Assembly: GCA_965202585.1 (NCBI GenBank)
Contig: OZ241834.1
Location: forward strand, 29,140,001 to 29,204,000
Direction: 5' to 3'
DNA from: Thalia democratica
Lineage: Eukaryota
Length of the DNA: 64,000 bases
A model generated the notes under the pieces. It was not told where the DNA came from. It did not search any database and saw only the letters and a program-made list of their open reading frames with translations. The position numbers and the translations under genes were made by a program. Shown here piece by piece: positions 1-64,000 of the stretch. Within the stretch, counting starts at the first letter, position 1, and each line of letters opens with the position of its first letter.

Positions 1-37
1 GAAAAATTTAATTTATTAAGTTAAATAACTTAATTCT

Positions 38-60
38 ATATATATATATATATATATATA
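38..60. repeat. (TA)n microsatellite
   Basis: Uninterrupted TA run. Confidence 0.95.
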
Positions 61-319
61 CAGTAGCGTATGACATTATATGAATTTCTAGTTTATTCGT
101 ACATTGAACATAAAAATAAAAAAGATAAATACCATCGTTGCTACTAAGAACTTGTTTATGTGTCAAGCACCAATACTTTAAGTTTATTTTCAACAACCCA
201 TAAATTTTTGCATTAACTTTAATTTTCACTAATCAAAAATTTACATGCACACTTCATAAGTCTACAAATACAATCTTCAAAACTGTAGTTAATAAATCAA
301 ACAAATTTTTTTCTTGACT

Positions 320-700
320 ATGATTGCATTACTGGCACGCACCCATTTACAGAAATTATAATAAACTAACTGAGGATATGTCCGGTCTAACAGAACAAAG
401 AAACAAGTTTTCAGTAAAAACTTAGTGTTTTATCAATGTATGTACATAAACATGTATGAATAAAAAACTTATGATATAATTAGAAAAAAAAAAATTTCAC
501 TATGTACTGCATCACAGGTACACAGCCATTTTTGAAGAATCATACTTCAGTTTTGTGATAAATTTAAAATATAAATAAAACAAACTTTTTTCTTCACTAC
601 GTACTGCATCACATGCACACAGCCATTTTTGAAGAATCATACTTCAGTATTGTGATAAATTTAAAATATAACAAAACAAACTTTTTTCTTTACAACGTAC
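320..700 (-). repeat. ~100 bp tandem repeat carrying decayed copies of the exon-7 3' end and donor
   Basis: gtactgcatcac.. recurs at ~503, ~601 and 698, more decayed at ~325. Confidence 0.8.
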
Positions 701-809
701 TGCATCACCGGCACGTACCCGGGCACGCACACGAATTTCGACCAATCAACAGCCTTGGCGTTTCTGATCCTGCCGGGCGACAAGTGCTTGTAAACGTCGT
801 AAATGTTGC
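701..809 (-). CDS. SLC44A (CTL2/4-like): CTL exon 7 (GNIYDVY...WSKFVCVPGYVPVMQ); gene continues beyond the window start
   Basis: Contains 'F.CVPG' of the CTL ectodomain; donor GTACGT at 700 (alternative GTAAAG donor 7 nt further). Confidence 0.85.
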
Positions 810-1019
810 CTTTAACATTTACAAACTAGTTGAATGAAAAATATCAGCTTAGTTTCAGCACATGACACAGCAAAAATACTTTTTCTGTAACTTTCTTAAA
901 AAACACTGACTTAACGTTGTACCATTTTTTTTTCATTATAACTATTCCTACCTACATAAACATATAAATTCTCTAACTTTCTTAATGTAACATATTTCAA
1001 TACAAACAACTGTTCCCAC

Positions 1020-1169
1020 CTATCGACAGTCCGTTAAAGCTGAAAATGTCCAGGGTGTCGATGAGCCGGTTGGGTTCGTTGGGTCCGCCGAAAACACTGT
1101 CGACGAGCTTGCCCAGCCCCTTGGCTCTTTTGACCGGTTCCCGCACCGACCGCTTGCCTTTCGGTTTTC
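1020..1169 (-). CDS. SLC44A (CTL2/4-like): CTL exon 6 (GKPKGKRSVREPVKRAKG...DIFSFNGLSI), insertion exon
   Basis: 150 nt, phase 1-1, GC-rich open frame bounded by ttttaaAG and GTGGGA. Confidence 0.8.
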   Translation of the reverse strand, partial: ENRKASGRCGNRSKEPRGWASSSTVFSADPTNPTGSSTPWTFSALTDCR

Positions 1170-1360
1170 CTTTAAAAAAATATAACACGCGATCAAAACG
1201 GCTGTTTTTGTAACGACCGCTTTGTTGAAAACATTTTGCTTTTTTTTTTTGTTGAAAACACACAGCAAGTAGTCGAAGCAGCTGTTTTTTGAGCGCAGTT
1301 AATGGCTTAGACAACCACTAACAAACAAACATATCGTTAAACAGAAACACTCGTACTGAC

Positions 1361-1568
1361 CTTTCGGTTTGCTGGGTTTGGCTCCGTCGCCACCGTCGTC
1401 GTCGCCGCCTCCAATACCGAGAGTGTCTGCTACGCCCCCTATATCCTTCAAAGCCTTGTCCGTGTCAAAATTTCCGTCGTTTTCCTTCGCCTCGTCCTCC
1501 AGCGGCTTCAGGAACTCCTCAACCGTCCTGTAGTCCCAGTACTCGCTGGGACACCGGGACACGCACGC
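1361..1568 (-). CDS. SLC44A (CTL2/4-like): CTL exon 5 (ACVSRCPSEYWDY...GAKPSKPK)
   Basis: 'CV..CP' motif follows CPTQQ as in CTL proteins; 208 nt, phase 0-1. Confidence 0.9.
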
Positions 1569-1569
1569 C

Positions 1570-2490
1570 TGCAGAGAAGATTTGAGGTGAAATGTTGGTG
1601 AAAAGTGCCACATGCTTGCCCTCAAATGGAGCCAAATAGTTTTTTCTATGGTTTTTATACAAAACAATGGGATTTTTAAGTTATGAAGTTACTGTAGTCG
1701 CAGTACTTGCTCGGACACCTTGACACGCAAGCCTGCAGTGAGGAATGTAAAATGCATATAAAAAAATCAAAAGGTGCTGCACAGTTGCCATAATTGCTCC
1801 AAAAATTGCAGCCAAATGGTTTTGTTATGATTGTGATGCAAAAAAATGGGACTTTTAAGTTATGAAGTTAAGTTATGGTAGTCCAAGCACTTGTTCGGAC
1901 ATTTTGACACGCAAGCCTGCAGAGAGAAAAACAAACTTTAAAAGGTGCATACTTGCTCTTATTTCCTTAAAAATGGAGTCAATTATTTTTGTCATGATTG
2001 TTATAAACAATGATACTTGCTCAGGCATTGCAACACGCAAGCCTACAGACTAAAAAAAAGTCAATTAGAAGGTGCTGCGTAGTTAACATATTGGTCTCAA
2101 GCAAAAAAAAGCAACTATTGAGCTATTGAAGGATAATCTTAGCTTGTGGCTGTGTTAGTGTTGATAACTTATAAATAGTTTGTTTTTTAAAACACATCTT
2201 GATGTTTTAAGTTAAAAACATAAATCCTATAAACTTTTGTGACACCATACCCTCAGAGAGGAAGGAAATTCAAAATGTTTCGTATTTACCATAATTGCCC
2301 TAAAAAAAGTCAAACGGTTTTGTTATGAGTTTTATACAAAATAATGGGAGTTCTAAGTTATGGTTTATTAATGTTGGTATTTTATACAAACTATTTATCA
2401 TTTAAAAATGCAGCTTTATGTCTTAGCTTGGAAAAATATACACCATAGACTGTAAATTTGGCACCTTGAAACACAAGCCTTCACTAAAAA
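1570..2490 (-). repeat. ~170-200 bp degenerate tandem repeat carrying copies of the exon-5 acceptor and 5' end
   Basis: gacacgcaagcct(g/a)cag at ~1722, ~1907, ~2033; weaker at ~2470. Confidence 0.8.
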
Positions 2491-3080
2491 GTAACGCAAA
2501 AGGTTGAACAAGTAGAAAGGTGGAATTTTTGTGGCAGTGTTGATATGAAAAACTGTGTCTTATAAAAGCTATTAGCTAAGTATTAATGTTGTTGTGGGCA
2601 AAGTCAAGATGTTTACAATTAACACTTACCGCATGATCATCAACTACCATCCGTTCAACAATGATTCGCAGTTGGATTGTTGATTATGTTCATGTGGTTT
2701 AATTTAGTACTATTCAGTTTTAATTTTTAGCTAAAAATACATATTATTTGTCAAATGTGCATGAGGCAAGGAATATTAAGAATTTAAGAAGTTTTTATCA
2801 ACTTTTTTTTATCTTTTTCAATATTATTGTACTTTTTAACAATCAAGTAATGTATAGGTTATAAAAAGTTACAAAATATTAAAATTAGTAATGTATATCT
2901 CATAACTTTATTTCATCAAAAGTTTTGAACTTCTAACATAATTGTTAAGTTAACTAAACGTAAAGTAAAACTTTTTTATTTTTATTTATAGCAGTTATAC
3001 TAGCATTTTCAACTCATATACAAAATACAATTCTTTTTCTTTCCGTTTATTTTAACTTGCTAAATTATTCGTATTTTAAC

Positions 3081-3258
3081 CTGTTGGGTCGGACAGTGGG
3101 GCACGACCAGCGTGTCTGTCAAATTAGCCGCGGTTTCGAAACAACCGTCCTCGTTCTGCGCAGCGTCACTTCCGTACCACTCCCTACCAGTTAGCGGCCT
3201 TTCGACATCGAAGAACGTGCATCTCGTTATATCGAAGTAGTGGAGGAAGGGCTTGTCA
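3081..3258 (-). CDS. SLC44A (CTL2/4-like): CTL exon 4 (DKPFLHYFDITRC...VPHCPTQQ)
   Basis: Matches 'KP.L.YF.I..C...CPT.Q'; 178 nt, phase 2-0, open frame. Confidence 0.93.
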
Positions 3259-4705
3259 CTGAAGGAATATCATAATAAGTTGTAGTTTTATTTCAACTAT
3301 TTCTTAAATTAATAAACTAATTCGTTATATCGAAGTAGTGGAGGAAGGGCTTGTCACTGAAGAAGTATAAATATATATAATGTATAAGTAAGATAACTAT
3401 AAATTGGTTTATCAGTATTTGTTTATTTTCAAGTATATTTTTTTTTTAAGTTGTAGTTTTATTTCAACTATTTTTTAAGTTAATAAACTAATTCGTCATA
3501 TCGAAGTAGTAGAGGAAGGGTTTGTCACTGAAGTTTTAATAAGTTGTAGTTTTATTCTAACTTTATTTTAAAGTTATAATTTAATATAGAATAGAACTTT
3601 ATTTAAACTAATATGTTATATCGAAGTAGTACAGAAAGGACTTGTCACTGGAGGAAATTATAACAACTATAAGTTTTACTTTTCATTTTAAACTTTTTTA
3701 AAGTTAATGAAGTAATTTGTTACACCGAAGTAGTAGAGGAATGGCTTGTCACTGAAGGAATATAAATATTATAATAACCATAAGATGTAGTTTTATTCAA
3801 TATTTTTTAAAGTTAAATGAACTAACTTGTTATATTGAAGTAGTACAGAAAGGGCTTGTCACTGAAGGAATGTTTTAATGAGTTGTAGTTTTCATTTTAA
3901 ACTTTTTTAAAGTTAATTAACTAATTTGATATATCGAAGTAGTAGAGGGCTTGTCACTGAAGAAATATAAATGTATATAATGTATAAGTAAGATAACTAT
4001 AAATTGATTTGTCAATATTTGTTTATTTTTAAGTATAATTTTTTTTTAAATAAGTTGTAGTTTCTAACTATTTTTTAAATTAATAAACTAATTTGCTATA
4101 TCGAAGTAGTACAGGATGGGCTTGTCACTGAAGAAATATCATAATGAGTTGTAATTTAATGTGTATATGAAAATATGTAATGTATATAATATAAGATAAT
4201 TGTTAATTGGTTTGTCAATATTTTTCTATTTTCAAGTATAAAATATAAAGAAAAGGCTTGAATAGACTTACATTTATTAGTTTGTCGCTGAAGAAAACAT
4301 TATAATAAGTTGTAGTTTAATGTGTATATTTAAAATTTTTAAATGTAAACATATATTTTATTTATTAGTTTGATTATTCTATTATTAAGGTTAATAAATT
4401 ATTTTTATATATCGAAGTAGTAGAGGAAAGGCTTGTTACTGAAGATATATCATAATGAGTTGTAGTTTTATTTTGACTTTTTTGAAAACAGTAAACTAAT
4501 TCGTTGTATCAAAGTAGTAGGTAGAGGAAGGGTTTGTCACTGCAAATAAAAAGATGTTGTTTGTAAGTGTAAAAATCAAGGAAAAGTTTGACAAGATTTC
4601 CACCTAATAGTCACTGAAGGAAGTAATGAAAGTTTGTTTTGTTACATGTAAAAGATTTAGAAAAGGTTTTACAAAATTTACATTTAATAGCTTGTCACTG
4701 CATAA
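3259..4705 (-). repeat. ~100-170 bp tandem repeat, about 12 copies of the exon-4 acceptor plus up to ~35 nt of exon
   Basis: tatcgaagtagtrgaggaagggcttgtcactgaag recurs at ~3349, 3521, 3641, 3745, 3854, 3949, 4100, 4281, 4431, 4533, 4610, 4691, decaying with distance from the exon. Confidence 0.92.
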
Positions 4706-5419
4706 ATATAATAATTTGTCTCGTTATAAACATGATAATTTGTTATTTTGAGTGAAAAACTTATCAGCAAACAGCATGATTGATAATTAAAAATATGCAT
4801 AAATAAAAATTTCTCAAATAATAAAAACATTTGTTAAAATAATGAAATGTAAACCTTTTCAATTTATCATAAAAAGTATGATACCAAATTTAACATTATA
4901 TAATTTCTTTTTTAAAACTAGTATACTTAACTGTTATTTGTGAGGGATTCATTAGCTTAAAAATAAAAAGAAATTCATGGTTTATCTCCAAATAAACTTA
5001 AAAATAGTTATTGTTAAACAGTAAAAAGGTAATGTGTTATAATTTAAGTGTACATTTTGTAAGCTATTTTTATGTTTAATTTAATTCTTGTAAAGTAGAC
5101 AACATTGTATTATCAAATTTAGTAAAACACAGCATCGAGTTATTACACAAATCAGTGTGGCCTGATTCCGCAATGTTTGAATAAGTTTCTACGTTGAACG
5201 TTGAAAGATCAACACCCAGTTGCAAGATACACATAAACAAAAAAAACATATATCAAAATTAAAATAATCATTTTCACACATAAAAATAAATAAGATAAAA
5301 AAATAAAACAAATACACAAACATCATATTAATTGTTTATTTTAAAATGAAACCATTGTGACATGAAATGACAATTACACAATATTTTTGAGATAATAGTA
5401 ATAATAACACTTCACTTAC

Positions 5420-5510
5420 TGTGTATCTAAATCTCTGTATTTTTGTCCGCATATTCTACCAGAGCTTTCAATTGGATAAGCTAATCTTTCTGGTTTTCCA
5501 GCAAACCAAC
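5420..5510 (-). CDS. SLC44A (CTL2/4-like): CTL exon 3 (GWFAGKPERLAYPIESSGRICGQKYRDLDTH)
   Basis: Corresponds to the CTL 'W..G.P....YP.DS.G..CG' motif; 91 nt, phase 1-2, GTAAGT donor. Confidence 0.93.
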
Positions 5511-5723
5511 CTAAAAACAGTCATAACAAAAACTTGTCTATCCTTAGAATGTGTTGTTCTAATTTGCGTAACAATTTTAACATGCATTTCAAAGCCTAAA
5601 ACTTGAAACAGCTGATAAAAATAGAAATATACTAAAAACACCTCAATTAATAGGTGAATCAATACTAAAAGAAAAAATAATTTAAAAACTATTGCTTTTA
5701 AATACTACAAAAATCTAACTTAC

Positions 5724-5846
5724 CGTACAATCCAATGGTGAAATAGAAAAATATAGATCCGAACAGAATGATGAGGCACAGAATGTCAGTGCATTTTCTT
5801 TGCCTCACCGGGCCCCTGAAGTCCGGATCATACTCCTTTGGTCTGC
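5724..5846 (-). CDS. SLC44A (CTL2/4-like): CTL exon 2 (GRPKEYDPDFRGPVRQRKCTDILCLIILFGSIFFYFTIGLY), N-terminus and TM1
   Basis: Matches the SLC44A 'P.kYDP.F.GP...R.CTD..C' signature; AG/GT boundaries, 123 nt, phase 1-1. Confidence 0.95.
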
Positions 5847-8800
5847 CTGAAATTAATAAAGAACTTGTTACTAGGATTAAAAATAAAATTTTGAATAAAC
5901 TACTATTCACACAATTATAAGAACAACAAGACAAAGGGTTTCTCACTTGATTTTCAATAAAATAAAAATTTTGTTTTTGTTAAAACTCTTAAAGTCAAGT
6001 TTAATAAAATAATAATGTTCTAGCCTTTGTATAAATGAGCAATTGGCAATTAAACTTATTCAGTTTGTTTTGTGACTAAACCCGGTACTTCTCAATATTT
6101 ACACTGTATTTATTACGGCCATCATCAACATAGTTGAGATGCTTCGCGCCATCAATAATAAATAATGAGCTTAACCTGTCTTGTCTTAGATACTGCTGTT
6201 GATGGTTGTGTAGTAAAGTTCACTATTTATCAACATGTACTCTGTTTTATACTGCAAAGTTTATACTGCAAAGAAGTTTTGATAATGATTTTTTTGATTT
6301 GAAGGCAACTTTTCAACTGAACTTATATTTCAAAAGCGTTTTTATAAAAAATCATTGTCCCTAGTGTAGTCATAAACACCACTGTAGTAGTTTTGGTTTA
6401 AAATACTTATTTAAACTAAAACTAAGATGCACAAAACTAATTATCTACTGTTAAAAGTTTTCAAAAATTAAAGAAACACTGGCTATATAGAGTAAGCAAT
6501 TAATTCCAATATGAATCTAGTCTATACCCATCAAGACTGTTTCTTGGCCAAATAAATTTTCATCCAAATGAACAAACTTTTAAACAATACTAATGCATAT
6601 TAATGCACATTAGAACAAAAAAATAAAAAAGGATTTTTTGTTTATAATAAGTCATAAAAGACAAAGCCTTAATAGGTACATCAGTTGAACAAATTCTATT
6701 GGTTCATGGTCAAATTTACTTAACCTTTTGCTAACCTGTATTTAAAATACTTCTAACTTGTTTTCAAAACATTAGAAAAAAAATAAAACTCAAGTCTTTT
6801 CATTGTTATTTTTTCTATGCTTCTTAAAAATGTATTTAAAATTTATTAATTTTAGAATCTTAAAAAAATAATACTATACTGTAGTTTAATGTGTAAAATA
6901 ATAATACTTTATTTATTTTTTTTTAAATGAAAAAAACATTTAAATACTTTAACAAGAAATAAGTTTTATATTTGATAAAAAATCCTGAATTTTCCAACAA
7001 CAAATATTGGAAAAGAAACAATAATTAAGATGAAAATTGAACAAATGGAAGCTTATTTGGAAGGAAATGAATCAGATAGGAAATAGTTTGATGGAATTGT
7101 TTGGATGGGAAATAACTTTATGGAGTATGAGTGGATGTGAAATATTTCAAATTGGGACTAATTTGGCTAGCATTTAAAAGATTGGAAGTGATTGTTTCCC
7201 TTCATATTGTACATAATTAACAGAATTAAGATAATATGGGGGTAAAACAGTCATTATTATTTTAAGAACTTGATCTTATTTTGCACATTTTTTAACCAAG
7301 CTCCTAGTTGCTTGTTACCACCTAATAAAACTTTTAAAAAACTTTAGAGGTATAAAAGGTCAAAGTTGGTAAGTTTAATGGGAATTGATATATAATATAT
7401 AGGAATTATAATAAAATAGCAAAATAAGACTTAATCACAAAATTCTATCTCCTTTAAAAGTTTTGAAGAACCCATTTTAAACTTTGCAGTCAAATCTTTA
7501 TTAAACAACAAACAAAAGTACTATAGCTTGTTTTTAATTTATTTACTTTTATTAAACTTTTGAATTTTATAAAAAAATACTTTTGTTACTACTGCCAGGA
7601 ATATTTACTAAAAACTTGAGGTTCCTAGCATAAAAAACCTAACAGAAGATTTTTTTTCCAATTTCAATAAAAAATCAACAATGAAAATGTTTCTTCTATC
7701 CATACTTATATATCAGTTACTTCAAATAAAACTGACTTTATTTTAAAGATTTTTTTTCTTTATCAAATAAAAATATTTTCTCTTACATGAAGCTTTTAAA
7801 AAGGGACTGCTGTTCTAATTAATCTCCTCAACCTCTTACCTTAAAGTTAAAAGTATTTTACACTGGTTATACTAATTTCACTAATAACATTCTAGCAGAT
7901 CAATATTATAGGTTCATACATCCTAGACTTTCTGAAGCTTTTGTTTTTATTTACTGAGTATAAAATTTAAAGACTAATCAAGCTTATATAGATTGATGTT
8001 GTATTTTTTTTTGACACATTTTATTACACATCACTAATTTTTATCAGAATTTTTTTTTGAAGCAATTAAGATAGTTAACAAAGTATCAAAAAAGTACAAT
8101 TCTGTGTTTTGTATAATTTTGGGGCTTTATTCCAGTGTTTTAATGTATTTAAAGCTGTGAATCCTTTTGAAAAGAGAAACTGTAAAAATTAACTTACCTT
8201 GAAAAACACAAAGATAGTTTTAATTACAACAAAATAACAAACTTTATTGTTCATGTTTTAATTAAAAATAAATATATATATATATATAGATTAAATAAAA
8301 ACCTTCAAACTTTTGTTATTTAAAAACAACAACAAGGTCATTTAAGTTTAACATGTAAGTTAAATCAATATGCAATTACACCTGCCCCTTTAGTGGTTGA
8401 GATTACTAGTGTTAAACACTAGTCCTTATATTTTTTATGATACTAACTACTTTTACACCACCTGAGTTTAACTTTTGTTTCATTACATAAGAAAAAACTC
8501 TTTAATATATCTACATCTTTGTATAAACTTTATAAAAAAACCTATTAAGTTTAGAAATATTTAAATTATTACAAGTGATGTGTGTACTATAATTCAAAGT
8601 TGTCACATATTTGCCAAAAAAAACTCTTTTAATAACAAATTTTAACTGTTAAACACATTGTGTTAGTTTATAATTTCTAATCATTAAAAATACAGTTTTG
8701 AGCAAGGAAATGTTGTGGTGTTGGTAGAATGTGGTGTTAATATTTGAGCAGCAATAAACTTACAGAGTTTTATAATTTAGGTATTTTGTTTGTGTTGAAG

Positions 8801-9282
8801 AACAAAATATATATTCTTACAAATCTTAAAACCCTATTTTTAATCAATCATAGCTCAAATAATAAAAACTGAATGAGTTGGGTGTAGCTAAAGATATAAG
8901 ATCATTCTTCAAACCAATTCTGTTTACTTTACTTTTTAAAATAATTATATCTGATAGCTATTTAAAGTCACATATCTACTTCTATTTAATAATGCTGCAA
9001 TCTTTAACAAGCTGTGCATTGCAAGATTATAAACCATGGCCAACACATATACAAAAAATATATTCTTATGGTAAGTTTAGAAAGCAAAAAATCATAAAAG
9101 GCCCATAACTCTGGTCATTGGATAAATGTCATTCGGACATTAAGCAACACACCATTTGATAGTAGACACTGTTATGAGCTATTTAAATTTAAAGAGTGAT
9201 GAAAATTTTAATTTTAAAAGATATTTTATTTGCATTTGCAATAGTTTAAAAAGTAAATTTATTATAAGAAATTAGAAATTAC

Positions 9283-9325
9283 CATACAAATGTGGTATCC
9301 TTTCTTCATCATCACTGTTAACCAT
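9283..9325 (-). CDS. SLC44A (CTL2/4-like): Choline transporter-like protein, coding exon 1 (MVNSDDEERIPHLY-G)
   Basis: ATG at 9325-9323, GTAATT donor, phase 1 joins exon 2 in frame; upstream acceptor ttttttcAG near 9435 implies a 5'UTR exon further upstream. Confidence 0.8.
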
Positions 9326-12300
9326 TCTTGTTTATTGTAATTGTTTTGTTTATCATTATTGTTTGAAGAAACAACTTATAATGTAAACAATACATTCATT
9401 GTTCACAATGGTAAATAAATAGAAAACTTAACACTGAAAAAAGCTGAATAGACGAAAACTCGAGCAAAGGTATAATCTTTGTATGTAAAATAAAAAAATA
9501 ATCTTATTTACTAAAGTCATAAATAGTTTTTGTTTATTTATGAAAAATGAAACTAAGTTGATTAGCAAGAGTTCTACTACTATATAACTGACGTTAAGCT
9601 AGGCATTTCTAAAACTTACTTGTACAATAGAATGGTACGAATTTATCTAAAATTTGTTACACTATACAAGATAATTTCAAGTCAACTTTAAACACTTTCT
9701 TTAAAAAATTATTCTTTTTGACATACCAAAAACTGATATTTTCAAGGTTTATAGTTAGTCGTATGTCGTTGTACATTTTAGTTTTATACAATACAACACT
9801 TAAAAGACTTTTGAAAACAAGTTCTTACAATGTTCCTGTTAAAATTTTTACTTAATAAGTTAAGACTAAATTATTTAATAAATTTCAAAAGTAATTTAGA
9901 AAGGTTTTTTTTTCAAAGATTTTAATGCATTGTAAGAATAATGTGTATTACAATTTTTGGTTAGCCATTTTAAGCTTATTAATTTATTCGGTTTTCGTTT
10001 ACTGTATCGAATATTACATAATGCTTTGATTATAAAAAATAAAACTTTTCAAATGTTTATGAAATGAAAAAAGATATGCAAAATTTAAAATAATAATAAT
10101 AGATAAAGAGGCAAACTCGAAATTAATTAGTTTAAAAAGTTGTATTGTTTTCAAGAAATTACTTGCCAACAATCTTTTTGATCTCAGATGATAACTTTTG
10201 GTGTTATTGAAAAACTTTGAATAACTAGAAATTTAAAAACTAAATTTGCCATTATTTGAGTTTTTATAACTAGAGGTCATTAATTACTAAGAAACATTAT
10301 GACAAATTAAGAACAAGGTATTATTTTAAACCAGCTAAAATTAATACTTTATTTAAATAGAACAAAAATAATTATAAAAGAAAGATATAAATATTAAGTA
10401 TTTTGAATAATAACAAAATTATAAACTATCTCTAGTTTTAATCAAATATAGTATAAGTTATTTTTAATTCAAATATTTAAAGTTTTAATTAATTGCTTTT
10501 ATTAGCGTGTTTATATTTTTATCGTCTTAAAACGAAAATCTGTAGCTTGACAAATTTATGGGTTAGCGCTAGATTATAAAAAAAGTTTTTTACATACAAT
10601 ATTTTCAAAAGATTATAGAATGTGTGTTTTTTTTTTAATTATTTTAAAGAATTTTAAAAAAACTTAAAAAAAATAGTTATTAAACTTGTGCTACTGCTTA
10701 CAAAAACGTATAAAAACACAACGTAATTCTTTTAAATTTTTATATTTTAAAGACGTTTATTAAGTTAAATTTACAAACATTTTGCAAACTTAAACAGTAA
10801 AATAGCTACTTTTAAATTACTTCGGAAATCTATTTACATATAAACAAAAATTTCAGCCCGTAAGTTACTGCTTGAAGTACTAAATTTCGCACGAAAACTG
10901 TAGAGGTTGCCGACCCTGGTCTCAAAATTGAAAACATTATGGAAGTTTACTAGTCGCATGGTGTCGCTATAAGAATTTATAAAAATATTTTAGGTTATTT
11001 ATTTTTCATAGAGATGTATAGCTTGTTATTTTCAATATGTTAAAAGAGAATATTTGTTGTGACTACTAAGTAAATGTTTAGATATGAATAAGTATGTGTT
11101 AGAAATTTTGTATTTGTATTATTAATAAATTATATTAACCTAAATTTAAGTTATAATCATGCACCCTAAAATTAAGATATAATTGTCATGTTACTTATGT
11201 ATATTTAAGAAGTTGTCATCTTTATGCTACAGAACTATTATGTGGGTGCACAATAAATCAAGTTTAGACAATTCAAATTCTTAAAAATAATCTAAAAAAA
11301 GCCACAACTCACCAAGTAGTATATATTTGAATAGAAAAAAAAAATTATGTAGGTCTTTTCAATATCTTCAAGCCTCAAAATATCTCAAAAGATATTTAAA
11401 ATTTTACAAGAAAGATAAAATGGCTTGTAATTATTGATAAAAGCTACAAATGTTTTTTTTTTCAAGCATATACTACTTAGTGAGTTGTGGTCCTTTATAT
11501 TTTTTGAAGAATTTGAATCGTCGGAATTTAATCTGTCCGAATTTAAATTCTTAAGTAATGCTACTATGTGAGTTGCTAAACAAACAAACAAAAGCTCTTA
11601 GATAAGAACTTGAGAAACATTAAAATAAATTTCTTATGCATAATCAATATCATGTATAGATACAATTTTAACAATTTGTGAAAGAAGACATTGGATGTGA
11701 ATAAATAGGACTGATTTGTTTCAACAGTTACAAATTTTAATAGAGTTTAAATATTTGTAACTGAATTGAACTACTGAGATACTAAAAAGCTACCCAACTT
11801 TTTAAATTCTTTAAATCATTAAGTTGCAACAAAAAAGAACTTTAATAAAACTATGAGTAGCTAAAGAAGGTTAAACATTAGGAAATACTTTTAGGTGGAC
11901 ATTGTTGAGCCTAAAAGTTGTATTTAGTTATTTTCATGTGATTTAGCAGACATTATATTTCTTACACCAACAGTTTAAAAAATATTTGAAATTTCAATAT
12001 AATAAAAAGCGACTTTTATAAAAACTTTTTAGTTATGTGTCATAACTTTTAAGTAATCATTAACCTTAAACTAACTCTGCATATTGCACAAAAAGTTTCT
12101 TTAGATTACATTTGTAAACTGAAAATTATAAGTTCGGTAGAACGATAACAATTAAAACTTTTTGCGCAGGTCCTCATAATGCGTAATTTCGGGGGTATAT
12201 TTGGGATTTACGACATTTAGAATTATGAAAGTTCAAATTCTTTCCTAAATGATATTGAAATACCTTTTGTAATTATTTTTCTGTAATTTTTAAATTCCCA

Positions 12301-13223
12301 TCATACAATTATTAGTTTAAATAGATTAGTACATTTTTAGTTTTTCGTTTACGATCATTAGTTATATTAGTTATAAAATGATGTTTTAACTAAGCAGAGT
12401 ATAGCCGTTTTAGGAACTGTTTTATTGTTTTTTTCTATTATGACTCATTTATATGATTTTATGGTGTAGTAAAACTAATAAGGTAAGCAGTTTCAATATA
12501 GACAAATGTTGTAACGTGTGTTTTATTTAAAATACTCACTATAAAATTTCATGCATTTTACTCCAAGTAATATGTAATTAGACTTATTTTTTATAAGTAT
12601 ACTGTCTATTCTTCTAAACTTTAAATTAATTAGCCTAAAAATTGATCCTGTTACGTTTGCATTAACCACATAAAAGTAAATTTTTAATCATTTAACTTTA
12701 TTTGTTTTAATTTGTTCTATTTTAAACTAAAGGTTTACAATTTTTTTTTCTATATTTAAAAATTTATTGTCTGTGGATTACGCTAATGTAATCTCTTAAA
12801 ATGTGTACGTTATTGATGCTTATGTTTTTTTCAGTGGTTTTGCACATTTTTTTGTTTAATAGTAGAGTATTATGTGTAAAATCTTTTTAATATATCATTT
12901 TAGTAAAAGACATTAGAATATTGTATAGCTCTCTACTAAATAACTGTCTAAAATTTTGCAGATATATAAAAGTATTAAAAATTTTAACAATTAGAAAATA
13001 CCAGTAAAACGGAATGAAATATCTTAATATCTGTCTTAATGTGTAATCCATATATTTAATTTTTAGTAACCACAAAATAAATATAAGCCTAGCTCCTGTT
13101 TTTGAAAATGTGAAAATTTTGCCTTAAATTGTGAAGCTAACTAAATAACAAAATATTTTATACATAAGAAGGTTAAGACACAGTACTAATCAAAATTATT
13201 AAGTAAGTTGTATTAGTAATAAC

Positions 13224-13335
13224 GTCCTGGACATAAAAGTGTAACCTGGTGTATGATTCGATAACCGAAAAGTTTTTTCGTCCACCAGGTCCTTGGACCA
13301 AATTTTTGAGTGTTTTTTTTCGTTCAATAAACAAT
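13224..13335 (+). repeat. ~120 bp dispersed hairpin repeat (SINE/MITE-like)
   Basis: gtcctggac..ggtgtaYgactcgataaccgaaaggtt..gtRcaccagg..ttttgagcg-Tn; other copies at ~14338(-), ~14480(-), ~14822(+), ~29370(+), ~39154(+), ~57370(-), ~59775(+). Confidence 0.8.
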
Positions 13336-14926
13336 ATAAATTGGAAAAACTTATTTAATATTATGTAAAAAAATACTTAATTGAACAGTTCCAGTTAAAG
13401 TAGTTTAGCTAAAAACTCAACTTAAAACAAAAATAAATCATATTTTGAAAAACAGACGTGAACCATTATTTTATAATTTAATCATTAAAAATATATATAG
13501 ATTTTAAATGTTCTTAAAATAAAAACACAATGTGAATTCATCAAAAGTTTTTAAAATAATAGATAAACCTTTTGAGTTGTATAATCATTCAAAATAACTT
13601 TTTTAAACACTGTGCAACTTTGGTAGTTATAAAATTTTTGTATAGTTTATACTTTTTTTCAAAAAACTTAATAAAACTACTTCATTTTGACGTAGTTCTT
13701 TAAAAAAATATGAATTAAACTTTAGTTAATATCAAAAATCAACTATATTGGTACGAATTAAAAAAAAAATTAAGAAAACCACATTTAATCGCTTTTAATA
13801 AACGCTTTTTTTTCAATTTTATAGGGGTAGCACAGGCAGTCAAAACACGCCCTTGTTAATGTCCCTTTTTTGTTTCTTTAGATATGACCCATTGAAAACT
13901 TAAAAAAAGATTAACTTAAACTTAAAAAATAAAAAGTGTTACTTAAAAAAATATTATTTTCAAAATTAAATTTGCGTCGCAAAGCTTTAATCCACTGAAA
14001 AATGAAAAATAAATATTAAAGTAAGAAAAATCTAAACGCTAAAATATTAAGATCAATACAAAACCTTTTCACATATATGTTAAATATAATTTTATTAAGT
14101 GTTTAAGTGAACACTATAATCATTAAAAAAAAATGTAATTTTTCTTCAAAGTATAATAAAGATTTTTTTATTTTATAATTTAAGCAGTTTCCATCAAAAG
14201 TTATAAAACAATGAGCATTTTTTAGTCTGTAGACTCACTAGAAAAATTTCATTTCCGTGTACGTAATTTTACGAAATCGTAATAATAGCATTATAAAAAA
14301 TCTTGATCACTTTTTCAAATGATTATTAAATCATTGTTTATTGAACAACAAAAAATACAGTAAAAATATTTGGTTCTGAGACCCGACGCACGAAAAAGAA
14401 GTTCGTTTATCGAGTCATGCACCGCTTGGATACCTTTTAACGTCTTCTTAAAGACTTTAAGTTCTTGTCCTTTAATATACTGTTTATTGAACGACAAAAA
14501 AAGCGCTCAAAATGTTTTGTCCTAAGACCGGGTGAACAAAAATAACTTTCCTGTTATTGGGTCGCAAACCACGGATGCCTTTTAATGTCTTGTTCAGCCT
14601 TTTAATAAGCATTTTTAAGTATAAAACTATGGGCATAGTTATAGTTATTTGTTATAAAACAACCTTTTTTTTCCACAAAGTTTGTTAAGCTGAAAGACGT
14701 CTTTAGCTAGAAATTTATAATTTGTAAGCTGAGTCTAGTCCGCGGGCGGTACAATATCCATCCTAATTTAGTATTTTGGTACAATTTTATAATCAATGTA
14801 ACTAGTCGTGAACAATAAAGTTAAACTGTATCCAAGTGGTGTACGACTCGTTAACCGAAAGGTTCCTTCGTACACTAGGTCTTAACACTAAATATTTTGA
14901 GCGTTTTTTTTTTCAATCAACAAACA

Positions 14927-17015
14927 GGGTAGCTGTCTAAATTGCGCAAGCGTACAAAATTGCACGTAGACTAAATTGCACGAAGGTTCATTTTTGCACG
15001 AAGAAACTTTTGCACGAGGGGATGTTTTTGCATGTCATACAATTTTGCACGAAAAAAATTTATATCATATTTAAGAATAATAAAAAATCAAATTAATAAA
15101 ATAATAACTATTTAATAAAAATATTAAAAATTAAGAAAAAATTTAAGTAAAAAAATAACAAATCAAATAAACAAAAAATAAATAAATAAATTAAAATTTT
15201 AGGTAAAAAATAATAAATTGAATGTTATTGATTAAAAATTGATTAAAAATGAATTGATTAAAACATAATAATAAAAAAATAAGAATTCGAAAAATAAAAT
15301 AACTAAATATTAAATATATTTAAAAAAAACTAAAAAAACTTTTTAAATAAATAAGTTAAATAATAATTTCATAAATCAAAGTCCGAAATAAAAGTTATAA
15401 AAAAAGTCTGAACAAATAAATTAAATAATTAAATAAACTTGAAAGAAATAATAATAGTAATTAAAAAGTCAAAATGAACAGATTAAATAATTAAACAAAA
15501 ATTCAATCAAAAAAAATTTTATAAATAAAAATAAAAACTAGAATATAAAACTAGATTTTAAACATTATTAGAATATTGTTACCAGAAAAAGTTTTGTTAT
15601 TAACCATATTAATATATTTCTTTTTATTAAAAATATATATTAACTAATTGTAGCTGTTGCGTTATTTTGTTAATTTTCCTTTATTCAAAAGCTTGTAACT
15701 CCTTTTTCTTCCAAAAAAGTTTAAAAAAAGTTTTTGACAGCGTTTTTCACAAGTCTGGGTTAGATAAAAAATATAAAACAGAGCAGGAGAAACTTAGGAG
15801 CTAACTAGAATAAAACGCGTGCAAATAGTGATGCAACTAAGAAAAGTTTCAACAAATAGAAAATGATGATATATAAATTATGTTTATATTTTTATTATCC
15901 TTTGTTTTTGTGGATATAAAAACAAATCACAGAAAATTGGCAGACCTTGCTAGATTTTCAATCAAAATATCTCAAAATTTCACTTATTTTCATCCTGTAT
16001 AACCTAAATCTTAAATTTACGTTAAATATTTGTAGTAGAAAGAAATATTTTTTTACTTTAAGACTTTGTATTTAGTATCTACTAAAGATTTACAAGCTAA
16101 AAAAAATCAAATTAAGTTAAAACATGAGTGTATTTAAAAAACTAAAAGATAAAGTAAATGTAAGATAAAAATATTTTAATTATTATTAAAATATTAATTT
16201 AAATTATAAAACACTTAAAAGAAGACTAAAATATTTATTTGAAAATTTTCATATAAAATAAAAAAAACAATTTTAAGTATAATTTATAGAACTGCAAAGC
16301 CATAACAGATTTTCTATATTATTCACAATAAAAATTTCATCAGACAGTTTTCCTCCTTTCTAAATTTATCTAATTGTCTCATTAGTTTGAATGCTCGTTT
16401 TTTTTCTGTGCAAAAGTATCTTCGTGCAATTTTGTCGCCTCGTGCAATTTTAACACCTACCCATGTATATGCATATTTTTTTTAGCTTTTTTTATTTCAT
16501 ATTAAAATTAAGTTTAATTATAATTTAATCTAAGTCAACATCAATACATTTTTATTTTTTAACAAGGGTTATTTTTATTAAAATAAAGTTCTAGTTTAAT
16601 TTTTATTAAACTAAAATTTTAATTTATAGTAGTTTTTAAACACATTTATTTAATTTAAAAACAAGCTTAATAATTAAAAAAATATATAACTAATTTTAAC
16701 CTAGTTAAATTAAAATGAATTACACTAATACATACTTATTATTTTTTATAAAATACAAAGGTTTTAATGTATTTTTAATTTAGTTATTTAAGTTAGTATT
16801 TTTTTTTGTGTAAAATTAACCCTTCGTGCAAAACTATCAGTCGTGTAAAATTGTAACTCGTGCAAAATTGAGCATCCTTGCAAAATAGTCTTCGTGAAAT
16901 TTTTTGCCTGCGTGCACACTAGTCTTCGTTCAATTTTGTACACTCCTGCAATTTTTTCTCGTGCAATTAAGTCCCTACGTGCAATTTTGTCTTCGCGCAA
17001 TTTAGACCCGTTCCC
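14927..17015 (+). mobile_element. Foldback/MULE-like non-autonomous TIR element A
   Basis: Ends GGGTAGCTGTCTAAATTGCGC / GCGCAATTTAGACCCGTTCCC, subterminal arrays of aaaattgcacga, flanks caacaaaca/gaacaaaga (7/9); a third terminus (..ttttaacacctaccc) at ~16461 suggests nesting. Confidence 0.7.
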
Positions 17016-17191
17016 GAACAAAGAATACTACAATAAACAAAAGTTAGAATTAAAAACTATAATAAATGTTATCAAAAAAGTATAAAAAAGTTATAAAACA
17101 GATGTTTCAAAATCTAGAAATAGTTTATAATAAAAAAAAATTGTATTAATTTTAAATAACTATTATTTTTGAAACTTTCAGCTGTTTAAAT

Positions 17192-17866
17192 GGGAACAGG
17201 TTTAAATTGCACATAAACAAAGTTGCACGAGGTTACTAAATTGCACGAGAACAAAATTGAACAAGTGCTCAAAATTGCACTAAGACAAAATTGCACGAGG
17301 AAAAAAAATGCTTTAAGACGATTTGCACCAAGGGTCAATTTCGTACTAGTTACATTTCTGCACAAGAGTAAAAAAAATAAAAATAAATAAAAACAAAAAC
17401 AGAAAACTAAACTAAAAATTATTTAGTAAAAAAGCTACTGACCGAGGTCAAGGGTTAGGAGTAACAGTGATAGTTAAAAAAAAAATAATTAATAAACAAA
17501 AATTAACATTAAAAACAAAATTGAAAGAAAAATATTAAAAAACAATAATCTACTGACCGAGGGCAAGGGTTAAGGGTAACAGTTATATTAATTTAAAAAA
17601 AAAGAAAAAAAATTAAGAAGAAATAACTTATCGCCCGAGGGTAAGGGTTAGGGGTAGAAATGATAGTAAAAAAAATAATAAAAAAAAGGCAAAATTAATA
17701 AAAAAGTTTATAGATAAATAAAAAAATTAACCCGTGCAGAAATATCTCCGTGCGAAATTTTCTGCTTGTGCAAAAGTGTCTTCGTGCAAAAGTGACCCTT
17801 TGTGCAAAAGTATCTTCGTGTAATTTTGTGCACTCGTTCAATTTTATCCCCTCGTGACAGCTACCC
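17192..17866 (-). mobile_element. Same-family element B in opposite orientation
   Basis: Ends GGGAACAGGTTTAAATTGC / GACAGCTACCC, ttgcacga arrays, flanks gtttaaat/gtttaaaa (7/8), three internal gaccgagg.caagggttagg repeats. Confidence 0.75.
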
Positions 17867-18473
17867 GTTTAAAATTGTATTTATAGCTTTTTAATACTAG
17901 AATTAATCATTAAGTTACAGTTTTACTAATTTTTAACTTTATATAAGTTATTTTAGAAAACTTTTGTATAATGTTTGTTTTATTATATTAATATTGTTCA
18001 AGAAATGTATAATAATAGCTACATTTTTTTTAATGTATTCGATCTATTATTACATTTTTTTAATAGTTAATAAAAAAAAACTACTATTGTTCATTGATGC
18101 ATAAGACCATGGTAAATATATTCAGTCCATACATATTAAAAAAATTAAAAACAAAAAAAAAATATGAATTGGCGTAACTTGAAAATATAGCTTTTCTGTT
18201 ATACAAAAAACAATTTTAAAAATTAATATTTTAAGTTATTTTGTAACAAACTTGTTTAAACAAAAATAGCAATTTAGATTTTAAACTTAATTAATTTACA
18301 TATTAAATAACAATTTTTTCAAAATAAGTTTTTTTATTAACTAATATTTTTAAATATCTAATTTAATTTACTACTAGCAACGAATTTAATTCATTCGTTT
18401 CTTTTTGCAAAATAAAAATTAATAATATTTATAACAATCGTAATATACCATTAACTATTTAGCAAAGTAATTA

Positions 18474-18700
18474 CCTGTGGTTATAGTTGCCATAATGCCC
18501 TAAATAAAGTGTGCTGAATACTATAAACCTATGTTTGTTTCAATTTAAAATGTTATGCTCGAGTAACTTTCGCCACATGCCTGTTGCTAGAATAGCAACT
18601 ATTTAGCAATTTGCCGTCACTAAAACAAGTGATTTCTATTTAAACTTTAATTGTCATAAGTATTAAAAAAAACGTAATAATACATCAATACATATTAAAT
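18474..18700 (-). other. Candidate 5'UTR exon/promoter of the CTL gene
   Basis: Minus-strand CAG|GTAATT donor at ~18474 next to CpG-containing sequence; far boundary is a guess. Confidence 0.25.
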
Positions 18701-19079
18701 GCAGGTATTTTTTCTTGAATACTTCAAATCGAAAACCAAAAGTTTCACTTTTTTATAAGTGTATAATTAAAATAAAAACAAATTTTAGTTTCATGGTTTT
18801 TTTTTAGCTCAAGTATTAGTTATCATTTTAATTTCTACTTTAGAATTTTTTACTTATTTTTAAAGAATATGTACAATAATTTTTTTTTTACTTTTTAGTG
18901 AAACAAAAGATGTTTTTAGAAAATTATTTTTAAATTGTTAATAATATTTTTTGATTATTAATAAAGTATGTTTTTTAACGAAAAACTTTAATATTTTACT
19001 TTTATAAACTGAAGTCTAATAGAACAGTTATAGTTAACTATTAGAATGCTGAATAGTGAAGTAATAATTCCCCTTGGCT

Positions 19080-19385
19080 TTGCATAAACTTACACGTTGA
19101 GGAGAAAACTGCCCTTTTTTGTTTTTGTACTTTTTGTTTGTGAATGTTGAACATTCGAACGTTTTCTCAATTCTTCTTCATTCAGTCCTTTTTCATTTCG
19201 ATTCATTGAGGTGGTAACACACCTATGAGCAGCAGGGCTATGCTGCTAGGGAAATGGTAAGTATTTTGGAAACTTTTCCAAGTATAATTGAGAAATATAT
19301 AATTTAACTTTTTTTTACAGTTGTTTCAACGACGGACGTTGGTGTGCAGGGCTGTTTCGATGGATTGGAACATTTCAGAATTGAG
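19080..19385 (+). other. Candidate divergent spliced transcript with a 64-nt intron (19257-19320)
   Basis: ATG|GTAAGT donor, polypyrimidine tract plus TTACAG acceptor; spliced 31-aa sORF from ATG 19225 (MSSRAMLLGKCCFNDGRWCAGLFRWIGTFQN). Confidence 0.45.
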
Positions 19386-22300
19386 CATTTTCTTGTACAA
19401 CTCCCATAAATTGTTAGTCTAGCTCAAAATTAGTTAATCAAAATCATATATTTATAAACTATGATGTGAAATATTGTCCCCAAAGTCACCTTTAGGCTAA
19501 TTCCAGTTAGTGCACTTGTTAAATAAGCTTTTAACGATTTAAGGCTTGGTAATAGTGGTAATTTACTGAAAGCTAAGTCTCTTTTTCAAAGTTAGCTTAT
19601 TATTGTCATTTCTTATAAAATGACCATTAAATTTGTTTATGTTGGTCTGAAAAATGACAAGTTTATGAGCTGTATGAATGTATTTTGAACAACTCAAAAT
19701 TTATCTCAAGTATTAAACTGATTTAATATAAATCATTGCAATATATTGTCCTCAAGGTCACCTTCAAGCTAATATCACAAAGTTCACTTGTTAAATTGGC
19801 TTAAATTGCAGTATGAGGCTTGAATATACTCTCTGCTCAGCAGGTACCGAATTATTCCGATTTACAGTTAATTCATCATATGATCATTACCAAACAAATT
19901 TTCTTGTCTAATTCCTGATATTTATCAGATGACTGTTGTCAATTCTATTAAGTTTGTTCAAAAGATTTTTCAGCTCAATGAATGTATTGCTCAATCAAAA
20001 GAGATGTATTCTGTATTTATTGAAATCTGATAAATGTAAACATTATTGCTTAATCTTTAGTATAACCATCTTAATAATAGGTTCTAGCTCAAGCTGGTTT
20101 AAAATTGCTTGTTGACACTGACAGGTTTGGTTTTCAAAGCATTGTAGACAACATGAGTCACACTAAATTAGCCAGAATTGCTTAGAAAATTGCAAAAAGT
20201 GAAAGTTTTCTCTGTTAATACAATTTTAACATGTTAATTTCTTTAGCAATAAGAGCAAGACGATTTTTGGACTGAAAGATTTATAAAATGCCCAAACTAT
20301 GCTTGAGATTTCTGATAAATAATAACTGTTAAGTTTTATAAATAGTTAAGTGAAGTTCTTAATTAGCACAAGTTTTATTTGAAAGTTCAGCTAACCTGAA
20401 TGGCCTCATTGGCCCAATTATTTAGCTACTCACCACTTCTTATATTGGCTACATGTACTTTCACATCCAAAGCTTGTTTAATATTGTTATTTTGTTTGAT
20501 TATATTATTTTGGTTGATAACTCAACTAGCTATTTTCTCTTGAATCAAATGCAAAATTTTATGATGCTAATCAAGTTGTCTGTTGTAGATATTAGGTTTT
20601 TTTGTTTCATTAACAAGTTATACAAGAAGTTAATTTTTTCACTGTTCAGGTTTTACTGAATTTATTATAACTTCATCCATATTCTAAGCTGGTGTAGTGT
20701 GATAAACTTAAGGTCACTCAAACCATCTATCTGTATTTTAGAGTGACAAACTCACTTAGATATACTTGGTTTAGAAAGTCTGAAGGTTGATTTCATAAAA
20801 TAACTACTTGAATTACTGTTTTTGAATACAAGGTTGTTGTTGGTATACTTGAAGTGAATAAGTACTTAATTAATGTTTAGGGTACATTTATACCAAACTA
20901 TCATATTAATTCAATAATTATTTCATGTATTGAAGCTAAGTTATTCTTAACAGGTAACATTTCTGATGAAATTTTGTTTAAAAATTAGGGTTTATAATTA
21001 ATTTCAGTAGAATTAAAAGGCTTAAGGAGATGGAGGCTAAATAAACACAGAAAAATGTATAAAAATATAAAATATAATAATGTAGTATCTATGTTTGAAG
21101 AGTTATTGTATCCTCTCTGGTCAACTACAACTCATTGATACAAAAATATATAATTCAAGCAAAAAATATTTAGATATACAATAAGGAAAATAAAAAAATA
21201 TTCAATCATCAAAAGTTAGATTTGCTCAAATAATTTCCAACTAATGTTTAAGTTTATTTTGATTAGATGTTGAATTTTCAGATAATATAGATAAAGGCTA
21301 GTTTGTACTCAATAGGCTTTATTTTAAGTGGCTTTGTAGTTTAACCTACGATTTTTGTTTTAAAATTTAGAGTTTAACCTTTGTAGATTGCCAACATTAT
21401 GTCATACTTCTTAATACTTAACATTATTATGAAACCATGTACACACTAGCTGTAGCTGTAATATTTATTTTAATGAAAAATAAACAGCACTGTCTTCTCC
21501 TATGCCAAATTGTAATAAAATGCCTGTTCCTTAATTCATTACAATAATACATTTTTGGTAATTCTGCAACCTAAACTATTCTGAAAAATTGCTTATACAG
21601 AAAAATGTTCCATAAACGTTAAATGAAAAAAAGAAAACACATTTAAATGAATTAAAAGTTGCTTGGTACTGTTTTGAAATCTACTAATGCACTAATTTAA
21701 ATTAAAGTCTAAGTAGTTGGTAACAGATGACATTGGGGTAAGCATTAAGTTGTGTTTCATAATAACTGTAAAAGTGTTTGTGTATTTAAATGCTTTTCAA
21801 TGAAACCTGTATTACATGTACCTATTATTGAAATAACCATTTTAAACAACATCATAATTAATTATATTACAGTTAATAGGCTACCTTCTCATTTGTTATT
21901 AATTTTTTTTTGTTTAGCATATGTTTTTATTATAAAAAAGTTTATATATGAATATAGTAAGTAGTTGTTAAGTTGGTTAAGCTACTCAATGAATGAATAA
22001 GTAAAAGAGAATTATATATGAACTGAAAATTAAATCGGTTGCTATCCAAATTAAAAAAATTAAGGTATCTAAAAAGAATATTTAATAGTATATTACAAGA
22101 AATAATAAGCAACAAATTTATTCCAAACAGTAATTCTTTAAATTTAATTAAGAAATTAATGTTTATAAAACATGAATCGAGCCTTGAAAACTCTTCTTTC
22201 CCTGGTAGTGCCACTATGTAAACAAACAAGTTAAGAAAAGTCCCCATGCAAAATATTATGAAAACAGTAAAAAGTGTTTACACTAAATTTTAACAGTAAA

Positions 22301-24712
22301 TGTAAGGACCAAAAATGTAAAAGTTTTAAATAGTAATGACAGCATTTTCAGATTATTATTGTAAAAGTTAAAGCCTTCAACTTAGTTTACTGTATTTAAC
22401 TAAAGTTATGGCAACATTATAGTTGTTGTGTTTATAGTTTGAAAAGTATATAGATAACTTTGATAATAAGTTAAAAAGCTATATAGATAGCTTTAACATA
22501 GTTGTTAAAGTTTCTGAACAAATTTGAATTTTTTAAGGTATAAATGTTTCTTATTTATTGTTATTGAATATTTTAATATTACTCCAATATTTTTATTTAT
22601 ATTTACTTTGTAGAGCAATTGGTTGTAATTAGTACTGGGAAGGTACACTTCTTTGTTATCTATGATTATTTTTACATAAAAATCATTCAAGTTTTTATGA
22701 AATATCTATTTTTAACATTTTTATTCATTTTTAACATAAGAATACAGTCATAATTGTGATATAGTTCTAATTTGAAGATTACCTACATATTATATTTTAA
22801 CTTTATTGATAAAATACTAACTTTCGAATGGTTTTTATTTGGTGTAAAACAAATTTGTTGTTGAATATGGTCATAGTTTATCAATTTCAAAATAACATAG
22901 TAGGTAATACCAAATGTTTAATTTTTTGGTCAAATTGAATTTGTTTATACTTACTACTAATTCTAACATTAAAAAATATAATTGCCAAAGTTAGATAAGA
23001 AAATTGCCACACATCTTTCAAGCATGACATATTAAGTAAAACCAACTTTATTCAGTATTCAGAACTTATCTAGATCTTAAAATTCTAGACACTCCCACAA
23101 AGTAGGCATAAGAATTTAATCCCTGGTTTTATTAAGAGTTAACCAAACTATGAAATAATGTGTTGATTTGTTAAGGTGATTTTATCAAAAGCTCATATCT
23201 ATAGAAAGCTGCTGCTGTTAGCTGTAAATCAATAGCAATTAATAACATTAGGTGTTGTCCCCTAAATGGTCCAGATTATTAGTAAAACTTACCCCATAGA
23301 AACAAGAATGCTACTATATATACATTGCAATGATTAATAATGCTAAACCAAATTTTCAATAAAAATTAATTCTGAATATGGGCCAAAAAGACTATTTTAT
23401 ATTAATCATCATTGTATTAGAGATTTAAGTAGTATGAAAAAATAACAGTTTTATTAAAAAGTTATAATTTATTATAAAATATAACTTGTTTATTTTTAAT
23501 TTTATATTTGAAATAATATATGTTGAGTAATTTTATGAAATATTATTAAAAAATAAACAAAATTTATAGAAATTAACTATACTATGAACTTCTTAATTAT
23601 TGAATTTTGTTATCTTATATTATCAACAGTGCTGCAAATGGCAACTACTAAGTTTTGAGTGTTTTAAGCAGTTTTATAAAATTTTTCAAAATAATTAATA
23701 CTACTGCTCAGTTTGTTTTATCAGCCTTGTAAATTGCATTTTGTGGTTGAAATTTCAAGTCAAGCCAACAAATTATTAAATGTAAATATTTAAAAATTGT
23801 TCAATAACAGCAAAAATTTTCATTATAAATGTGTTGAATTGTTTTGGTAACAACTTAAGAAAATTATATGTAGAAAAACTATCTGAACAAACATAAATGC
23901 CACATCACCTGCTATGATACAGACTATTACTTAGGCATTAAACAATCTCTAGTAATTGAAATTAATAGATATTAATAAAATAAATTTATTTTAACCTTAC
24001 TGTTTGAAGTGGATTTAAATGATAAAATAATATGCAATAATATTAAATAATACACTGGGTCTATATGGGTATGTATGTTTTTTAATTTCTACCTTAAAGT
24101 TTATGGCATTGCAGTTTTGTATTATTGAATCAATGTTGTCAAAATCATTTGAAATCTGTGGTAATCAAATGTTTTTTAAGTGAATTTAAACCTATGAATT
24201 TCTATTCTTCTTATATAAAATCTTAAATAAAATTCTTAATTAAAATGTGCTTATTTTTGTACAGTCTACTAAACAGTGGTCAGAACACTTGTCTTAGCAT
24301 CAAAATTTAAATTCATGTTTTATAAAACATAGGAAGAATTTTTCAAAAAACATCTTTCTTGCAATACATTGTTCTAACTAAGGGGCATAGACATATAAGG
24401 AAAAAAAAAGCTTAAATTAGCCACATGATGATCACTTGAGTTTATTATAATTAAAAAGTATTTCAATAATCTATTACTGTAAAAAAATGGCAATGGTGTC
24501 TATTAGTATGTAAAAAAATAGTTGGTAACAATTTTATTTTGTCTGTGTGATGAAATTTCATACTTAAGTTATTGATTTTTTGATAAATTATTTTAACTGT
24601 TAACTAATTTGTTTATGATATAAACTTGTTTAATATTATCCACTGTCAAACCGTAAGTAAGATTTTCAATTTTTTTTCAACTAGTTAAATATTCACTAAA
24701 AATTTTAACTGT

Positions 24713-25172
24713 GGGGCACAAAATTTAAATCTTCGTTGCAATTGGCGGATTAAATGACAAAAAATTCTGACTAATTTATCAAAAAGTGTAATAATTTTCT
24801 AACTTTAAAATGTGTGTAGTTACAAGAAATTTATTTTAATATTCTTAAAATTGTCATATTTAATTGCAACAGAGGTTTAAATTTATTCACACCTACTTCC
24901 TCGTAGTGTGCCCTGGTTAACCACCATGTTATTGTTGCTAAGGGGTCCCCAAATTTGTTAAAAATTAACACTAGGTTCTTAAAACAAAACTGATATATGA
25001 AGGTTAATTTCAATTATTATAGATAAACCATAACTTGTATAGAAGTAGATGAAACGTTTATAAATAGTTCTTTGTATTATCACCATAAAATTTTCTGCAC
25101 CCTCTAAAACTAGTTGTCTTTGCAACCAGTTACTTAGCAACAATTGACTTACATTGTGGGCTAAATGGTGTG
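24713..25172 (+). ncRNA. HDV-like ribozyme, unit 1
   Basis: P1 GGGGCAC/GUGCCCU (G1-U wobble), P3 ACU/AGU, L3 UCCUCGU, P1.1 CC/GG, J4/2 GCUAA with C at 25161, P2 CACACC/GGUGUG, long J1/2 and P4 hairpins. Confidence 0.85.
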
Positions 25173-25501
25173 TCTGTAAATATTACATTATTGATGTTTT
25201 GTATATTTATTTGTTGCGTTTTAAATGTAAAATGGTTGTTCATGCTAAATTGTGTATTTGTTGTATAATAATTTTTTTTTTGTGGTCAATTTTTTTATTA
25301 CTAATTATAGTTATTGTGGTTGATATTTTTATTTTATTACTTTTCATGTAAAAAAATAGGGTTATCATTCCCTAAAAAAATGTTTGTTTTTTGTATATAT
25401 TGTACATAAGATCTTCGAGTTATTTTCCTAAAGCCGCCCTAAAAAGGTAAACCCTCAATGTAATAATTAAAAAAATTACAAAATTTATTGTTGTTGTTTT
25501 A

Positions 25502-25792
25502 TTTCGCTTGACTTATGTCATTAATCTGTCTGCGCGACAACCCTTGCGCACACAATGAATGTACAGATTTTTTAATTAAAATATTTTTAAGACATACTTG
25601 TGAATATTGTTTGAGTTGTGGGTTTAAATCTGCTTCATGTCTGAAAGCAGACCCATTAAGTTGTAAATAATTATTTGTTACTTTATAATTGTACGTTAAT
25701 TTTTATTTTTTTTGTAAAAGTTGTAGACATACTATTGGAAAATGTTTGAGTTGTGGGTTTAAATCTGCTTCATTTTCGAAAGCAGACCCATA
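25502..25792 (+). other. Conserved hairpin cluster downstream of the ribozyme (also ~33404-33674, ~43157-43402, ~51808-52100)
   Basis: tgcgcgacatcccttgcgca hairpin and gtgggtttaaatYtgcttc..gaaagcaRacccaY hairpin in all four units. Confidence 0.7.
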
Positions 25793-26529
25793 TAAATTTT
25801 ACATATATATTTGTTGTTCTAATTTTGGTTTAAATTTATTGTCTTGTTTTTTTGAATGCTGGAAACTATGTATGTTCTGTATAAGGTTCGTAAATCCCCT
25901 AATTTTATGATTTACGCTTGTAAATTTTGCATATAATTGGAAATAATAATTAATTATTTTTCTTAATAGTTTTAATGTCATGATGATATTCAACATAATA
26001 AGAGTAGAAGGAAATCTCTCTTTGTATTATATTATGTTTTTTTGATTTGTGCTCCTTGTTTTTTGTATTCGCTTAAAAAGAACTTTTGTTCTCTTGAGTT
26101 CATAAAAATTGCTCTGTTTGTAATATTTGTACAGATATTTTTTTTTTTTTAATTTCAAATTTTTGTTGTCTTTTTGTTTATTTTAATGATCGTTATCAAG
26201 TGAAAGTTGTGAGGAATTGTATATTTGTAAATATTCTTAGTTGTGTTTTTATTTGTGTAATTTTTTAAACTGATTTTATATTAGCAAAAACTTTTCACAA
26301 CCATGAAAGTTTCAATTTTTTGATCTTGTAAATTTGTACATATTTTTGTTCAACAATTTTAATTTACGCGTTTTATTTTTTTTGAGTCAAATATTTGACA
26401 TGTCTAAAGCCTGTATAACATAAAAAAAATTCGGGAAGAACCACCCGATGTATAAATTGTACATAAAAATTGTATTATTACCAAACACTTTTCAATTTTT
26501 GTCAAGACAACTTTTGTCGAGTTTTTTCA

Positions 26530-28825
26530 GCACCCCTGTGTTCGAGCATCAACATAGTTTCAAACCAGGGGAATTTACAACTCTCCCACAGATGTGCGCT
26601 CAACATTCAGTGTTTCAAAGATCAACATTACACTGAGTAAGATGCATCAATTTGCCAAAGGAGCTGTCTTCTTGTGGAAGTTGCCGATGTGATGGTTTCT
26701 CCAGATTCAGGAAAGGAACACGTCACGATGAACAGGAAAAGCGAAGGGCCCACGGATGCAGTCACGCAAGATCTGTTGCGTCACAAGGCTTTTTACTGCG
26801 CACACTGTTCCAAGTTCAAAAAGTTAGTTGCCTTAATTTTCAAAAAAACCGTTCAAATATCATTAAATGTTAAAAGCTGTATGTTTAAGTTGGTATTTCT
26901 AGCTAAATCTGGTTTCAAATTAATGTAACATTAGAATTATATATTTTTTTTTTAATTTGTTTGTATATAAAAACTAATCATCAACTATTACGTAATATTT
27001 AATTTATGTGTTAATTCTATTAATTTTAAATATAAATTTTTAGAGAATAAGTTTTTAATAACTAAACTAAATCGGTACTGACTTGTTAAGTTAAACAAAG
27101 ACTAATAAATAACAACTTTACAGAAAAAAATGCATCCATCAGCAGCAGTGGAAGCTGCACCTATTTATGACGTCATAAAGATAAGGGAAGGAGGCCAGCG
27201 GAGAGCCAGACCTCAGTTGATGCCTGAGGACCTGACGAGGTTTTCTGGAAGATCTACTGGCTGTTCAAAGCTGAGAAAATTTTCTGTGAACTCTAAGACT
27301 TGCTTCTTCATTAATTACATCAAATTCTACAAAGTTGGTTGGTTGTCTTTCTTTGGATAAACTATTTTTTTTAAGAGACTACAAATTAGCTGTTAAAAAT
27401 TGAATGTTAAGTAGATGAATAAATAATTAACTTGTATTAAAGATATAGTTCTATTGCCAGTTTTGATCTGTTTTAAAAATAATTATTTCATATTGAAATG
27501 CAATGTTTATTTCTGTTTTATTTTTACATATAATTTTAGCCATAACATAAATTTGTTTTTTAAATATCTAAAAGTAATTTTCAAACAGCAGGAAAGGCAA
27601 CCGAGAAAAGCCATCAGAAGATATAAGTGCTGACGGAGTTCGATCTTCATTAGAGTCCAGAAGAGCCATGTGGCGAACCACACAAGTGCAGCGGAGACAT
27701 CAGTCGGGCGGATTTCTTGTAGCAGAACTGATCTTTCGATGGCGTTCCAGCGTTCTCGTTCAGAATCACGACAAATAAGGAAAAACACAGCTTCCTCAAA
27801 GTTGTCTGATTTATCAACTTGTTCCAACAATCACCTTGGTTAGTTTGGTTTTGTTTGAATTATGAATAATTAAAGTTTTCATTATTTTTTGATAATAAAT
27901 TCGTTTAATTTTTCTATAGAAGTTTAAGTCTGTAAGCATTTCGTATTAAGTATGTCATTTATTGTGCTGCAAATTGTTTACTGTTTATAATTTAGATAGT
28001 TTTGTAAATGAATTTCACATGTTGTAAACTAACATCAAAAAAATAATCTGACAAAATCTGCAACAATTTCAAAACTAGTTGATATTTCTATTGTTTGAAA
28101 TTCAAGTATTTATTTGATTTCATTTTCAGTAAAAAGAATGAATTTTTAATCAATTCAGTTTAACGACTTATTAATTTATCAAAACAGGAAGCTGCAATCC
28201 ACAACAGCAGCAGACGCTTATTGAAGAAAGCAATCGTGCATGATCTAAAGAGTGCTGGTTGTGTTCTTCATCAAAGTTCATAGGAGCAGCCTAAAGTTAA
28301 CAGGAGCGTCTGAAGCCAGTGGATCAACGGATTCCTTGCACCACAATTCACCACAATTCACGAGATTTTCATTTGGTGATACCTTCCTGTTAAACACGCC
28401 CTCCTCTGATTTCATTTGAGTGCGAAAAATTCAACAATCAACTTGGTTGGTTGTTTTTGATCATTTAATTATGTGTTTTCCTTTAAAACTGAGTCTGCAT
28501 TCAGATTCTAAACTACTTAAATAAATTTTATGTTTCTTTCGTTTGCAATTAAAATAAGTAAACAAATTCTATTGAACTAAATATAGTAAATTTTATCTTC
28601 TATTTTATAACTTGAATATTATTTAACAGATAGACTGCAAGATTGTCCGAGCCAGGATAGATGAATGGACTATCATCGCGGACCAACATTGCAGACCATC
28701 ATTGCAGACCAACATTGTAGACCATTTTGTGGACCAGTACACACATGCGTTGTGGAGATGAGCGGAGAACGTTTGCGGTGCATGCAATTTAATAGTGTTG
28801 AATATTTTCTATTTCTTTTAATAAA
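26530..28825 (+). ncRNA. Unit 1 putative spliced non-coding exons B-F (~26530-26822, 27124-27337, 27589-27838, 28188-28445, 28630-AATAAA 28820)
   Basis: GC-richer islands bounded by (a)cAG and G|GTTRGT; no frame conserved across units. Confidence 0.55.
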
Positions 28826-31800
28826 TTTAAAAAATGAATACACATCGCGTTGTCTTATATAAGGGTTTATACTGTAGACGAAATAGGAGTTTTAACATCA
28901 AAATTAGATTGACGAGTATTTTTAGTGTCAAATATGGTTGAAAATCAACAAACTAAGTAGGAACATAGTCCTTAACTGATTAGAAACAAAGTTATAGTGC
29001 CACTAAATATTGTTCTTTTATAAACTTGACTAGAATACTACCTTCATCATGAAGTTTTACTATTTGGTTGAAACTTCAAAACTTCAAAATTTATTTTTAT
29101 AGTAAAGGGAACTTGGTTGATTTTGTTTGCAAAAGTAAATATAAAGTTTTGGTTGCAAGTACCAATACTAATTAGATCGTCATAATAAGAAAAAAAATTC
29201 TAAAATTCAAACGATTTAAGATGTGTTACAAACTACCTTAATTGAAGCTTTCACTGTCATCCTGAGGAGCTTTTGATTCGGCTAACAAAGTTTAAAAGAT
29301 TGTAAATTTAACAATTTACAGTCTCCCGATAATAGCGCAAAGCGAGTTTTAGAACTAAGTCAATATTTTGTCCTGGACATGACGTTAAACTGTCCTGGTG
29401 CATGACAACCGAAAGGTTTTTTGTGCACCAGGTCCTCAGACTAAACTTCTGGAGCATTTCTTGTCGCTGAAAATGTAGCATTTGGTATGAACAAAGTAAT
29501 GAGAATTGGTGCGCCTCAAGGTAAATTGAAATTTTTTTTTTTTGAATAACTCTTTTCTCAGGCCATAATTGTTGTTGTTAAATTAATTAATACTGATTCT
29601 CCGCGTATATTCTTAAACAGGCCTGTATTGTGTTTACATGACTATAGTTAAGCACAAAAATTTATACTGTTCACTGGAAACTATGCCTAAAATTTAAATT
29701 TCATTCATGTTAATTTATAAATATCTTGTATTTCCCCTTTGAGTTGGAACTGACTTGGCAACCGGTTCTGTAAAAATTTTTCCAAACTGCTAATTTAGGA
29801 TTCATCCCAACAGAAAAAAAAACAATTTAAAATATTCAGGACAACTCTGGCTAGTTACAACTATCTTCAGAAACTTCGTCGAGATTTTTCAAGTTTCTGG
29901 CTTGTTCTGGATAGTTCTGCTTAATTTAAGACCAGTTTATGATTCGAAATCTCGTTTTTCTTTAAAAAGGTGTTTTAGTTGAAACGATTTGTTATTTATG
30001 GAGTTTTCAGAGATTTAATGTTTATTGATATCTTTCAAGCATTCGGCTAATAAATTTTTATTTTCAACGCTAATTAAAGTTTTTAAAGGAAAATTTATTA
30101 CATTTAGGATAAGGTTTTTGATATGAAACAATGGCCACCACTATCACCAAAATTATTATTACATAGTTTGGTCATAGTATCATACAAAGAATAATAAAAA
30201 TTGTTAGGAAACGTGTTAACAAGCCAGCACACTACAATAAAAAAGGGGTTGCATCTTTTGGATTAGTGATAAGTTTATCAATCTTTTAAGAAGTAATATT
30301 GCGAACGATCAATTAAATAAACACTACTTATTTTTTACATGTAGGAATTCTGTTTGTATGCTAATTTTTTAAACTAGAATATTTTTGGATGTTGACTTCA
30401 ATTTATGTTATGAAAATGGCACGAGGGTTCTAGTAAAAGGATTGGCAGACTTATATTTAATTTTATTCATCATCAACATAAATGTTTAACTAGCAACTAT
30501 CATTGAGTAACCAATGAAAAAATGCACTAAAAACTATAAATAAAGAGCCTGAATAAAATTTTTTACAATATTAACGTTTTGATTTAAAAGTATACACTAG
30601 TCGAAAATAATACTGTCACAGCTTTACTATTTTGTAGACTGCATTTGCTAAATCCCCGTCTAGAAGATGCAAAGTCTCATTATACCAGCAATAGAGTTCT
30701 TAGCAGTCTTTCAATGTGATTTCAGCAGCTCCTGCGAAGAAGTCTCGATTGAATCAGTCATGCTTCTAATTTGCAAATCCTCAGCAAGTAAAAATATTTA
30801 GGTGTGGTGTAAAGACTGAAATTTCATCATATCCATTTCCACTGGCCGTGTTGTGAGAACGAAATAAACACTGAAACCGAAAAGTTAGCTGGTTAATAAT
30901 TTATTTATATACAAAATGTTATAATTTCAAGCTGAAAGCTACTTGTTTTTATCATTGACAATATCTATACATTTTAAAAACGTCTCTGAGTTTAGTCTTA
31001 ACCTTAAGTAATGGATTTTGACAAGTAATATTTTTCTCCAAACTAAAATATAAGTTTTTTTAACAACTTAATTGTTTAAGTAATGTATTTTATTAGTAGA
31101 ATATCAATGTTGTTATACTTTTGTTTTTCATGGTTTTAAAATTGATGCTAAGGTTTGATTTATATTTATTAAATTAATTTTATATGGCTGTAACTAGTTC
31201 CTTTGTTTTATTCAGGACATTCTAACTTATTACATTGTTTTAAAAAATAGTTTCATTTCGCTAAAAAGTACTAAAAAGGCATATGCTTTTGCTTTGCAGG
31301 CCGCATTTCACCGAGAGCCGTTTTAGAAGATGCAAAGTTCTAATAAGCCGCAAGTGGAGTCAACAAGCATCAATGTGATTCCAGCAGCTCCTGGGACGAA
31401 GTGTCAACTACTTCATTCGCCCCGTCATATGGAAAACGAGGTTGCAACGACAGAGTCTTCTGCAATTGTTTTTCTGCTGTGTTGTTTGGAAACCGTTCCA
31501 CTAGAAAACACTGAAACCTGCAAGTTAGCCGGTTAATAGATTATTTATCAACAAAACGTTGCTATTTTTAAAACATTTTTCAACTCAAAGGATAAAAAAT
31601 ATTTGAAAAAAACAGTGCAAATTGAATTTAGTCTTACTTTAGTGGTATATCTAGATACTTTACTGTACTAAAACAGATATAGTTTTGAATTAAATACAAA
31701 TAATTTAAGTGAAACAATTTATATTCATAATATATATCAAAATTGTGTAATTTTTTTTTTAAAGTTGATGGTACGATAAGTTTTATGTTAATTAAATAGT

Positions 31801-31917
31801 TTTTGTTTCATTAACTTTTGTTGGATTTTTATTATTAATATTATTAACTATATTTTCTTAGCTTAAAAACTGAAAAAAATACTTGTTTGTTAAATTATAA
31901 TATATTAATTTTCGTTG

Positions 31918-32100
31918 TAGGGTACAAAATTTAAATTTTCGTTTCAAAGCGAGGCCGACACTAACATTATTATCAAATTAACAAAAAATATCCTAAATTT
32001 ACTCTTTCTTAATAAAGTCTCTAGTTAACAAACAAAATAATTATTTCAATGTTTTTTGGAGTTGTAATGTTTAATTTAAACTTGTTTTGATTGATGATAA
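31918..32100 (+). pseudogene. Decayed ribozyme 5' half, unit 2
   Basis: agggtacaaaatttaaat..gaggccgacactaac resembles P1 and J1/2 of the unit-4 ribozyme; no P3/L3/P1' follows. Confidence 0.65.
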
Positions 32101-32509
32101 ATTTTTGATAAAAATAAAATTGTTTAACCACATTGTTACTTGGATATGTTTGTGTATAATATGTGTTTCTTAAGGTTTGTCTATTTGTTTATTTTCGAAA
32201 TTAAGTTTTTCTTAAAACTTAAAAAGCTTGTAAGATAAAAGAAACTAAAAACGGTTGACCAAAGTTAATTGGTTTGTATAAGTATGGTCGAAAAATAATT
32301 TGTAAAAATTTTATTGTGTCTGTTTGATTAAATTACATACAAAAGTTACTGGTTGTTTGATTAATTATATTAAACAGAACACATATATATTTATGCTCTA
32401 ATATTGAATTTTATTAATTTCTAAAAGACTAGCCACTGTCAAACCAAAAGTAAGGTTTTCAAAAATGTTTAAACTAATTAGTTTAATATTAACAACATGT
32501 ATTTAATGT

Positions 32510-32949
32510 GGGGTACAAAATTTAAACCTTCGTTGCAATTGGTGGATTTCATGACAAAAAATTCTGACTAATTTATCGAAAAGTTTAATAATTTAAAATG
32601 TGTCAAGTTTACAAGTAATTTATTTTAATATTTTTAGAATTGTCATGTTTAATTGCAACAGAGGTTTAAATTTATTCACACCGCTTCCTCGTTCAGTGTA
32701 CCCTGGAAACTTTGACGTTATTGTTGCTAGGTAATCCCCAAATTTGTTAAATACTGCCCACACTAAGTTCTTATAAAAAGAATCTTAAACTTCTTGAGTT
32801 TGTCTAAAATTAATATTAACAGAAGTAAATAAAACGTTTAAAAATAGATAAAGGTTCATAATACTTTCCTTGTAAACACCAAATAATTTTCACCCTTAAA
32901 AACCAGTTACCTAGCAACAAATAAATTTTCAAAGGCTAAAGGTGTGAAT
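32510..32949 (+). ncRNA. HDV-like ribozyme, unit 2
   Basis: P1 GGGGUAC/GUACCCU, P3 GCU/AGU, L3 UCCUCGUUC (2-nt insertion), GG, J4/2 GCUAA with C at 32936, P2 AUUCACACC/GGUGUGAAU. Confidence 0.8.
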
Positions 32950-35900
32950 GTAAATATTGTATATTTATTTGTTACAATTTGAATTAGTACTCATGCCTTA
33001 CAAAATTGTATATTTGTTTATAAATATATCTGTTGTTTAATTATTAAGTTTTTTCTATTGTGTTATTGTTTTATTAATAATTATGGTTATTGTGGTTGAT
33101 ATTTTATTTTTAATTTATTAGTTTTTGTGTTGAAATTGCTGAGTTTCCCTGTAAAAAAAAGGGTTATCATTCCCTAAAAAAATGTTTATTTTTTGTAAAT
33201 GTCTTATTTTAAATTTATTAGTTTTTGTGTTGAAATTGCTGAGTTTTCCTGTAAAGAAATAGGGTTATCATTCCCTAAAAAAATGTTTATTTTTTGTAAG
33301 TTTTGTAAATATCAATTATTTCACTTGAATTATCTGAGCCTTCAAAGGTAACCCCTCAAATTGTAATATTTAAAAAATTACAAAATTTATTAGTTGTCGT
33401 TTTTTTTTCGCTCAACAAATGTCATCAACTTGTCTGCGCGACATCCCTTGCGCACACAATGAGTTGTATTATTTTATTATTATTGATTTATTATTTTTAT
33501 TAATATTTTGATAAAATAGTTACAGTAGCGTTACTTATACAGTTGGCATCACCATGAATTGTAATGCAAAAATAATTGTACTTGTATCATTTTTATGAAT
33601 TTTTTTAAGACGCACTTTTGGAAATGTTTGAATAGTGGGTTTAAATTTGCTTCACATTTGAAAGCAAACCCACTTAAATTGTACATAATTTACATTTGTT
33701 TTTATTCTGTTGTCTTATATTTTTGAATACTGGAAACTATGCGAAGTTCTTTCTGTTCAAGGGTTTGTAAATCCCCTAATTCAAAGATTTATATTACATT
33801 TACATTAATTGTATATATTGTATAATTTTTTTTTTGAAAATTGGTTGATGTTTTCTTTACAATATTCTAATACCAAAACACTTAGTTATTACAGACCCTT
33901 AAAATTACTTAAATTAAGCCGAGTAACATAATAACTTTTTAAGAAATGAGAAAAATAATTTTAAATATTAACACATGGTCTTAAGCTAAATTAATAAAAC
34001 TGAGGAACCAACATTTTCAAAAACCTGATGTAAATTTGCACAGAAACTTTATTTAAATGTCATGGATACAGTTCAACATAAAAAAGAGTAAGATATCGAT
34101 ATCTCTCTTTGTATTTTCAATTAGCGGTTTTTATTTGCTTTGTGCTTGTGTTAATTTTTTTCTTCGCCTAAAAAGAACTTTTGTTCTCTTGAGTTCTTAT
34201 AAAAATTGCTCTGTTTGTAATATTTGTACAGATATTTAGTTTTTTTACATTTTGAATATTTATAGTCTATTTGTTTATTCTAATTATGGTTATCTAGTGA
34301 AAATCGCGAGGAATTGTATATTTGTAAATATTCTTAGTTGTGTTTTTTACAACAATTTTAATGTCATGATGATATTCAACATAGAAAGAGTAGAAAACAA
34401 CTACATCTTTTCAATTAAATTTTTGTTTTGTTTCGTTGACTTGTGCTCCTTGTTTTTTGTATTCGCCTAAAAAGAACTTTTGTTCGCTTGAGTTCATAAA
34501 ACTGCTCTGTTTGTAATATTTGTACAGATATTTTTTTATTATTTTTTTATATGAAAGTGTTTATCTGTGCATGTTAAGCTGTTGACTTGTAAATTTGTAC
34601 ATAAAATATTTATTTGTTTTTGAAAGACCTGAGAATGCTATCCAACATAGAAAAGTAGAAAGAAATTTCACTCGACAAATTGTATATATGACATATTTTT
34701 CTTCTTTTAATTAGTTTATTTTAATAAGAATTTTACATTTATCGTGAACAAAGCTCAATTTGAATTTAATGAACTTAGTTTACATTTTGAATTTTTATTG
34801 TCTTTTTGTGTTTATTTTAATGATCGTTATCAAGTGAAAATCGCGAGGAATTGTATATTTGTAAATATTCTTAATTTTGTGTCTTTATATTTTTAAGTGA
34901 TTATTTCAAACCGATTCTGATATTAGCAACAAAACTTTCATGACCATGAAAGTTTTATCGAAGTTTTTCATAGCTTTTGTAAATTTTTGTACAGTTGTTA
35001 CTAATTATTCGTTCTTAATGATGTACTTAAACTTTCAATGATGTACTTAAACTTTTTTGAGTCAAATATTTGACATGATATCTAAAGCCTGTATAACATA
35101 TAGAAAATCGGGAAAGACCACCCGATGTGTAAATAAACTTATATAACTGCATCATTACCAAACACTCGACAATTTTCTCTCCCCTGCTTTTGAACATCAA
35201 ATCAGTATCAAACAAGGGGGGTTTCAGAACACAGATACGCGAGCAATTTTCAGCATTTCGAAGATCAGCTTTATGCTGAGTGAGGATGCAAATTGCTAAA
35301 GGAGCCGGTTGAATTTTCTTAAAGAGGGGAATCCCGGGAAGAGGAGATGCTGACGTGTTCCCAGGTTCAGGGGAGGATCTTTTCAAGATCTGAGGAGTGA
35401 TGTCTCGCAACAGAGCAGATCCCCACAAGATCTTCATGATTGCGCCATCACAAGACCCGTCTCTTCATAGTGGGTACTTTTCCAAGTACTAACAAGTTAG
35501 TTGGTGTTATTTAGAAAATCGAATAAATTAAATTTGTTTTGAATGTTTTAAGTCTAATTCGTTTTTTTTATGAAATTTTTATTTTAAACTCAGTCTGTTT
35601 TATAACTTGAATCTTTTACACGAATTCCTGTTCGTAATGTGGTTTTAAAAAGAAAACTTGAGTTACAACATCAAGTTTTATGTAAATGCTTATTTCCATT
35701 ATTTGATTTTAGATAACAAGTTTTTATTGATTACTTTAGTTCTGTACTGACTAAGAGAGCCTTAAGAAACATTGAATAAAAATATATATTTTACAGCAAA
35801 AACTGCAACCAGAAGCAGTTGAAGTAGACAGTATGACGTCACAAACGGTATGACGTCACAAATAAGAAGGAACCAGTGGAAAGTCTGATAGACTTCAGTT

Positions 35901-36249
35901 GATGACGTGAATAGATCTAGATGACCTCATCAGATGTTCAGCTTGTAATGAGTCGAAAATTTTGAGTCGCATTAAAAGGTTCGCATGCTTTCTTCAAGAT
36001 AAAGAACTTTTAAACATTCAACTAAGCTGGTTAGTTGCTTTGAATTTTATTAAAAAACTATTTGTGACTTTATTAGTTTTTCCTTTTTAAAATTACTACC
36101 AAACATGAGCCTTAAATGATTTAATTATTAACTTTACAATCCATCTGCAGCAGATGTCCAAAGAAAGAGTTGGAGGAAATCTTCGAACGATGACTGAGGA
36201 GTCGCCGATGAAGAGCTCTCATGTTTGCAGTACAAATCTTCACCGGAAT

Positions 36250-36410
36250 ACTGATGTTATCCCGACACTGATGTCATCCCGACACTGATGTCATCCGAAC
36301 ACTGATGTCATCCCGACAATGATGACATCCCAACACGGAGGTCATCTCTACACGGAGGTCATTTCAACATTGAGGTCATCCCAACATTGATGTCATCTCA
36401 ACACTGAGAT
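36250..36410 (+). repeat. 17-bp minisatellite (ccgacactgatgtcatc, about 9 copies) inside unit-2 exon D
   Basis: Directly visible tandem copies; about one copy at the paralogous site ~45955. Confidence 0.85.
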
Positions 36411-39400
36411 TACTTCATAATCAAGCTGTTCTTCGATTCTTCAATAGAATCAAACCCGACGAGATCTTCCAGAGGAGATGAATTCTTGAAATTCTCTGAT
36501 GAATCATCAAAGAAAAAAAAAAAACGACTTCCAATTTACTTGGTTAGTTGATTTTATTTAAATAAACGAAAAAATTTAAGTTTTTATTATTTAGTTAGTA
36601 AAAATTGCAGGTCCAATGTTTTAAGTTTTTTTTTGAAATGTTTACTTTAAACTAATTCGCATTGTTTTAAACTTTTGTCTAAAATACTAGGTTTGTTAGT
36701 AATTGATGAAATCTAACAAACATTTCGCGTATAATTTCTTAATTAGTTAAGAACCGACATTTTTCAATTGCTTAAAATAAAAAAGTAAATTCTATCAAAA
36801 TAAAGGTTATAGATATTTCATAAAAAAACAAGTTTTAAGGGTTATTGATAAACATTTGTTTGGCAGGAAACTGCAATAGAGAATTACAGCAGCTCCACTT
36901 CGGCGGAGGACGAACGAAGAACAAATCTTCATCGCGATGAAAAGCACGTTGAGAGGTCAGCAAAAGCGTTGTACCGCGCGAGATCTTCAATTGGCCTTTT
37001 CTTCGTTCAAAATTAAATTTGTGGAAAATAATAACGTGTCTCTTAATCGTGTTCAAACAAACATGAAGAAAGTTTCAACAATCAACTCGGTTAGTTACTT
37101 CTCAATAATTTACTTATTATACATTTTTCGTTTTATCAGTATGAAGTTTATCATTTGGTACTTAGTTAAAACTATAATTATGTGTTATACAACCTGATTA
37201 TGTTTTGTACAAATATATTATATTTAAACAAAAGTTTTTATAATCTTTTCATACTGTTAACAGTTTTTTGTAAAAGCAATTTATTTGATAGTTATGTTGA
37301 AAGCAAAACCTTAAAAAATTAAAGCTGAGAAAAAATAAAGTTTCTGAACTTGAATAAATTTGATATTTCTTTCGTTTGCAATTGGAAATAAGTACATAAC
37401 TTCTATTGAAATAAAAATAATAAATGTTAATAAAAATAAATTCCCAGATACACTGCAACATAGTCCAAGCCAGGACGTGGAACGGAGACAATCCCATTTC
37501 TGTTTGGATTCTTCCAGTTAACTTGGTTAGTTGATTTTATTTGAATAAACGTAAAAAGTTGAGTTTATTATTTATTTTGTAAAAATTGCCGGTCCAATGT
37601 TATAAGTTTTTTTTTTTAACTTTTAATTTACTTAAAATTAATCCGCATTGTTTTAAATTTTTGTACTACATATTAAACTTAATTAATAATCTGATAAAAT
37701 CTAACAAACATTTTGCGTAAAACTCTTAATTAGTCAATAATCACCATATTTCTTATGTTTAAAATATAATAAGTAAAAGTAATAGATTTATCATTAAAAA
37801 TAAGTTGCAAGGGTTATTAATTAACTATTCACTTAGCAGGAAACTGCAATCGAGAATTACAGCGGCGAGAAAAAAACTCCATTTCGGCGGAGGAAGAGCT
37901 GCTGACAAGTCACGATGAAAAGCTCGTTGAGAGATCAGCGAATTGTACCGCGTGATCTTCAATTGGACTTTTCTTCGTTCAAAATTAAGCTTGTGGAAAA
38001 TAATAACGTGTCTCTTAATCGTGTTCAAACAAACATGAAGAAAGTTTCAACAATCAGCTCGGTTGGTTGCTTCTCAATCATTTACTTATTATATACTTTT
38101 CGTTTTATCAGTATGAAGTTTATCATTTGGTGTTTGAATTTAAAACTGTAATTATGTGTTATACAACCTGATTATGTTTTGTACAAATATATTATTTTTA
38201 AACAAAAGTTTTTGTAATCTTTTCATACTGTTAAAAGTTTTTTCGCAAAAGTAGTTGTATAATAGTTTCAAATGTTGCAAGTTAAAATTTAAAAAAGTTA
38301 AAACTGAGAATAGTCAGCATGCAATTTCTCAATAACTTGATAAAGTTGGCATTTTTCGTTTGCAAATTAAGCAAATTACATGACTTCTATTGAATTAAGT
38401 AAATTAAGTTTTAATATTGATTTTTAATTTCACAGATACACTGCAGGATCGTCCGAGGCAGGATAGATGAATGGACCATCATCGCGGACCATCATTGCGG
38501 ACCATCATTGCGGACCATTTTGGGGACCAGTACACACATGCGTTGTGGAGATGAGCGGAGAACGTTTGCGGTGCATGCAATTGAATGTTGATCTTATTTT
38601 GATATTTTCTATTTCTTTTAATAAATTTAAAAAATGAATATACATCGCGTTGTTTTATATAAGAGTTAATACTGTAAACGAAATAAGAGTTTCAAGTTGA
38701 AGTTGACGAGTATTTCTTGTGTCAAATATGGTTGAAAATCAGCAAACTAAGTAGGAACGAAGTCCTTAACTGATTAGAAACAAAATTATAGTGCCCTAAA
38801 TGTTGTTCTTTTATAAACTTGACTAATATACTACCTTCATGAAGTTTTGCTATTTGGTTTAAACTTAACAACTTCAAAATTAATTTTTATTGCAAAGGGA
38901 ACTTTTTCGATTTTTTTGCAGTAAAGATGAAATTTTGGTTGCAAGTACCAACACTGATTAGGTCGTTGTTGTCACAATAAGAAAAAAAAACCAAACAATT
39001 TAAGATAAGTTACAAATTACCTTAACGGAAGCTTTAACTGTCGTTCTAAGGAGCTTTTGATTCGGCGAACAAAGTTTAAAAGATAGTAAATTTAACAATT
39101 TACAGTCTCCCGATTATAGCGCAAAACGAGTATTAGAACTAAGTCAATAGTTTGTCCTGGACATGACGTTAAACTGTCCTGGTGCATGACAACCGAAAGG
39201 TTTTTTGTGCACCAGGTCCTCAGACTAAACTTCTTGTCATTCAATGTGTATCATTTGGTATGAACAAAGTAATTGGAATTGGTGCGCTTCAATTAAAAGG
39301 TATCTTGAAAAAGTTTTTTTTTTTTAATTCTAAAATGTTGTTTTATCTTGTAAAGGTGATTCTCCGCTTTTATTATTAAAAACAGGTCTGGTTTGCTTTA

Positions 39401-39470
39401 CAAAGATATAAACGCGGCACATAACGTGTGCATAATTTTTAGTTTACACTAAAACTACTTTTTAGTTTTA

Positions 39471-39860
39471 GCCACTTAACCTGGAAAAACCGGAAATTTG
39501 ACAATTTAGGCTTAATAAAACCTGGATAAAACTTAAATTTGATAAACTTCGTAAAAAACTGGAATTTCGAATGAAATTTACTAAAAAATCTGAAACTTTG
39601 ACATTTTCACATGTTTAATAGTAAAATTTCGATTTGACTCAAAAAATCTATCATATAAATGAAAAAATTTGGTCATCATCAAAAAGTTTATTTTTTAACT
39701 TGAAGTAGCTTTACAATATCTTTTCGATGTTTCAATACTATTTAACACAGTTCTTACTTAAACTCTAAATTATAAATAGACCCAAAAATGTGAACTTTTA
39801 GAAACTTGAAAAATAATTAGAAAACCTAGATTTTTTATGAAAAAACTATTGTCAACCCTG
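39471..39860 (+). mobile_element. hAT-like MITE (CAGGGTTGCCAC-type ends), left end decayed
   Basis: Homologous to 48888-49233 and 57556-57829; right end gtcaaccctg; absent at the paralogous sites ~29660 and ~48040. Confidence 0.65.
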
Positions 39861-41561
39861 TAGTGTTCGCTGAAAAGTAGTTAATTTAAAACGTCTCCCC
39901 CTTTTGGGTTGGAGCTGACTTGGCTACCAGCTCTGTAAAATTTTCGCCAAACTCCTAATTTAGGATTCATCCCAACAAAAAAATAGTATAAAAAATCAGA
40001 ATAACTCGAGTTAGTTACAACTGTTTTTGGATAGTCAGGTTTGTTTGCAAATTTTCTAAACTAAACATTTTTGGATGTAGATTTTCAATTTATGGTATGA
40101 AAATTTCACGAGGGTATAAGTGTTGGCAGACTTTAATTTATTGATCAATATTTATAATTTTTACTCGAAAGCATCAGTAATTAACCAATAAAATTACACC
40201 AGAAACTTGTAACTATAAATAAGGAGCTTCAAATACACTAGAATAATAAAGAGCCACAGCTTTACCTATTTTGCAGACTGCACTTGCTAAATCCCTTTCT
40301 AGAAGATGCAAAGTCTCATTATACCAGCCATAGAGTTCTTAGCAGTCTTTCAATGTGATTTCAGCAGCTCTTGCGTAAAAGTCTCGACTGAATCTTGCTG
40401 CTTGAAATGCAGTTTCTCAGCAAGTAAAATATTCTGCTGTAAAGACTGAAATTTCATCACACCCACTGGCTGTGTTGTGAGAACGAATAAACACTGTAAC
40501 CGAAAAGTTAGCTGGTTAATAAATTATTTATAGACTAAATGTTATAATTTCAAGCTGAAAGCTACTTGTTTTTATCATTGACAAGATCTTTACATTTTAA
40601 AAACGTGTCTGAGTTTAGTTTTAACCTTAAGTAATGGGTTTTGACAAGTAGTATTGTTCACTATACTATAATATCATTTTTTGTTACAACTTAATTGTTC
40701 GAGTAATGTATTTTATTCGTAGAATATTAATGTTACTATAGTTTTGTTTTTCGTTGCATTAAAACAAATGTAAAGATTCGATTTATTAAATTAAATTAAC
40801 AAGGCTGTGACTAGTTCCTTAGTTTTATTCAGTGAATTCTATATTAATACATTGTTTTGAAAAATAGTTTCATTTCGCTAAAAATACAAAAAAGGCATTT
40901 TCTTTTGCTTTGCAGGCCGCATTTTGCCAAGAGCCGTTCAAGAAGATGCAAAGTTCTAAAAAGCCGCAAGTGGAGTCAACAAGCATCAATTTGATTCCAG
41001 CAGCTCCTGGGACAAAGTGTCGACTACTTCATACGACTACTTCAGAAGTTTCGACTACTTCACACGCCCGGTCACACGGAGAATGAGGTTGCAACGTCCG
41101 GGTCTTCTGCAATTGTTTTTCTGCTGTGTCGCGAGGAAACCGGTCCACTAGAAAACACTGAAACCTGCAAGTTAGCCGATTAATAGATTATTTATCAACA
41201 AGACGCTGCTATTTATGAAACATTTTTACAACACAAAGGAAAAACTAAAATAATTAAAAAAACAGTGCAAATTGAATTTAGTCTTACCTTGGTATTATAT
41301 ATAAATATATTTTTATGTCCTAAAAATATATAGCCTTGAACCAAATACAAATATTTTAAGTGAAACAATTTTTATTCATAATATATTCATCAAAATTGTG
41401 TATTTTTTTTAAATTGACGGATAAGAAAAGTTTTATGTTACTTGAATATTTTTTTATTAACTTTTCTTGGATTTTTATTAATATTCTTATTAACTATAGT
41501 TTCTTAATTTAAAAACTGAAAAAAATTATATGTTATTTGAAATTATATTAAGTCTCATTCT

Positions 41562-41745
41562 AGGGTACAAAATTTAAATTTTTGTTTCAAAGCGAAGCTG
41601 ACACTAACATTATTATCAAATTAACAACAAATATTTTAAATTTACTCTTTCTTAATAAAGTCTCTAGTTTACGAACAAAATAAATATTTCAATGTTATTA
41701 GAGTTTATTTTAAACTTGTTTTGATCGATGATAAACTTTTGAGAA
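41562..41745 (+). pseudogene. Decayed ribozyme 5' half, unit 3
   Basis: agggtacaaaatttaaat..gaagctgacactaac; core deleted. Confidence 0.65.
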
Positions 41746-42149
41746 AAATAAAATTTTAATCACATTCACATTGTTACTTGGATATGTTTGTGTTTAATAT
41801 GTGTTTCTTAATGTTTGTCTATTTGTTTATTTTAGAAATTAGGTTTTTTATAAAACTTTGAAAGCTTATAAAATAAAAGAAACCTAAGAACAGTTGACTA
41901 AAGTTAATTGGTTTGTATTATCATGTCGAAAAATAATTTGTAAAAAATTTATTGTGTCCGTGTGATTAAATTTCATACTTTAGTTACTGGTTGTTTGATT
42001 AATTATTTTAACTGATAATTAATATATTAATGCTCTAATCTTGAATTTAATTAATTTCTCAAAGACTAGCCACTGTCAAACCAACAGTTAGGTTTTTAAA
42101 AATGTTTTAACTTTTAACTAGTTTAATATTATCAAAATAAACTTGATGC

Positions 42150-42599
42150 GGGGTACGAAATTTAAACCTTCGTTGCAATTGGTGCATTTCATGACAAAAA
42201 ATTCTGACTAATTTATCAAAAAGTGTAATAATTTAAAATGTGTCTAGTTTACAATTAATTTATTTTAATATATGAAGAATTGTCATGTTTAATTGCAACA
42301 GAGGTTTAAATTTATTCACACCGCTTCCTCGTTCAGTGTACCCTGGTAACTTTGATGTTATTGTTGCTAGGTAACCCCCAATGTTGTTAAATACTGCCCA
42401 CACTAAGTTCTTATAAAAACTATCTTAAACTTCTTGAATTTGTCTAAAATTAATATTAACTTAAACAGAAGTAAATAAAACGTTTAAAAATGGTTTAAAT
42501 ACAGGTTCATAAAAATTTCTTTGTAAACACCAAATAATTTTCACCCTTAAAACCAGTTACCTAGCAACAAATAAATTTTCAAAGGCTAAAGGTGTGAAT
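42150..42599 (+). ncRNA. HDV-like ribozyme, unit 3
   Basis: Core as unit 2; 15-bp perfect P4 stem UUGUUGCUAGGUAAC/GUUACCUAGCAACAA; C at 42586. Confidence 0.8.
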
Positions 42600-42754
42600 G
42601 TAAATATTGTATATTTATTTGTTACAATTTGAATTAGTACTCATGCCTTACAAAATTGTATATTTGTTTATAAATATATCTGTTGTTTAATTATTAAGTT
42701 TTTTCTATTGTGTTATTGTTTTATTAATAATTATGGTTATTGTGGTTGATATTT

Positions 42755-43050
42755 TATTTTTAATTTATTAGTTTTTGTGTTGAAATTGCTGAGTTTTCCT
42801 GTAAAAAAAGGGTTATCATTCCCTAAAAAAATGTTTATTTTTTGTAAATGTCTTATTTTAAATTTATTAGTTTTTGAGTTGAAATTGCTGAGTTTTCCTG
42901 TAAAAAAAAGGGTTATCATTCCCGAAAAAAATGTTTATTTTTTGTAAATGTCTTATTTTAAATTTATTAGTTTTTGTGTTGAAATTGCTGAGTTTTCCTG
43001 TAAAAAAATAGGGTTATCATTCCCTAAAAAAATGTTTATTTTTTGTAAGT
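42755..43050 (+). repeat. ~97 bp tandem repeat, 3 copies (2 copies at ~33110-33300)
   Basis: Unit contains agggttatcattccct; single related motif in units 1 and 4. Confidence 0.85.
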
Positions 43051-46000
43051 TTTGTAAATATCAATTATTTCACTTGAATTATCTGAGCCTTCAAAGCTAA
43101 CCCCTCAAATTGTAATAATTAAAAAAATTACAAAATTTATTAGTTGTTGTTATTTATTTCGCTCAACAAATGTCATCAACTTGTCTGCGCGACATCCCTT
43201 GCGCACACAATGAATTGTATTATTTTTTTAAATATTTGTTAACATAATTACAGTAGCGTTACTTGTACAGTTGGCATCACCATGAATTGTAGAGAATAAT
43301 TAATTGTACTTTTATCATTTTTATGAATTTTTTTAAGACGCACTTGTGGAAATGTTTGAATAGTGGGTTTAAATTTGCTTCATGTTTGAAAGCAAACCCA
43401 CTTAAATTGTACATAATTTACATTTGTTTTAATTTTGTTGTCTTATATTTTTTAATACTGGAAACAATGCGAAGTTCTTTCTGTTCAAAGGTTTGTAAAT
43501 CCCCTAAGTCAAAGATTTATTTTACTTAAATTGTATATATTGTAATTTTTTTTTTGAAAATCGTTGATGTTTTCTTTACAATATTCTAAAACAAAACACT
43601 TAATTATTACAGACCCTTAAAATTACTAAAATTAAGCCTAGTATGATAATAACTTTGTAAGAAATGAGAAAAATAATTTTAAATATTAACAAATGGTCTA
43701 AAGCTCCATTAATAAAACTCTAGAAACCAACATTTTCAAAAACCTGATGTAAATTTGTACAGAAAATTTTATTAAAATGTCATGGATACAGTTCAACATA
43801 ACAAGAGCAAGATATCGATATCTCTCTTTGTATTTTCAATTAGCGGTTTTTATTTGTTTCGTCCTTGTTTTTCGTTTTCGCCTAAAAAGAACTTTTGTTC
43901 TCTTGAGTTCTTATAAAAATTGCTCTGTTTGTAATATTTGTACAGATATTTGTTTTTTTTACGTTTTGAATATTTATAGTCTATTTGTTTATTCTAATTA
44001 TGGTTATCTAGTGAAAATCGCGAGAAATTGTATATTTGTAAATATTCTTAGTTGTTTTTTTTTTATAATAATTTTAATGTCATGATGATATTCAACATAG
44101 AAAGAGTAGAAAACAACTACATCTTTTCATCTTTTCAACTTGTTTTTTTTGATTTGTGCTCCTTGTTTTTTGTATTCGCCTAAAAAGAACTTTTGTTCGC
44201 TTGAGTTCATAAAACTGCTCTGTTTGTAATATTTGTACAGATATTTAGTTTTTTGTTATTTTTGTTATAAACGTGTTTATTTGTGCATGTTAAGCTGTTG
44301 ACTTGTAAATTTGTACATAAAATATTTAGTTGTTTTTGAAAAACCTGAGAATGCTATCCAACATAGAAGAGTAGAAAGAAAATTTCACTCGACAAATTGT
44401 ATATATGACATATTTTTCTTCCTTTAATTAGTTTATATTGATAAGAATTTTACTTATGTCGTGAATCATGCTCAATTTGAATTTAATGAACTTCGTTTAC
44501 ATTTTGAATTTTTATTGTCTTTTTGTGTTTATTTTAATGATCGTTATCAAGTGAAAAGCGCGAGGAATTGTATATTTGTAAATATTCTTAATTTTGTGTC
44601 TTTATATTTTTAAGTGATTATTTCAAACCGATTCTGATATTAGCAACAAAACTTTCATGACCATGAAAGTTTCATCAAAGTTTTTCATAGCTTATGTAAA
44701 TTTTTGTACAGTTTCTTATTACTTATTTGTCTTAATGATGCACTTTCAATGATGTATTTAAAATTTTTTGAGTCAAATATTTGACATGATGTCTAAAGCC
44801 TGTAGAACATATAGAAAATTGGGAAAGACCACCCGATGTGTAAATAAATTTATGTAACTGCATCATTACCAAACACCTGAAAATTTTCCCGCCCCTGTGT
44901 TTAAACATCAAACCAGTATCAAACAAGGGGATTTTAGAACACAGATGCGCGAGAAACTTTTAGTATTTTAAAGATCATGCTGAGTAAGATGCAAGTTGCT
45001 GAAGGAGCCGCTTGAACCTTGTTCTAAAAGAGGGAAATCCCGGGAAGAGGAAATGCTGACGTGTTCCCAGGTTCAGGGGAGGATCTCTTCATGACAATCT
45101 GTGGAGTGATGCCTCGCAGCAGAGCAGATCCCCCACAAGATCTTCATGATTGCGGCATCACAAGACCCGTCTCTTGTTAGTGGGTACAAAGTACAAAAAA
45201 GTTAGTTGGTGTTATTTAGAAAATCGAATTAATTAAATTTGTTTTGAATGTTTTAACTCTAATTGGTTTTCATGAAATTTTTATTTTAAACTCAATCTGT
45301 TTTATAACTTGAATCTTTGACACAAGTTTCTGTAAATAATACTGTTTTAATAAAAAAGCTTACAACATCAAATTTAATTAAACTGCTAAATTTTATTATT
45401 TAAATTAATGATTAATTTTTTGTTAACAAGTTTTTATTGATTTCTTTACTTGATTATTTATTTAAGAGCCTTAACAAATACTGATTATAAATATACTTTA
45501 ATTCACAGCAGAAACTGCAACCAGCAACGCCGCCAGTAGCAGTGGAAGTAGACATTATGACGTCACAAACGGTACAACGTCACAAATAAGAAGAAATCCG
45601 TGGGAAGTCTTGAAGACTTCAGTTGATGACGTGACTAGATCTAGATGACCTCATAAGATGTTCAGGTTGTGATGAGTTGAGGAGTCACATTAAAAGATTC
45701 GCTTGCTTTCTTACATCGAATCAACATTCAACTAAGTTGGTTAGTTGCTTTGAATTTGATTAAATAACTATTTTTGACTTGATTAGTTTTTACTTTATGA
45801 AATTACTACCAAACATCAGTCTTAAATGATTTAATTATAACTTAACAGTTATCTGCAATCCAGAACATCAGCAGATGTCCAAACAAGAAGTAAGAAGAAA
45901 TCTTTAAACGATAATTGAGAAGCCGCTGATGTAGAGCAGTACAACTCTTCACCCGAACATTGATGTCATCCCAACATTGAGATTAATTTATCAGCAAGCT

Positions 46001-48616
46001 ATTCTTCAGTTCTTTAACAGAATCAGACCTGACGAGATCTTCAAGAAGAAATGAATTCTTGAAATTCTCTGAATCATCAAAGAAAAAAAAAGGCTTCCAA
46101 TTAAGTTGGTTAGTTGATTTTATTTGAATAAATAGATAGATTAAGTTTTTTTTATTTAGTTTGTAAAAATTGCCAGTCCAATGCTATAGTTTTTTTTTTT
46201 GAAATATTTATTTATAACCAATTCGCATTGTTAAATTTTTTTGTTCAAATAATTGAATTTTGTTAGTAATCTGATGAAATCTAAGAAATATTTCGCGTAT
46301 AATTTTTTAATTAGTTAATATCAGAAATTTTTCTAAGGTTTAAATAAAAAAGTAAATTAATTCTATCGAAGTAAAGGTTATAGATATTTCATAAAAAACA
46401 AGTTTTAAGAGTTATTAATAAATTATTCACTTAGCAGGAAACTGCAATCGAGAATTACAGCGGCGAGAAAAAACTCCATTTCGGTGGAGGAAGAGCTGCT
46501 GACAAATCTTCATCGCGATGAAAAACACGTTGAGAGATCAGCGAATGCGTTGTACCGCGCGAGATCTTCAATTGGCCTTTTCTTCGTTCAAAATTAAGCT
46601 TGTGGAAAATAATAACGTGTCTCTTAATCGTGTTCAAACTAACATGAAGAAAGTTTCAACAATCAGCTCGGTTAGTTGCTTCTCAATGGTTTAGTTATTA
46701 TACAATATTCGTTTTATCAGAATGAAATTTAACATTTTGTACTTGGTTAAAACTATAATTGTGTGTTATCCAACCTGCTTATGTTTTTTATATGTATATT
46801 ATTTTTAAACAAAAGTTTTTGTAATCTTTTCATACTGTAAATAGTTTTTTGTAAAAGCAATTTATTTGATAGTTATGTTGAAAGCAAAACCTTAAAAAAT
46901 TAAAGCTGAGAAAAAGCACAGTTTCTGAACTTGAATAAATTTGATATTTCTTTCGTTTGCTATTAAAAATAAGTACATAACTTCTATTGAAATAAAAATA
47001 ATAAATGTTAATAAAAAAAAATTTCCAGATACACTGCAACATAGTCCAAGCCAGGACATTGAACTGATACAATCCCATTTCTGTGTAGATTTGGAGGTGT
47101 GGTCCAAGCCAGGACATGAAATTGAGACAATCCAATTTTTGAGTGGATTCGGAGAAGTGGTCCAAGCCAGGACAAGTTGCAACAAATTAAATATCGAGTT
47201 GACATTATGTTGATTACATTCTATTTTTATTAATAAATTTATGAAATAAATATCAATCGCGTTGTATTATATTAGAGTTAATTTATACCACTATATCAAA
47301 TAGACTAAATAGGAATTTATACTTACAATTTGGACTAGGAAATGTTTTAGGTGTCAAAATGTTAAAAACCGAAAAAAATTAATTAAGATCTTAATCCTTG
47401 GTTAGAAACAATTTCCTAATACCACCAAAAGTTTGAAATTTCTTAACTTTTGGCTTTTTTGCGAACTTGACTTGTTACAGCGTCTCGCACACAATTTTAT
47501 ACTATTTGAAAGAAACTTCAAAGTAAGGCTAATTATAATTTTAGTTAATTTGATTTTCCTTTTCAGTACTTGGAAGTTGTCACTAGAGAAAATTTGATAT
47601 TTTCTGCTTGTCATTATCATAATTTAAAAAAAGTGCCAAGTCTCAAAAGTTCTAGTGTCATTGGTAAAATGCAAGATACTGTGAAAGAACCTTTCACTGT
47701 TTATTTAAAGAGCTTGTGACAAGGCAAACAAAATTTTCAGAGATCGTATAACCATCATTTTCAGTCTCGTGAAAACAGTAAAACAAACAACAGAATATTA
47801 GGTCAAGTTAGTATGAGCAGTTTTATGAGACTTGATGCCTGTGACAAAAAATTATTTTTAAAAATGCCACATAAATCTGGTAGACATTTGTCCTGAACTT
47901 GGTGTGATAGTGAACTTTCGATCAATTAATTTTGTGATTCTCAGTATATATTTTTAATTGTTGCGGCTCCTTGAATCTTCGCGTTTAGGTTTTAGCATGT
48001 CTGAAAGTTATTAAAATAAAAGTACGCAACCTTTTTTTTACTGTTCACTGAAAACTGCTTAAGGTTAAATGTCATTTATGTTTGACACTAAATATCATCC
48101 CATTGGGTTGGAACTGACTTGGCAACCAGTTCTGTAAAAACTTTGCCTCTGCAAGGCCTTAAATTCAGAATCACTAGTGCGGAAATCAAAACAAAAAGTC
48201 TGGACTGTCTGGTTTTTGCAACGTACCTGTTTGTCTTGATACTTCTCTTAAAATACGGACAAGTTTTTTGAATTTAAATCTAGTGTTTTCCCTGAAATAC
48301 TGTTATTAATAAAGCATTTCTTATTTTGTTAGGGTTTTTGGATACCTAAGCTTGAACAGAAGTAAGTATTTTCAGTTTTTTATTATCTTCTCTCAAATCC
48401 GGCTACCTTAATTCAAGTTGTGTTGGTTTGTTTTTTGACCCAAACAATTCCAAAATTTAATACTATAAGTCTTATTGGTGCATTTCTAGATCCGAACAGC
48501 ATTTTATAAGTAATGACCAACGGGCCACACAATGAAAATCAGATAGTATAATCTTTTAATAAAAAAGTTTTAGTCAAATAATTTTATGGCAAGCAGTACT
48601 GTGAACTACCAATTAA

Positions 48617-49563
48617 GGGCATAGGGGGGGGGGTCCGAGTCCAACATTGTTTTTACAACTTTAATAAAACGTATGAACCGTAAGTTTTTCAAGGTCAATT
48701 TTCTCAGAAATTAAAAAAAATCTCTAAAAACCTATCTTCTTCTTCGATTTTTGAGATAGAGACCTCAAATTTTTAGGAAACGTTCCTTTTACAGATTAAA
48801 AGACTCTGAATGTTGGAATTATAAAATGTTATCAAATAAAAATTTTAGATAAAAATAACAAAAAAAAAGATGTTTTTTTTAATAAAACAGGGTTGCCACT
48901 TTACCTGGAAATTGACAATTTAGACAAAATAACCTGGAATTTAAGAAATTTTTAAAAAAACCTTGAAAAACTGGAATTTTTAAGAATTTTAGCATGTTCA
49001 GTAGTAAAACTTCAGTTTGACTCAAAAAATTTATCATATATATGAAAAATTTTTGTCATCACCAAAAATTTTTTTATTAGAAAAACACATTTTAAGTAGC
49101 TTTACATACAATTTAACACAGTTTCTTACCTTAAATTTAACTTTAAACTAAAAATAGATCTAAAAAATGTACTTTTAAAAACCTGGAAGAAAGTTGAGAA
49201 ACCTCGGAAAATTTTGAAAAAATGAGTGGCAATTAGATGGTTTTTTTAATAAAAATTTACTTTTCAAAATTAAAAAAATTCCTGCATTGAATCTTTTTAA
49301 AATTTAATAATACACTTTCTGTGAAAGTTTGAAGAAGATTGCATAAACCATGAAGGAGGAGATAGATTTTTAGTGAAATGGTCTTTTTTTAGCGTTTTTA
49401 GTTTGCGCCTTCCATTAGGAACCTATTTAAGTCACCGAATTTGATTGCTCATATCTGAAAAAATACTTTGTATTTTTTCAAGCAGTTAAAAATGTCTGGT
49501 TGCTCAGATATAACTGTAAAATAAGATAAATTTGTAAAAACCAAGGTGGACCCCCCTATGCCC
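48617..49563. mobile_element. Kolobok-like non-autonomous DNA transposon
   Basis: TIR GGGCATAGGGGGG..GGTCC / GGACCCCCCTATGCCC, perfect TTAA on both sides, purine-purine termini. Confidence 0.8.
48888..49233 (+). mobile_element. hAT-like MITE nested in the Kolobok-like element
   Basis: Left CAGGGTTGCCAC, right GTGGCAA (truncated). Confidence 0.7.
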
Positions 49564-50295
49564 TTAAATAAATACTGGAATTTGACTATTTAGGCAAAAA
49601 GCTTCAATTAAATTAAAAACAACCTACAATTTCTACATATAAAGAAACGGAATTTAGATTAAATACTAAAATCTATCATAAAGTTAAGATATTCTCTGTG
49701 TCATCTAATTTTTTATATTATAAATAACATATAAAACAGGTTTACAGTATCTTTTTAATGTTGTTATACTTATGAGGCCTATAAATTTTTTATCTTCAAT
49801 TTACTTGATACTATTTATGATCTGAAAAACTTTTTTTTAATTCTGCAAGAAATTTACAAAAAACATTTTGCAACCCTGTAAATATACCATTGGTAACATG
49901 TACGCTTATTTTAAACTAACTTGAGTGATTAATGCAAATATATATAAGGACGTGTCCTAAAATGACCAACAACAATGAATTAGTAAATATCAAGTTAAGA
50001 ATCTAGATGCAAACTTTTACAACAGAAACTAATTTTAATGCTTTAAAACACACTTCTTTCTAACTAAAAAGTGCATTGCAGGGCACAGGCTTTTCAGGTT
50101 GATTTGTAAGGAACTTTTTTAGAAGATGCAAAGTTCCTATCAAGTAGCCGTGAATGGGGTCAATCGGCACCAGTAGATCGTCCAAAAACGTGTCGAATTT
50201 TGCACCTGCAACATTTGCGACCCTTCAACTTGTAAAAATCCGCTGCAACGAAGTCTCGGAAATTCTTCTTTCTACTGATTGCATCATCAGGACGT

Positions 50296-50478
50296 CGTTC
50301 CGCTTGAAAACAACACTGTAACCGTTCCGCTTGAAAACAACACTGTAACCGTTCCGCTTGAAAACAACACTGTAACCGTTCCGCTTGAAAACAACACTGT
50401 AACCGTTCCGCTTGAAAACACTGCAACCGTTCCGCTTGAAAACACTGCAACCGTTCCGCTTGAAAGCACCGCAACCGT
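50296..50478 (+). repeat. 27/24-bp minisatellite (cgttccgcttgaaaac[aac]actgYaac, about 7 copies) inside unit-4 exon A
   Basis: Explains the repetitive ORFs at 50160-50498; single copy ccgttccactagaaaacactg in paralogous exons. Confidence 0.92.
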
Positions 50479-50895
50479 TTGAGGACGCCAACTGCCAAAC
50501 TGATACTAAACTAGAGACTCAACACTGAAACTAACTAGTTAGCTGTTCAACAACATATTTAAACTTTAATTTGTTTATTTTACAACACAAAAAACATTAA
50601 TATTAAAAAGAGTTTTACTTATTTAGTTTAATCTTAAGTAATGAATTTGGAATTGGTGTCTTGTTTACTGAACGAAAACTTTTTCTAATTTGAGTTATAA
50701 ACAATTAGTTTCATTATTAAACTTATTGTTCTTAATATATACATTTCAATATTTGGTAACTTGTTTTTTAGAAGTTTATATTTAACCAGAGTTTTATGTC
50801 AGTTAATAAAAAATGTTTTATTAACTCATGTAGGCTCAACCATAGTTTCTTAATTTGAATTTTTTTTTAATTTCTATTAAATCAAGTTCTATTGT

Positions 50896-51346
50896 GGGGC
50901 ACAAAATTTAAATCTTCGTTGCAACTGTTGAAGCTGACACTAAAATTCCTAACAAGTTAACTAAAACGATTTTTTTACTTAAATCACTTACTCCTAATAA
51001 AGTTTGCAATTGGCATATATTAATATTTTTATAATTGTCATGTTTAGTTGCAGCAGAGATTTAAATTTTATAACACCGGCTTCCTCGCAGCGTGTCCTGG
51101 GAAACTTTGATGTTATTGTTGCTAGGTAATTATGTTTAAAGCTGTCCACTTTAAGTTAACCAAAACACTGATATTAAAAGGTTCATTTAAAAAGAATATG
51201 GAGTTATATAAAGCTAAATCAAAAGTTAAACAATAATTTAGAAAAAACAGTTTCATAAAAATTTTATTTTCTCCCATCACCAAACTTTCGGGCACCCTTT
51301 TTAAACCAATTACCTAGCAACATTTCATCATAAGGCTAACGGTGTT
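50896..51346 (+). ncRNA. HDV-like ribozyme, unit 4 (most canonical)
   Basis: P1 GGGGCAC/GUGUCCU, P2 AACACCG/CGGUGUU, P3 GCU/AGC, L3 UCCUCGC, P1.1 CC/GG, J4/2 GCUAA with C at 51336. Confidence 0.9.
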
Positions 51347-54300
51347 TTGTATATATTGTATTTTTTAATATTGTTTTTTTTTAATATTGGTATGTAAAAT
51401 GAGTCCTTTGCCTTACAAAATTGTATATTTGTACATAAATGTTTTTGTTGTTTCATATATTTTTTGCTTATTATGAAATGTTAATATTTTTATTGTTAGT
51501 CAAGTTGTCATGGTTAATAAACGGGTTCTCAGTCCCTGCAAAATTCTGTCGTTGTACATAAAAGTGTGTTTCAATATTTTAATATGGTGATGTTTGTAGT
51601 TATTTATATTATTTGTTGTTGTGCTGAGATTTTAATTTTTTGCTAAAAATGAGCATATCACTTTTAAAAACACAGGGTTATAATTCCCTAAAAAAATTTT
51701 GTAAATATTATTGATATTTTTTTGTGTTGTTTTACTTGAATGTACTAGTTGGTAATCCCTCGAAAATATTTTACAATGTTAAATTCTTTATATTGATTGT
51801 TGTTATATTTCGCTCGACTTATGTCATTAGTCTGTCTGCGCGACATCCCTTGCGCACACAATGAATTGTATTTATTTTTTTTATAATTAATTTATAATCT
51901 TTTTGTAAAGATTTTTATTTGGAGCACTTTTGGAAAATGTTTGAATTGTGGGTTTAAATCTGCTTCATATTCGAAAGCAGACCCATTTTAATTGTACCTT
52001 AATTATTTTGTTTATTTTTTAAAGATTTCATTTGTCGCACTTTTGGAAAATGTTTGAATTTTGGGTTTAAATCTGCTTCATATCTGGAAGCAGACCCATT
52101 TAAATTGTACATTTTGTGTATTTTTTGTTGAGATGTTGTAATAAGGGCGCATGTCTGCAAAAATGTAAATATTTTAGTTGAACCTAATATTATTTCAAAG
52201 CGCTAAGCAATTGTACCTTTGATATTTTAGAATAAAATATCTGTTGAGAATAAATTTTTATGTTATTAAAAATTTTGTACAGAATTTTTTGTGAAACACG
52301 TATACAAAATTCGACTGAAAAGATGAGATTTTAAAAAATCCATCTTTTTAATGTACAGTATTTTGTTTCTATTATAGTTGAATTTAATTTTGTTGTCTTG
52401 TTTTTTGAATGCTGATAAGTATGTGAAGTTCTTTCTGTACAAGGTTTATAGATCCCCTATTTTAATGATTTATACTAAATTGTATATATTATAAATGATT
52501 ATTTTTTTTGAAAAATGTTGATTATTCCCTTACAATATTCTAAAAACAAAAGACCAAATTATTATAACTGCGTTTTATATAATTTCCTGCAAAGAATGGC
52601 AAACGATTTATCAAGTATTTCAAAACACAAACTTGGATATATATGTTATAAAACTTAATTTGTATGTACAATAAAACTGAAGAATCAGTATTTTTCATAA
52701 CGTTGTTGTATATTTGTACAGAAAGTTTTGTTTTCATTTAATATCGTGATACAAATAACCATAAAAAGAGAAGAAAGAAACATCTATTCTTTGTTTATTT
52801 TTCTTTGTATTTGATAATTTTTTTTTGTAAAGAACTTTTTGTTCGCTTATTGGTTCACAAGAAGTTTGTTCTATTTGTAAATTTGTACAGATATTTTTGT
52901 ATTGTTCATATATATTTTTGTATTTTGTAGAAGAAAAAAAAAACCATCTCTTTGTTTTTTTTTTTCTTGTTTTCTTATGACTTCTCTAAACCTACTTGTC
53001 CGCTTATAGATATTGGCTCTTTTGTAATATTTGTACATATTTTATTTTCTCATAAAAAACGTGTTTTTCTGCGCATAAATGCTTTTGAAACCGCGAAAGT
53101 TTTGAAAAAATATAAATTATTTACATGCTGAACTTAAGTTTAAAACCACCTAGAGTTTAAGTTTTGTTGAATTTACACTGAAAATATCTATTTGAATAAT
53201 TAAATTATTTTAAATTTACAAAACGTTTGGAAACTAAAATTTAGAAATGTAGTATCCTATCAAAGTATTATTTTAAAATTACTATCTTTTTAATTCAACG
53301 GGTATTCAATTAGAAATTAAAAACATATTTATCACATTATTAACAGCTTTTATAAAGGGGATTTTCAGTATATTTGTAATTTGTGTGTAAATTTGTAAAT
53401 AACTTTGTTTTATTATTTACGTCTAGAAAAAGTAACAGCCCACCATAAAAGAGTAGAAAAATCAGTTCTCTCTTTGTTGTAAATATTGTGTTTATCTTAG
53501 TTTTTACTATTTTATTTTATCCTGAATTTAATGTACTTGTAGTGAATGCATATTAATTTTGTTTACTTATATTGAGTTTTTATTGTGTTTTTGTTTATTT
53601 TATTAATTGTTATCAAGATGATAATCGTGAGAAATTGTATAAATGTAAATCTATTAAAATAAGTTCTTTACATCCCAGTAAATTGAGCGTTCTTTTGAAA
53701 TTAAGGCAAATAACTGTATATTTGTAAATATAATTAATTATGTGTTTTTATTTCTCCGTGTTTTTATTACAAACCTAGTCCTTGGATTGCAAAAAACTTT
53801 CATAACCATGAAAGTTTCATCAAACTTTTTGATTTTTTTTAAATATTGTACATATTTTTTGATTTGAATGATGCAGTATTTGAACATTTTAACTTCGAGT
53901 TGAATTCTTTAAGTTTTTATGAAACAACTTTGAAAACAAAAAAAAAACTCTTATAACTGCACCATTATTTGATTCGTCACCCTTGAATTTCAAGATCTAG
54001 TTTCAAACAAGGGAATTTCAGAACTCTTCCACAGAAAGTTCAGTATTTCGAAGATCAAATCTATACTGAATGAAGATGCAGCAACTTGCTCAAGGAGCTG
54101 ATCCTCAATGGCCTGTGGGAGAGGAGACACCGACGGAAGTTTCCTCAGAACTCCGGAGAACAGCAAGTTTGTGATAACGTGCCAGAAGTCTGTGGCGTCA
54201 AAAGACTTGTCTCTTAACAGCGGATCAAGCACATGTAAGTTGGTTGTTTTCCTTAAAAAATCAGAAATATAACATTGGTTATTAAATATTGAAAGTGAAG

Positions 54301-56906
54301 TAAAATATTTAAAAAATAAGTTTGTAATCAATAATTTATCAACTTTTAGTATTATTTTAAAATCAACCCGTTTGAAATTATTTTACTGTAACACGAAATA
54401 ATGTACAAAATCATGTTATAATGGAAAAAAAATTAGGCATTGTAATTAACTATAGTGCTACATTTCTATTGGAGCTATAAACTTATCGAAAATTTTTAAT
54501 AATCGTATAAATAGGTATTTATAGTTCATAAAAGTTATAGCAAACCTTGAGAAAAATTTGAGTGGTTAATTGATTAAAATTCTACAGCAAAAAAACTGCA
54601 TCCAACACCAACAACAGTGGAAAGAGACCGAGTGACGTCATCAAAGCAAGCAAAACGGTATGACGTCACATTAAAGCTTAAGGAAGTCAGCGGAGAGCTT
54701 GATAGACCCGAAATGGTTTCAGATAATGTTTCGAAGGTTTTGAGATAAGTTTGATGAAACTCAGAGACTCGCCGCAACAAAGCTTTTATTCTGAGCAAGT
54801 TGTTAGTGATTGTGTAAATATTTGTTCTTTTTAGAGATGCTGTAAAACAAGCTTAAAAGATTTTTAAGTCAATATTTTTTTAACAGGATATCGCGATCAA
54901 GAAGAACATCAGAAGAAGTGGAAAAATCTCTGAAGGATTGAAGATGAGTAGCCTGATGGAAATCATCCGAAGTTTCAAGAACATTTCAATGTGAATGAGC
55001 AGACCAGGACGAAGGTGAAGGGCCGTGATGCAGTTCATTGGCACTTCACGGGAATCAGATCTCCGAAAAAGATGTGTTCCTGGTCATAAATGTAGGAAAG
55101 AGTTGCTTCGTTATGCTTCCAGTTTAATATCATTCCACCAACCAACTTGGTTAGTTGCATTTATTAAACGAATAATTTAAAATTCTTTTATTTTGTCTTA
55201 AAATATTGACCGGTTCGATGTTAAAAGTATGTTTTTTTGAATATATATTTATAATCAATTTGCGCTGATTAAAATACATAACTTTGTATCCAATTAGTAT
55301 TTCTAGTATTTTCATGCTGCAATTTGTTTAGTGTTTACTTTATTTGTATAAACATAAATAAAAACTAAATGTGACAAAAATCTACACAATTTCTGAATTA
55401 TAGTTAACAGTTTCTATGTTGAAAATGAGCGAATATTTTCTATCGAAGTAATAAAACTATCATGAACATTAAATTTTGAAGTATCATAAGTAATTATAAA
55501 CATAAACAGGAAACTGCGATCAGCAACAGCAGCAGATGTCATCAAAAGAAAATAATCTTGCATGAAAGAGGAACTGCTGTGTTAATTCTTCATGCAAGAT
55601 CATTCAAAAGCAGATCATCAAAAGGTGAACGGAGCGTCATCACTGGAGCTGGTGGAGAAGTTTGGAGAGATCATGGATAACGAGATCTTCCACTGATGAT
55701 GATTTCCTGTACATATGCAGATGGTAGGAAAACATGGCTTCCTACAATGTTCTCTCTGTTAAGCAAACTTGAACAATCAACTCGGTTGGTTCTTAATTAT
55801 TACATTTTATCGTTTTACCAATGTAAAATTGATCATTGGGTTTTTGGGTAAAAGGATAAAAGTATGTTATATAGTATTTGTATGTTTATACAAGTATAGT
55901 GCATTTAAGCAAAAGTGTTTCTAATAAACTCTTTAAAAAAATTTTGCTCAAAAGAATTTTGTATAATACTTTCGAATGGACATCTTGTAAGCATAAACTG
56001 AGAAAAGTCTGCATGCATCTGAGTTAACTAATAAATACATGTTTCTATCGTTTGCAAATAAACACAAGTACACAAATTTAATCGTAATAAAATCAAAATA
56101 TTGTTTTCTAGTTTGTAATATCAACATAATTCAACAGATACACTGCAAGGATCGTCCGAGCCAGGAGGGCGAGTTGCCAGGAGGGTGAGACAATCCTGTT
56201 TCTGTGTGGATTTGGAGAAGTGGTCCAAGCCAGGAGGATGAGTGAATTGCAACTACATCAGTTGATATTTTCATATACTTGATTTTTTTTCTATTCACAA
56301 TAAAATATAATAATGTATATTTGTCGAGTTATTTTTATTTAGTTTAATAACTATTTTCATATGTTCAAATACCGGACTGCCAAGAATAAACAAATCTACA
56401 ACAACTTAGTTAAATAAATTACGAGAAAGTTAAGTAACAACCTCAAAAAAACAAGATTAAATATGTAAATGCATATTGCTTACATTTTAAATACAATCAA
56501 TTACTTAATATAGTGTTTCTTAAAGCTGCCGGTACACTAGCTTAAGCTTTTCTTTTACAGAATGAATACGTATAAAATAAATAAATAGTAAATTAAGTAA
56601 GTAATAAAAATGATTTTAGTCAGTACTTACTAAGCTTAGTTATGACAATAATAGCTAAATTAGCTACATTGTATTTGAAGATGTGTATAGAAAATAAAAA
56701 TTTATGTAATGAATTGTAGTATTCACAAATTAAGACTGAGCTGATTAGAAATTCGGAATGATTATAAAATATGTTATAAAATGTTTTTAATTTTTCTTTT
56801 ATTTAAAGTCGTTTGTAAATGTCATTTATGATGAAATAAAATTAGTATGCTGTTTTTAAATTAAACAAAATATTATGTTGAAGTTAACAAATAAAAATCT
56901 AAAGTC

Positions 56907-57211
56907 CAGGTTTGGTATAATGCAAGTTCAGCGGCCTGTGACCTTCGGAAGAAACATTTTTAACATGTGGCTAGTTTTGCTGCAAAAATAAGTAAGACAA
57001 GTTCGAGCTTATTCAAAACAAGAATTACTGGTATTTTAATACTAATAAACCGTGCTGAATATTTTATTGATGCATAATAATCTTATACACAATTTATTTA
57101 GTTATAGGAGTAAAACTTTTCAATGATAACATGGCCCGCAAAAACTTTTTATTGTGGTCAAAAAAAGCTTTTTTCAGTGAACCTGACCCTTTTGTAAGCT
57201 ACCAACCCCTG
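56907..57211. mobile_element. Degenerate hAT/Charlie-like MITE
   Basis: caggtttggta / taccaacccctg imperfect ends; no TSD seen. Confidence 0.35.
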
Positions 57212-57555
57212 ATTTACTTTTAAAAATAGATATACCATGGAGTTAAGAATAATTGTTTTGTAAATTTTTTTTGCACTATCATTGCAAACTTTAATTTATT
57301 AAGTCATGATACTAGTTACAATTAATCAATAACACTTTTATTGTTAAAAAAAGTGTATATTATTGTTTATTAAGCGATAAAAAAAGCACTCAAAATATTT
57401 GTTTTAAGAACCTGGTGTACAAAGGAACCTTTCGGTTGTCGAGTCGTACACCACATGAATAAATTATAGACTTATATTTAATTTCTCAACTGTTTTAGTC
57501 ATTGTATGAAGGATTTGTTTAATTTTTAAATAGCAAAAAGTAATTATTTTAACTA

Positions 57556-57829
57556 CAGGGTGGTCACTAAACCTTGAATTTAATTTTTTTTGAGAAAATA
57601 AAACCTGGAATTCTAAACAAAAATCACAGACACCCTGGAATTTTAAACAATCTATCATATAAATAAAAATAATCTTATAAAAAAAACATTTAAAGTAGCT
57701 TTACAGTATCTTTTCAATTTTTTTATACTACTAAACAGTTTTTAGACTTAAATTATAACTAAAAATAGACCCAAAACTATGTACTTTCAAAAACCCGGAA
57801 GAATTTTTTAAAAACCGGTGGCAACCTTA
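57556..57829 (+). mobile_element. hAT-like MITE, third copy
   Basis: cagggtggtcac..gtggcaacctta; internal aacctggaa repeats and ttaaagtagcttt shared with the other copies. Confidence 0.65.
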
Positions 57830-58794
57830 TTATTATGTTTGAATAATAATTTCACAGTTTTATGATAGGTTGTTTTTTAAAATTGATTTTTGTTAGGTAG
57901 AATAACATGAAATATCTGTTGTCAGAAATATTAAGTATACAAAAATACATTCTCAAATGAGTAATATCTCATAGCTATGTAGGAAGATCTTTATAAGTAT
58001 TATTTTTTTGCAGCATTATACAGTTTTTACACAAACTTCAACCAAAACATTGAAATGTTAAGTTTTACTTATTTAGATAAGCTATTTTATTTTCTTCATA
58101 AATAAAAACCCTATCTAAAAAAAAATGAGTCAATATTTAAGATGAGAACATTTTAATAATTTTGAAAACTATTTTAACTTTTTCAAGCTTTTGAGTTTTT
58201 AAATAAAACAAAAACGTTTATAACATCAATAAAATTACAATAAAGGTAAAGCTTCTGTTTCAGATAAACTGATATGGTCTTGTTTAGTTTTTTACTTTAA
58301 CAGCTACAAAATCACATCATCTTAAAAAATTTAAAAGCATGAGAACTAATAAACGAACAAGTAAAATGAAAATAAAACTGCTCATAGTATTTATTAACTA
58401 TTCTATACACTATTTTTTCTTGATTGATACGTATTTTGTAATTTAAAGTACTTATACTAAAGACTAGTTTAAAACTATTGATTATCACTTATTAGATTTA
58501 ATCATTTAAATCTAAAAAACTAAAAACAGTTTATGAGCAATGGGTAAAAACCAACCTTTTATTATAAGTAGTTTAAAACTATTAGTTGTATATACTTGGT
58601 ACTGTTTAAATTAATTGATAACAAATATTTATTTTAAACCGTTAATTAGTGTTATATTTTAGTGTTAACATATTAAGTTTAATCAAGTCTACTGTCAAAT
58701 GAACACAATATAATCCTTTAGACAAATGAAATTATATTGAATATTTATAAATGCTGTGCAAAGTTAATTTTGAAATCAGATCAAAATTGTTAAA

Positions 58795-60837
58795 ATGCAA
58801 CAAGCTATAGTAAAACTGTTTATTGTTTTTATTTTTTTTTCTGCAACTGCTTGTGAAGGAAAAAGTATAAACAAGGAAGTCAGTTTATATAACATAAAAA
58901 ACTCATATAAGATAAAATACAACAGTTAGTTAAAAGACTTTCCTTTTATTTTCATTATCATTGATTACTCTTTTTTAATTTGTAATAGTTATTTAAAAAT
59001 AAAGAATTACTAAGTTATAGTTTTACACGACAATCATAATCAGATTTTAAGGTTTGATTACAAAAGTTTCAAACACTTTCATTGAATGTTAAAATAAAAG
59101 TTTAGTAGTTTATTTTATCAACGAATAAATGTTTTCAGCATCAATAAGAATAGAGTAATCTGTACAAGGATTTGATCCGGATTTCATAAGAAAATAAGAT
59201 TAATAATGAACTTAACAGTCTTAATAAACGGAACTTACCTTTCACTAAGTAACTTAAATTTATTTATCTACATGTCTTAATTGTATTTTTATTCAAAGAA
59301 TTTTATAACAAGCAATGTTTAGTAGTTAAAGAATAAACAAACAATTTCAATGCCGGAGCTTAATGTTGTAAATTTAAACAGTTGTTGTGAAATTTTTGCC
59401 TAAAGTAAGAGTGAAGTAAAAATAAAATCAAAACATTACCTACTTGCAATTAAGCTAACAGCGAATTTAAAAATTAGTTTTATCAATCTAGGTGTAAAGC
59501 CAACAAAATTTTAAAAGCTTACTATTTTCAAAACTGCTTTGTGTAAGTGGTAAAAAATTTTTTTATGTTGACAATTTAACAACATGAAAAATAGTTATAC
59601 TTACAAAAATATGAGTCTTATGATGTAAAAGAAATAAGACATAGAAGGACAATTAAATTGCTGAAACTTGTAGATATAAAGAATAAAATCTTAGTGTTGA
59701 AAGTTTATAACATATATTTATGCTTAAATAAGACTTTCTAAAAGTATACAGTGTTTACAGACTTTCTAAGTTTTGTCCTGGACAAGACGTTATAAAATAT
59801 TCAAATGGTGTACAATTCGATAACCGAAAGGTTTTTTGTGCACAAGGTCTAGAACCAAACACTTTAAGCGTCTTTTTTTTTGTCGTTCAATAAACTATAT
59901 GACCTTATATATCACATAAAATAAAAAAAAACTGTGCAATCATTTTTCGGAAAAAGTTTTAAAGCATTCAAAGTTCTTGAGAGTGAATGTGATTTTAGGT
60001 GGTTTTTTGTTTTCAATAGTAAGTTTTTTTAAAATAAGCTGTTGAAATTAACTGTAACCTAAAATAACGAAATAAAAAGAATTTATCTGTTTTATACCAA
60101 TACTATTTATTTGTTTTTTATAACCCATAAAGTACTAATTTGACCAAAAAGTTTTTTAAAACAATTTTTACTTGATACAAACTTAATTTAAGCAAGATAC
60201 TGTAAACTAGCCTAGTTCTATTTAGGCAAAGCAGTAAAACTTTTAAAGTTCACCTAATACAGAACTGTAAAATAGTTATAACTCAATTTTTTCTTTAATC
60301 AGAATTACAACACTAAGGTTTGGAATTGTCTTCAAAGCTAGTAACGTGATGATTAATCTTAACTAAAAAAAGTTAATCTATATAAAATAAAAAACTGTTA
60401 GAATTTTCGTTTCTACAATTTTTAAACTTTTTAATATTAGAGAACTATGATATTTTATTATTAGAGAATTACGAGCACAATATAGAGTTTTTTTTCTGCA
60501 CAATATTTTTCAATATGAAGTATACGTCGAAAAAAGTCTGAAAAAGTTTGATAAGGTTAAAAGTTTTATTGTTTTGTATTTAAAAGAAATAAGTTACTGA
60601 ACAAAATTGTTTTAACTTTTATCTCTATACTTGATAAATTTTCTGTTATGCACAACTATAGTTATAAGAGATTTTTATGCCATGCAATATCGTTATAAAA
60701 GGCATCTATTTACAAAAATTTTTTTTGAAAGTTTTAAGAATATTATAATGTAAATAATTAACAGTACTACGAGGAAATCTACAATGCAGCCCTCGGAAAA
60801 GCGAAAGAAGAAAACAGAAATTAAAGATACAGAATAA
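58795..60837 (+). pseudogene. Pseudogenised paralog of the small secreted protein gene (exons ~58795-58878, 59139-59248, 60765-60837)
   Basis: Signal-like MQQAIVKLFIVFIFFSATACEG; exon 2 aligns codon-for-codon with 63686-63785 but has TAT>TAA and a +1 frameshift near 59190; exon 3 is tentative. Confidence 0.7.
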
Positions 60838-61320
60838 AACTAAAGAAGAAAAATGATTTACTGATGAAACTTCGATTCCATATACTTTCTTTGATACTAT
60901 GAGTTGATACTTTTTTTGTTTTATAATATCAGTTTTAAACTTTATTTAAGCTTATATAATTCTAAAATTTATAAATGTTCATTTTTTACACCTGTTTATA
61001 GTGTAAGTAGTTTTTTATATGCTACTTATATATTTAAAGCTTGTGTCTTTTAAAGTTGTACCTATGCAAGTATTTTTGCTGGTTAGTGTAAGTAGTAAAA
61101 GAAAACAATCTTTGTTTCAAAAAGCTTACTTTACAATTTTTTCAAACGATTTCTGTTATAACAAGTTCAACTAAAAAGCAATAGTTTTACGGTAAAAAAC
61201 AGGTTTTACTTAACAATCTATTGTGCACAGAGTTTTTTGTTTAATACTTTACTGTAGTATACTGTAGAGAGTTTAAAAATAAATTGTGCTTAATAGTTGT
61301 TATTGAGTATGAGTATTTTC

Positions 61321-61542
61321 CAGGGTTTCCCAAACTTTTTTTTAAAAGGCCCCTTTTTAATAATTTATTTTAATTTAAAAAAACAAAAAAAAAACATTGT
61401 CCGCCTCCTGTAAGATTACTCAAATACTACCATTAAAAGCACTTAAGACCTTTTTTTGCTCTTCATCATCAAGTCCAGAGTATCTAGTGTAAGATCTCAT
61501 GGTCCCCTATATTTCTATCATGGCCCACTTTGGGAAACTGTG
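61321..61542. mobile_element. hAT/Charlie-like MITE
   Basis: CAGGGTTTCCCAAAC / CACTTTGGGAAACTGTG ends. Confidence 0.5.
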
Positions 61543-63036
61543 GTATACTTTAATATCCTTTTAAATTGTCTCCAAAGCAATAAAATTTACTTGAAATAGT
61601 TTGTGAGAGCTTTATTAAGTCTCTGTTTGTACAAATGGTCAATTAGGCTTTTTGTTTGTAACAATATTGTAATTCAAATAATACTTTTATTTCTATTTAT
61701 AAGAGTAGTTATCATGAATGAAAATTATAGAAAACCATTTTTAAACACCAAGTCAAAAGTATATAATTTTAAAACTTTTCTCTACAAGTTTTATGTTAAA
61801 AAATTTCAACATACTTCAAAAAATCAAAAGTTCAAATTGTTAGCTTAGCATTCTGTTTAATTATATTAGTTAAGTTTAAACTTGATTTTTTCTAAACTTA
61901 ATTATTAATATTATGTAAATAATTTCAACTGTTTGAAATATAAAACATTATTAAACGATATTTCAAAGCACATATTCTTTATAACTCAATTAGTAGAATT
62001 CAGGCAGCATAAAATTATATCTATACTACTCATTTAATTTTAATAGAAAATATGTTTCAGTGCGTTTTATGTATTCACAAACTTTATGTACAACAGAATT
62101 TGATAAACTACCTTCAACAATACTTTACCAAAAATAAGCAAATAACACTTTACCTACGTTTTACGTTTGCTTTAACCTGTGAATCGAATAAGTTTTCTTA
62201 TTTGCAAAATTTCAATTTAAACAAAAAAAAAATTCAAATTTTGTATTAAAGTGGGCAGCGTTTTTAGTCGGCAGTCCAGATACGGAAAAATTTAGTCCTT
62301 GGCGAGCCGGAGCATTTCATTTTCACTTAATTTACGAAAATTACTCAAGTATACAATTCATTTTGACAAAACACTGACTCTATGTGACCTTTTTTTGCCA
62401 TAACTAGTTTAAGTTTCAAGTTTCCCGTAACTTGTACCTGAGAACTTTTTTTGCTCTTTTTTTCAAATCTCATAACAACTAGTTTAAGTTTCAAAGCCTT
62501 ACATTGTCCACCCCTTATATAAAGCAACGTTTAGTGAGTGTATTAGCAAAATAACATGCGTTCCTAAAAGTTAGTTGAGTAAAAATTCTGCTAATTTAAT
62601 TACAATGTACATTTTTACCTATAAATAGCTAATATATGAAATTAAGTTGAATCGTTCTACAAAACTTAAATAAAATCTTAACTACAGTGCCTATTTATTT
62701 TTGAGTAATGCTAATCAAAATTAATCAATAATGAGTAATATTAGAAAAAGCTTATAAAATAAACTTTTATTATATAAAGCTTATTTTAATATGTTTTATT
62801 GTTGCATAAATGCAATAATACAAAAATATTAAATCAGTATTTTATTAGAATTATTTTAATTAAAGACTACTTATACTAAAATTTAAATTTGTTGTTTTAA
62901 GTGTACAAAAATTTATACTAAGCTAAAGTTACTATTGAGTTTTGTTAACATTTAATCTTCAAAAAAATAAGTAAAATTACAGCATTTTATAAATACTGTG
63001 CAATATGTAGTTTTGAGATCAGTTGAAATTGCTAAA

Positions 63037-63785
63037 ATGCTGAAAGTAATCGGAAACTTGTTTATATTTTTTATTGTTCTTCAAGTTTTACTATGCGAAG
63101 GTAAAAAGGGAAGAAAATATAAAAAAGGATGTTAGTTTGTAAATTCAAAAATAATTTTGCTAAACAAAAATAAACTCATTAAATGTTGATTTAAATGTAG
63201 TTATAACTATTTTTTCTACAGTATTTTCCAACAATAAAGTACATAAAATGAAAAAAAGCTTAGTCTTATAGTCTGTTTTTTCAAAAATGGTAGTTAAGTA
63301 CTTATAAATTTTTTATATTGTACAACGAAATATTGTTTTGATTAAATCAAACTTAACTTTGTTTTAAAAGTCCTGTTAAGTATAGTCTACTCAAATAATA
63401 AAGTGTTTTATAACTTTATAGCCACATAAAGTGTTTTACTAACTAAAACAAACTTAAATAACTAGCAAAAAAACATTAAATTAAAAATTAGTTTTTAGCT
63501 TTTAAGTTAGTTATGTCTGTTTACAAGTAGAAGTTTCATCGTTATTTTTAATAGAATTTTAGACTAAACATAATTTAGCAACAATTAAATTTTATTGTCA
63601 TTTCTTATTCTTTTAGTAATTAATTGAAACAATAAGAAATGATAAAAAAATTTACATAAAATAAGTTTTGAATAAATATAAACAGCCACAGTTAGAAAGG
63701 AGTATACAGTTCATGGGAACGACCCTTCATTCATCAGGAAATCTGATTTACCCAATCCCTACAAACTGGACTTACCCTTTACCAA
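63037..63785 (+). CDS. Small secreted Lys-rich protein, exons 63037-63130 and 63686-63785 (continues beyond the window)
   Basis: MLKVIGNLFIFFIVLQVLLCEG-KKGRKYKKG-STVRKEYTVHGNDPSFIRKSDLPNPYKLDLPFT; phase-compatible GT/AG junctions; homology to the 58.8 kb copy. Confidence 0.75.
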
Positions 63786-64000
63786 GTAATCTGAACTATG
63801 TTATTATTTACATATTCTTTTTGAAATACTTTTCTCATGTGAAAATTAGACTTATTTGTTAAAGTTATTGAAAAATATCTTCAGAATTACATAAGAAAAA
63901 CAGAAGAATTAAAAAAAAAGTATTTTGGTCAATGTGTTTGTAATTTAAAAAACCTAAGTAAATTCGAAATCAAAGTTAAAATAAATAAACCTAACAATAT

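Follow-up and report, generated by a model that had tools for sequence, protein, structure and literature searches.

Why should an HDV-like ribozyme recur at the same place in tandemly repeated, apparently spliced non-coding units that carry no RT? This question is raised by a 64,000-nt stretch of the genome of the tunicate Thalia democratica (GCA_965202585.1 OZ241834.1:29140001-29204000; 802-Mb assembly), which is referred to here as the window. The tandem array of ribozyme-bearing units claimed in the original prediction was borne out: four units of 8-10 kb follow each other between 24.5 and 57 kb, starting near 24494, 32270, 41909 and 50875 (units 1-4), with the ribozymes on the plus strand at homologous positions. 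The array is specific to this locus in the 802-Mb genome. Units 2 and 3 are ~86% identical to each other, and units 1 and 4 show ~60-70% identity to these two. The unit order that had been proposed (A'/A exons, ribozyme, U-rich segment, exons B to F, AATAAA) held in part. Ribozyme, leader, block B and terminal exon F are common to all four units, F being conserved together with its AATAAA in units 1, 2 and 4, whereas A'/A blocks exist in only two. Because the shared module begins at the ribozyme and A'/A is confined to two units, the ribozyme can be regarded as the constant start of the unit.

The four ribozyme copies lie on the plus strand at 24713-25174 (unit 1, 462 nt), 32510-32948 (unit 2, 439 nt), 42150-42598 (unit 3, 449 nt) and 50896-51348 (unit 4, 453 nt), each beginning with the predicted cleavage-site G (G1 at 24713, 32510, 42150 and 50896). 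Explicit strand extraction recovered the nested double pseudoknot P1-(J1/2)-P2-P3-L3-P3'-P1'-P1.1-P4-J4/2-P2' from every copy, and this layout is identical across paralogs that are otherwise ~35-60% diverged. P1 pairs at seven of seven positions with a closing G1·U in each copy (GGGGCAC/GTGCCCT in unit 1, GGGGTAC/GTACCCT in unit 2, GGGGCAC/GTGTCCT in unit 4), and P2 comprises 6-8 bp (AACACC/GGTGTT in unit 4). The L3 sequence UUCCUC (at 24897 in unit 1) and the GG directly after P1' are invariant, with the CC of L3 facing this GG as P1.1. J4/2 reads G-C-U-A-A-(A/AU/C) directly before GGUGUG/GGUGUU in all copies and places the predicted catalytic C at 25161, 32936, 42586 and 51336. P3 consists of 4 bp in unit 1. 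The copies of units 2-4 form three pairs around an internal mismatch, and those of units 2 and 3 also contain a 2-nt bulge; this weak P3 counts against a ribozyme. Two large closed hairpins are inserted into the fold, namely P1.2 (160-169 nt), whose base is a covarying stem of 24 bp, and P4 (229-244 nt).

A strict HDV-type descriptor identified the copies of units 1-3 on the plus strand of the window and none on the minus strand. The same descriptor gave 11 matches in 300 simulated 64-kb windows, a background of 0.037 per window versus the three real matches. The copy of unit 4 is missed solely owing to a single bulged nucleotide in the basal part of P4. Rfam models (HDV, CPEB3 and the drz families) yielded no match in the window, either at the gathering threshold or at E<=10, and RF00094 yielded none over the whole genome. 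This miss is plausibly caused by the 160-245 nt insertions and by pseudoknots that are absent from the models; a match to an Rfam model is not a defining feature of the HDV-like class.

Pair tables, computed by script and with RNAalifold, revealed compensatory changes in at least nine pairs over P1, P2, P3, P4 and P1.2 among the four sequences, which represent about three lineages. They include double changes from C-G to U-A in P1, from C-G to A-U in P2 and from A-U to G-C in one pair of P3, as well as three pairs at the base and one in the stem of P4 and two in the P1.2 stem. G·U pairs in these helices arise only if the plus strand is read as RNA. Invariant columns amount to 66% in the core, 84% in the P1.2 stem and 54% in the P4 stem, compared with 26-29% in the 300-nt flanks and the P4 interior. 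Such a pattern supports a genuine-looking HDV-like ribozyme under purifying selection, for which cleavage is predicted. The label of a new system, given in the original prediction, is overstated: both the ribozyme class and the kinds of peripheral insertions are already known, and it is the genomic context that is new.

Each ribozyme is followed by a conserved, U-rich and structured leader of 1.3-2.6 kb on the plus strand, located at 25175-26520 (unit 1), 32949-35169 (unit 2), 42599-44880 (unit 3) and 51349-53980 (unit 4). The fraction of T reaches 0.44-0.46 in the leader versus 0.37 in the whole window. Its hairpins are conserved (25620 and 25755 in unit 1, 33637 in unit 2, 51950 and 52063 in unit 4), one of them with a compensatory pair. 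GC blocks are located at 25531, 33435 and 51837 in units 1, 2 and 4, and 100-bp repeats occupy 33104-33299 in unit 2.

Downstream of the leader, a series of GC-rich, exon-like blocks is found on the plus strand. Block B is located at 26524-26822 in unit 1, where it ends at a donor-like AAA/GTTAGTTG, at 35170-35495 in unit 2 (5' limit approximate, donor-like site at 35496), at 44882-45200 in unit 3 and at 53983-54234 in unit 4. In unit 2, the following blocks were placed: block C (35797-36029) has an acceptor ttttacag/ and a donor /GTTAGT, block D (36151-36542) contains a 17-nt tandem repeat, both being non-coding, and block E (36867-37089) is duplicated at 37840-38060 and has a copy in unit 3 at 46438-46669. 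Terminal exon F was located at 28630-28840 (unit 1, AATAAA at 28820), 38436-38640 (unit 2, AATAAA at 38620) and 56138-56320 (unit 4, AATAAA at 56299); its acceptor ACAG/ATACACTGCA and the subsequent AATAAA are conserved in these three units. Since AATAAA is common in AT-rich DNA (77 occurrences on the plus strand of the array), the motif is informative only by its position after the conserved terminal exon. In all four units, GC-rich blocks end in donor-like sites of the form TTG/GTTAGTTG (GTTAGT), and such sites mark the transitions from GC-rich to AT-rich sequence on the plus strand of every unit. Candidate exons were read from the sequence, and the units look spliced. Over positions 32200-38199, four DNA-like runs gave short contigs without GT..AG joints or pile-ups of starts or ends, and contigs of 'Organism B' were identical or paralog-like and contained no usable ortholog.

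The claim that these units are spliced-looking and non-coding was supported by the donor-like sites of all four units and by stops in all frames. Coding potential was considered and rejected: tblastn matches between units occur in all frames of both strands and contain stops, and in the exon-like blocks every frame is interrupted, substitutions are spread evenly over codon phases and indel lengths are not multiples of three. In three copies of block E, an ORF of 51 codons stays open, yet it shows frame-shifting indels and no excess of third-position changes. One piece matched the Pfam domain Tcp10_C (E 4e-12); this match was judged spurious and probably reflects a 27-nt tandem repeat at 50296-50465.

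A search for the ribozyme outside the array, as the original prediction had suggested, was conducted by BLAST, pattern and profile searches over the 802-Mb assembly. It detected no dispersed copies and one further tandem array, on C7, which together with the four copies described here accounts for all ribozyme loci. The C7 array comprises 26 ribozyme copies in 16.4-kb units and carries a compact version of 182 nt with the same architecture, a textbook P3 (GCC/GGC) and the L3 sequence UCCUCGU. There, the ribozyme is situated in the spacer of an unrelated tandem gene array; it shares the strand of the unit's coding exons and follows their stop codon and AATAAA at a distance of ~1.6 kb. G1 directly adjoins an A-tract of 22-49 nt. 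The units of C7 and C10 exhibit no homology except for the ribozyme core and interspersed repeats, and no common repeat containing this ribozyme was found in the genome. On C8, the core pattern matched the genome a fifth time, within a coding exon and without ribozyme features, and a metagenome scan for the P2-L3 motif returned 26 chance matches, none of which had a P1/P1.1 partner.

The reading that we favour, at somewhat short of even confidence, is that each unit would be a non-coding gene of the RNA polymerase II type that is headed by a selected, HDV-like self-cleaving ribozyme, with G1 as the mature 5' end. In this model, the ribozyme would fold as a nested double pseudoknot that is pinched shut by the peripheral hairpins P1.2 and P4, and cleavage would occur immediately 5' of G1. 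Whatever precedes G1 in the transcript would be cut off, whether it stems from read-through of the preceding unit, from the A'/A exons or from a short leader with a cap. The RNA that remains would carry a 5'-OH and begin with the folded ribozyme, run through the U-rich leader into block B and then undergo splicing from B to F and polyadenylation. Transcription, self-cleavage, splicing and a mature 5' end at G1 are all features that we infer. No promoter was identified; a TATA-like, AT-rich motif is located ~27 nt upstream of G1 in units 1-3 and ~22 nt upstream in unit 4, and it means little because the DNA is 75% AT. An uncapped polymerase II RNA with a 5'-OH would need other protection or spliced-leader trans-splicing, which counts against a gene headed by a ribozyme. 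Spliced-leader trans-splicing is used by Thalia democratica to resolve polycistronic RNA.

On a broader and more tentative view, a host-domesticated family of HDV-like ribozymes might mark unit boundaries in large tandem gene arrays of this pelagic tunicate. In the present array, a lncRNA that is spliced and polyadenylated would owe its 5' end to the ribozyme, whose fold would replace the cap and be followed by the conserved structured leader on a kilobase scale. If so, eukaryotic HDV-like ribozymes would occupy a third niche, besides the 5' processing of retrotransposons and the CPEB3 intron, and read-through RNAs cut at two successive ribozymes would carry a 5'-OH and a 2',3'-cyclic phosphate and could be circularised.

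Less likely is a CPEB3-like arrangement, in which transcription would start at A'/A, the ribozyme and the U-rich segment would be part of an A-to-B intron and the competition of self-cleavage with splicing would set how much of the lncRNA is made. Exon-like blocks A' (40277-40423) and A (40916-41170) are indeed present on the plus strand upstream of ribozyme 3, and a paralogous pair is located at ~30640-30787 and 31300-31523 upstream of ribozyme 2, so that A'/A blocks with acceptor-like and donor-like sites precede these two ribozymes by 1-2 kb. The original prediction had argued for monomers cut to start at G1 on the grounds that segment B lacks a conserved acceptor; this argument is weak, as TTCAG and other AG sites are retained in block B of all four units, and the conserved TTCAG could serve as an acceptor and render the ribozyme intronic in units 2 and 3. 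However, A'/A blocks are absent upstream of ribozymes 1 and 4, so that the constant module starts at the ribozyme, and no part of the unit is better conserved than the supposed intron, which contains covarying hairpins.

It appears rather improbable that the ribozyme acts mainly as a unit separator, cutting read-through transcripts between tandem genes and thereby preventing chimeric splicing, aiding termination or releasing unit-length RNAs. In the last case, the products, with a 5'-OH at one end and a 2',3'-cyclic phosphate at the other, could be joined into circles. This explanation draws on C7, where the spacer of another tandem gene array, unrelated to this one, contains a related ribozyme, and on the fact that both ribozyme loci in the 802-Mb genome are tandem arrays. 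Two loci are few, however, and arrays may simply have amplified their contents. Moreover, 5'-3' exonucleases act poorly on a 5'-OH end, which disfavours termination driven by such enzymes.

There is little to recommend the idea that a structured element, RNA or DNA, has been conserved and resembles the HDV fold without cleaving. The weak P3 of three copies and the missing Rfam match would fit such a mimic, but the catalytic positions are invariant (G1·U, CC in L3, GG in P1.1 and the J4/2 C within G-C-U-A-A), and the C7 ribozyme repeats the architecture with a GCC/GGC P3 and the L3 UCCUCGU.

The remaining explanation concerns mobile elements. That RT/EN is missing, as originally claimed, was confirmed in two ways: a Pfam scan detected no RT/EN domains in 127 stop-free pieces of the window, and tblastn with 20 EN/RT ORFs of this genome detected no remnants (best E 0.88 in the window). 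No dispersed copies, as expected for a ribozyme-led non-LTR retrotransposon, are present in the 802-Mb assembly, and A-runs of at least 10 are absent from the unit ends in the window. One abundant non-LTR family could be traced to its 5' end; it begins with the spliced-leader-like TTGAATAAG and not with a ribozyme. In another non-LTR family, traced to a point short of its 5' end, loose-descriptor matches proved to be AT-rich false positives inside coding sequence. Retrozymes and satellite-type ribozyme repeats have non-coding units below ~1.5 kb with one ribozyme each, amplified by retrotransposition, whereas the units described here measure 8-10 kb, show an intron-like structure and occur at a single locus. 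Two decayed partial copies of the ribozyme 5' part, at 41562-41720 and 31919-32080 on the plus strand, retain P1 and the 5' strand of P1.2 and have no catalytic core. Although these decayed copies, the A-tract abutting G1 on C7, which resembles a retroelement junction, and the typical position of HDV-like ribozymes at the 5' ends of R2, RTE and L1Tc (PMC3774820, PMC3185411) are reminiscent of a functionless relic of a non-LTR or non-autonomous retroelement that was inserted once before the duplications, this is the least credible of the readings, given the lack of RT/EN remnants even with the genome's own elements as queries, of genome copies beyond the two arrays, of a closing poly(A) or A-run on the units in the window and of a ribozyme in the abundant non-LTR family. 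Neutral decay of one old insertion, the scenario that the original prediction had named as its refutation, is contradicted because core and stems are far better conserved than the flanks and helix changes are compensated; nor does any common repeat share the ribozyme.

The proposed gene headed by its own ribozyme can be compared with several known systems. Like R2-type 5' ribozymes, the array ribozyme forms a nested double pseudoknot with a very long J1/2 and predicted cleavage at its own 5' end (PMC3774820), and its core is close to the antigenomic HDV/R2 consensus (L3 UCCUCG, J4/2 C-U-A-A). In silkmoth R2 ribozymes, J1/2 loops span 216-498 nt (PMC3774820). Unlike R2-type elements, the array has no RT/EN ORF, dispersed copies, rDNA target or poly(A), a leader that is structured and non-coding comes after its ribozyme, together with exons that look spliced, and a P4 of 229-244 nt exists beside the long J1/2. 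In the trypanosomatid retrotransposon L1Tc, the 77-nt Pr77/L1TcRz, a dual promoter-ribozyme, likewise coincides with the start of the transcription unit (PMC3383444), a start that is predicted for the array, where promoter activity would be pure conjecture. Hammerhead tandem repeats and retrozymes also carry one ribozyme per unit and may yield unit-length RNAs with 5'-OH and 2',3'-cyclic phosphate ends (PMC7229834, PMC4918200), as the array might, but they belong to another ribozyme class, with units of 0.2-1.5 kb and many mobilised copies, in contrast to the 8-10 kb units with putative introns at one locus.

The mammalian CPEB3 ribozyme is similarly HDV-like and resides in a host polymerase II unit with introns and without a mobile element, as is proposed for the array. 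It is ~68 nt long, single-copy and located in the intron of a protein-coding gene, whereas the array has four paralogs of ~450 nt heading non-coding units. To our knowledge, little has been learned of what eukaryotic HDV-like ribozymes do beyond deltaviruses, retrotransposons and the CPEB3 intron. The ribozyme described here seems to serve the host's own RNAs, and a direct test of such host use, either at lncRNA 5' ends or in the separation of tandem transcripts, is possible because four diverged paralogs share a fixed core and compensated helices, have no RT nearby, keep a fixed position and are accompanied by a second, related ribozyme in another tandem array.

Among ribozymes with a structured J1/2, the drz-Agam-2 family is retrotransposon-associated in mosquitoes. 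The array ribozyme shares with drz-Agam-2-1 a stable J1/2 helix that joins P1 and P2 (PMC4908430), here the 24-bp covarying base stem, and differs from it by a P1.2 of ~160 nt and by not being associated with a transposable element. It is established that a large, structured J1/2 domain (P1.2) can activate a natural HDV-like ribozyme (PMC4908430), and the copies described here extend the size range of natural HDV-like ribozymes that possess both a large P1.2 and a large P4.

Self-comparison of the window resolves four units on one strand, starting near positions 24494, 32270, 41909 and 50875, in agreement with the tandem array of the original prediction. Units 2 and 3 are the products of a recent ~9.7-kb duplication with breakpoints near 30352, 40039 and ~49700 and have an identity of about 86%. 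Units 1 and 4 go back much further; to the extent that they align, identity falls to about 60-70%. All four share a "head" composed of the ribozyme (G1 at 24713, 32510, 42150 and 50896), a T-rich segment of 1.3-2.6 kb and an exon-like block B, and the terminal exon is likewise counted among the common parts. When a unit was compared with the whole AT-rich, 802-Mb assembly by BLAST (GC content 23-32% in 2-kb bins), the matches were confined to the array itself and two interspersed repeats, one at 39471-39867 and one near 39141-39237; the array is therefore a local segmental array and not a dispersed element. The first of these repeats, of ~390 bp, also occurs at 48966-49222 and 57645-57816 and has thousands of genomic copies (6620 first-look candidates), while the second measures ~90 bp. 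Both are located in the spacer that follows the terminal exon, and neither gave a match to hammerhead or other Rfam models.

The ribozyme has the same arrangement in all four units, is encoded on the forward strand and measures 439-462 nt. Its elements are, in order, the cleavage site with G1 and then GGG(C/U)AC of P1, an inserted hairpin P1.2 of 160-169 nt, the 5' strand of P2 with (UU)CACACC, a short P3 closing the loop L3 (UUCCUC), P1' with GU(G/A)(C/U)CCU, P1.1 (GG), the junction N-AA-C, a P4 domain of 229-244 nt, J4/2 with G-C-U-A-A-(N) and P2' with GGUGU(G/U). P1 forms seven of seven base pairs in every copy, including a G1·U wobble; P2 has 6-8 bp and P3 is imperfect in units 2-4. L3 and J4/2 are laid out like the core of antigenomic HDV and R2, and the J4/2 C lies at 25161, 32936, 42586 and 51336 in units 1-4. 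Rfam models did not match the motif in the window, as is to be expected from its two large insertions. A strict descriptor demanded a G-led P1 of 7 bp, TCC in L3, a P3 with two or more pairs, GG, a P4 base with four or more pairs, G-C-N-A-A and a P2 of 6 bp, while tolerating inserts of up to about 320 nt. This search retrieved units 1-3 on the forward strand of the window and nothing on the reverse strand, against a background of 11 matches in 300 composition-matched simulated windows; unit 4 fails solely because a U is bulged at the base of P4. According to PMC3774820, a single underlined U is all that distinguishes the R2 active-site consensus from antigenomic HDV. Structured J1/2 domains of large size have been described and are activating (PMC4908430), and silkmoth R2 ribozymes carry J1/2 loops of 216-498 nt (PMC3774820); the window architecture is thus an extreme case within a known kind.

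The helices are maintained by double changes among the four paralogs, which effectively represent three lineages. Pair 5 of P1 is U-A in units 2 and 3 versus C-G in units 1 and 4, a P2 pair is A-U in unit 4 versus C-G in units 1-3, and pair 2 of P3 is G-C in units 2-4 versus A-U in unit 1. At the P4 base, three pairs of unit 1 differ from the other copies, and a P4 stem pair is A-U in unit 1 versus G-C elsewhere. Within the P1.2 stem, one pair runs through U-A, U·G and C-G and another changes from U-A to C-G. RNAalifold independently recovers a 24-bp base stem of P1.2 as well as an 18-bp P4 stem and the P4 base, and the G·U pairs require the forward strand as RNA. Conservation, expressed as the share of alignment columns invariant in all four copies, follows this fold: it reaches 84% in the P1.2 stem, 66% in the core and 54% in the P4 stem, compared with 29% in the P4 interior, 26% in the 300 nt upstream of G1 and 29% in the 300 nt downstream of P2'. 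The element is very probably a functional HDV-like ribozyme, and we regard this assignment as strong.

Genome-wide searches that used the ribozyme itself, a pattern of its core or a sequence profile returned the four window copies, a second array and one further match, which sits in a coding exon and is due to chance. The genome search proposed with the original prediction hence revealed no dispersed copies, and it did uncover a second home of the ribozyme on another contig, C7, where the core profile gave a weak but repeated match. The C7 ribozyme is a compact HDV-like fold of 182 nt (for example C7:65,955,347 to 65,955,166, minus strand) and passes the same strict descriptor. It consists of P1 (GGGUCAU/AUGACCC), a P1.2 hairpin of 110 nt (-38.6 kcal/mol), P2 (UCUCACGUC/GGCGUGGGA), P3 (GCC/GGC), L3 (UCCUCGU), P1.1 (GG), P4 (CCGCC/GGCGG) and J4/2 (G-C-C-A-A-A-C). 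The motif AAAUUUAUUC-N-CAC...UCCUCG is common to both arrays; its 29 genome-wide matches comprise 26 on C7 and three in the window, where unit 4 is the copy that differs, and a reversed-pattern control gave none. The C7 array holds 26 copies spaced ~16.4 kb apart and split between one block at 64.31-64.39 Mb and another at 65.75-66.08 Mb (G000:C7:64,312,489-64,394,604 and 65,746,197-66,077,350, minus strand, loci L015, L022, L023 and L024-L049). The ribozyme sequence is identical in 20 of the 26, the others differing at one or two positions (one was not extracted). No homology beyond the ribozyme is shared with the window units, and no RT was found in the C7 unit. On the ribozyme strand, this unit shows coding-looking exons, comprising a coiled-coil segment, two further exons, a stop codon and AATAAA; their end lies about 1.6 kb before the next ribozyme, which is located in the spacer. 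In 25 of 26 copies an A-tract directly precedes G1, with at most one T between them; among the 18 copies that have this T, the tract is 22-49 nt long. If cleaved, the RNA upstream of the C7 ribozyme would end in templated oligo(A).

In the window, the segment following the ribozyme has a T content of 0.44-0.46. In the comparison of units 2 and 3 no other part of the unit is conserved as well, with 97-100% identity in several 100-nt bins. Some blocks in this segment vary little or not at all among the four units; one of them, the hairpin GGGUUUAAAU(C/U)UGCUU...AAGCA(G/A)ACCC, occurs in six copies with one compensatory pair. The GC-richer blocks after this leader are preceded by acceptor-like sites, and in every unit they terminate, precisely at the change from GC to AT, in donors of the type TTG/GTTAGTTG. 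The terminal exon acceptor ACAG/AUACACUGCA is kept in units 1, 2 and 4 and is followed by AATAAA after about 190 nt (units 1 and 2, at 28820 and 38620) or 165 nt (unit 4, at 56299). The exon-like blocks are interrupted by stops in every frame, their substitutions are distributed equally among the codon phases, and their indels measure 1, 2, 4, 8, 10 and 31 nt; tblastn between units gives matches in all frames and on both strands. The blocks are thus non-coding, and the proposed multi-exon non-coding gene fits the sequence. Block D of unit 2 contains a 17-nt tandem repeat, ACTGATGTCATCCCAAC (36250-36407, 9.3 copies), which in unit 3 has shrunk to roughly the length of one repeat; 17 nt as a period is incompatible with coding.

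For the window ribozyme, we infer a model in which it defines the 5' end of the unit RNA, a reading that we favor tentatively because the module common to all units begins at the ribozyme. The RNA would then begin at G1, extend across the leader to block B, undergo splicing as far as F and receive its poly(A) about 20 nt past the AATAAA. The argument originally advanced for this model, a block B lacking a conserved acceptor, does not hold, as AG sites such as TTCAG are kept in block B of all four units. These sites would instead suit a ribozyme that acts as a regulator within an intron between exons A and B. Exons A'/A, whose acceptor-like and donor-like sites are good, are found only upstream of ribozymes 2 and 3 and are absent upstream of ribozymes 1 and 4, so that such an intron cannot be the general context as judged from the sequence. 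Compared with a ribozyme-defined 5' end, the intronic role is considered unlikely. Somewhat less probable still is a role as separator between the units of tandem arrays, suggested by the fact that both homes of the ribozyme family are large same-strand arrays. TATA-like motifs (TTAAATATT, TTTAATATTA, CTATTAAAT) occur at 24683-24692, 32480-32490, 42120-42130 and 50871-50880, preceding G1 by about 27 nt in units 1-3 and by about 22 nt in unit 4; they could place a transcription start at or just before the cleavage site, though such motifs carry little weight in 75% AT DNA. The novelty lies in context and size, within a known ribozyme class.

The predicted lack of RT was borne out: stop-free pieces of at least 45 aa in 24400-58000 on both strands contain no RT/EN domain, and tblastn with 20 EN/RT ORFs of the genome's own elements gave a best E value of 0.88 in the window. 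No A-run closes the units in the window. Partial copies of the ribozyme 5' part at 31919 and 41562 have lost the core and show the appearance of unselected copies. A single old insertion with neutral decay since is contradicted by the structured conservation and compensated helices, taken together with the absence of RT/EN, dispersal and an A-run, and a ribozyme outside a retrotransposon context is well supported. An abundant non-LTR family of this genome (~992-aa EN/RT) begins with TTGAATAAG (5' ends at L099:3440-3470 and L101:3464-3494, two loci of the assembly), which is similar to the ascidian spliced leader at its 3' end. Such a start suggests that trans-splicing, and not a ribozyme, supplies the 5' end of retroelement RNAs here.

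A metagenome scan for the ribozyme motif returned chance matches only. The spacer before unit 4 carries a GC-rich 27-nt tandem repeat (50296-50465, 6.5 copies), which probably produced a spurious Pfam Tcp10_C match. Exons of a choline-transporter-like (SLC44/CTL) gene were identified by eye at 1299-1667 and 5698-5946 on the minus strand, on the basis of the motif YDPDFRGP...RKCTD and a membrane helix after it. This gene is oriented leftwards, with the ribozyme array at least 17 kb upstream of it, and between its two ORF pieces lie 7-8 copies of a ~110-bp tandem repeat (3189-4488) with the conserved core CGAAGTAGTAGAGGAAGGGCTTGTCACTGAAG.

Follow-up and report, generated by a model that had tools for sequence, protein, structure and literature searches.

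Does a 451-nt stretch of the Thalia democratica genome (positions 50896–51346, + strand) encode an HDV-like self-cleaving ribozyme whose core is split by two long insertions, and what kind of RNA would such a ribozyme serve? We addressed this question in the window, the whole stretch of 64,000 nucleotides that was analyzed, which has a G+C content of about 25% and is without long open reading frames (ORFs).

A nested double pseudoknot interrupted by two long insertions

Read directly from the sequence, the 451-nt region contains the full HDV-like nested double pseudoknot (Table 1). The element order P1-J1/2-P2-P3-L3-P3'-P1'-P1.1-P4-J4/2-P2' is present in four copies in the window, referred to here as A, B, C, and E, the last being the region at 50896–51346. 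The first-pass annotation had listed all elements of the pseudoknot in this order, and our direct reading recovered each of them at its position. P1 is a 7-bp helix with two G•U pairs, one of which, the wobble G50896•U51098 at the base of P1, lies at the predicted cleavage site and has an equivalent G1•U in copies A, B, and C. The duplex energies are −9.1 kcal/mol for P1 and −8.5 kcal/mol for P2. The topology is shared with the genomic HDV ribozyme, which likewise has the G1•U wobble at the cleavage site, an L3 whose first seven nucleotides are UCCUCGC, two C-G pairs in P1.1, and a J4/2 of the form G-C-N-A-A. Fold and core are canonical, and the candidate belongs to a known ribozyme class, not to a new one.

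Table 1. Coordinates of the candidate ribozyme, its paralogs, and associated features in the window
Feature	Position	Strand	Sequence	Remarks
P1, 5' strand	50896–50902	+	GGGGCAC	Predicted cleavage 5' of G50896
P1, 3' strand	51092–51098	+	GUGUCCU	Seven of seven positions pair with 50896–50902
P2, 5' strand	51072–51078	+	AACACCG	Recovered in the whole-RNA MFE fold
P2, 3' strand	51340–51346	+	CGGUGUU	Pairs with 51072–51078; recovered in the MFE fold
P3	51079–51081/51089–51091	+	GCU/AGC	Encloses L3
L3	51082–51088	+	UCCUCGC	UCCUCG invariant in four of four copies
P1.1	C51083/C51084 with G51100/G51099	+		C residues of L3 pair with G residues right after the P1 3' strand
J4/2	51335–51339	+	GCUAA	Putative catalytic C51336
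P1.2 domain in J1/2, 169 nt	50903–51071	+		Closing helix 50903–50926/51046–51069
P4 domain, 234 nt	51101–51334	+		Basal helix 51105–51112/51326–51334; second helix ~51117–51131/51308–51322
Paralog A	24713–25172	+	P1 GGGGCAC/GUGCCCU; P2 CACACC/GGUGUG; P3 ACU/AGU; L3 UCCUCGU	C25161
Paralog B	32510–32948	+	P1 GGGGUAC/GUACCCU; P2 UUCACACC/GGUGUGAA; P3 GCU/AGU; L3 UCCUCGUUC	9-nt L3
Paralog C	42150–42598	+		Core identical to that of B (9-nt L3)
Decayed E-type remnant (B')	31919–32090	+		G1 mutated; P1.2 5' arm recognizable; without L3/P1'/P1.1 core
Twin E-type remnant (C')	~41562–41720			P1/P1.2 5' arm recognizable; G1 and core lost
Transcribed stretch in run X3	50908–54234	+		Ends at splice donor CACAU/GUAAGU
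GC-rich block	51834–51866; ~25526–25560, 33431–33465, 43183–43217			

Descriptor searches, chance controls, and Rfam models

A permissive descriptor of the HDV topology gave 0.53 matches per shuffled 64-kb window, and at this rate the bare topology is not significant. One spurious match to the permissive descriptor was observed in the window itself (32264–32929); it lies in AT-rich DNA, its helices consist of A-T pairs only, and its L3 reads ACCUUCG. With a strict descriptor, in which L3 has to start with UCCUCG, there were no matches in 100 dinucleotide shuffles versus four in the real window, all on the + strand, which correspond to copies A (24713), B (32510), C (42150), and E (50896). As a further comparison, we took 120 metagenome loci in which the central motif (L3, P3', P1', and GG) occurs by chance. 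None of these loci is homologous to the candidate, and they serve as a negative control only; in none of the 120 was the motif accompanied by a matching P1, P2, and J4/2.

No HDV-type match was returned by Rfam, either for the whole window at the gathering threshold or for 551 nt and the 71-nt core at E ≤ 10, the families concerned being HDV_ribozyme, CPEB3, drz-Agam, drz-Bflo, and others. The sole match in those scans was noise (mir-723). This result is expected given the 169-nt and 234-nt insertions, and it bears on membership in the curated families, not on the fold. It also agrees with the first-pass annotation, which had anticipated that inserts of such length would probably escape length-limited searches: the Rfam models are blind to 50896–51346.

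Base pairing is maintained across four diverged copies

Homology among the four copies spans their full length and extends to the inserts; each copy belongs to one of the ~9–10-kb units of a tandem segmental duplication. The B and C units are 85–87% identical, and identity is ~70% in all comparisons of A or E with B/C and of A with E, so that comparisons among the four copies draw on only three independent lineages. Invariant in four of four copies are the G1•U pair, the P1.1 pairs, the first six nucleotides of L3, and GGCUAA at J4/2; in the two peripheral domains, the closing helices are likewise invariant for the most part. Copy E is the most canonical one. In copy A, a single extra U separates P2 from P3 and J4/2 is longer, and B and C have the 9-nt L3, so activity need not extend to all copies.

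Compensatory changes were found in P1, P1.2, P2, P3, and P4. Position 5 of P1 is C-G in A and E versus U-A in B and C, a P2 pair is C-G versus A-U, and a P3 pair appears as A-U, G•U, or G-C. In P1.2, two pairs covary (U-A, U•G, or C-G in one; U-A versus C-G in the other), and no pair of the closing helix is broken. Double-sided changes affect four pairs of P4, of which three are in the basal helix and the one in the second helix is G-C versus A-U. Altogether, 15 substitutions over 51 core and closing-helix pairs break a single, terminal pair, compared with 10.6 expected; when the 15 substitutions were placed at random, none of 200,000 simulations left one broken pair or fewer (P < 5e-6). These data reveal selection on base pairing in the core and in both peripheral domains.

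The covariation also decides on a further alternative, that AT-rich inverted repeats happened to satisfy a permissive descriptor. Such a chance resemblance would be in keeping with the rate of about one-half match per shuffled window, with the spurious match at 32264, and with the lack of an Rfam match, but it leaves unexplained four homologous copies with compensatory changes around an invariant core, as well as the outcome of the shuffles (0 of 100), the motif carriers (0 of 120), and the simulations. We regard it as exceedingly improbable, and the paralog covariation effectively refutes it.

The two decayed E-type remnants lie ~600 nt upstream of the intact copies B and C, which suggests an older local duplication of which one copy has been lost since. 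Because these remnants have lost the core, copies evidently can decay locally; youth alone does not account for the four intact cores, which are being maintained. Conservation also reaches into the flanks (~200 nt upstream and blocks downstream), and thus being conserved does not by itself single out the ribozyme. Despite an overall identity of ~70%, A and E match letter for letter over 32 nt, from −3 to +29.

The insertions form stable domains, and P1.2 joins P1 and P2 by short linkers

The first-pass annotation had described J1/2 as a hairpin of ~170 nt and P4 as one of ~235 nt; both are indeed closed domains, of 169 and 234 nt. The closing helix of P1.2 comprises 24 bp with one C•A mismatch. 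It begins directly after P1 (0-nt linker), and a 2-nt linker, AU, precedes P2. Across the copies, the P1.2 domain measures 160–169 nt, with the helix starting 0–1 nt after P1 and ending 1–3 nt before P2. Compared with dinucleotide shuffles, the fold of J1/2 has a z score of −3.70 (0 of 200 shuffles were equally stable), that of P4 one of −4.85, and that of the whole 451 nt one of −4.77. Plain nested MFE folding of all 451 nt recovered P1.2, P2, and P4 unaided and left GGGGCAC unpaired, as is expected of a pseudoknot partner.

A stable short-linker helix in J1/2 characterizes the large HDV-like ribozymes of the drz-Agam-2 type, and the candidate has such a helix; an extended P2 of ~12 bp, also typical of them, is absent, as P2 here has 6–8 bp. 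In drz-Agam-2-1 of Anopheles gambiae, a P1.2 "pinching" P1 and P2 accelerates cleavage up to ~1000-fold (PMC4908430, Webb et al. 2016). Like drz-Agam-2-1, the candidate combines a canonical core with a stable base-paired P1.2 in J1/2 and very short linkers (PMC4908430). It differs in its shorter P2 (12 bp in drz-Agam-2-1), in a P1.2 of 160–169 nt, and in a P4 domain of ~230 nt; the two sequences are not similar, and the drz-Agam models of Rfam did not match. By analogy, the P1.2 helix may draw P1 and P2 together via the very short linkers and so aid folding of the core.

Long J1/2 sequences are also known from the R2 elements of silkmoths, whose HDV-like ribozymes accommodate J1/2 loops of 216–498 nt and in part depend on them; their cleavage has been demonstrated and is abolished by a C-to-U change at the J4/2 cytidine (PMC3774820, Eickbush et al. 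2013). Relative to the rating in the first-pass annotation, the architecture is less unusual: both a structured J1/2 and J1/2 loops of 216–498 nt had already been published. The likeness to the R2 ribozymes of silkmoths and other arthropods lies in the very long J1/2, and after cleavage an R2 ribozyme is retained as the 5' end of the downstream RNA. R2 ribozymes are located at 28S rDNA/R2 junctions, with 28S sequence in P1 and a reverse transcriptase (RT) ORF following, and those of silkmoths have no P4. The candidate, in contrast, has neither rRNA nor RT, possesses a large conserved P4, and was duplicated at the DNA level.

Two further members of the class are small. The HDV ribozyme itself, ~85 nt long, combines a 2-nt J1/2 with a short P4; its role is to process the multimers that arise by rolling-circle replication of a circular RNA genome. 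The mammalian CPEB3 ribozyme is minimal (~68 nt) and single-copy and lies in an intron of a protein-coding gene. Like CPEB3, the candidate apparently lies in a transcription unit of the cell and not of a transposon; it differs from CPEB3 in heading a stable RNA and forming a tandem family. P4 is highly variable among HDV-like ribozymes.

A spliced + strand transcript begins close to the predicted cleavage site

We compared four public runs (X1–X4) over 48600–54500 in the form of assembled contigs, a type of data in which coverage holes prove nothing and a transcription start is indistinguishable from a cleavage product. X1, X2, and X4 cover this interval evenly, as genomic DNA would. X3, a small run of unstated library type, has zero depth at 49979–50766. 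It contributes a mismatch-free contig of 955 nt that starts at 50908 and a 3313-nt contig that matches 51843–54234 and whose remaining 920 letters map elsewhere. The break at 54234 (CACAT/GTAAGT) is a canonical splice donor of the + strand, with its GT at 54235–54236. Moreover, the repeat-to-unique depth ratio is ~100-fold lower in X3 than in X1. Based on the coverage pattern, the depth ratio, and the splice donor, we read X3 as RNA-seq. The GT at which the contig departs from the genome is on the + strand, which led us to reject a minus-strand transcript.

The run index is in independent agreement, as X3 contains a share of 0.70 of the sampled words of 50700–51500 and of 0.91 of those of 50850–51650; an RNA starting at 50896–50908 predicts 0.73–0.75 and 0.92–0.94, respectively. 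Owing to the 32-nt identity between A and E, DNA contigs also break at 50908/50922, and the left edge of X3 is therefore only bracketed, between 50893 and 50908. A spliced + strand transcript thus seems to start at the predicted cleavage site or close to it, its left edge being no more than 12 nt away. Together with the paralog covariation, the invariant core, and the stable domains, this edge supports the HDV-like reading of the first-pass annotation, and we consider it probable from sequence and contig evidence that 50896–51346 is a 451-nt HDV-like self-cleaving ribozyme that heads a long spliced + strand RNA.

The same contigs would look no different if the fold were no longer, or had never been, catalytic and served as a cap-proximal 5' element, for example in stability or protein binding, with transcription starting at ~50896–50908. 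Large conserved peripheral domains could have a function of their own, and the atypical 9-nt L3 of B and C and the extra nucleotide at the P2/P3 junction of A would sit comfortably with a loss of catalysis. However, the nucleotides that are invariant are exactly those of a catalytic core (G1•U, UCCUCG of L3, P1.1, and GCUAA of J4/2), whereas the helices covary freely; furthermore, the ~200 nt upstream of G1 are conserved, as a precursor starting upstream would predict. A non-catalytic fold is accordingly improbable in our judgment, and we retain self-cleavage as the preferred explanation.

In the DNA runs X1 and X2, two contig pieces over 50908–51339 showed 0 differences from the window, whereas the adjoining contigs had 11 and 21 mismatches (2–3.5%) plus indels. 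This may represent constraint at the level of polymorphism or a haplotype effect, and it is not specific to the ribozyme. The locus is also present in a related organism, at ~93% identity.

The downstream RNA and its genomic context

No ORF was recognized downstream of the ribozyme, and scans of 20 stop-free segments returned no Pfam domain above noise, RT and endonuclease included. Weak Pfam matches to Astacin, TRAP-gamma, CPL1, and zf-C4H2 had E values of 0.03–0.07, below the cut-off, and the Astacin match, the only one inspected by eye, is without the zinc-binding motif. No frame-specific conservation was detected downstream when the units were compared with one another by tblastn, and the best exon-like block contains indels whose lengths are not divisible by three. 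Given the lack of Pfam domains and of frame conservation and the non-triplet indels, the RNA looks non-coding or very fast-evolving. An R2 setting was rejected, as Rfam found no rRNA in the window.

Homology between the copies continues upstream past the cleavage site, beginning at about −220 between A and B/C and at about −170 between E and the remnants B'/C'. All four copies can be aligned at an AT-rich, TATA-like string that precedes G1 by ~110–118 nt. At ≥90% likeness, the DNA depth corresponds to a single copy. High-copy dispersed repeat pieces lie ~7 kb downstream of the ribozymes, at the unit ends (39641–39805, 49064–49191, and 57645–57794).

These features bear on the reading in which a real ribozyme processes the 5' end of a non-LTR retrotransposon that is degenerate or non-autonomous and whose old insertions were segmentally duplicated later. 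This is the usual role of HDV-like ribozymes in metazoans (R2, RTE, Baggins, L1Tc), and most animal cases are associated with such elements (PMC6765202; PMC3774820). The piece of a dispersed, very high-copy repeat that closes each unit, ~7 kb downstream, would fit, as would the lack of a host coding function downstream. Retrotransposed copies, though, would begin at G1, whereas here ~170–220 nt of upstream homology is shared between copies, as searched within the window. This homology, together with the absence of an ORF or of an RT in the 20 stop-free segments, makes a retrotransposon 5' end unlikely; the missing endonuclease and other Pfam domains in these segments and the lack of frame-specific conservation, the single-copy depth, and the splicing of the RNA at a canonical donor point in the same direction.

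We also examined an origin of both "hairpins" from MITEs, their stems being the terminal inverted repeats, and rejected it as a present-day explanation. The stems show covariation instead of sequence conservation, the DNA depth is single-copy, and the stems are present in all four ~70%-identical copies.

Very high-copy dispersed repeats occupy 48990–49800 and 53525–53721 and are present in X3 as well; fragments of the first one are found again toward the ends of the tandem units (39641–39805 and 57645–57794). The DNA contig depth relative to the neighbors is thousands-fold at 49.0–49.8 kb and hundreds-fold at 53.5–53.7 kb.

A proposed pathway and its implications

If the ribozyme is active, the following order of events can be envisaged. 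A promoter within the ~200 nt conserved before the site, possibly including the TATA-like string, would start a precursor upstream of G1. With the core assembled, C51336 and a bound Mg2+ would catalyze scission between U50895 and G50896. The capped leader would thereby be lost, and the 451-nt fold would stay as the 5' end, bearing a 5'-OH, of the downstream RNA, which would continue on the + strand unspliced to 54234 and be spliced there. Each of the four units of the tandem DNA-level duplication would have a ribozyme of its own.

What seems new is this particular family, in which two large conserved peripheral domains surround the canonical core, which is invisible to Rfam, and which heads a spliced, apparently non-coding cellular transcript of a tandem array instead of a retrotransposon. 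More tentatively, the locus could represent a cellular, non-transposon family of spliced lncRNAs in the AT-rich genome of a marine animal, with mature 5' ends that arise when a 450-nt HDV-like ribozyme cleaves itself and not by capping, a possibility that we raise with reservation. If it is true, these RNAs carry an uncapped 5'-OH buried in a pseudoknot, each tandem unit is insulated from upstream transcription, and ribozyme-defined 5' ends are in use by host genes. To our knowledge, nearly all animal HDV-like ribozymes with an assigned role serve retrotransposons, and CPEB3 and the mosquito drz ribozymes are without a clear function. In the literature on HDV-like ribozymes in tunicates, we found only a mention of R2 elements. 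The four diverged copies provide a natural covariation set for the support that P1.2 and P4 may give to the core, and the locus is both a concrete example missed by standard Rfam models and a tractable case for asking what role an uncapped, ribozyme-headed nuclear transcript has.

Other conserved and repeated sequences around the ribozymes

Each ribozyme copy is followed, after ~480 nt, by a near-invariant GC-rich block of ~45 nt with the core UGUCUGCGCGACAUCCCUUGCGCACACAAUGA (Table 1). This block is more conserved than the ribozyme and is without an Rfam match. It can form a 14-bp hairpin, which shows no covariation because nothing varies there.

Two kinds of tandem repeats flank the ribozymes. 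A minisatellite at 50296–50480, ~420–600 nt upstream of the ribozyme in copy E, is made of 27- and 24-nt units in ~7 copies and creates spurious ORFs on both strands. Downstream of the ribozymes, tandem repeats of ~100–113 nt are present at 51902–52127, 42754–43048, and 33153–33287, and their copy number differs by unit.
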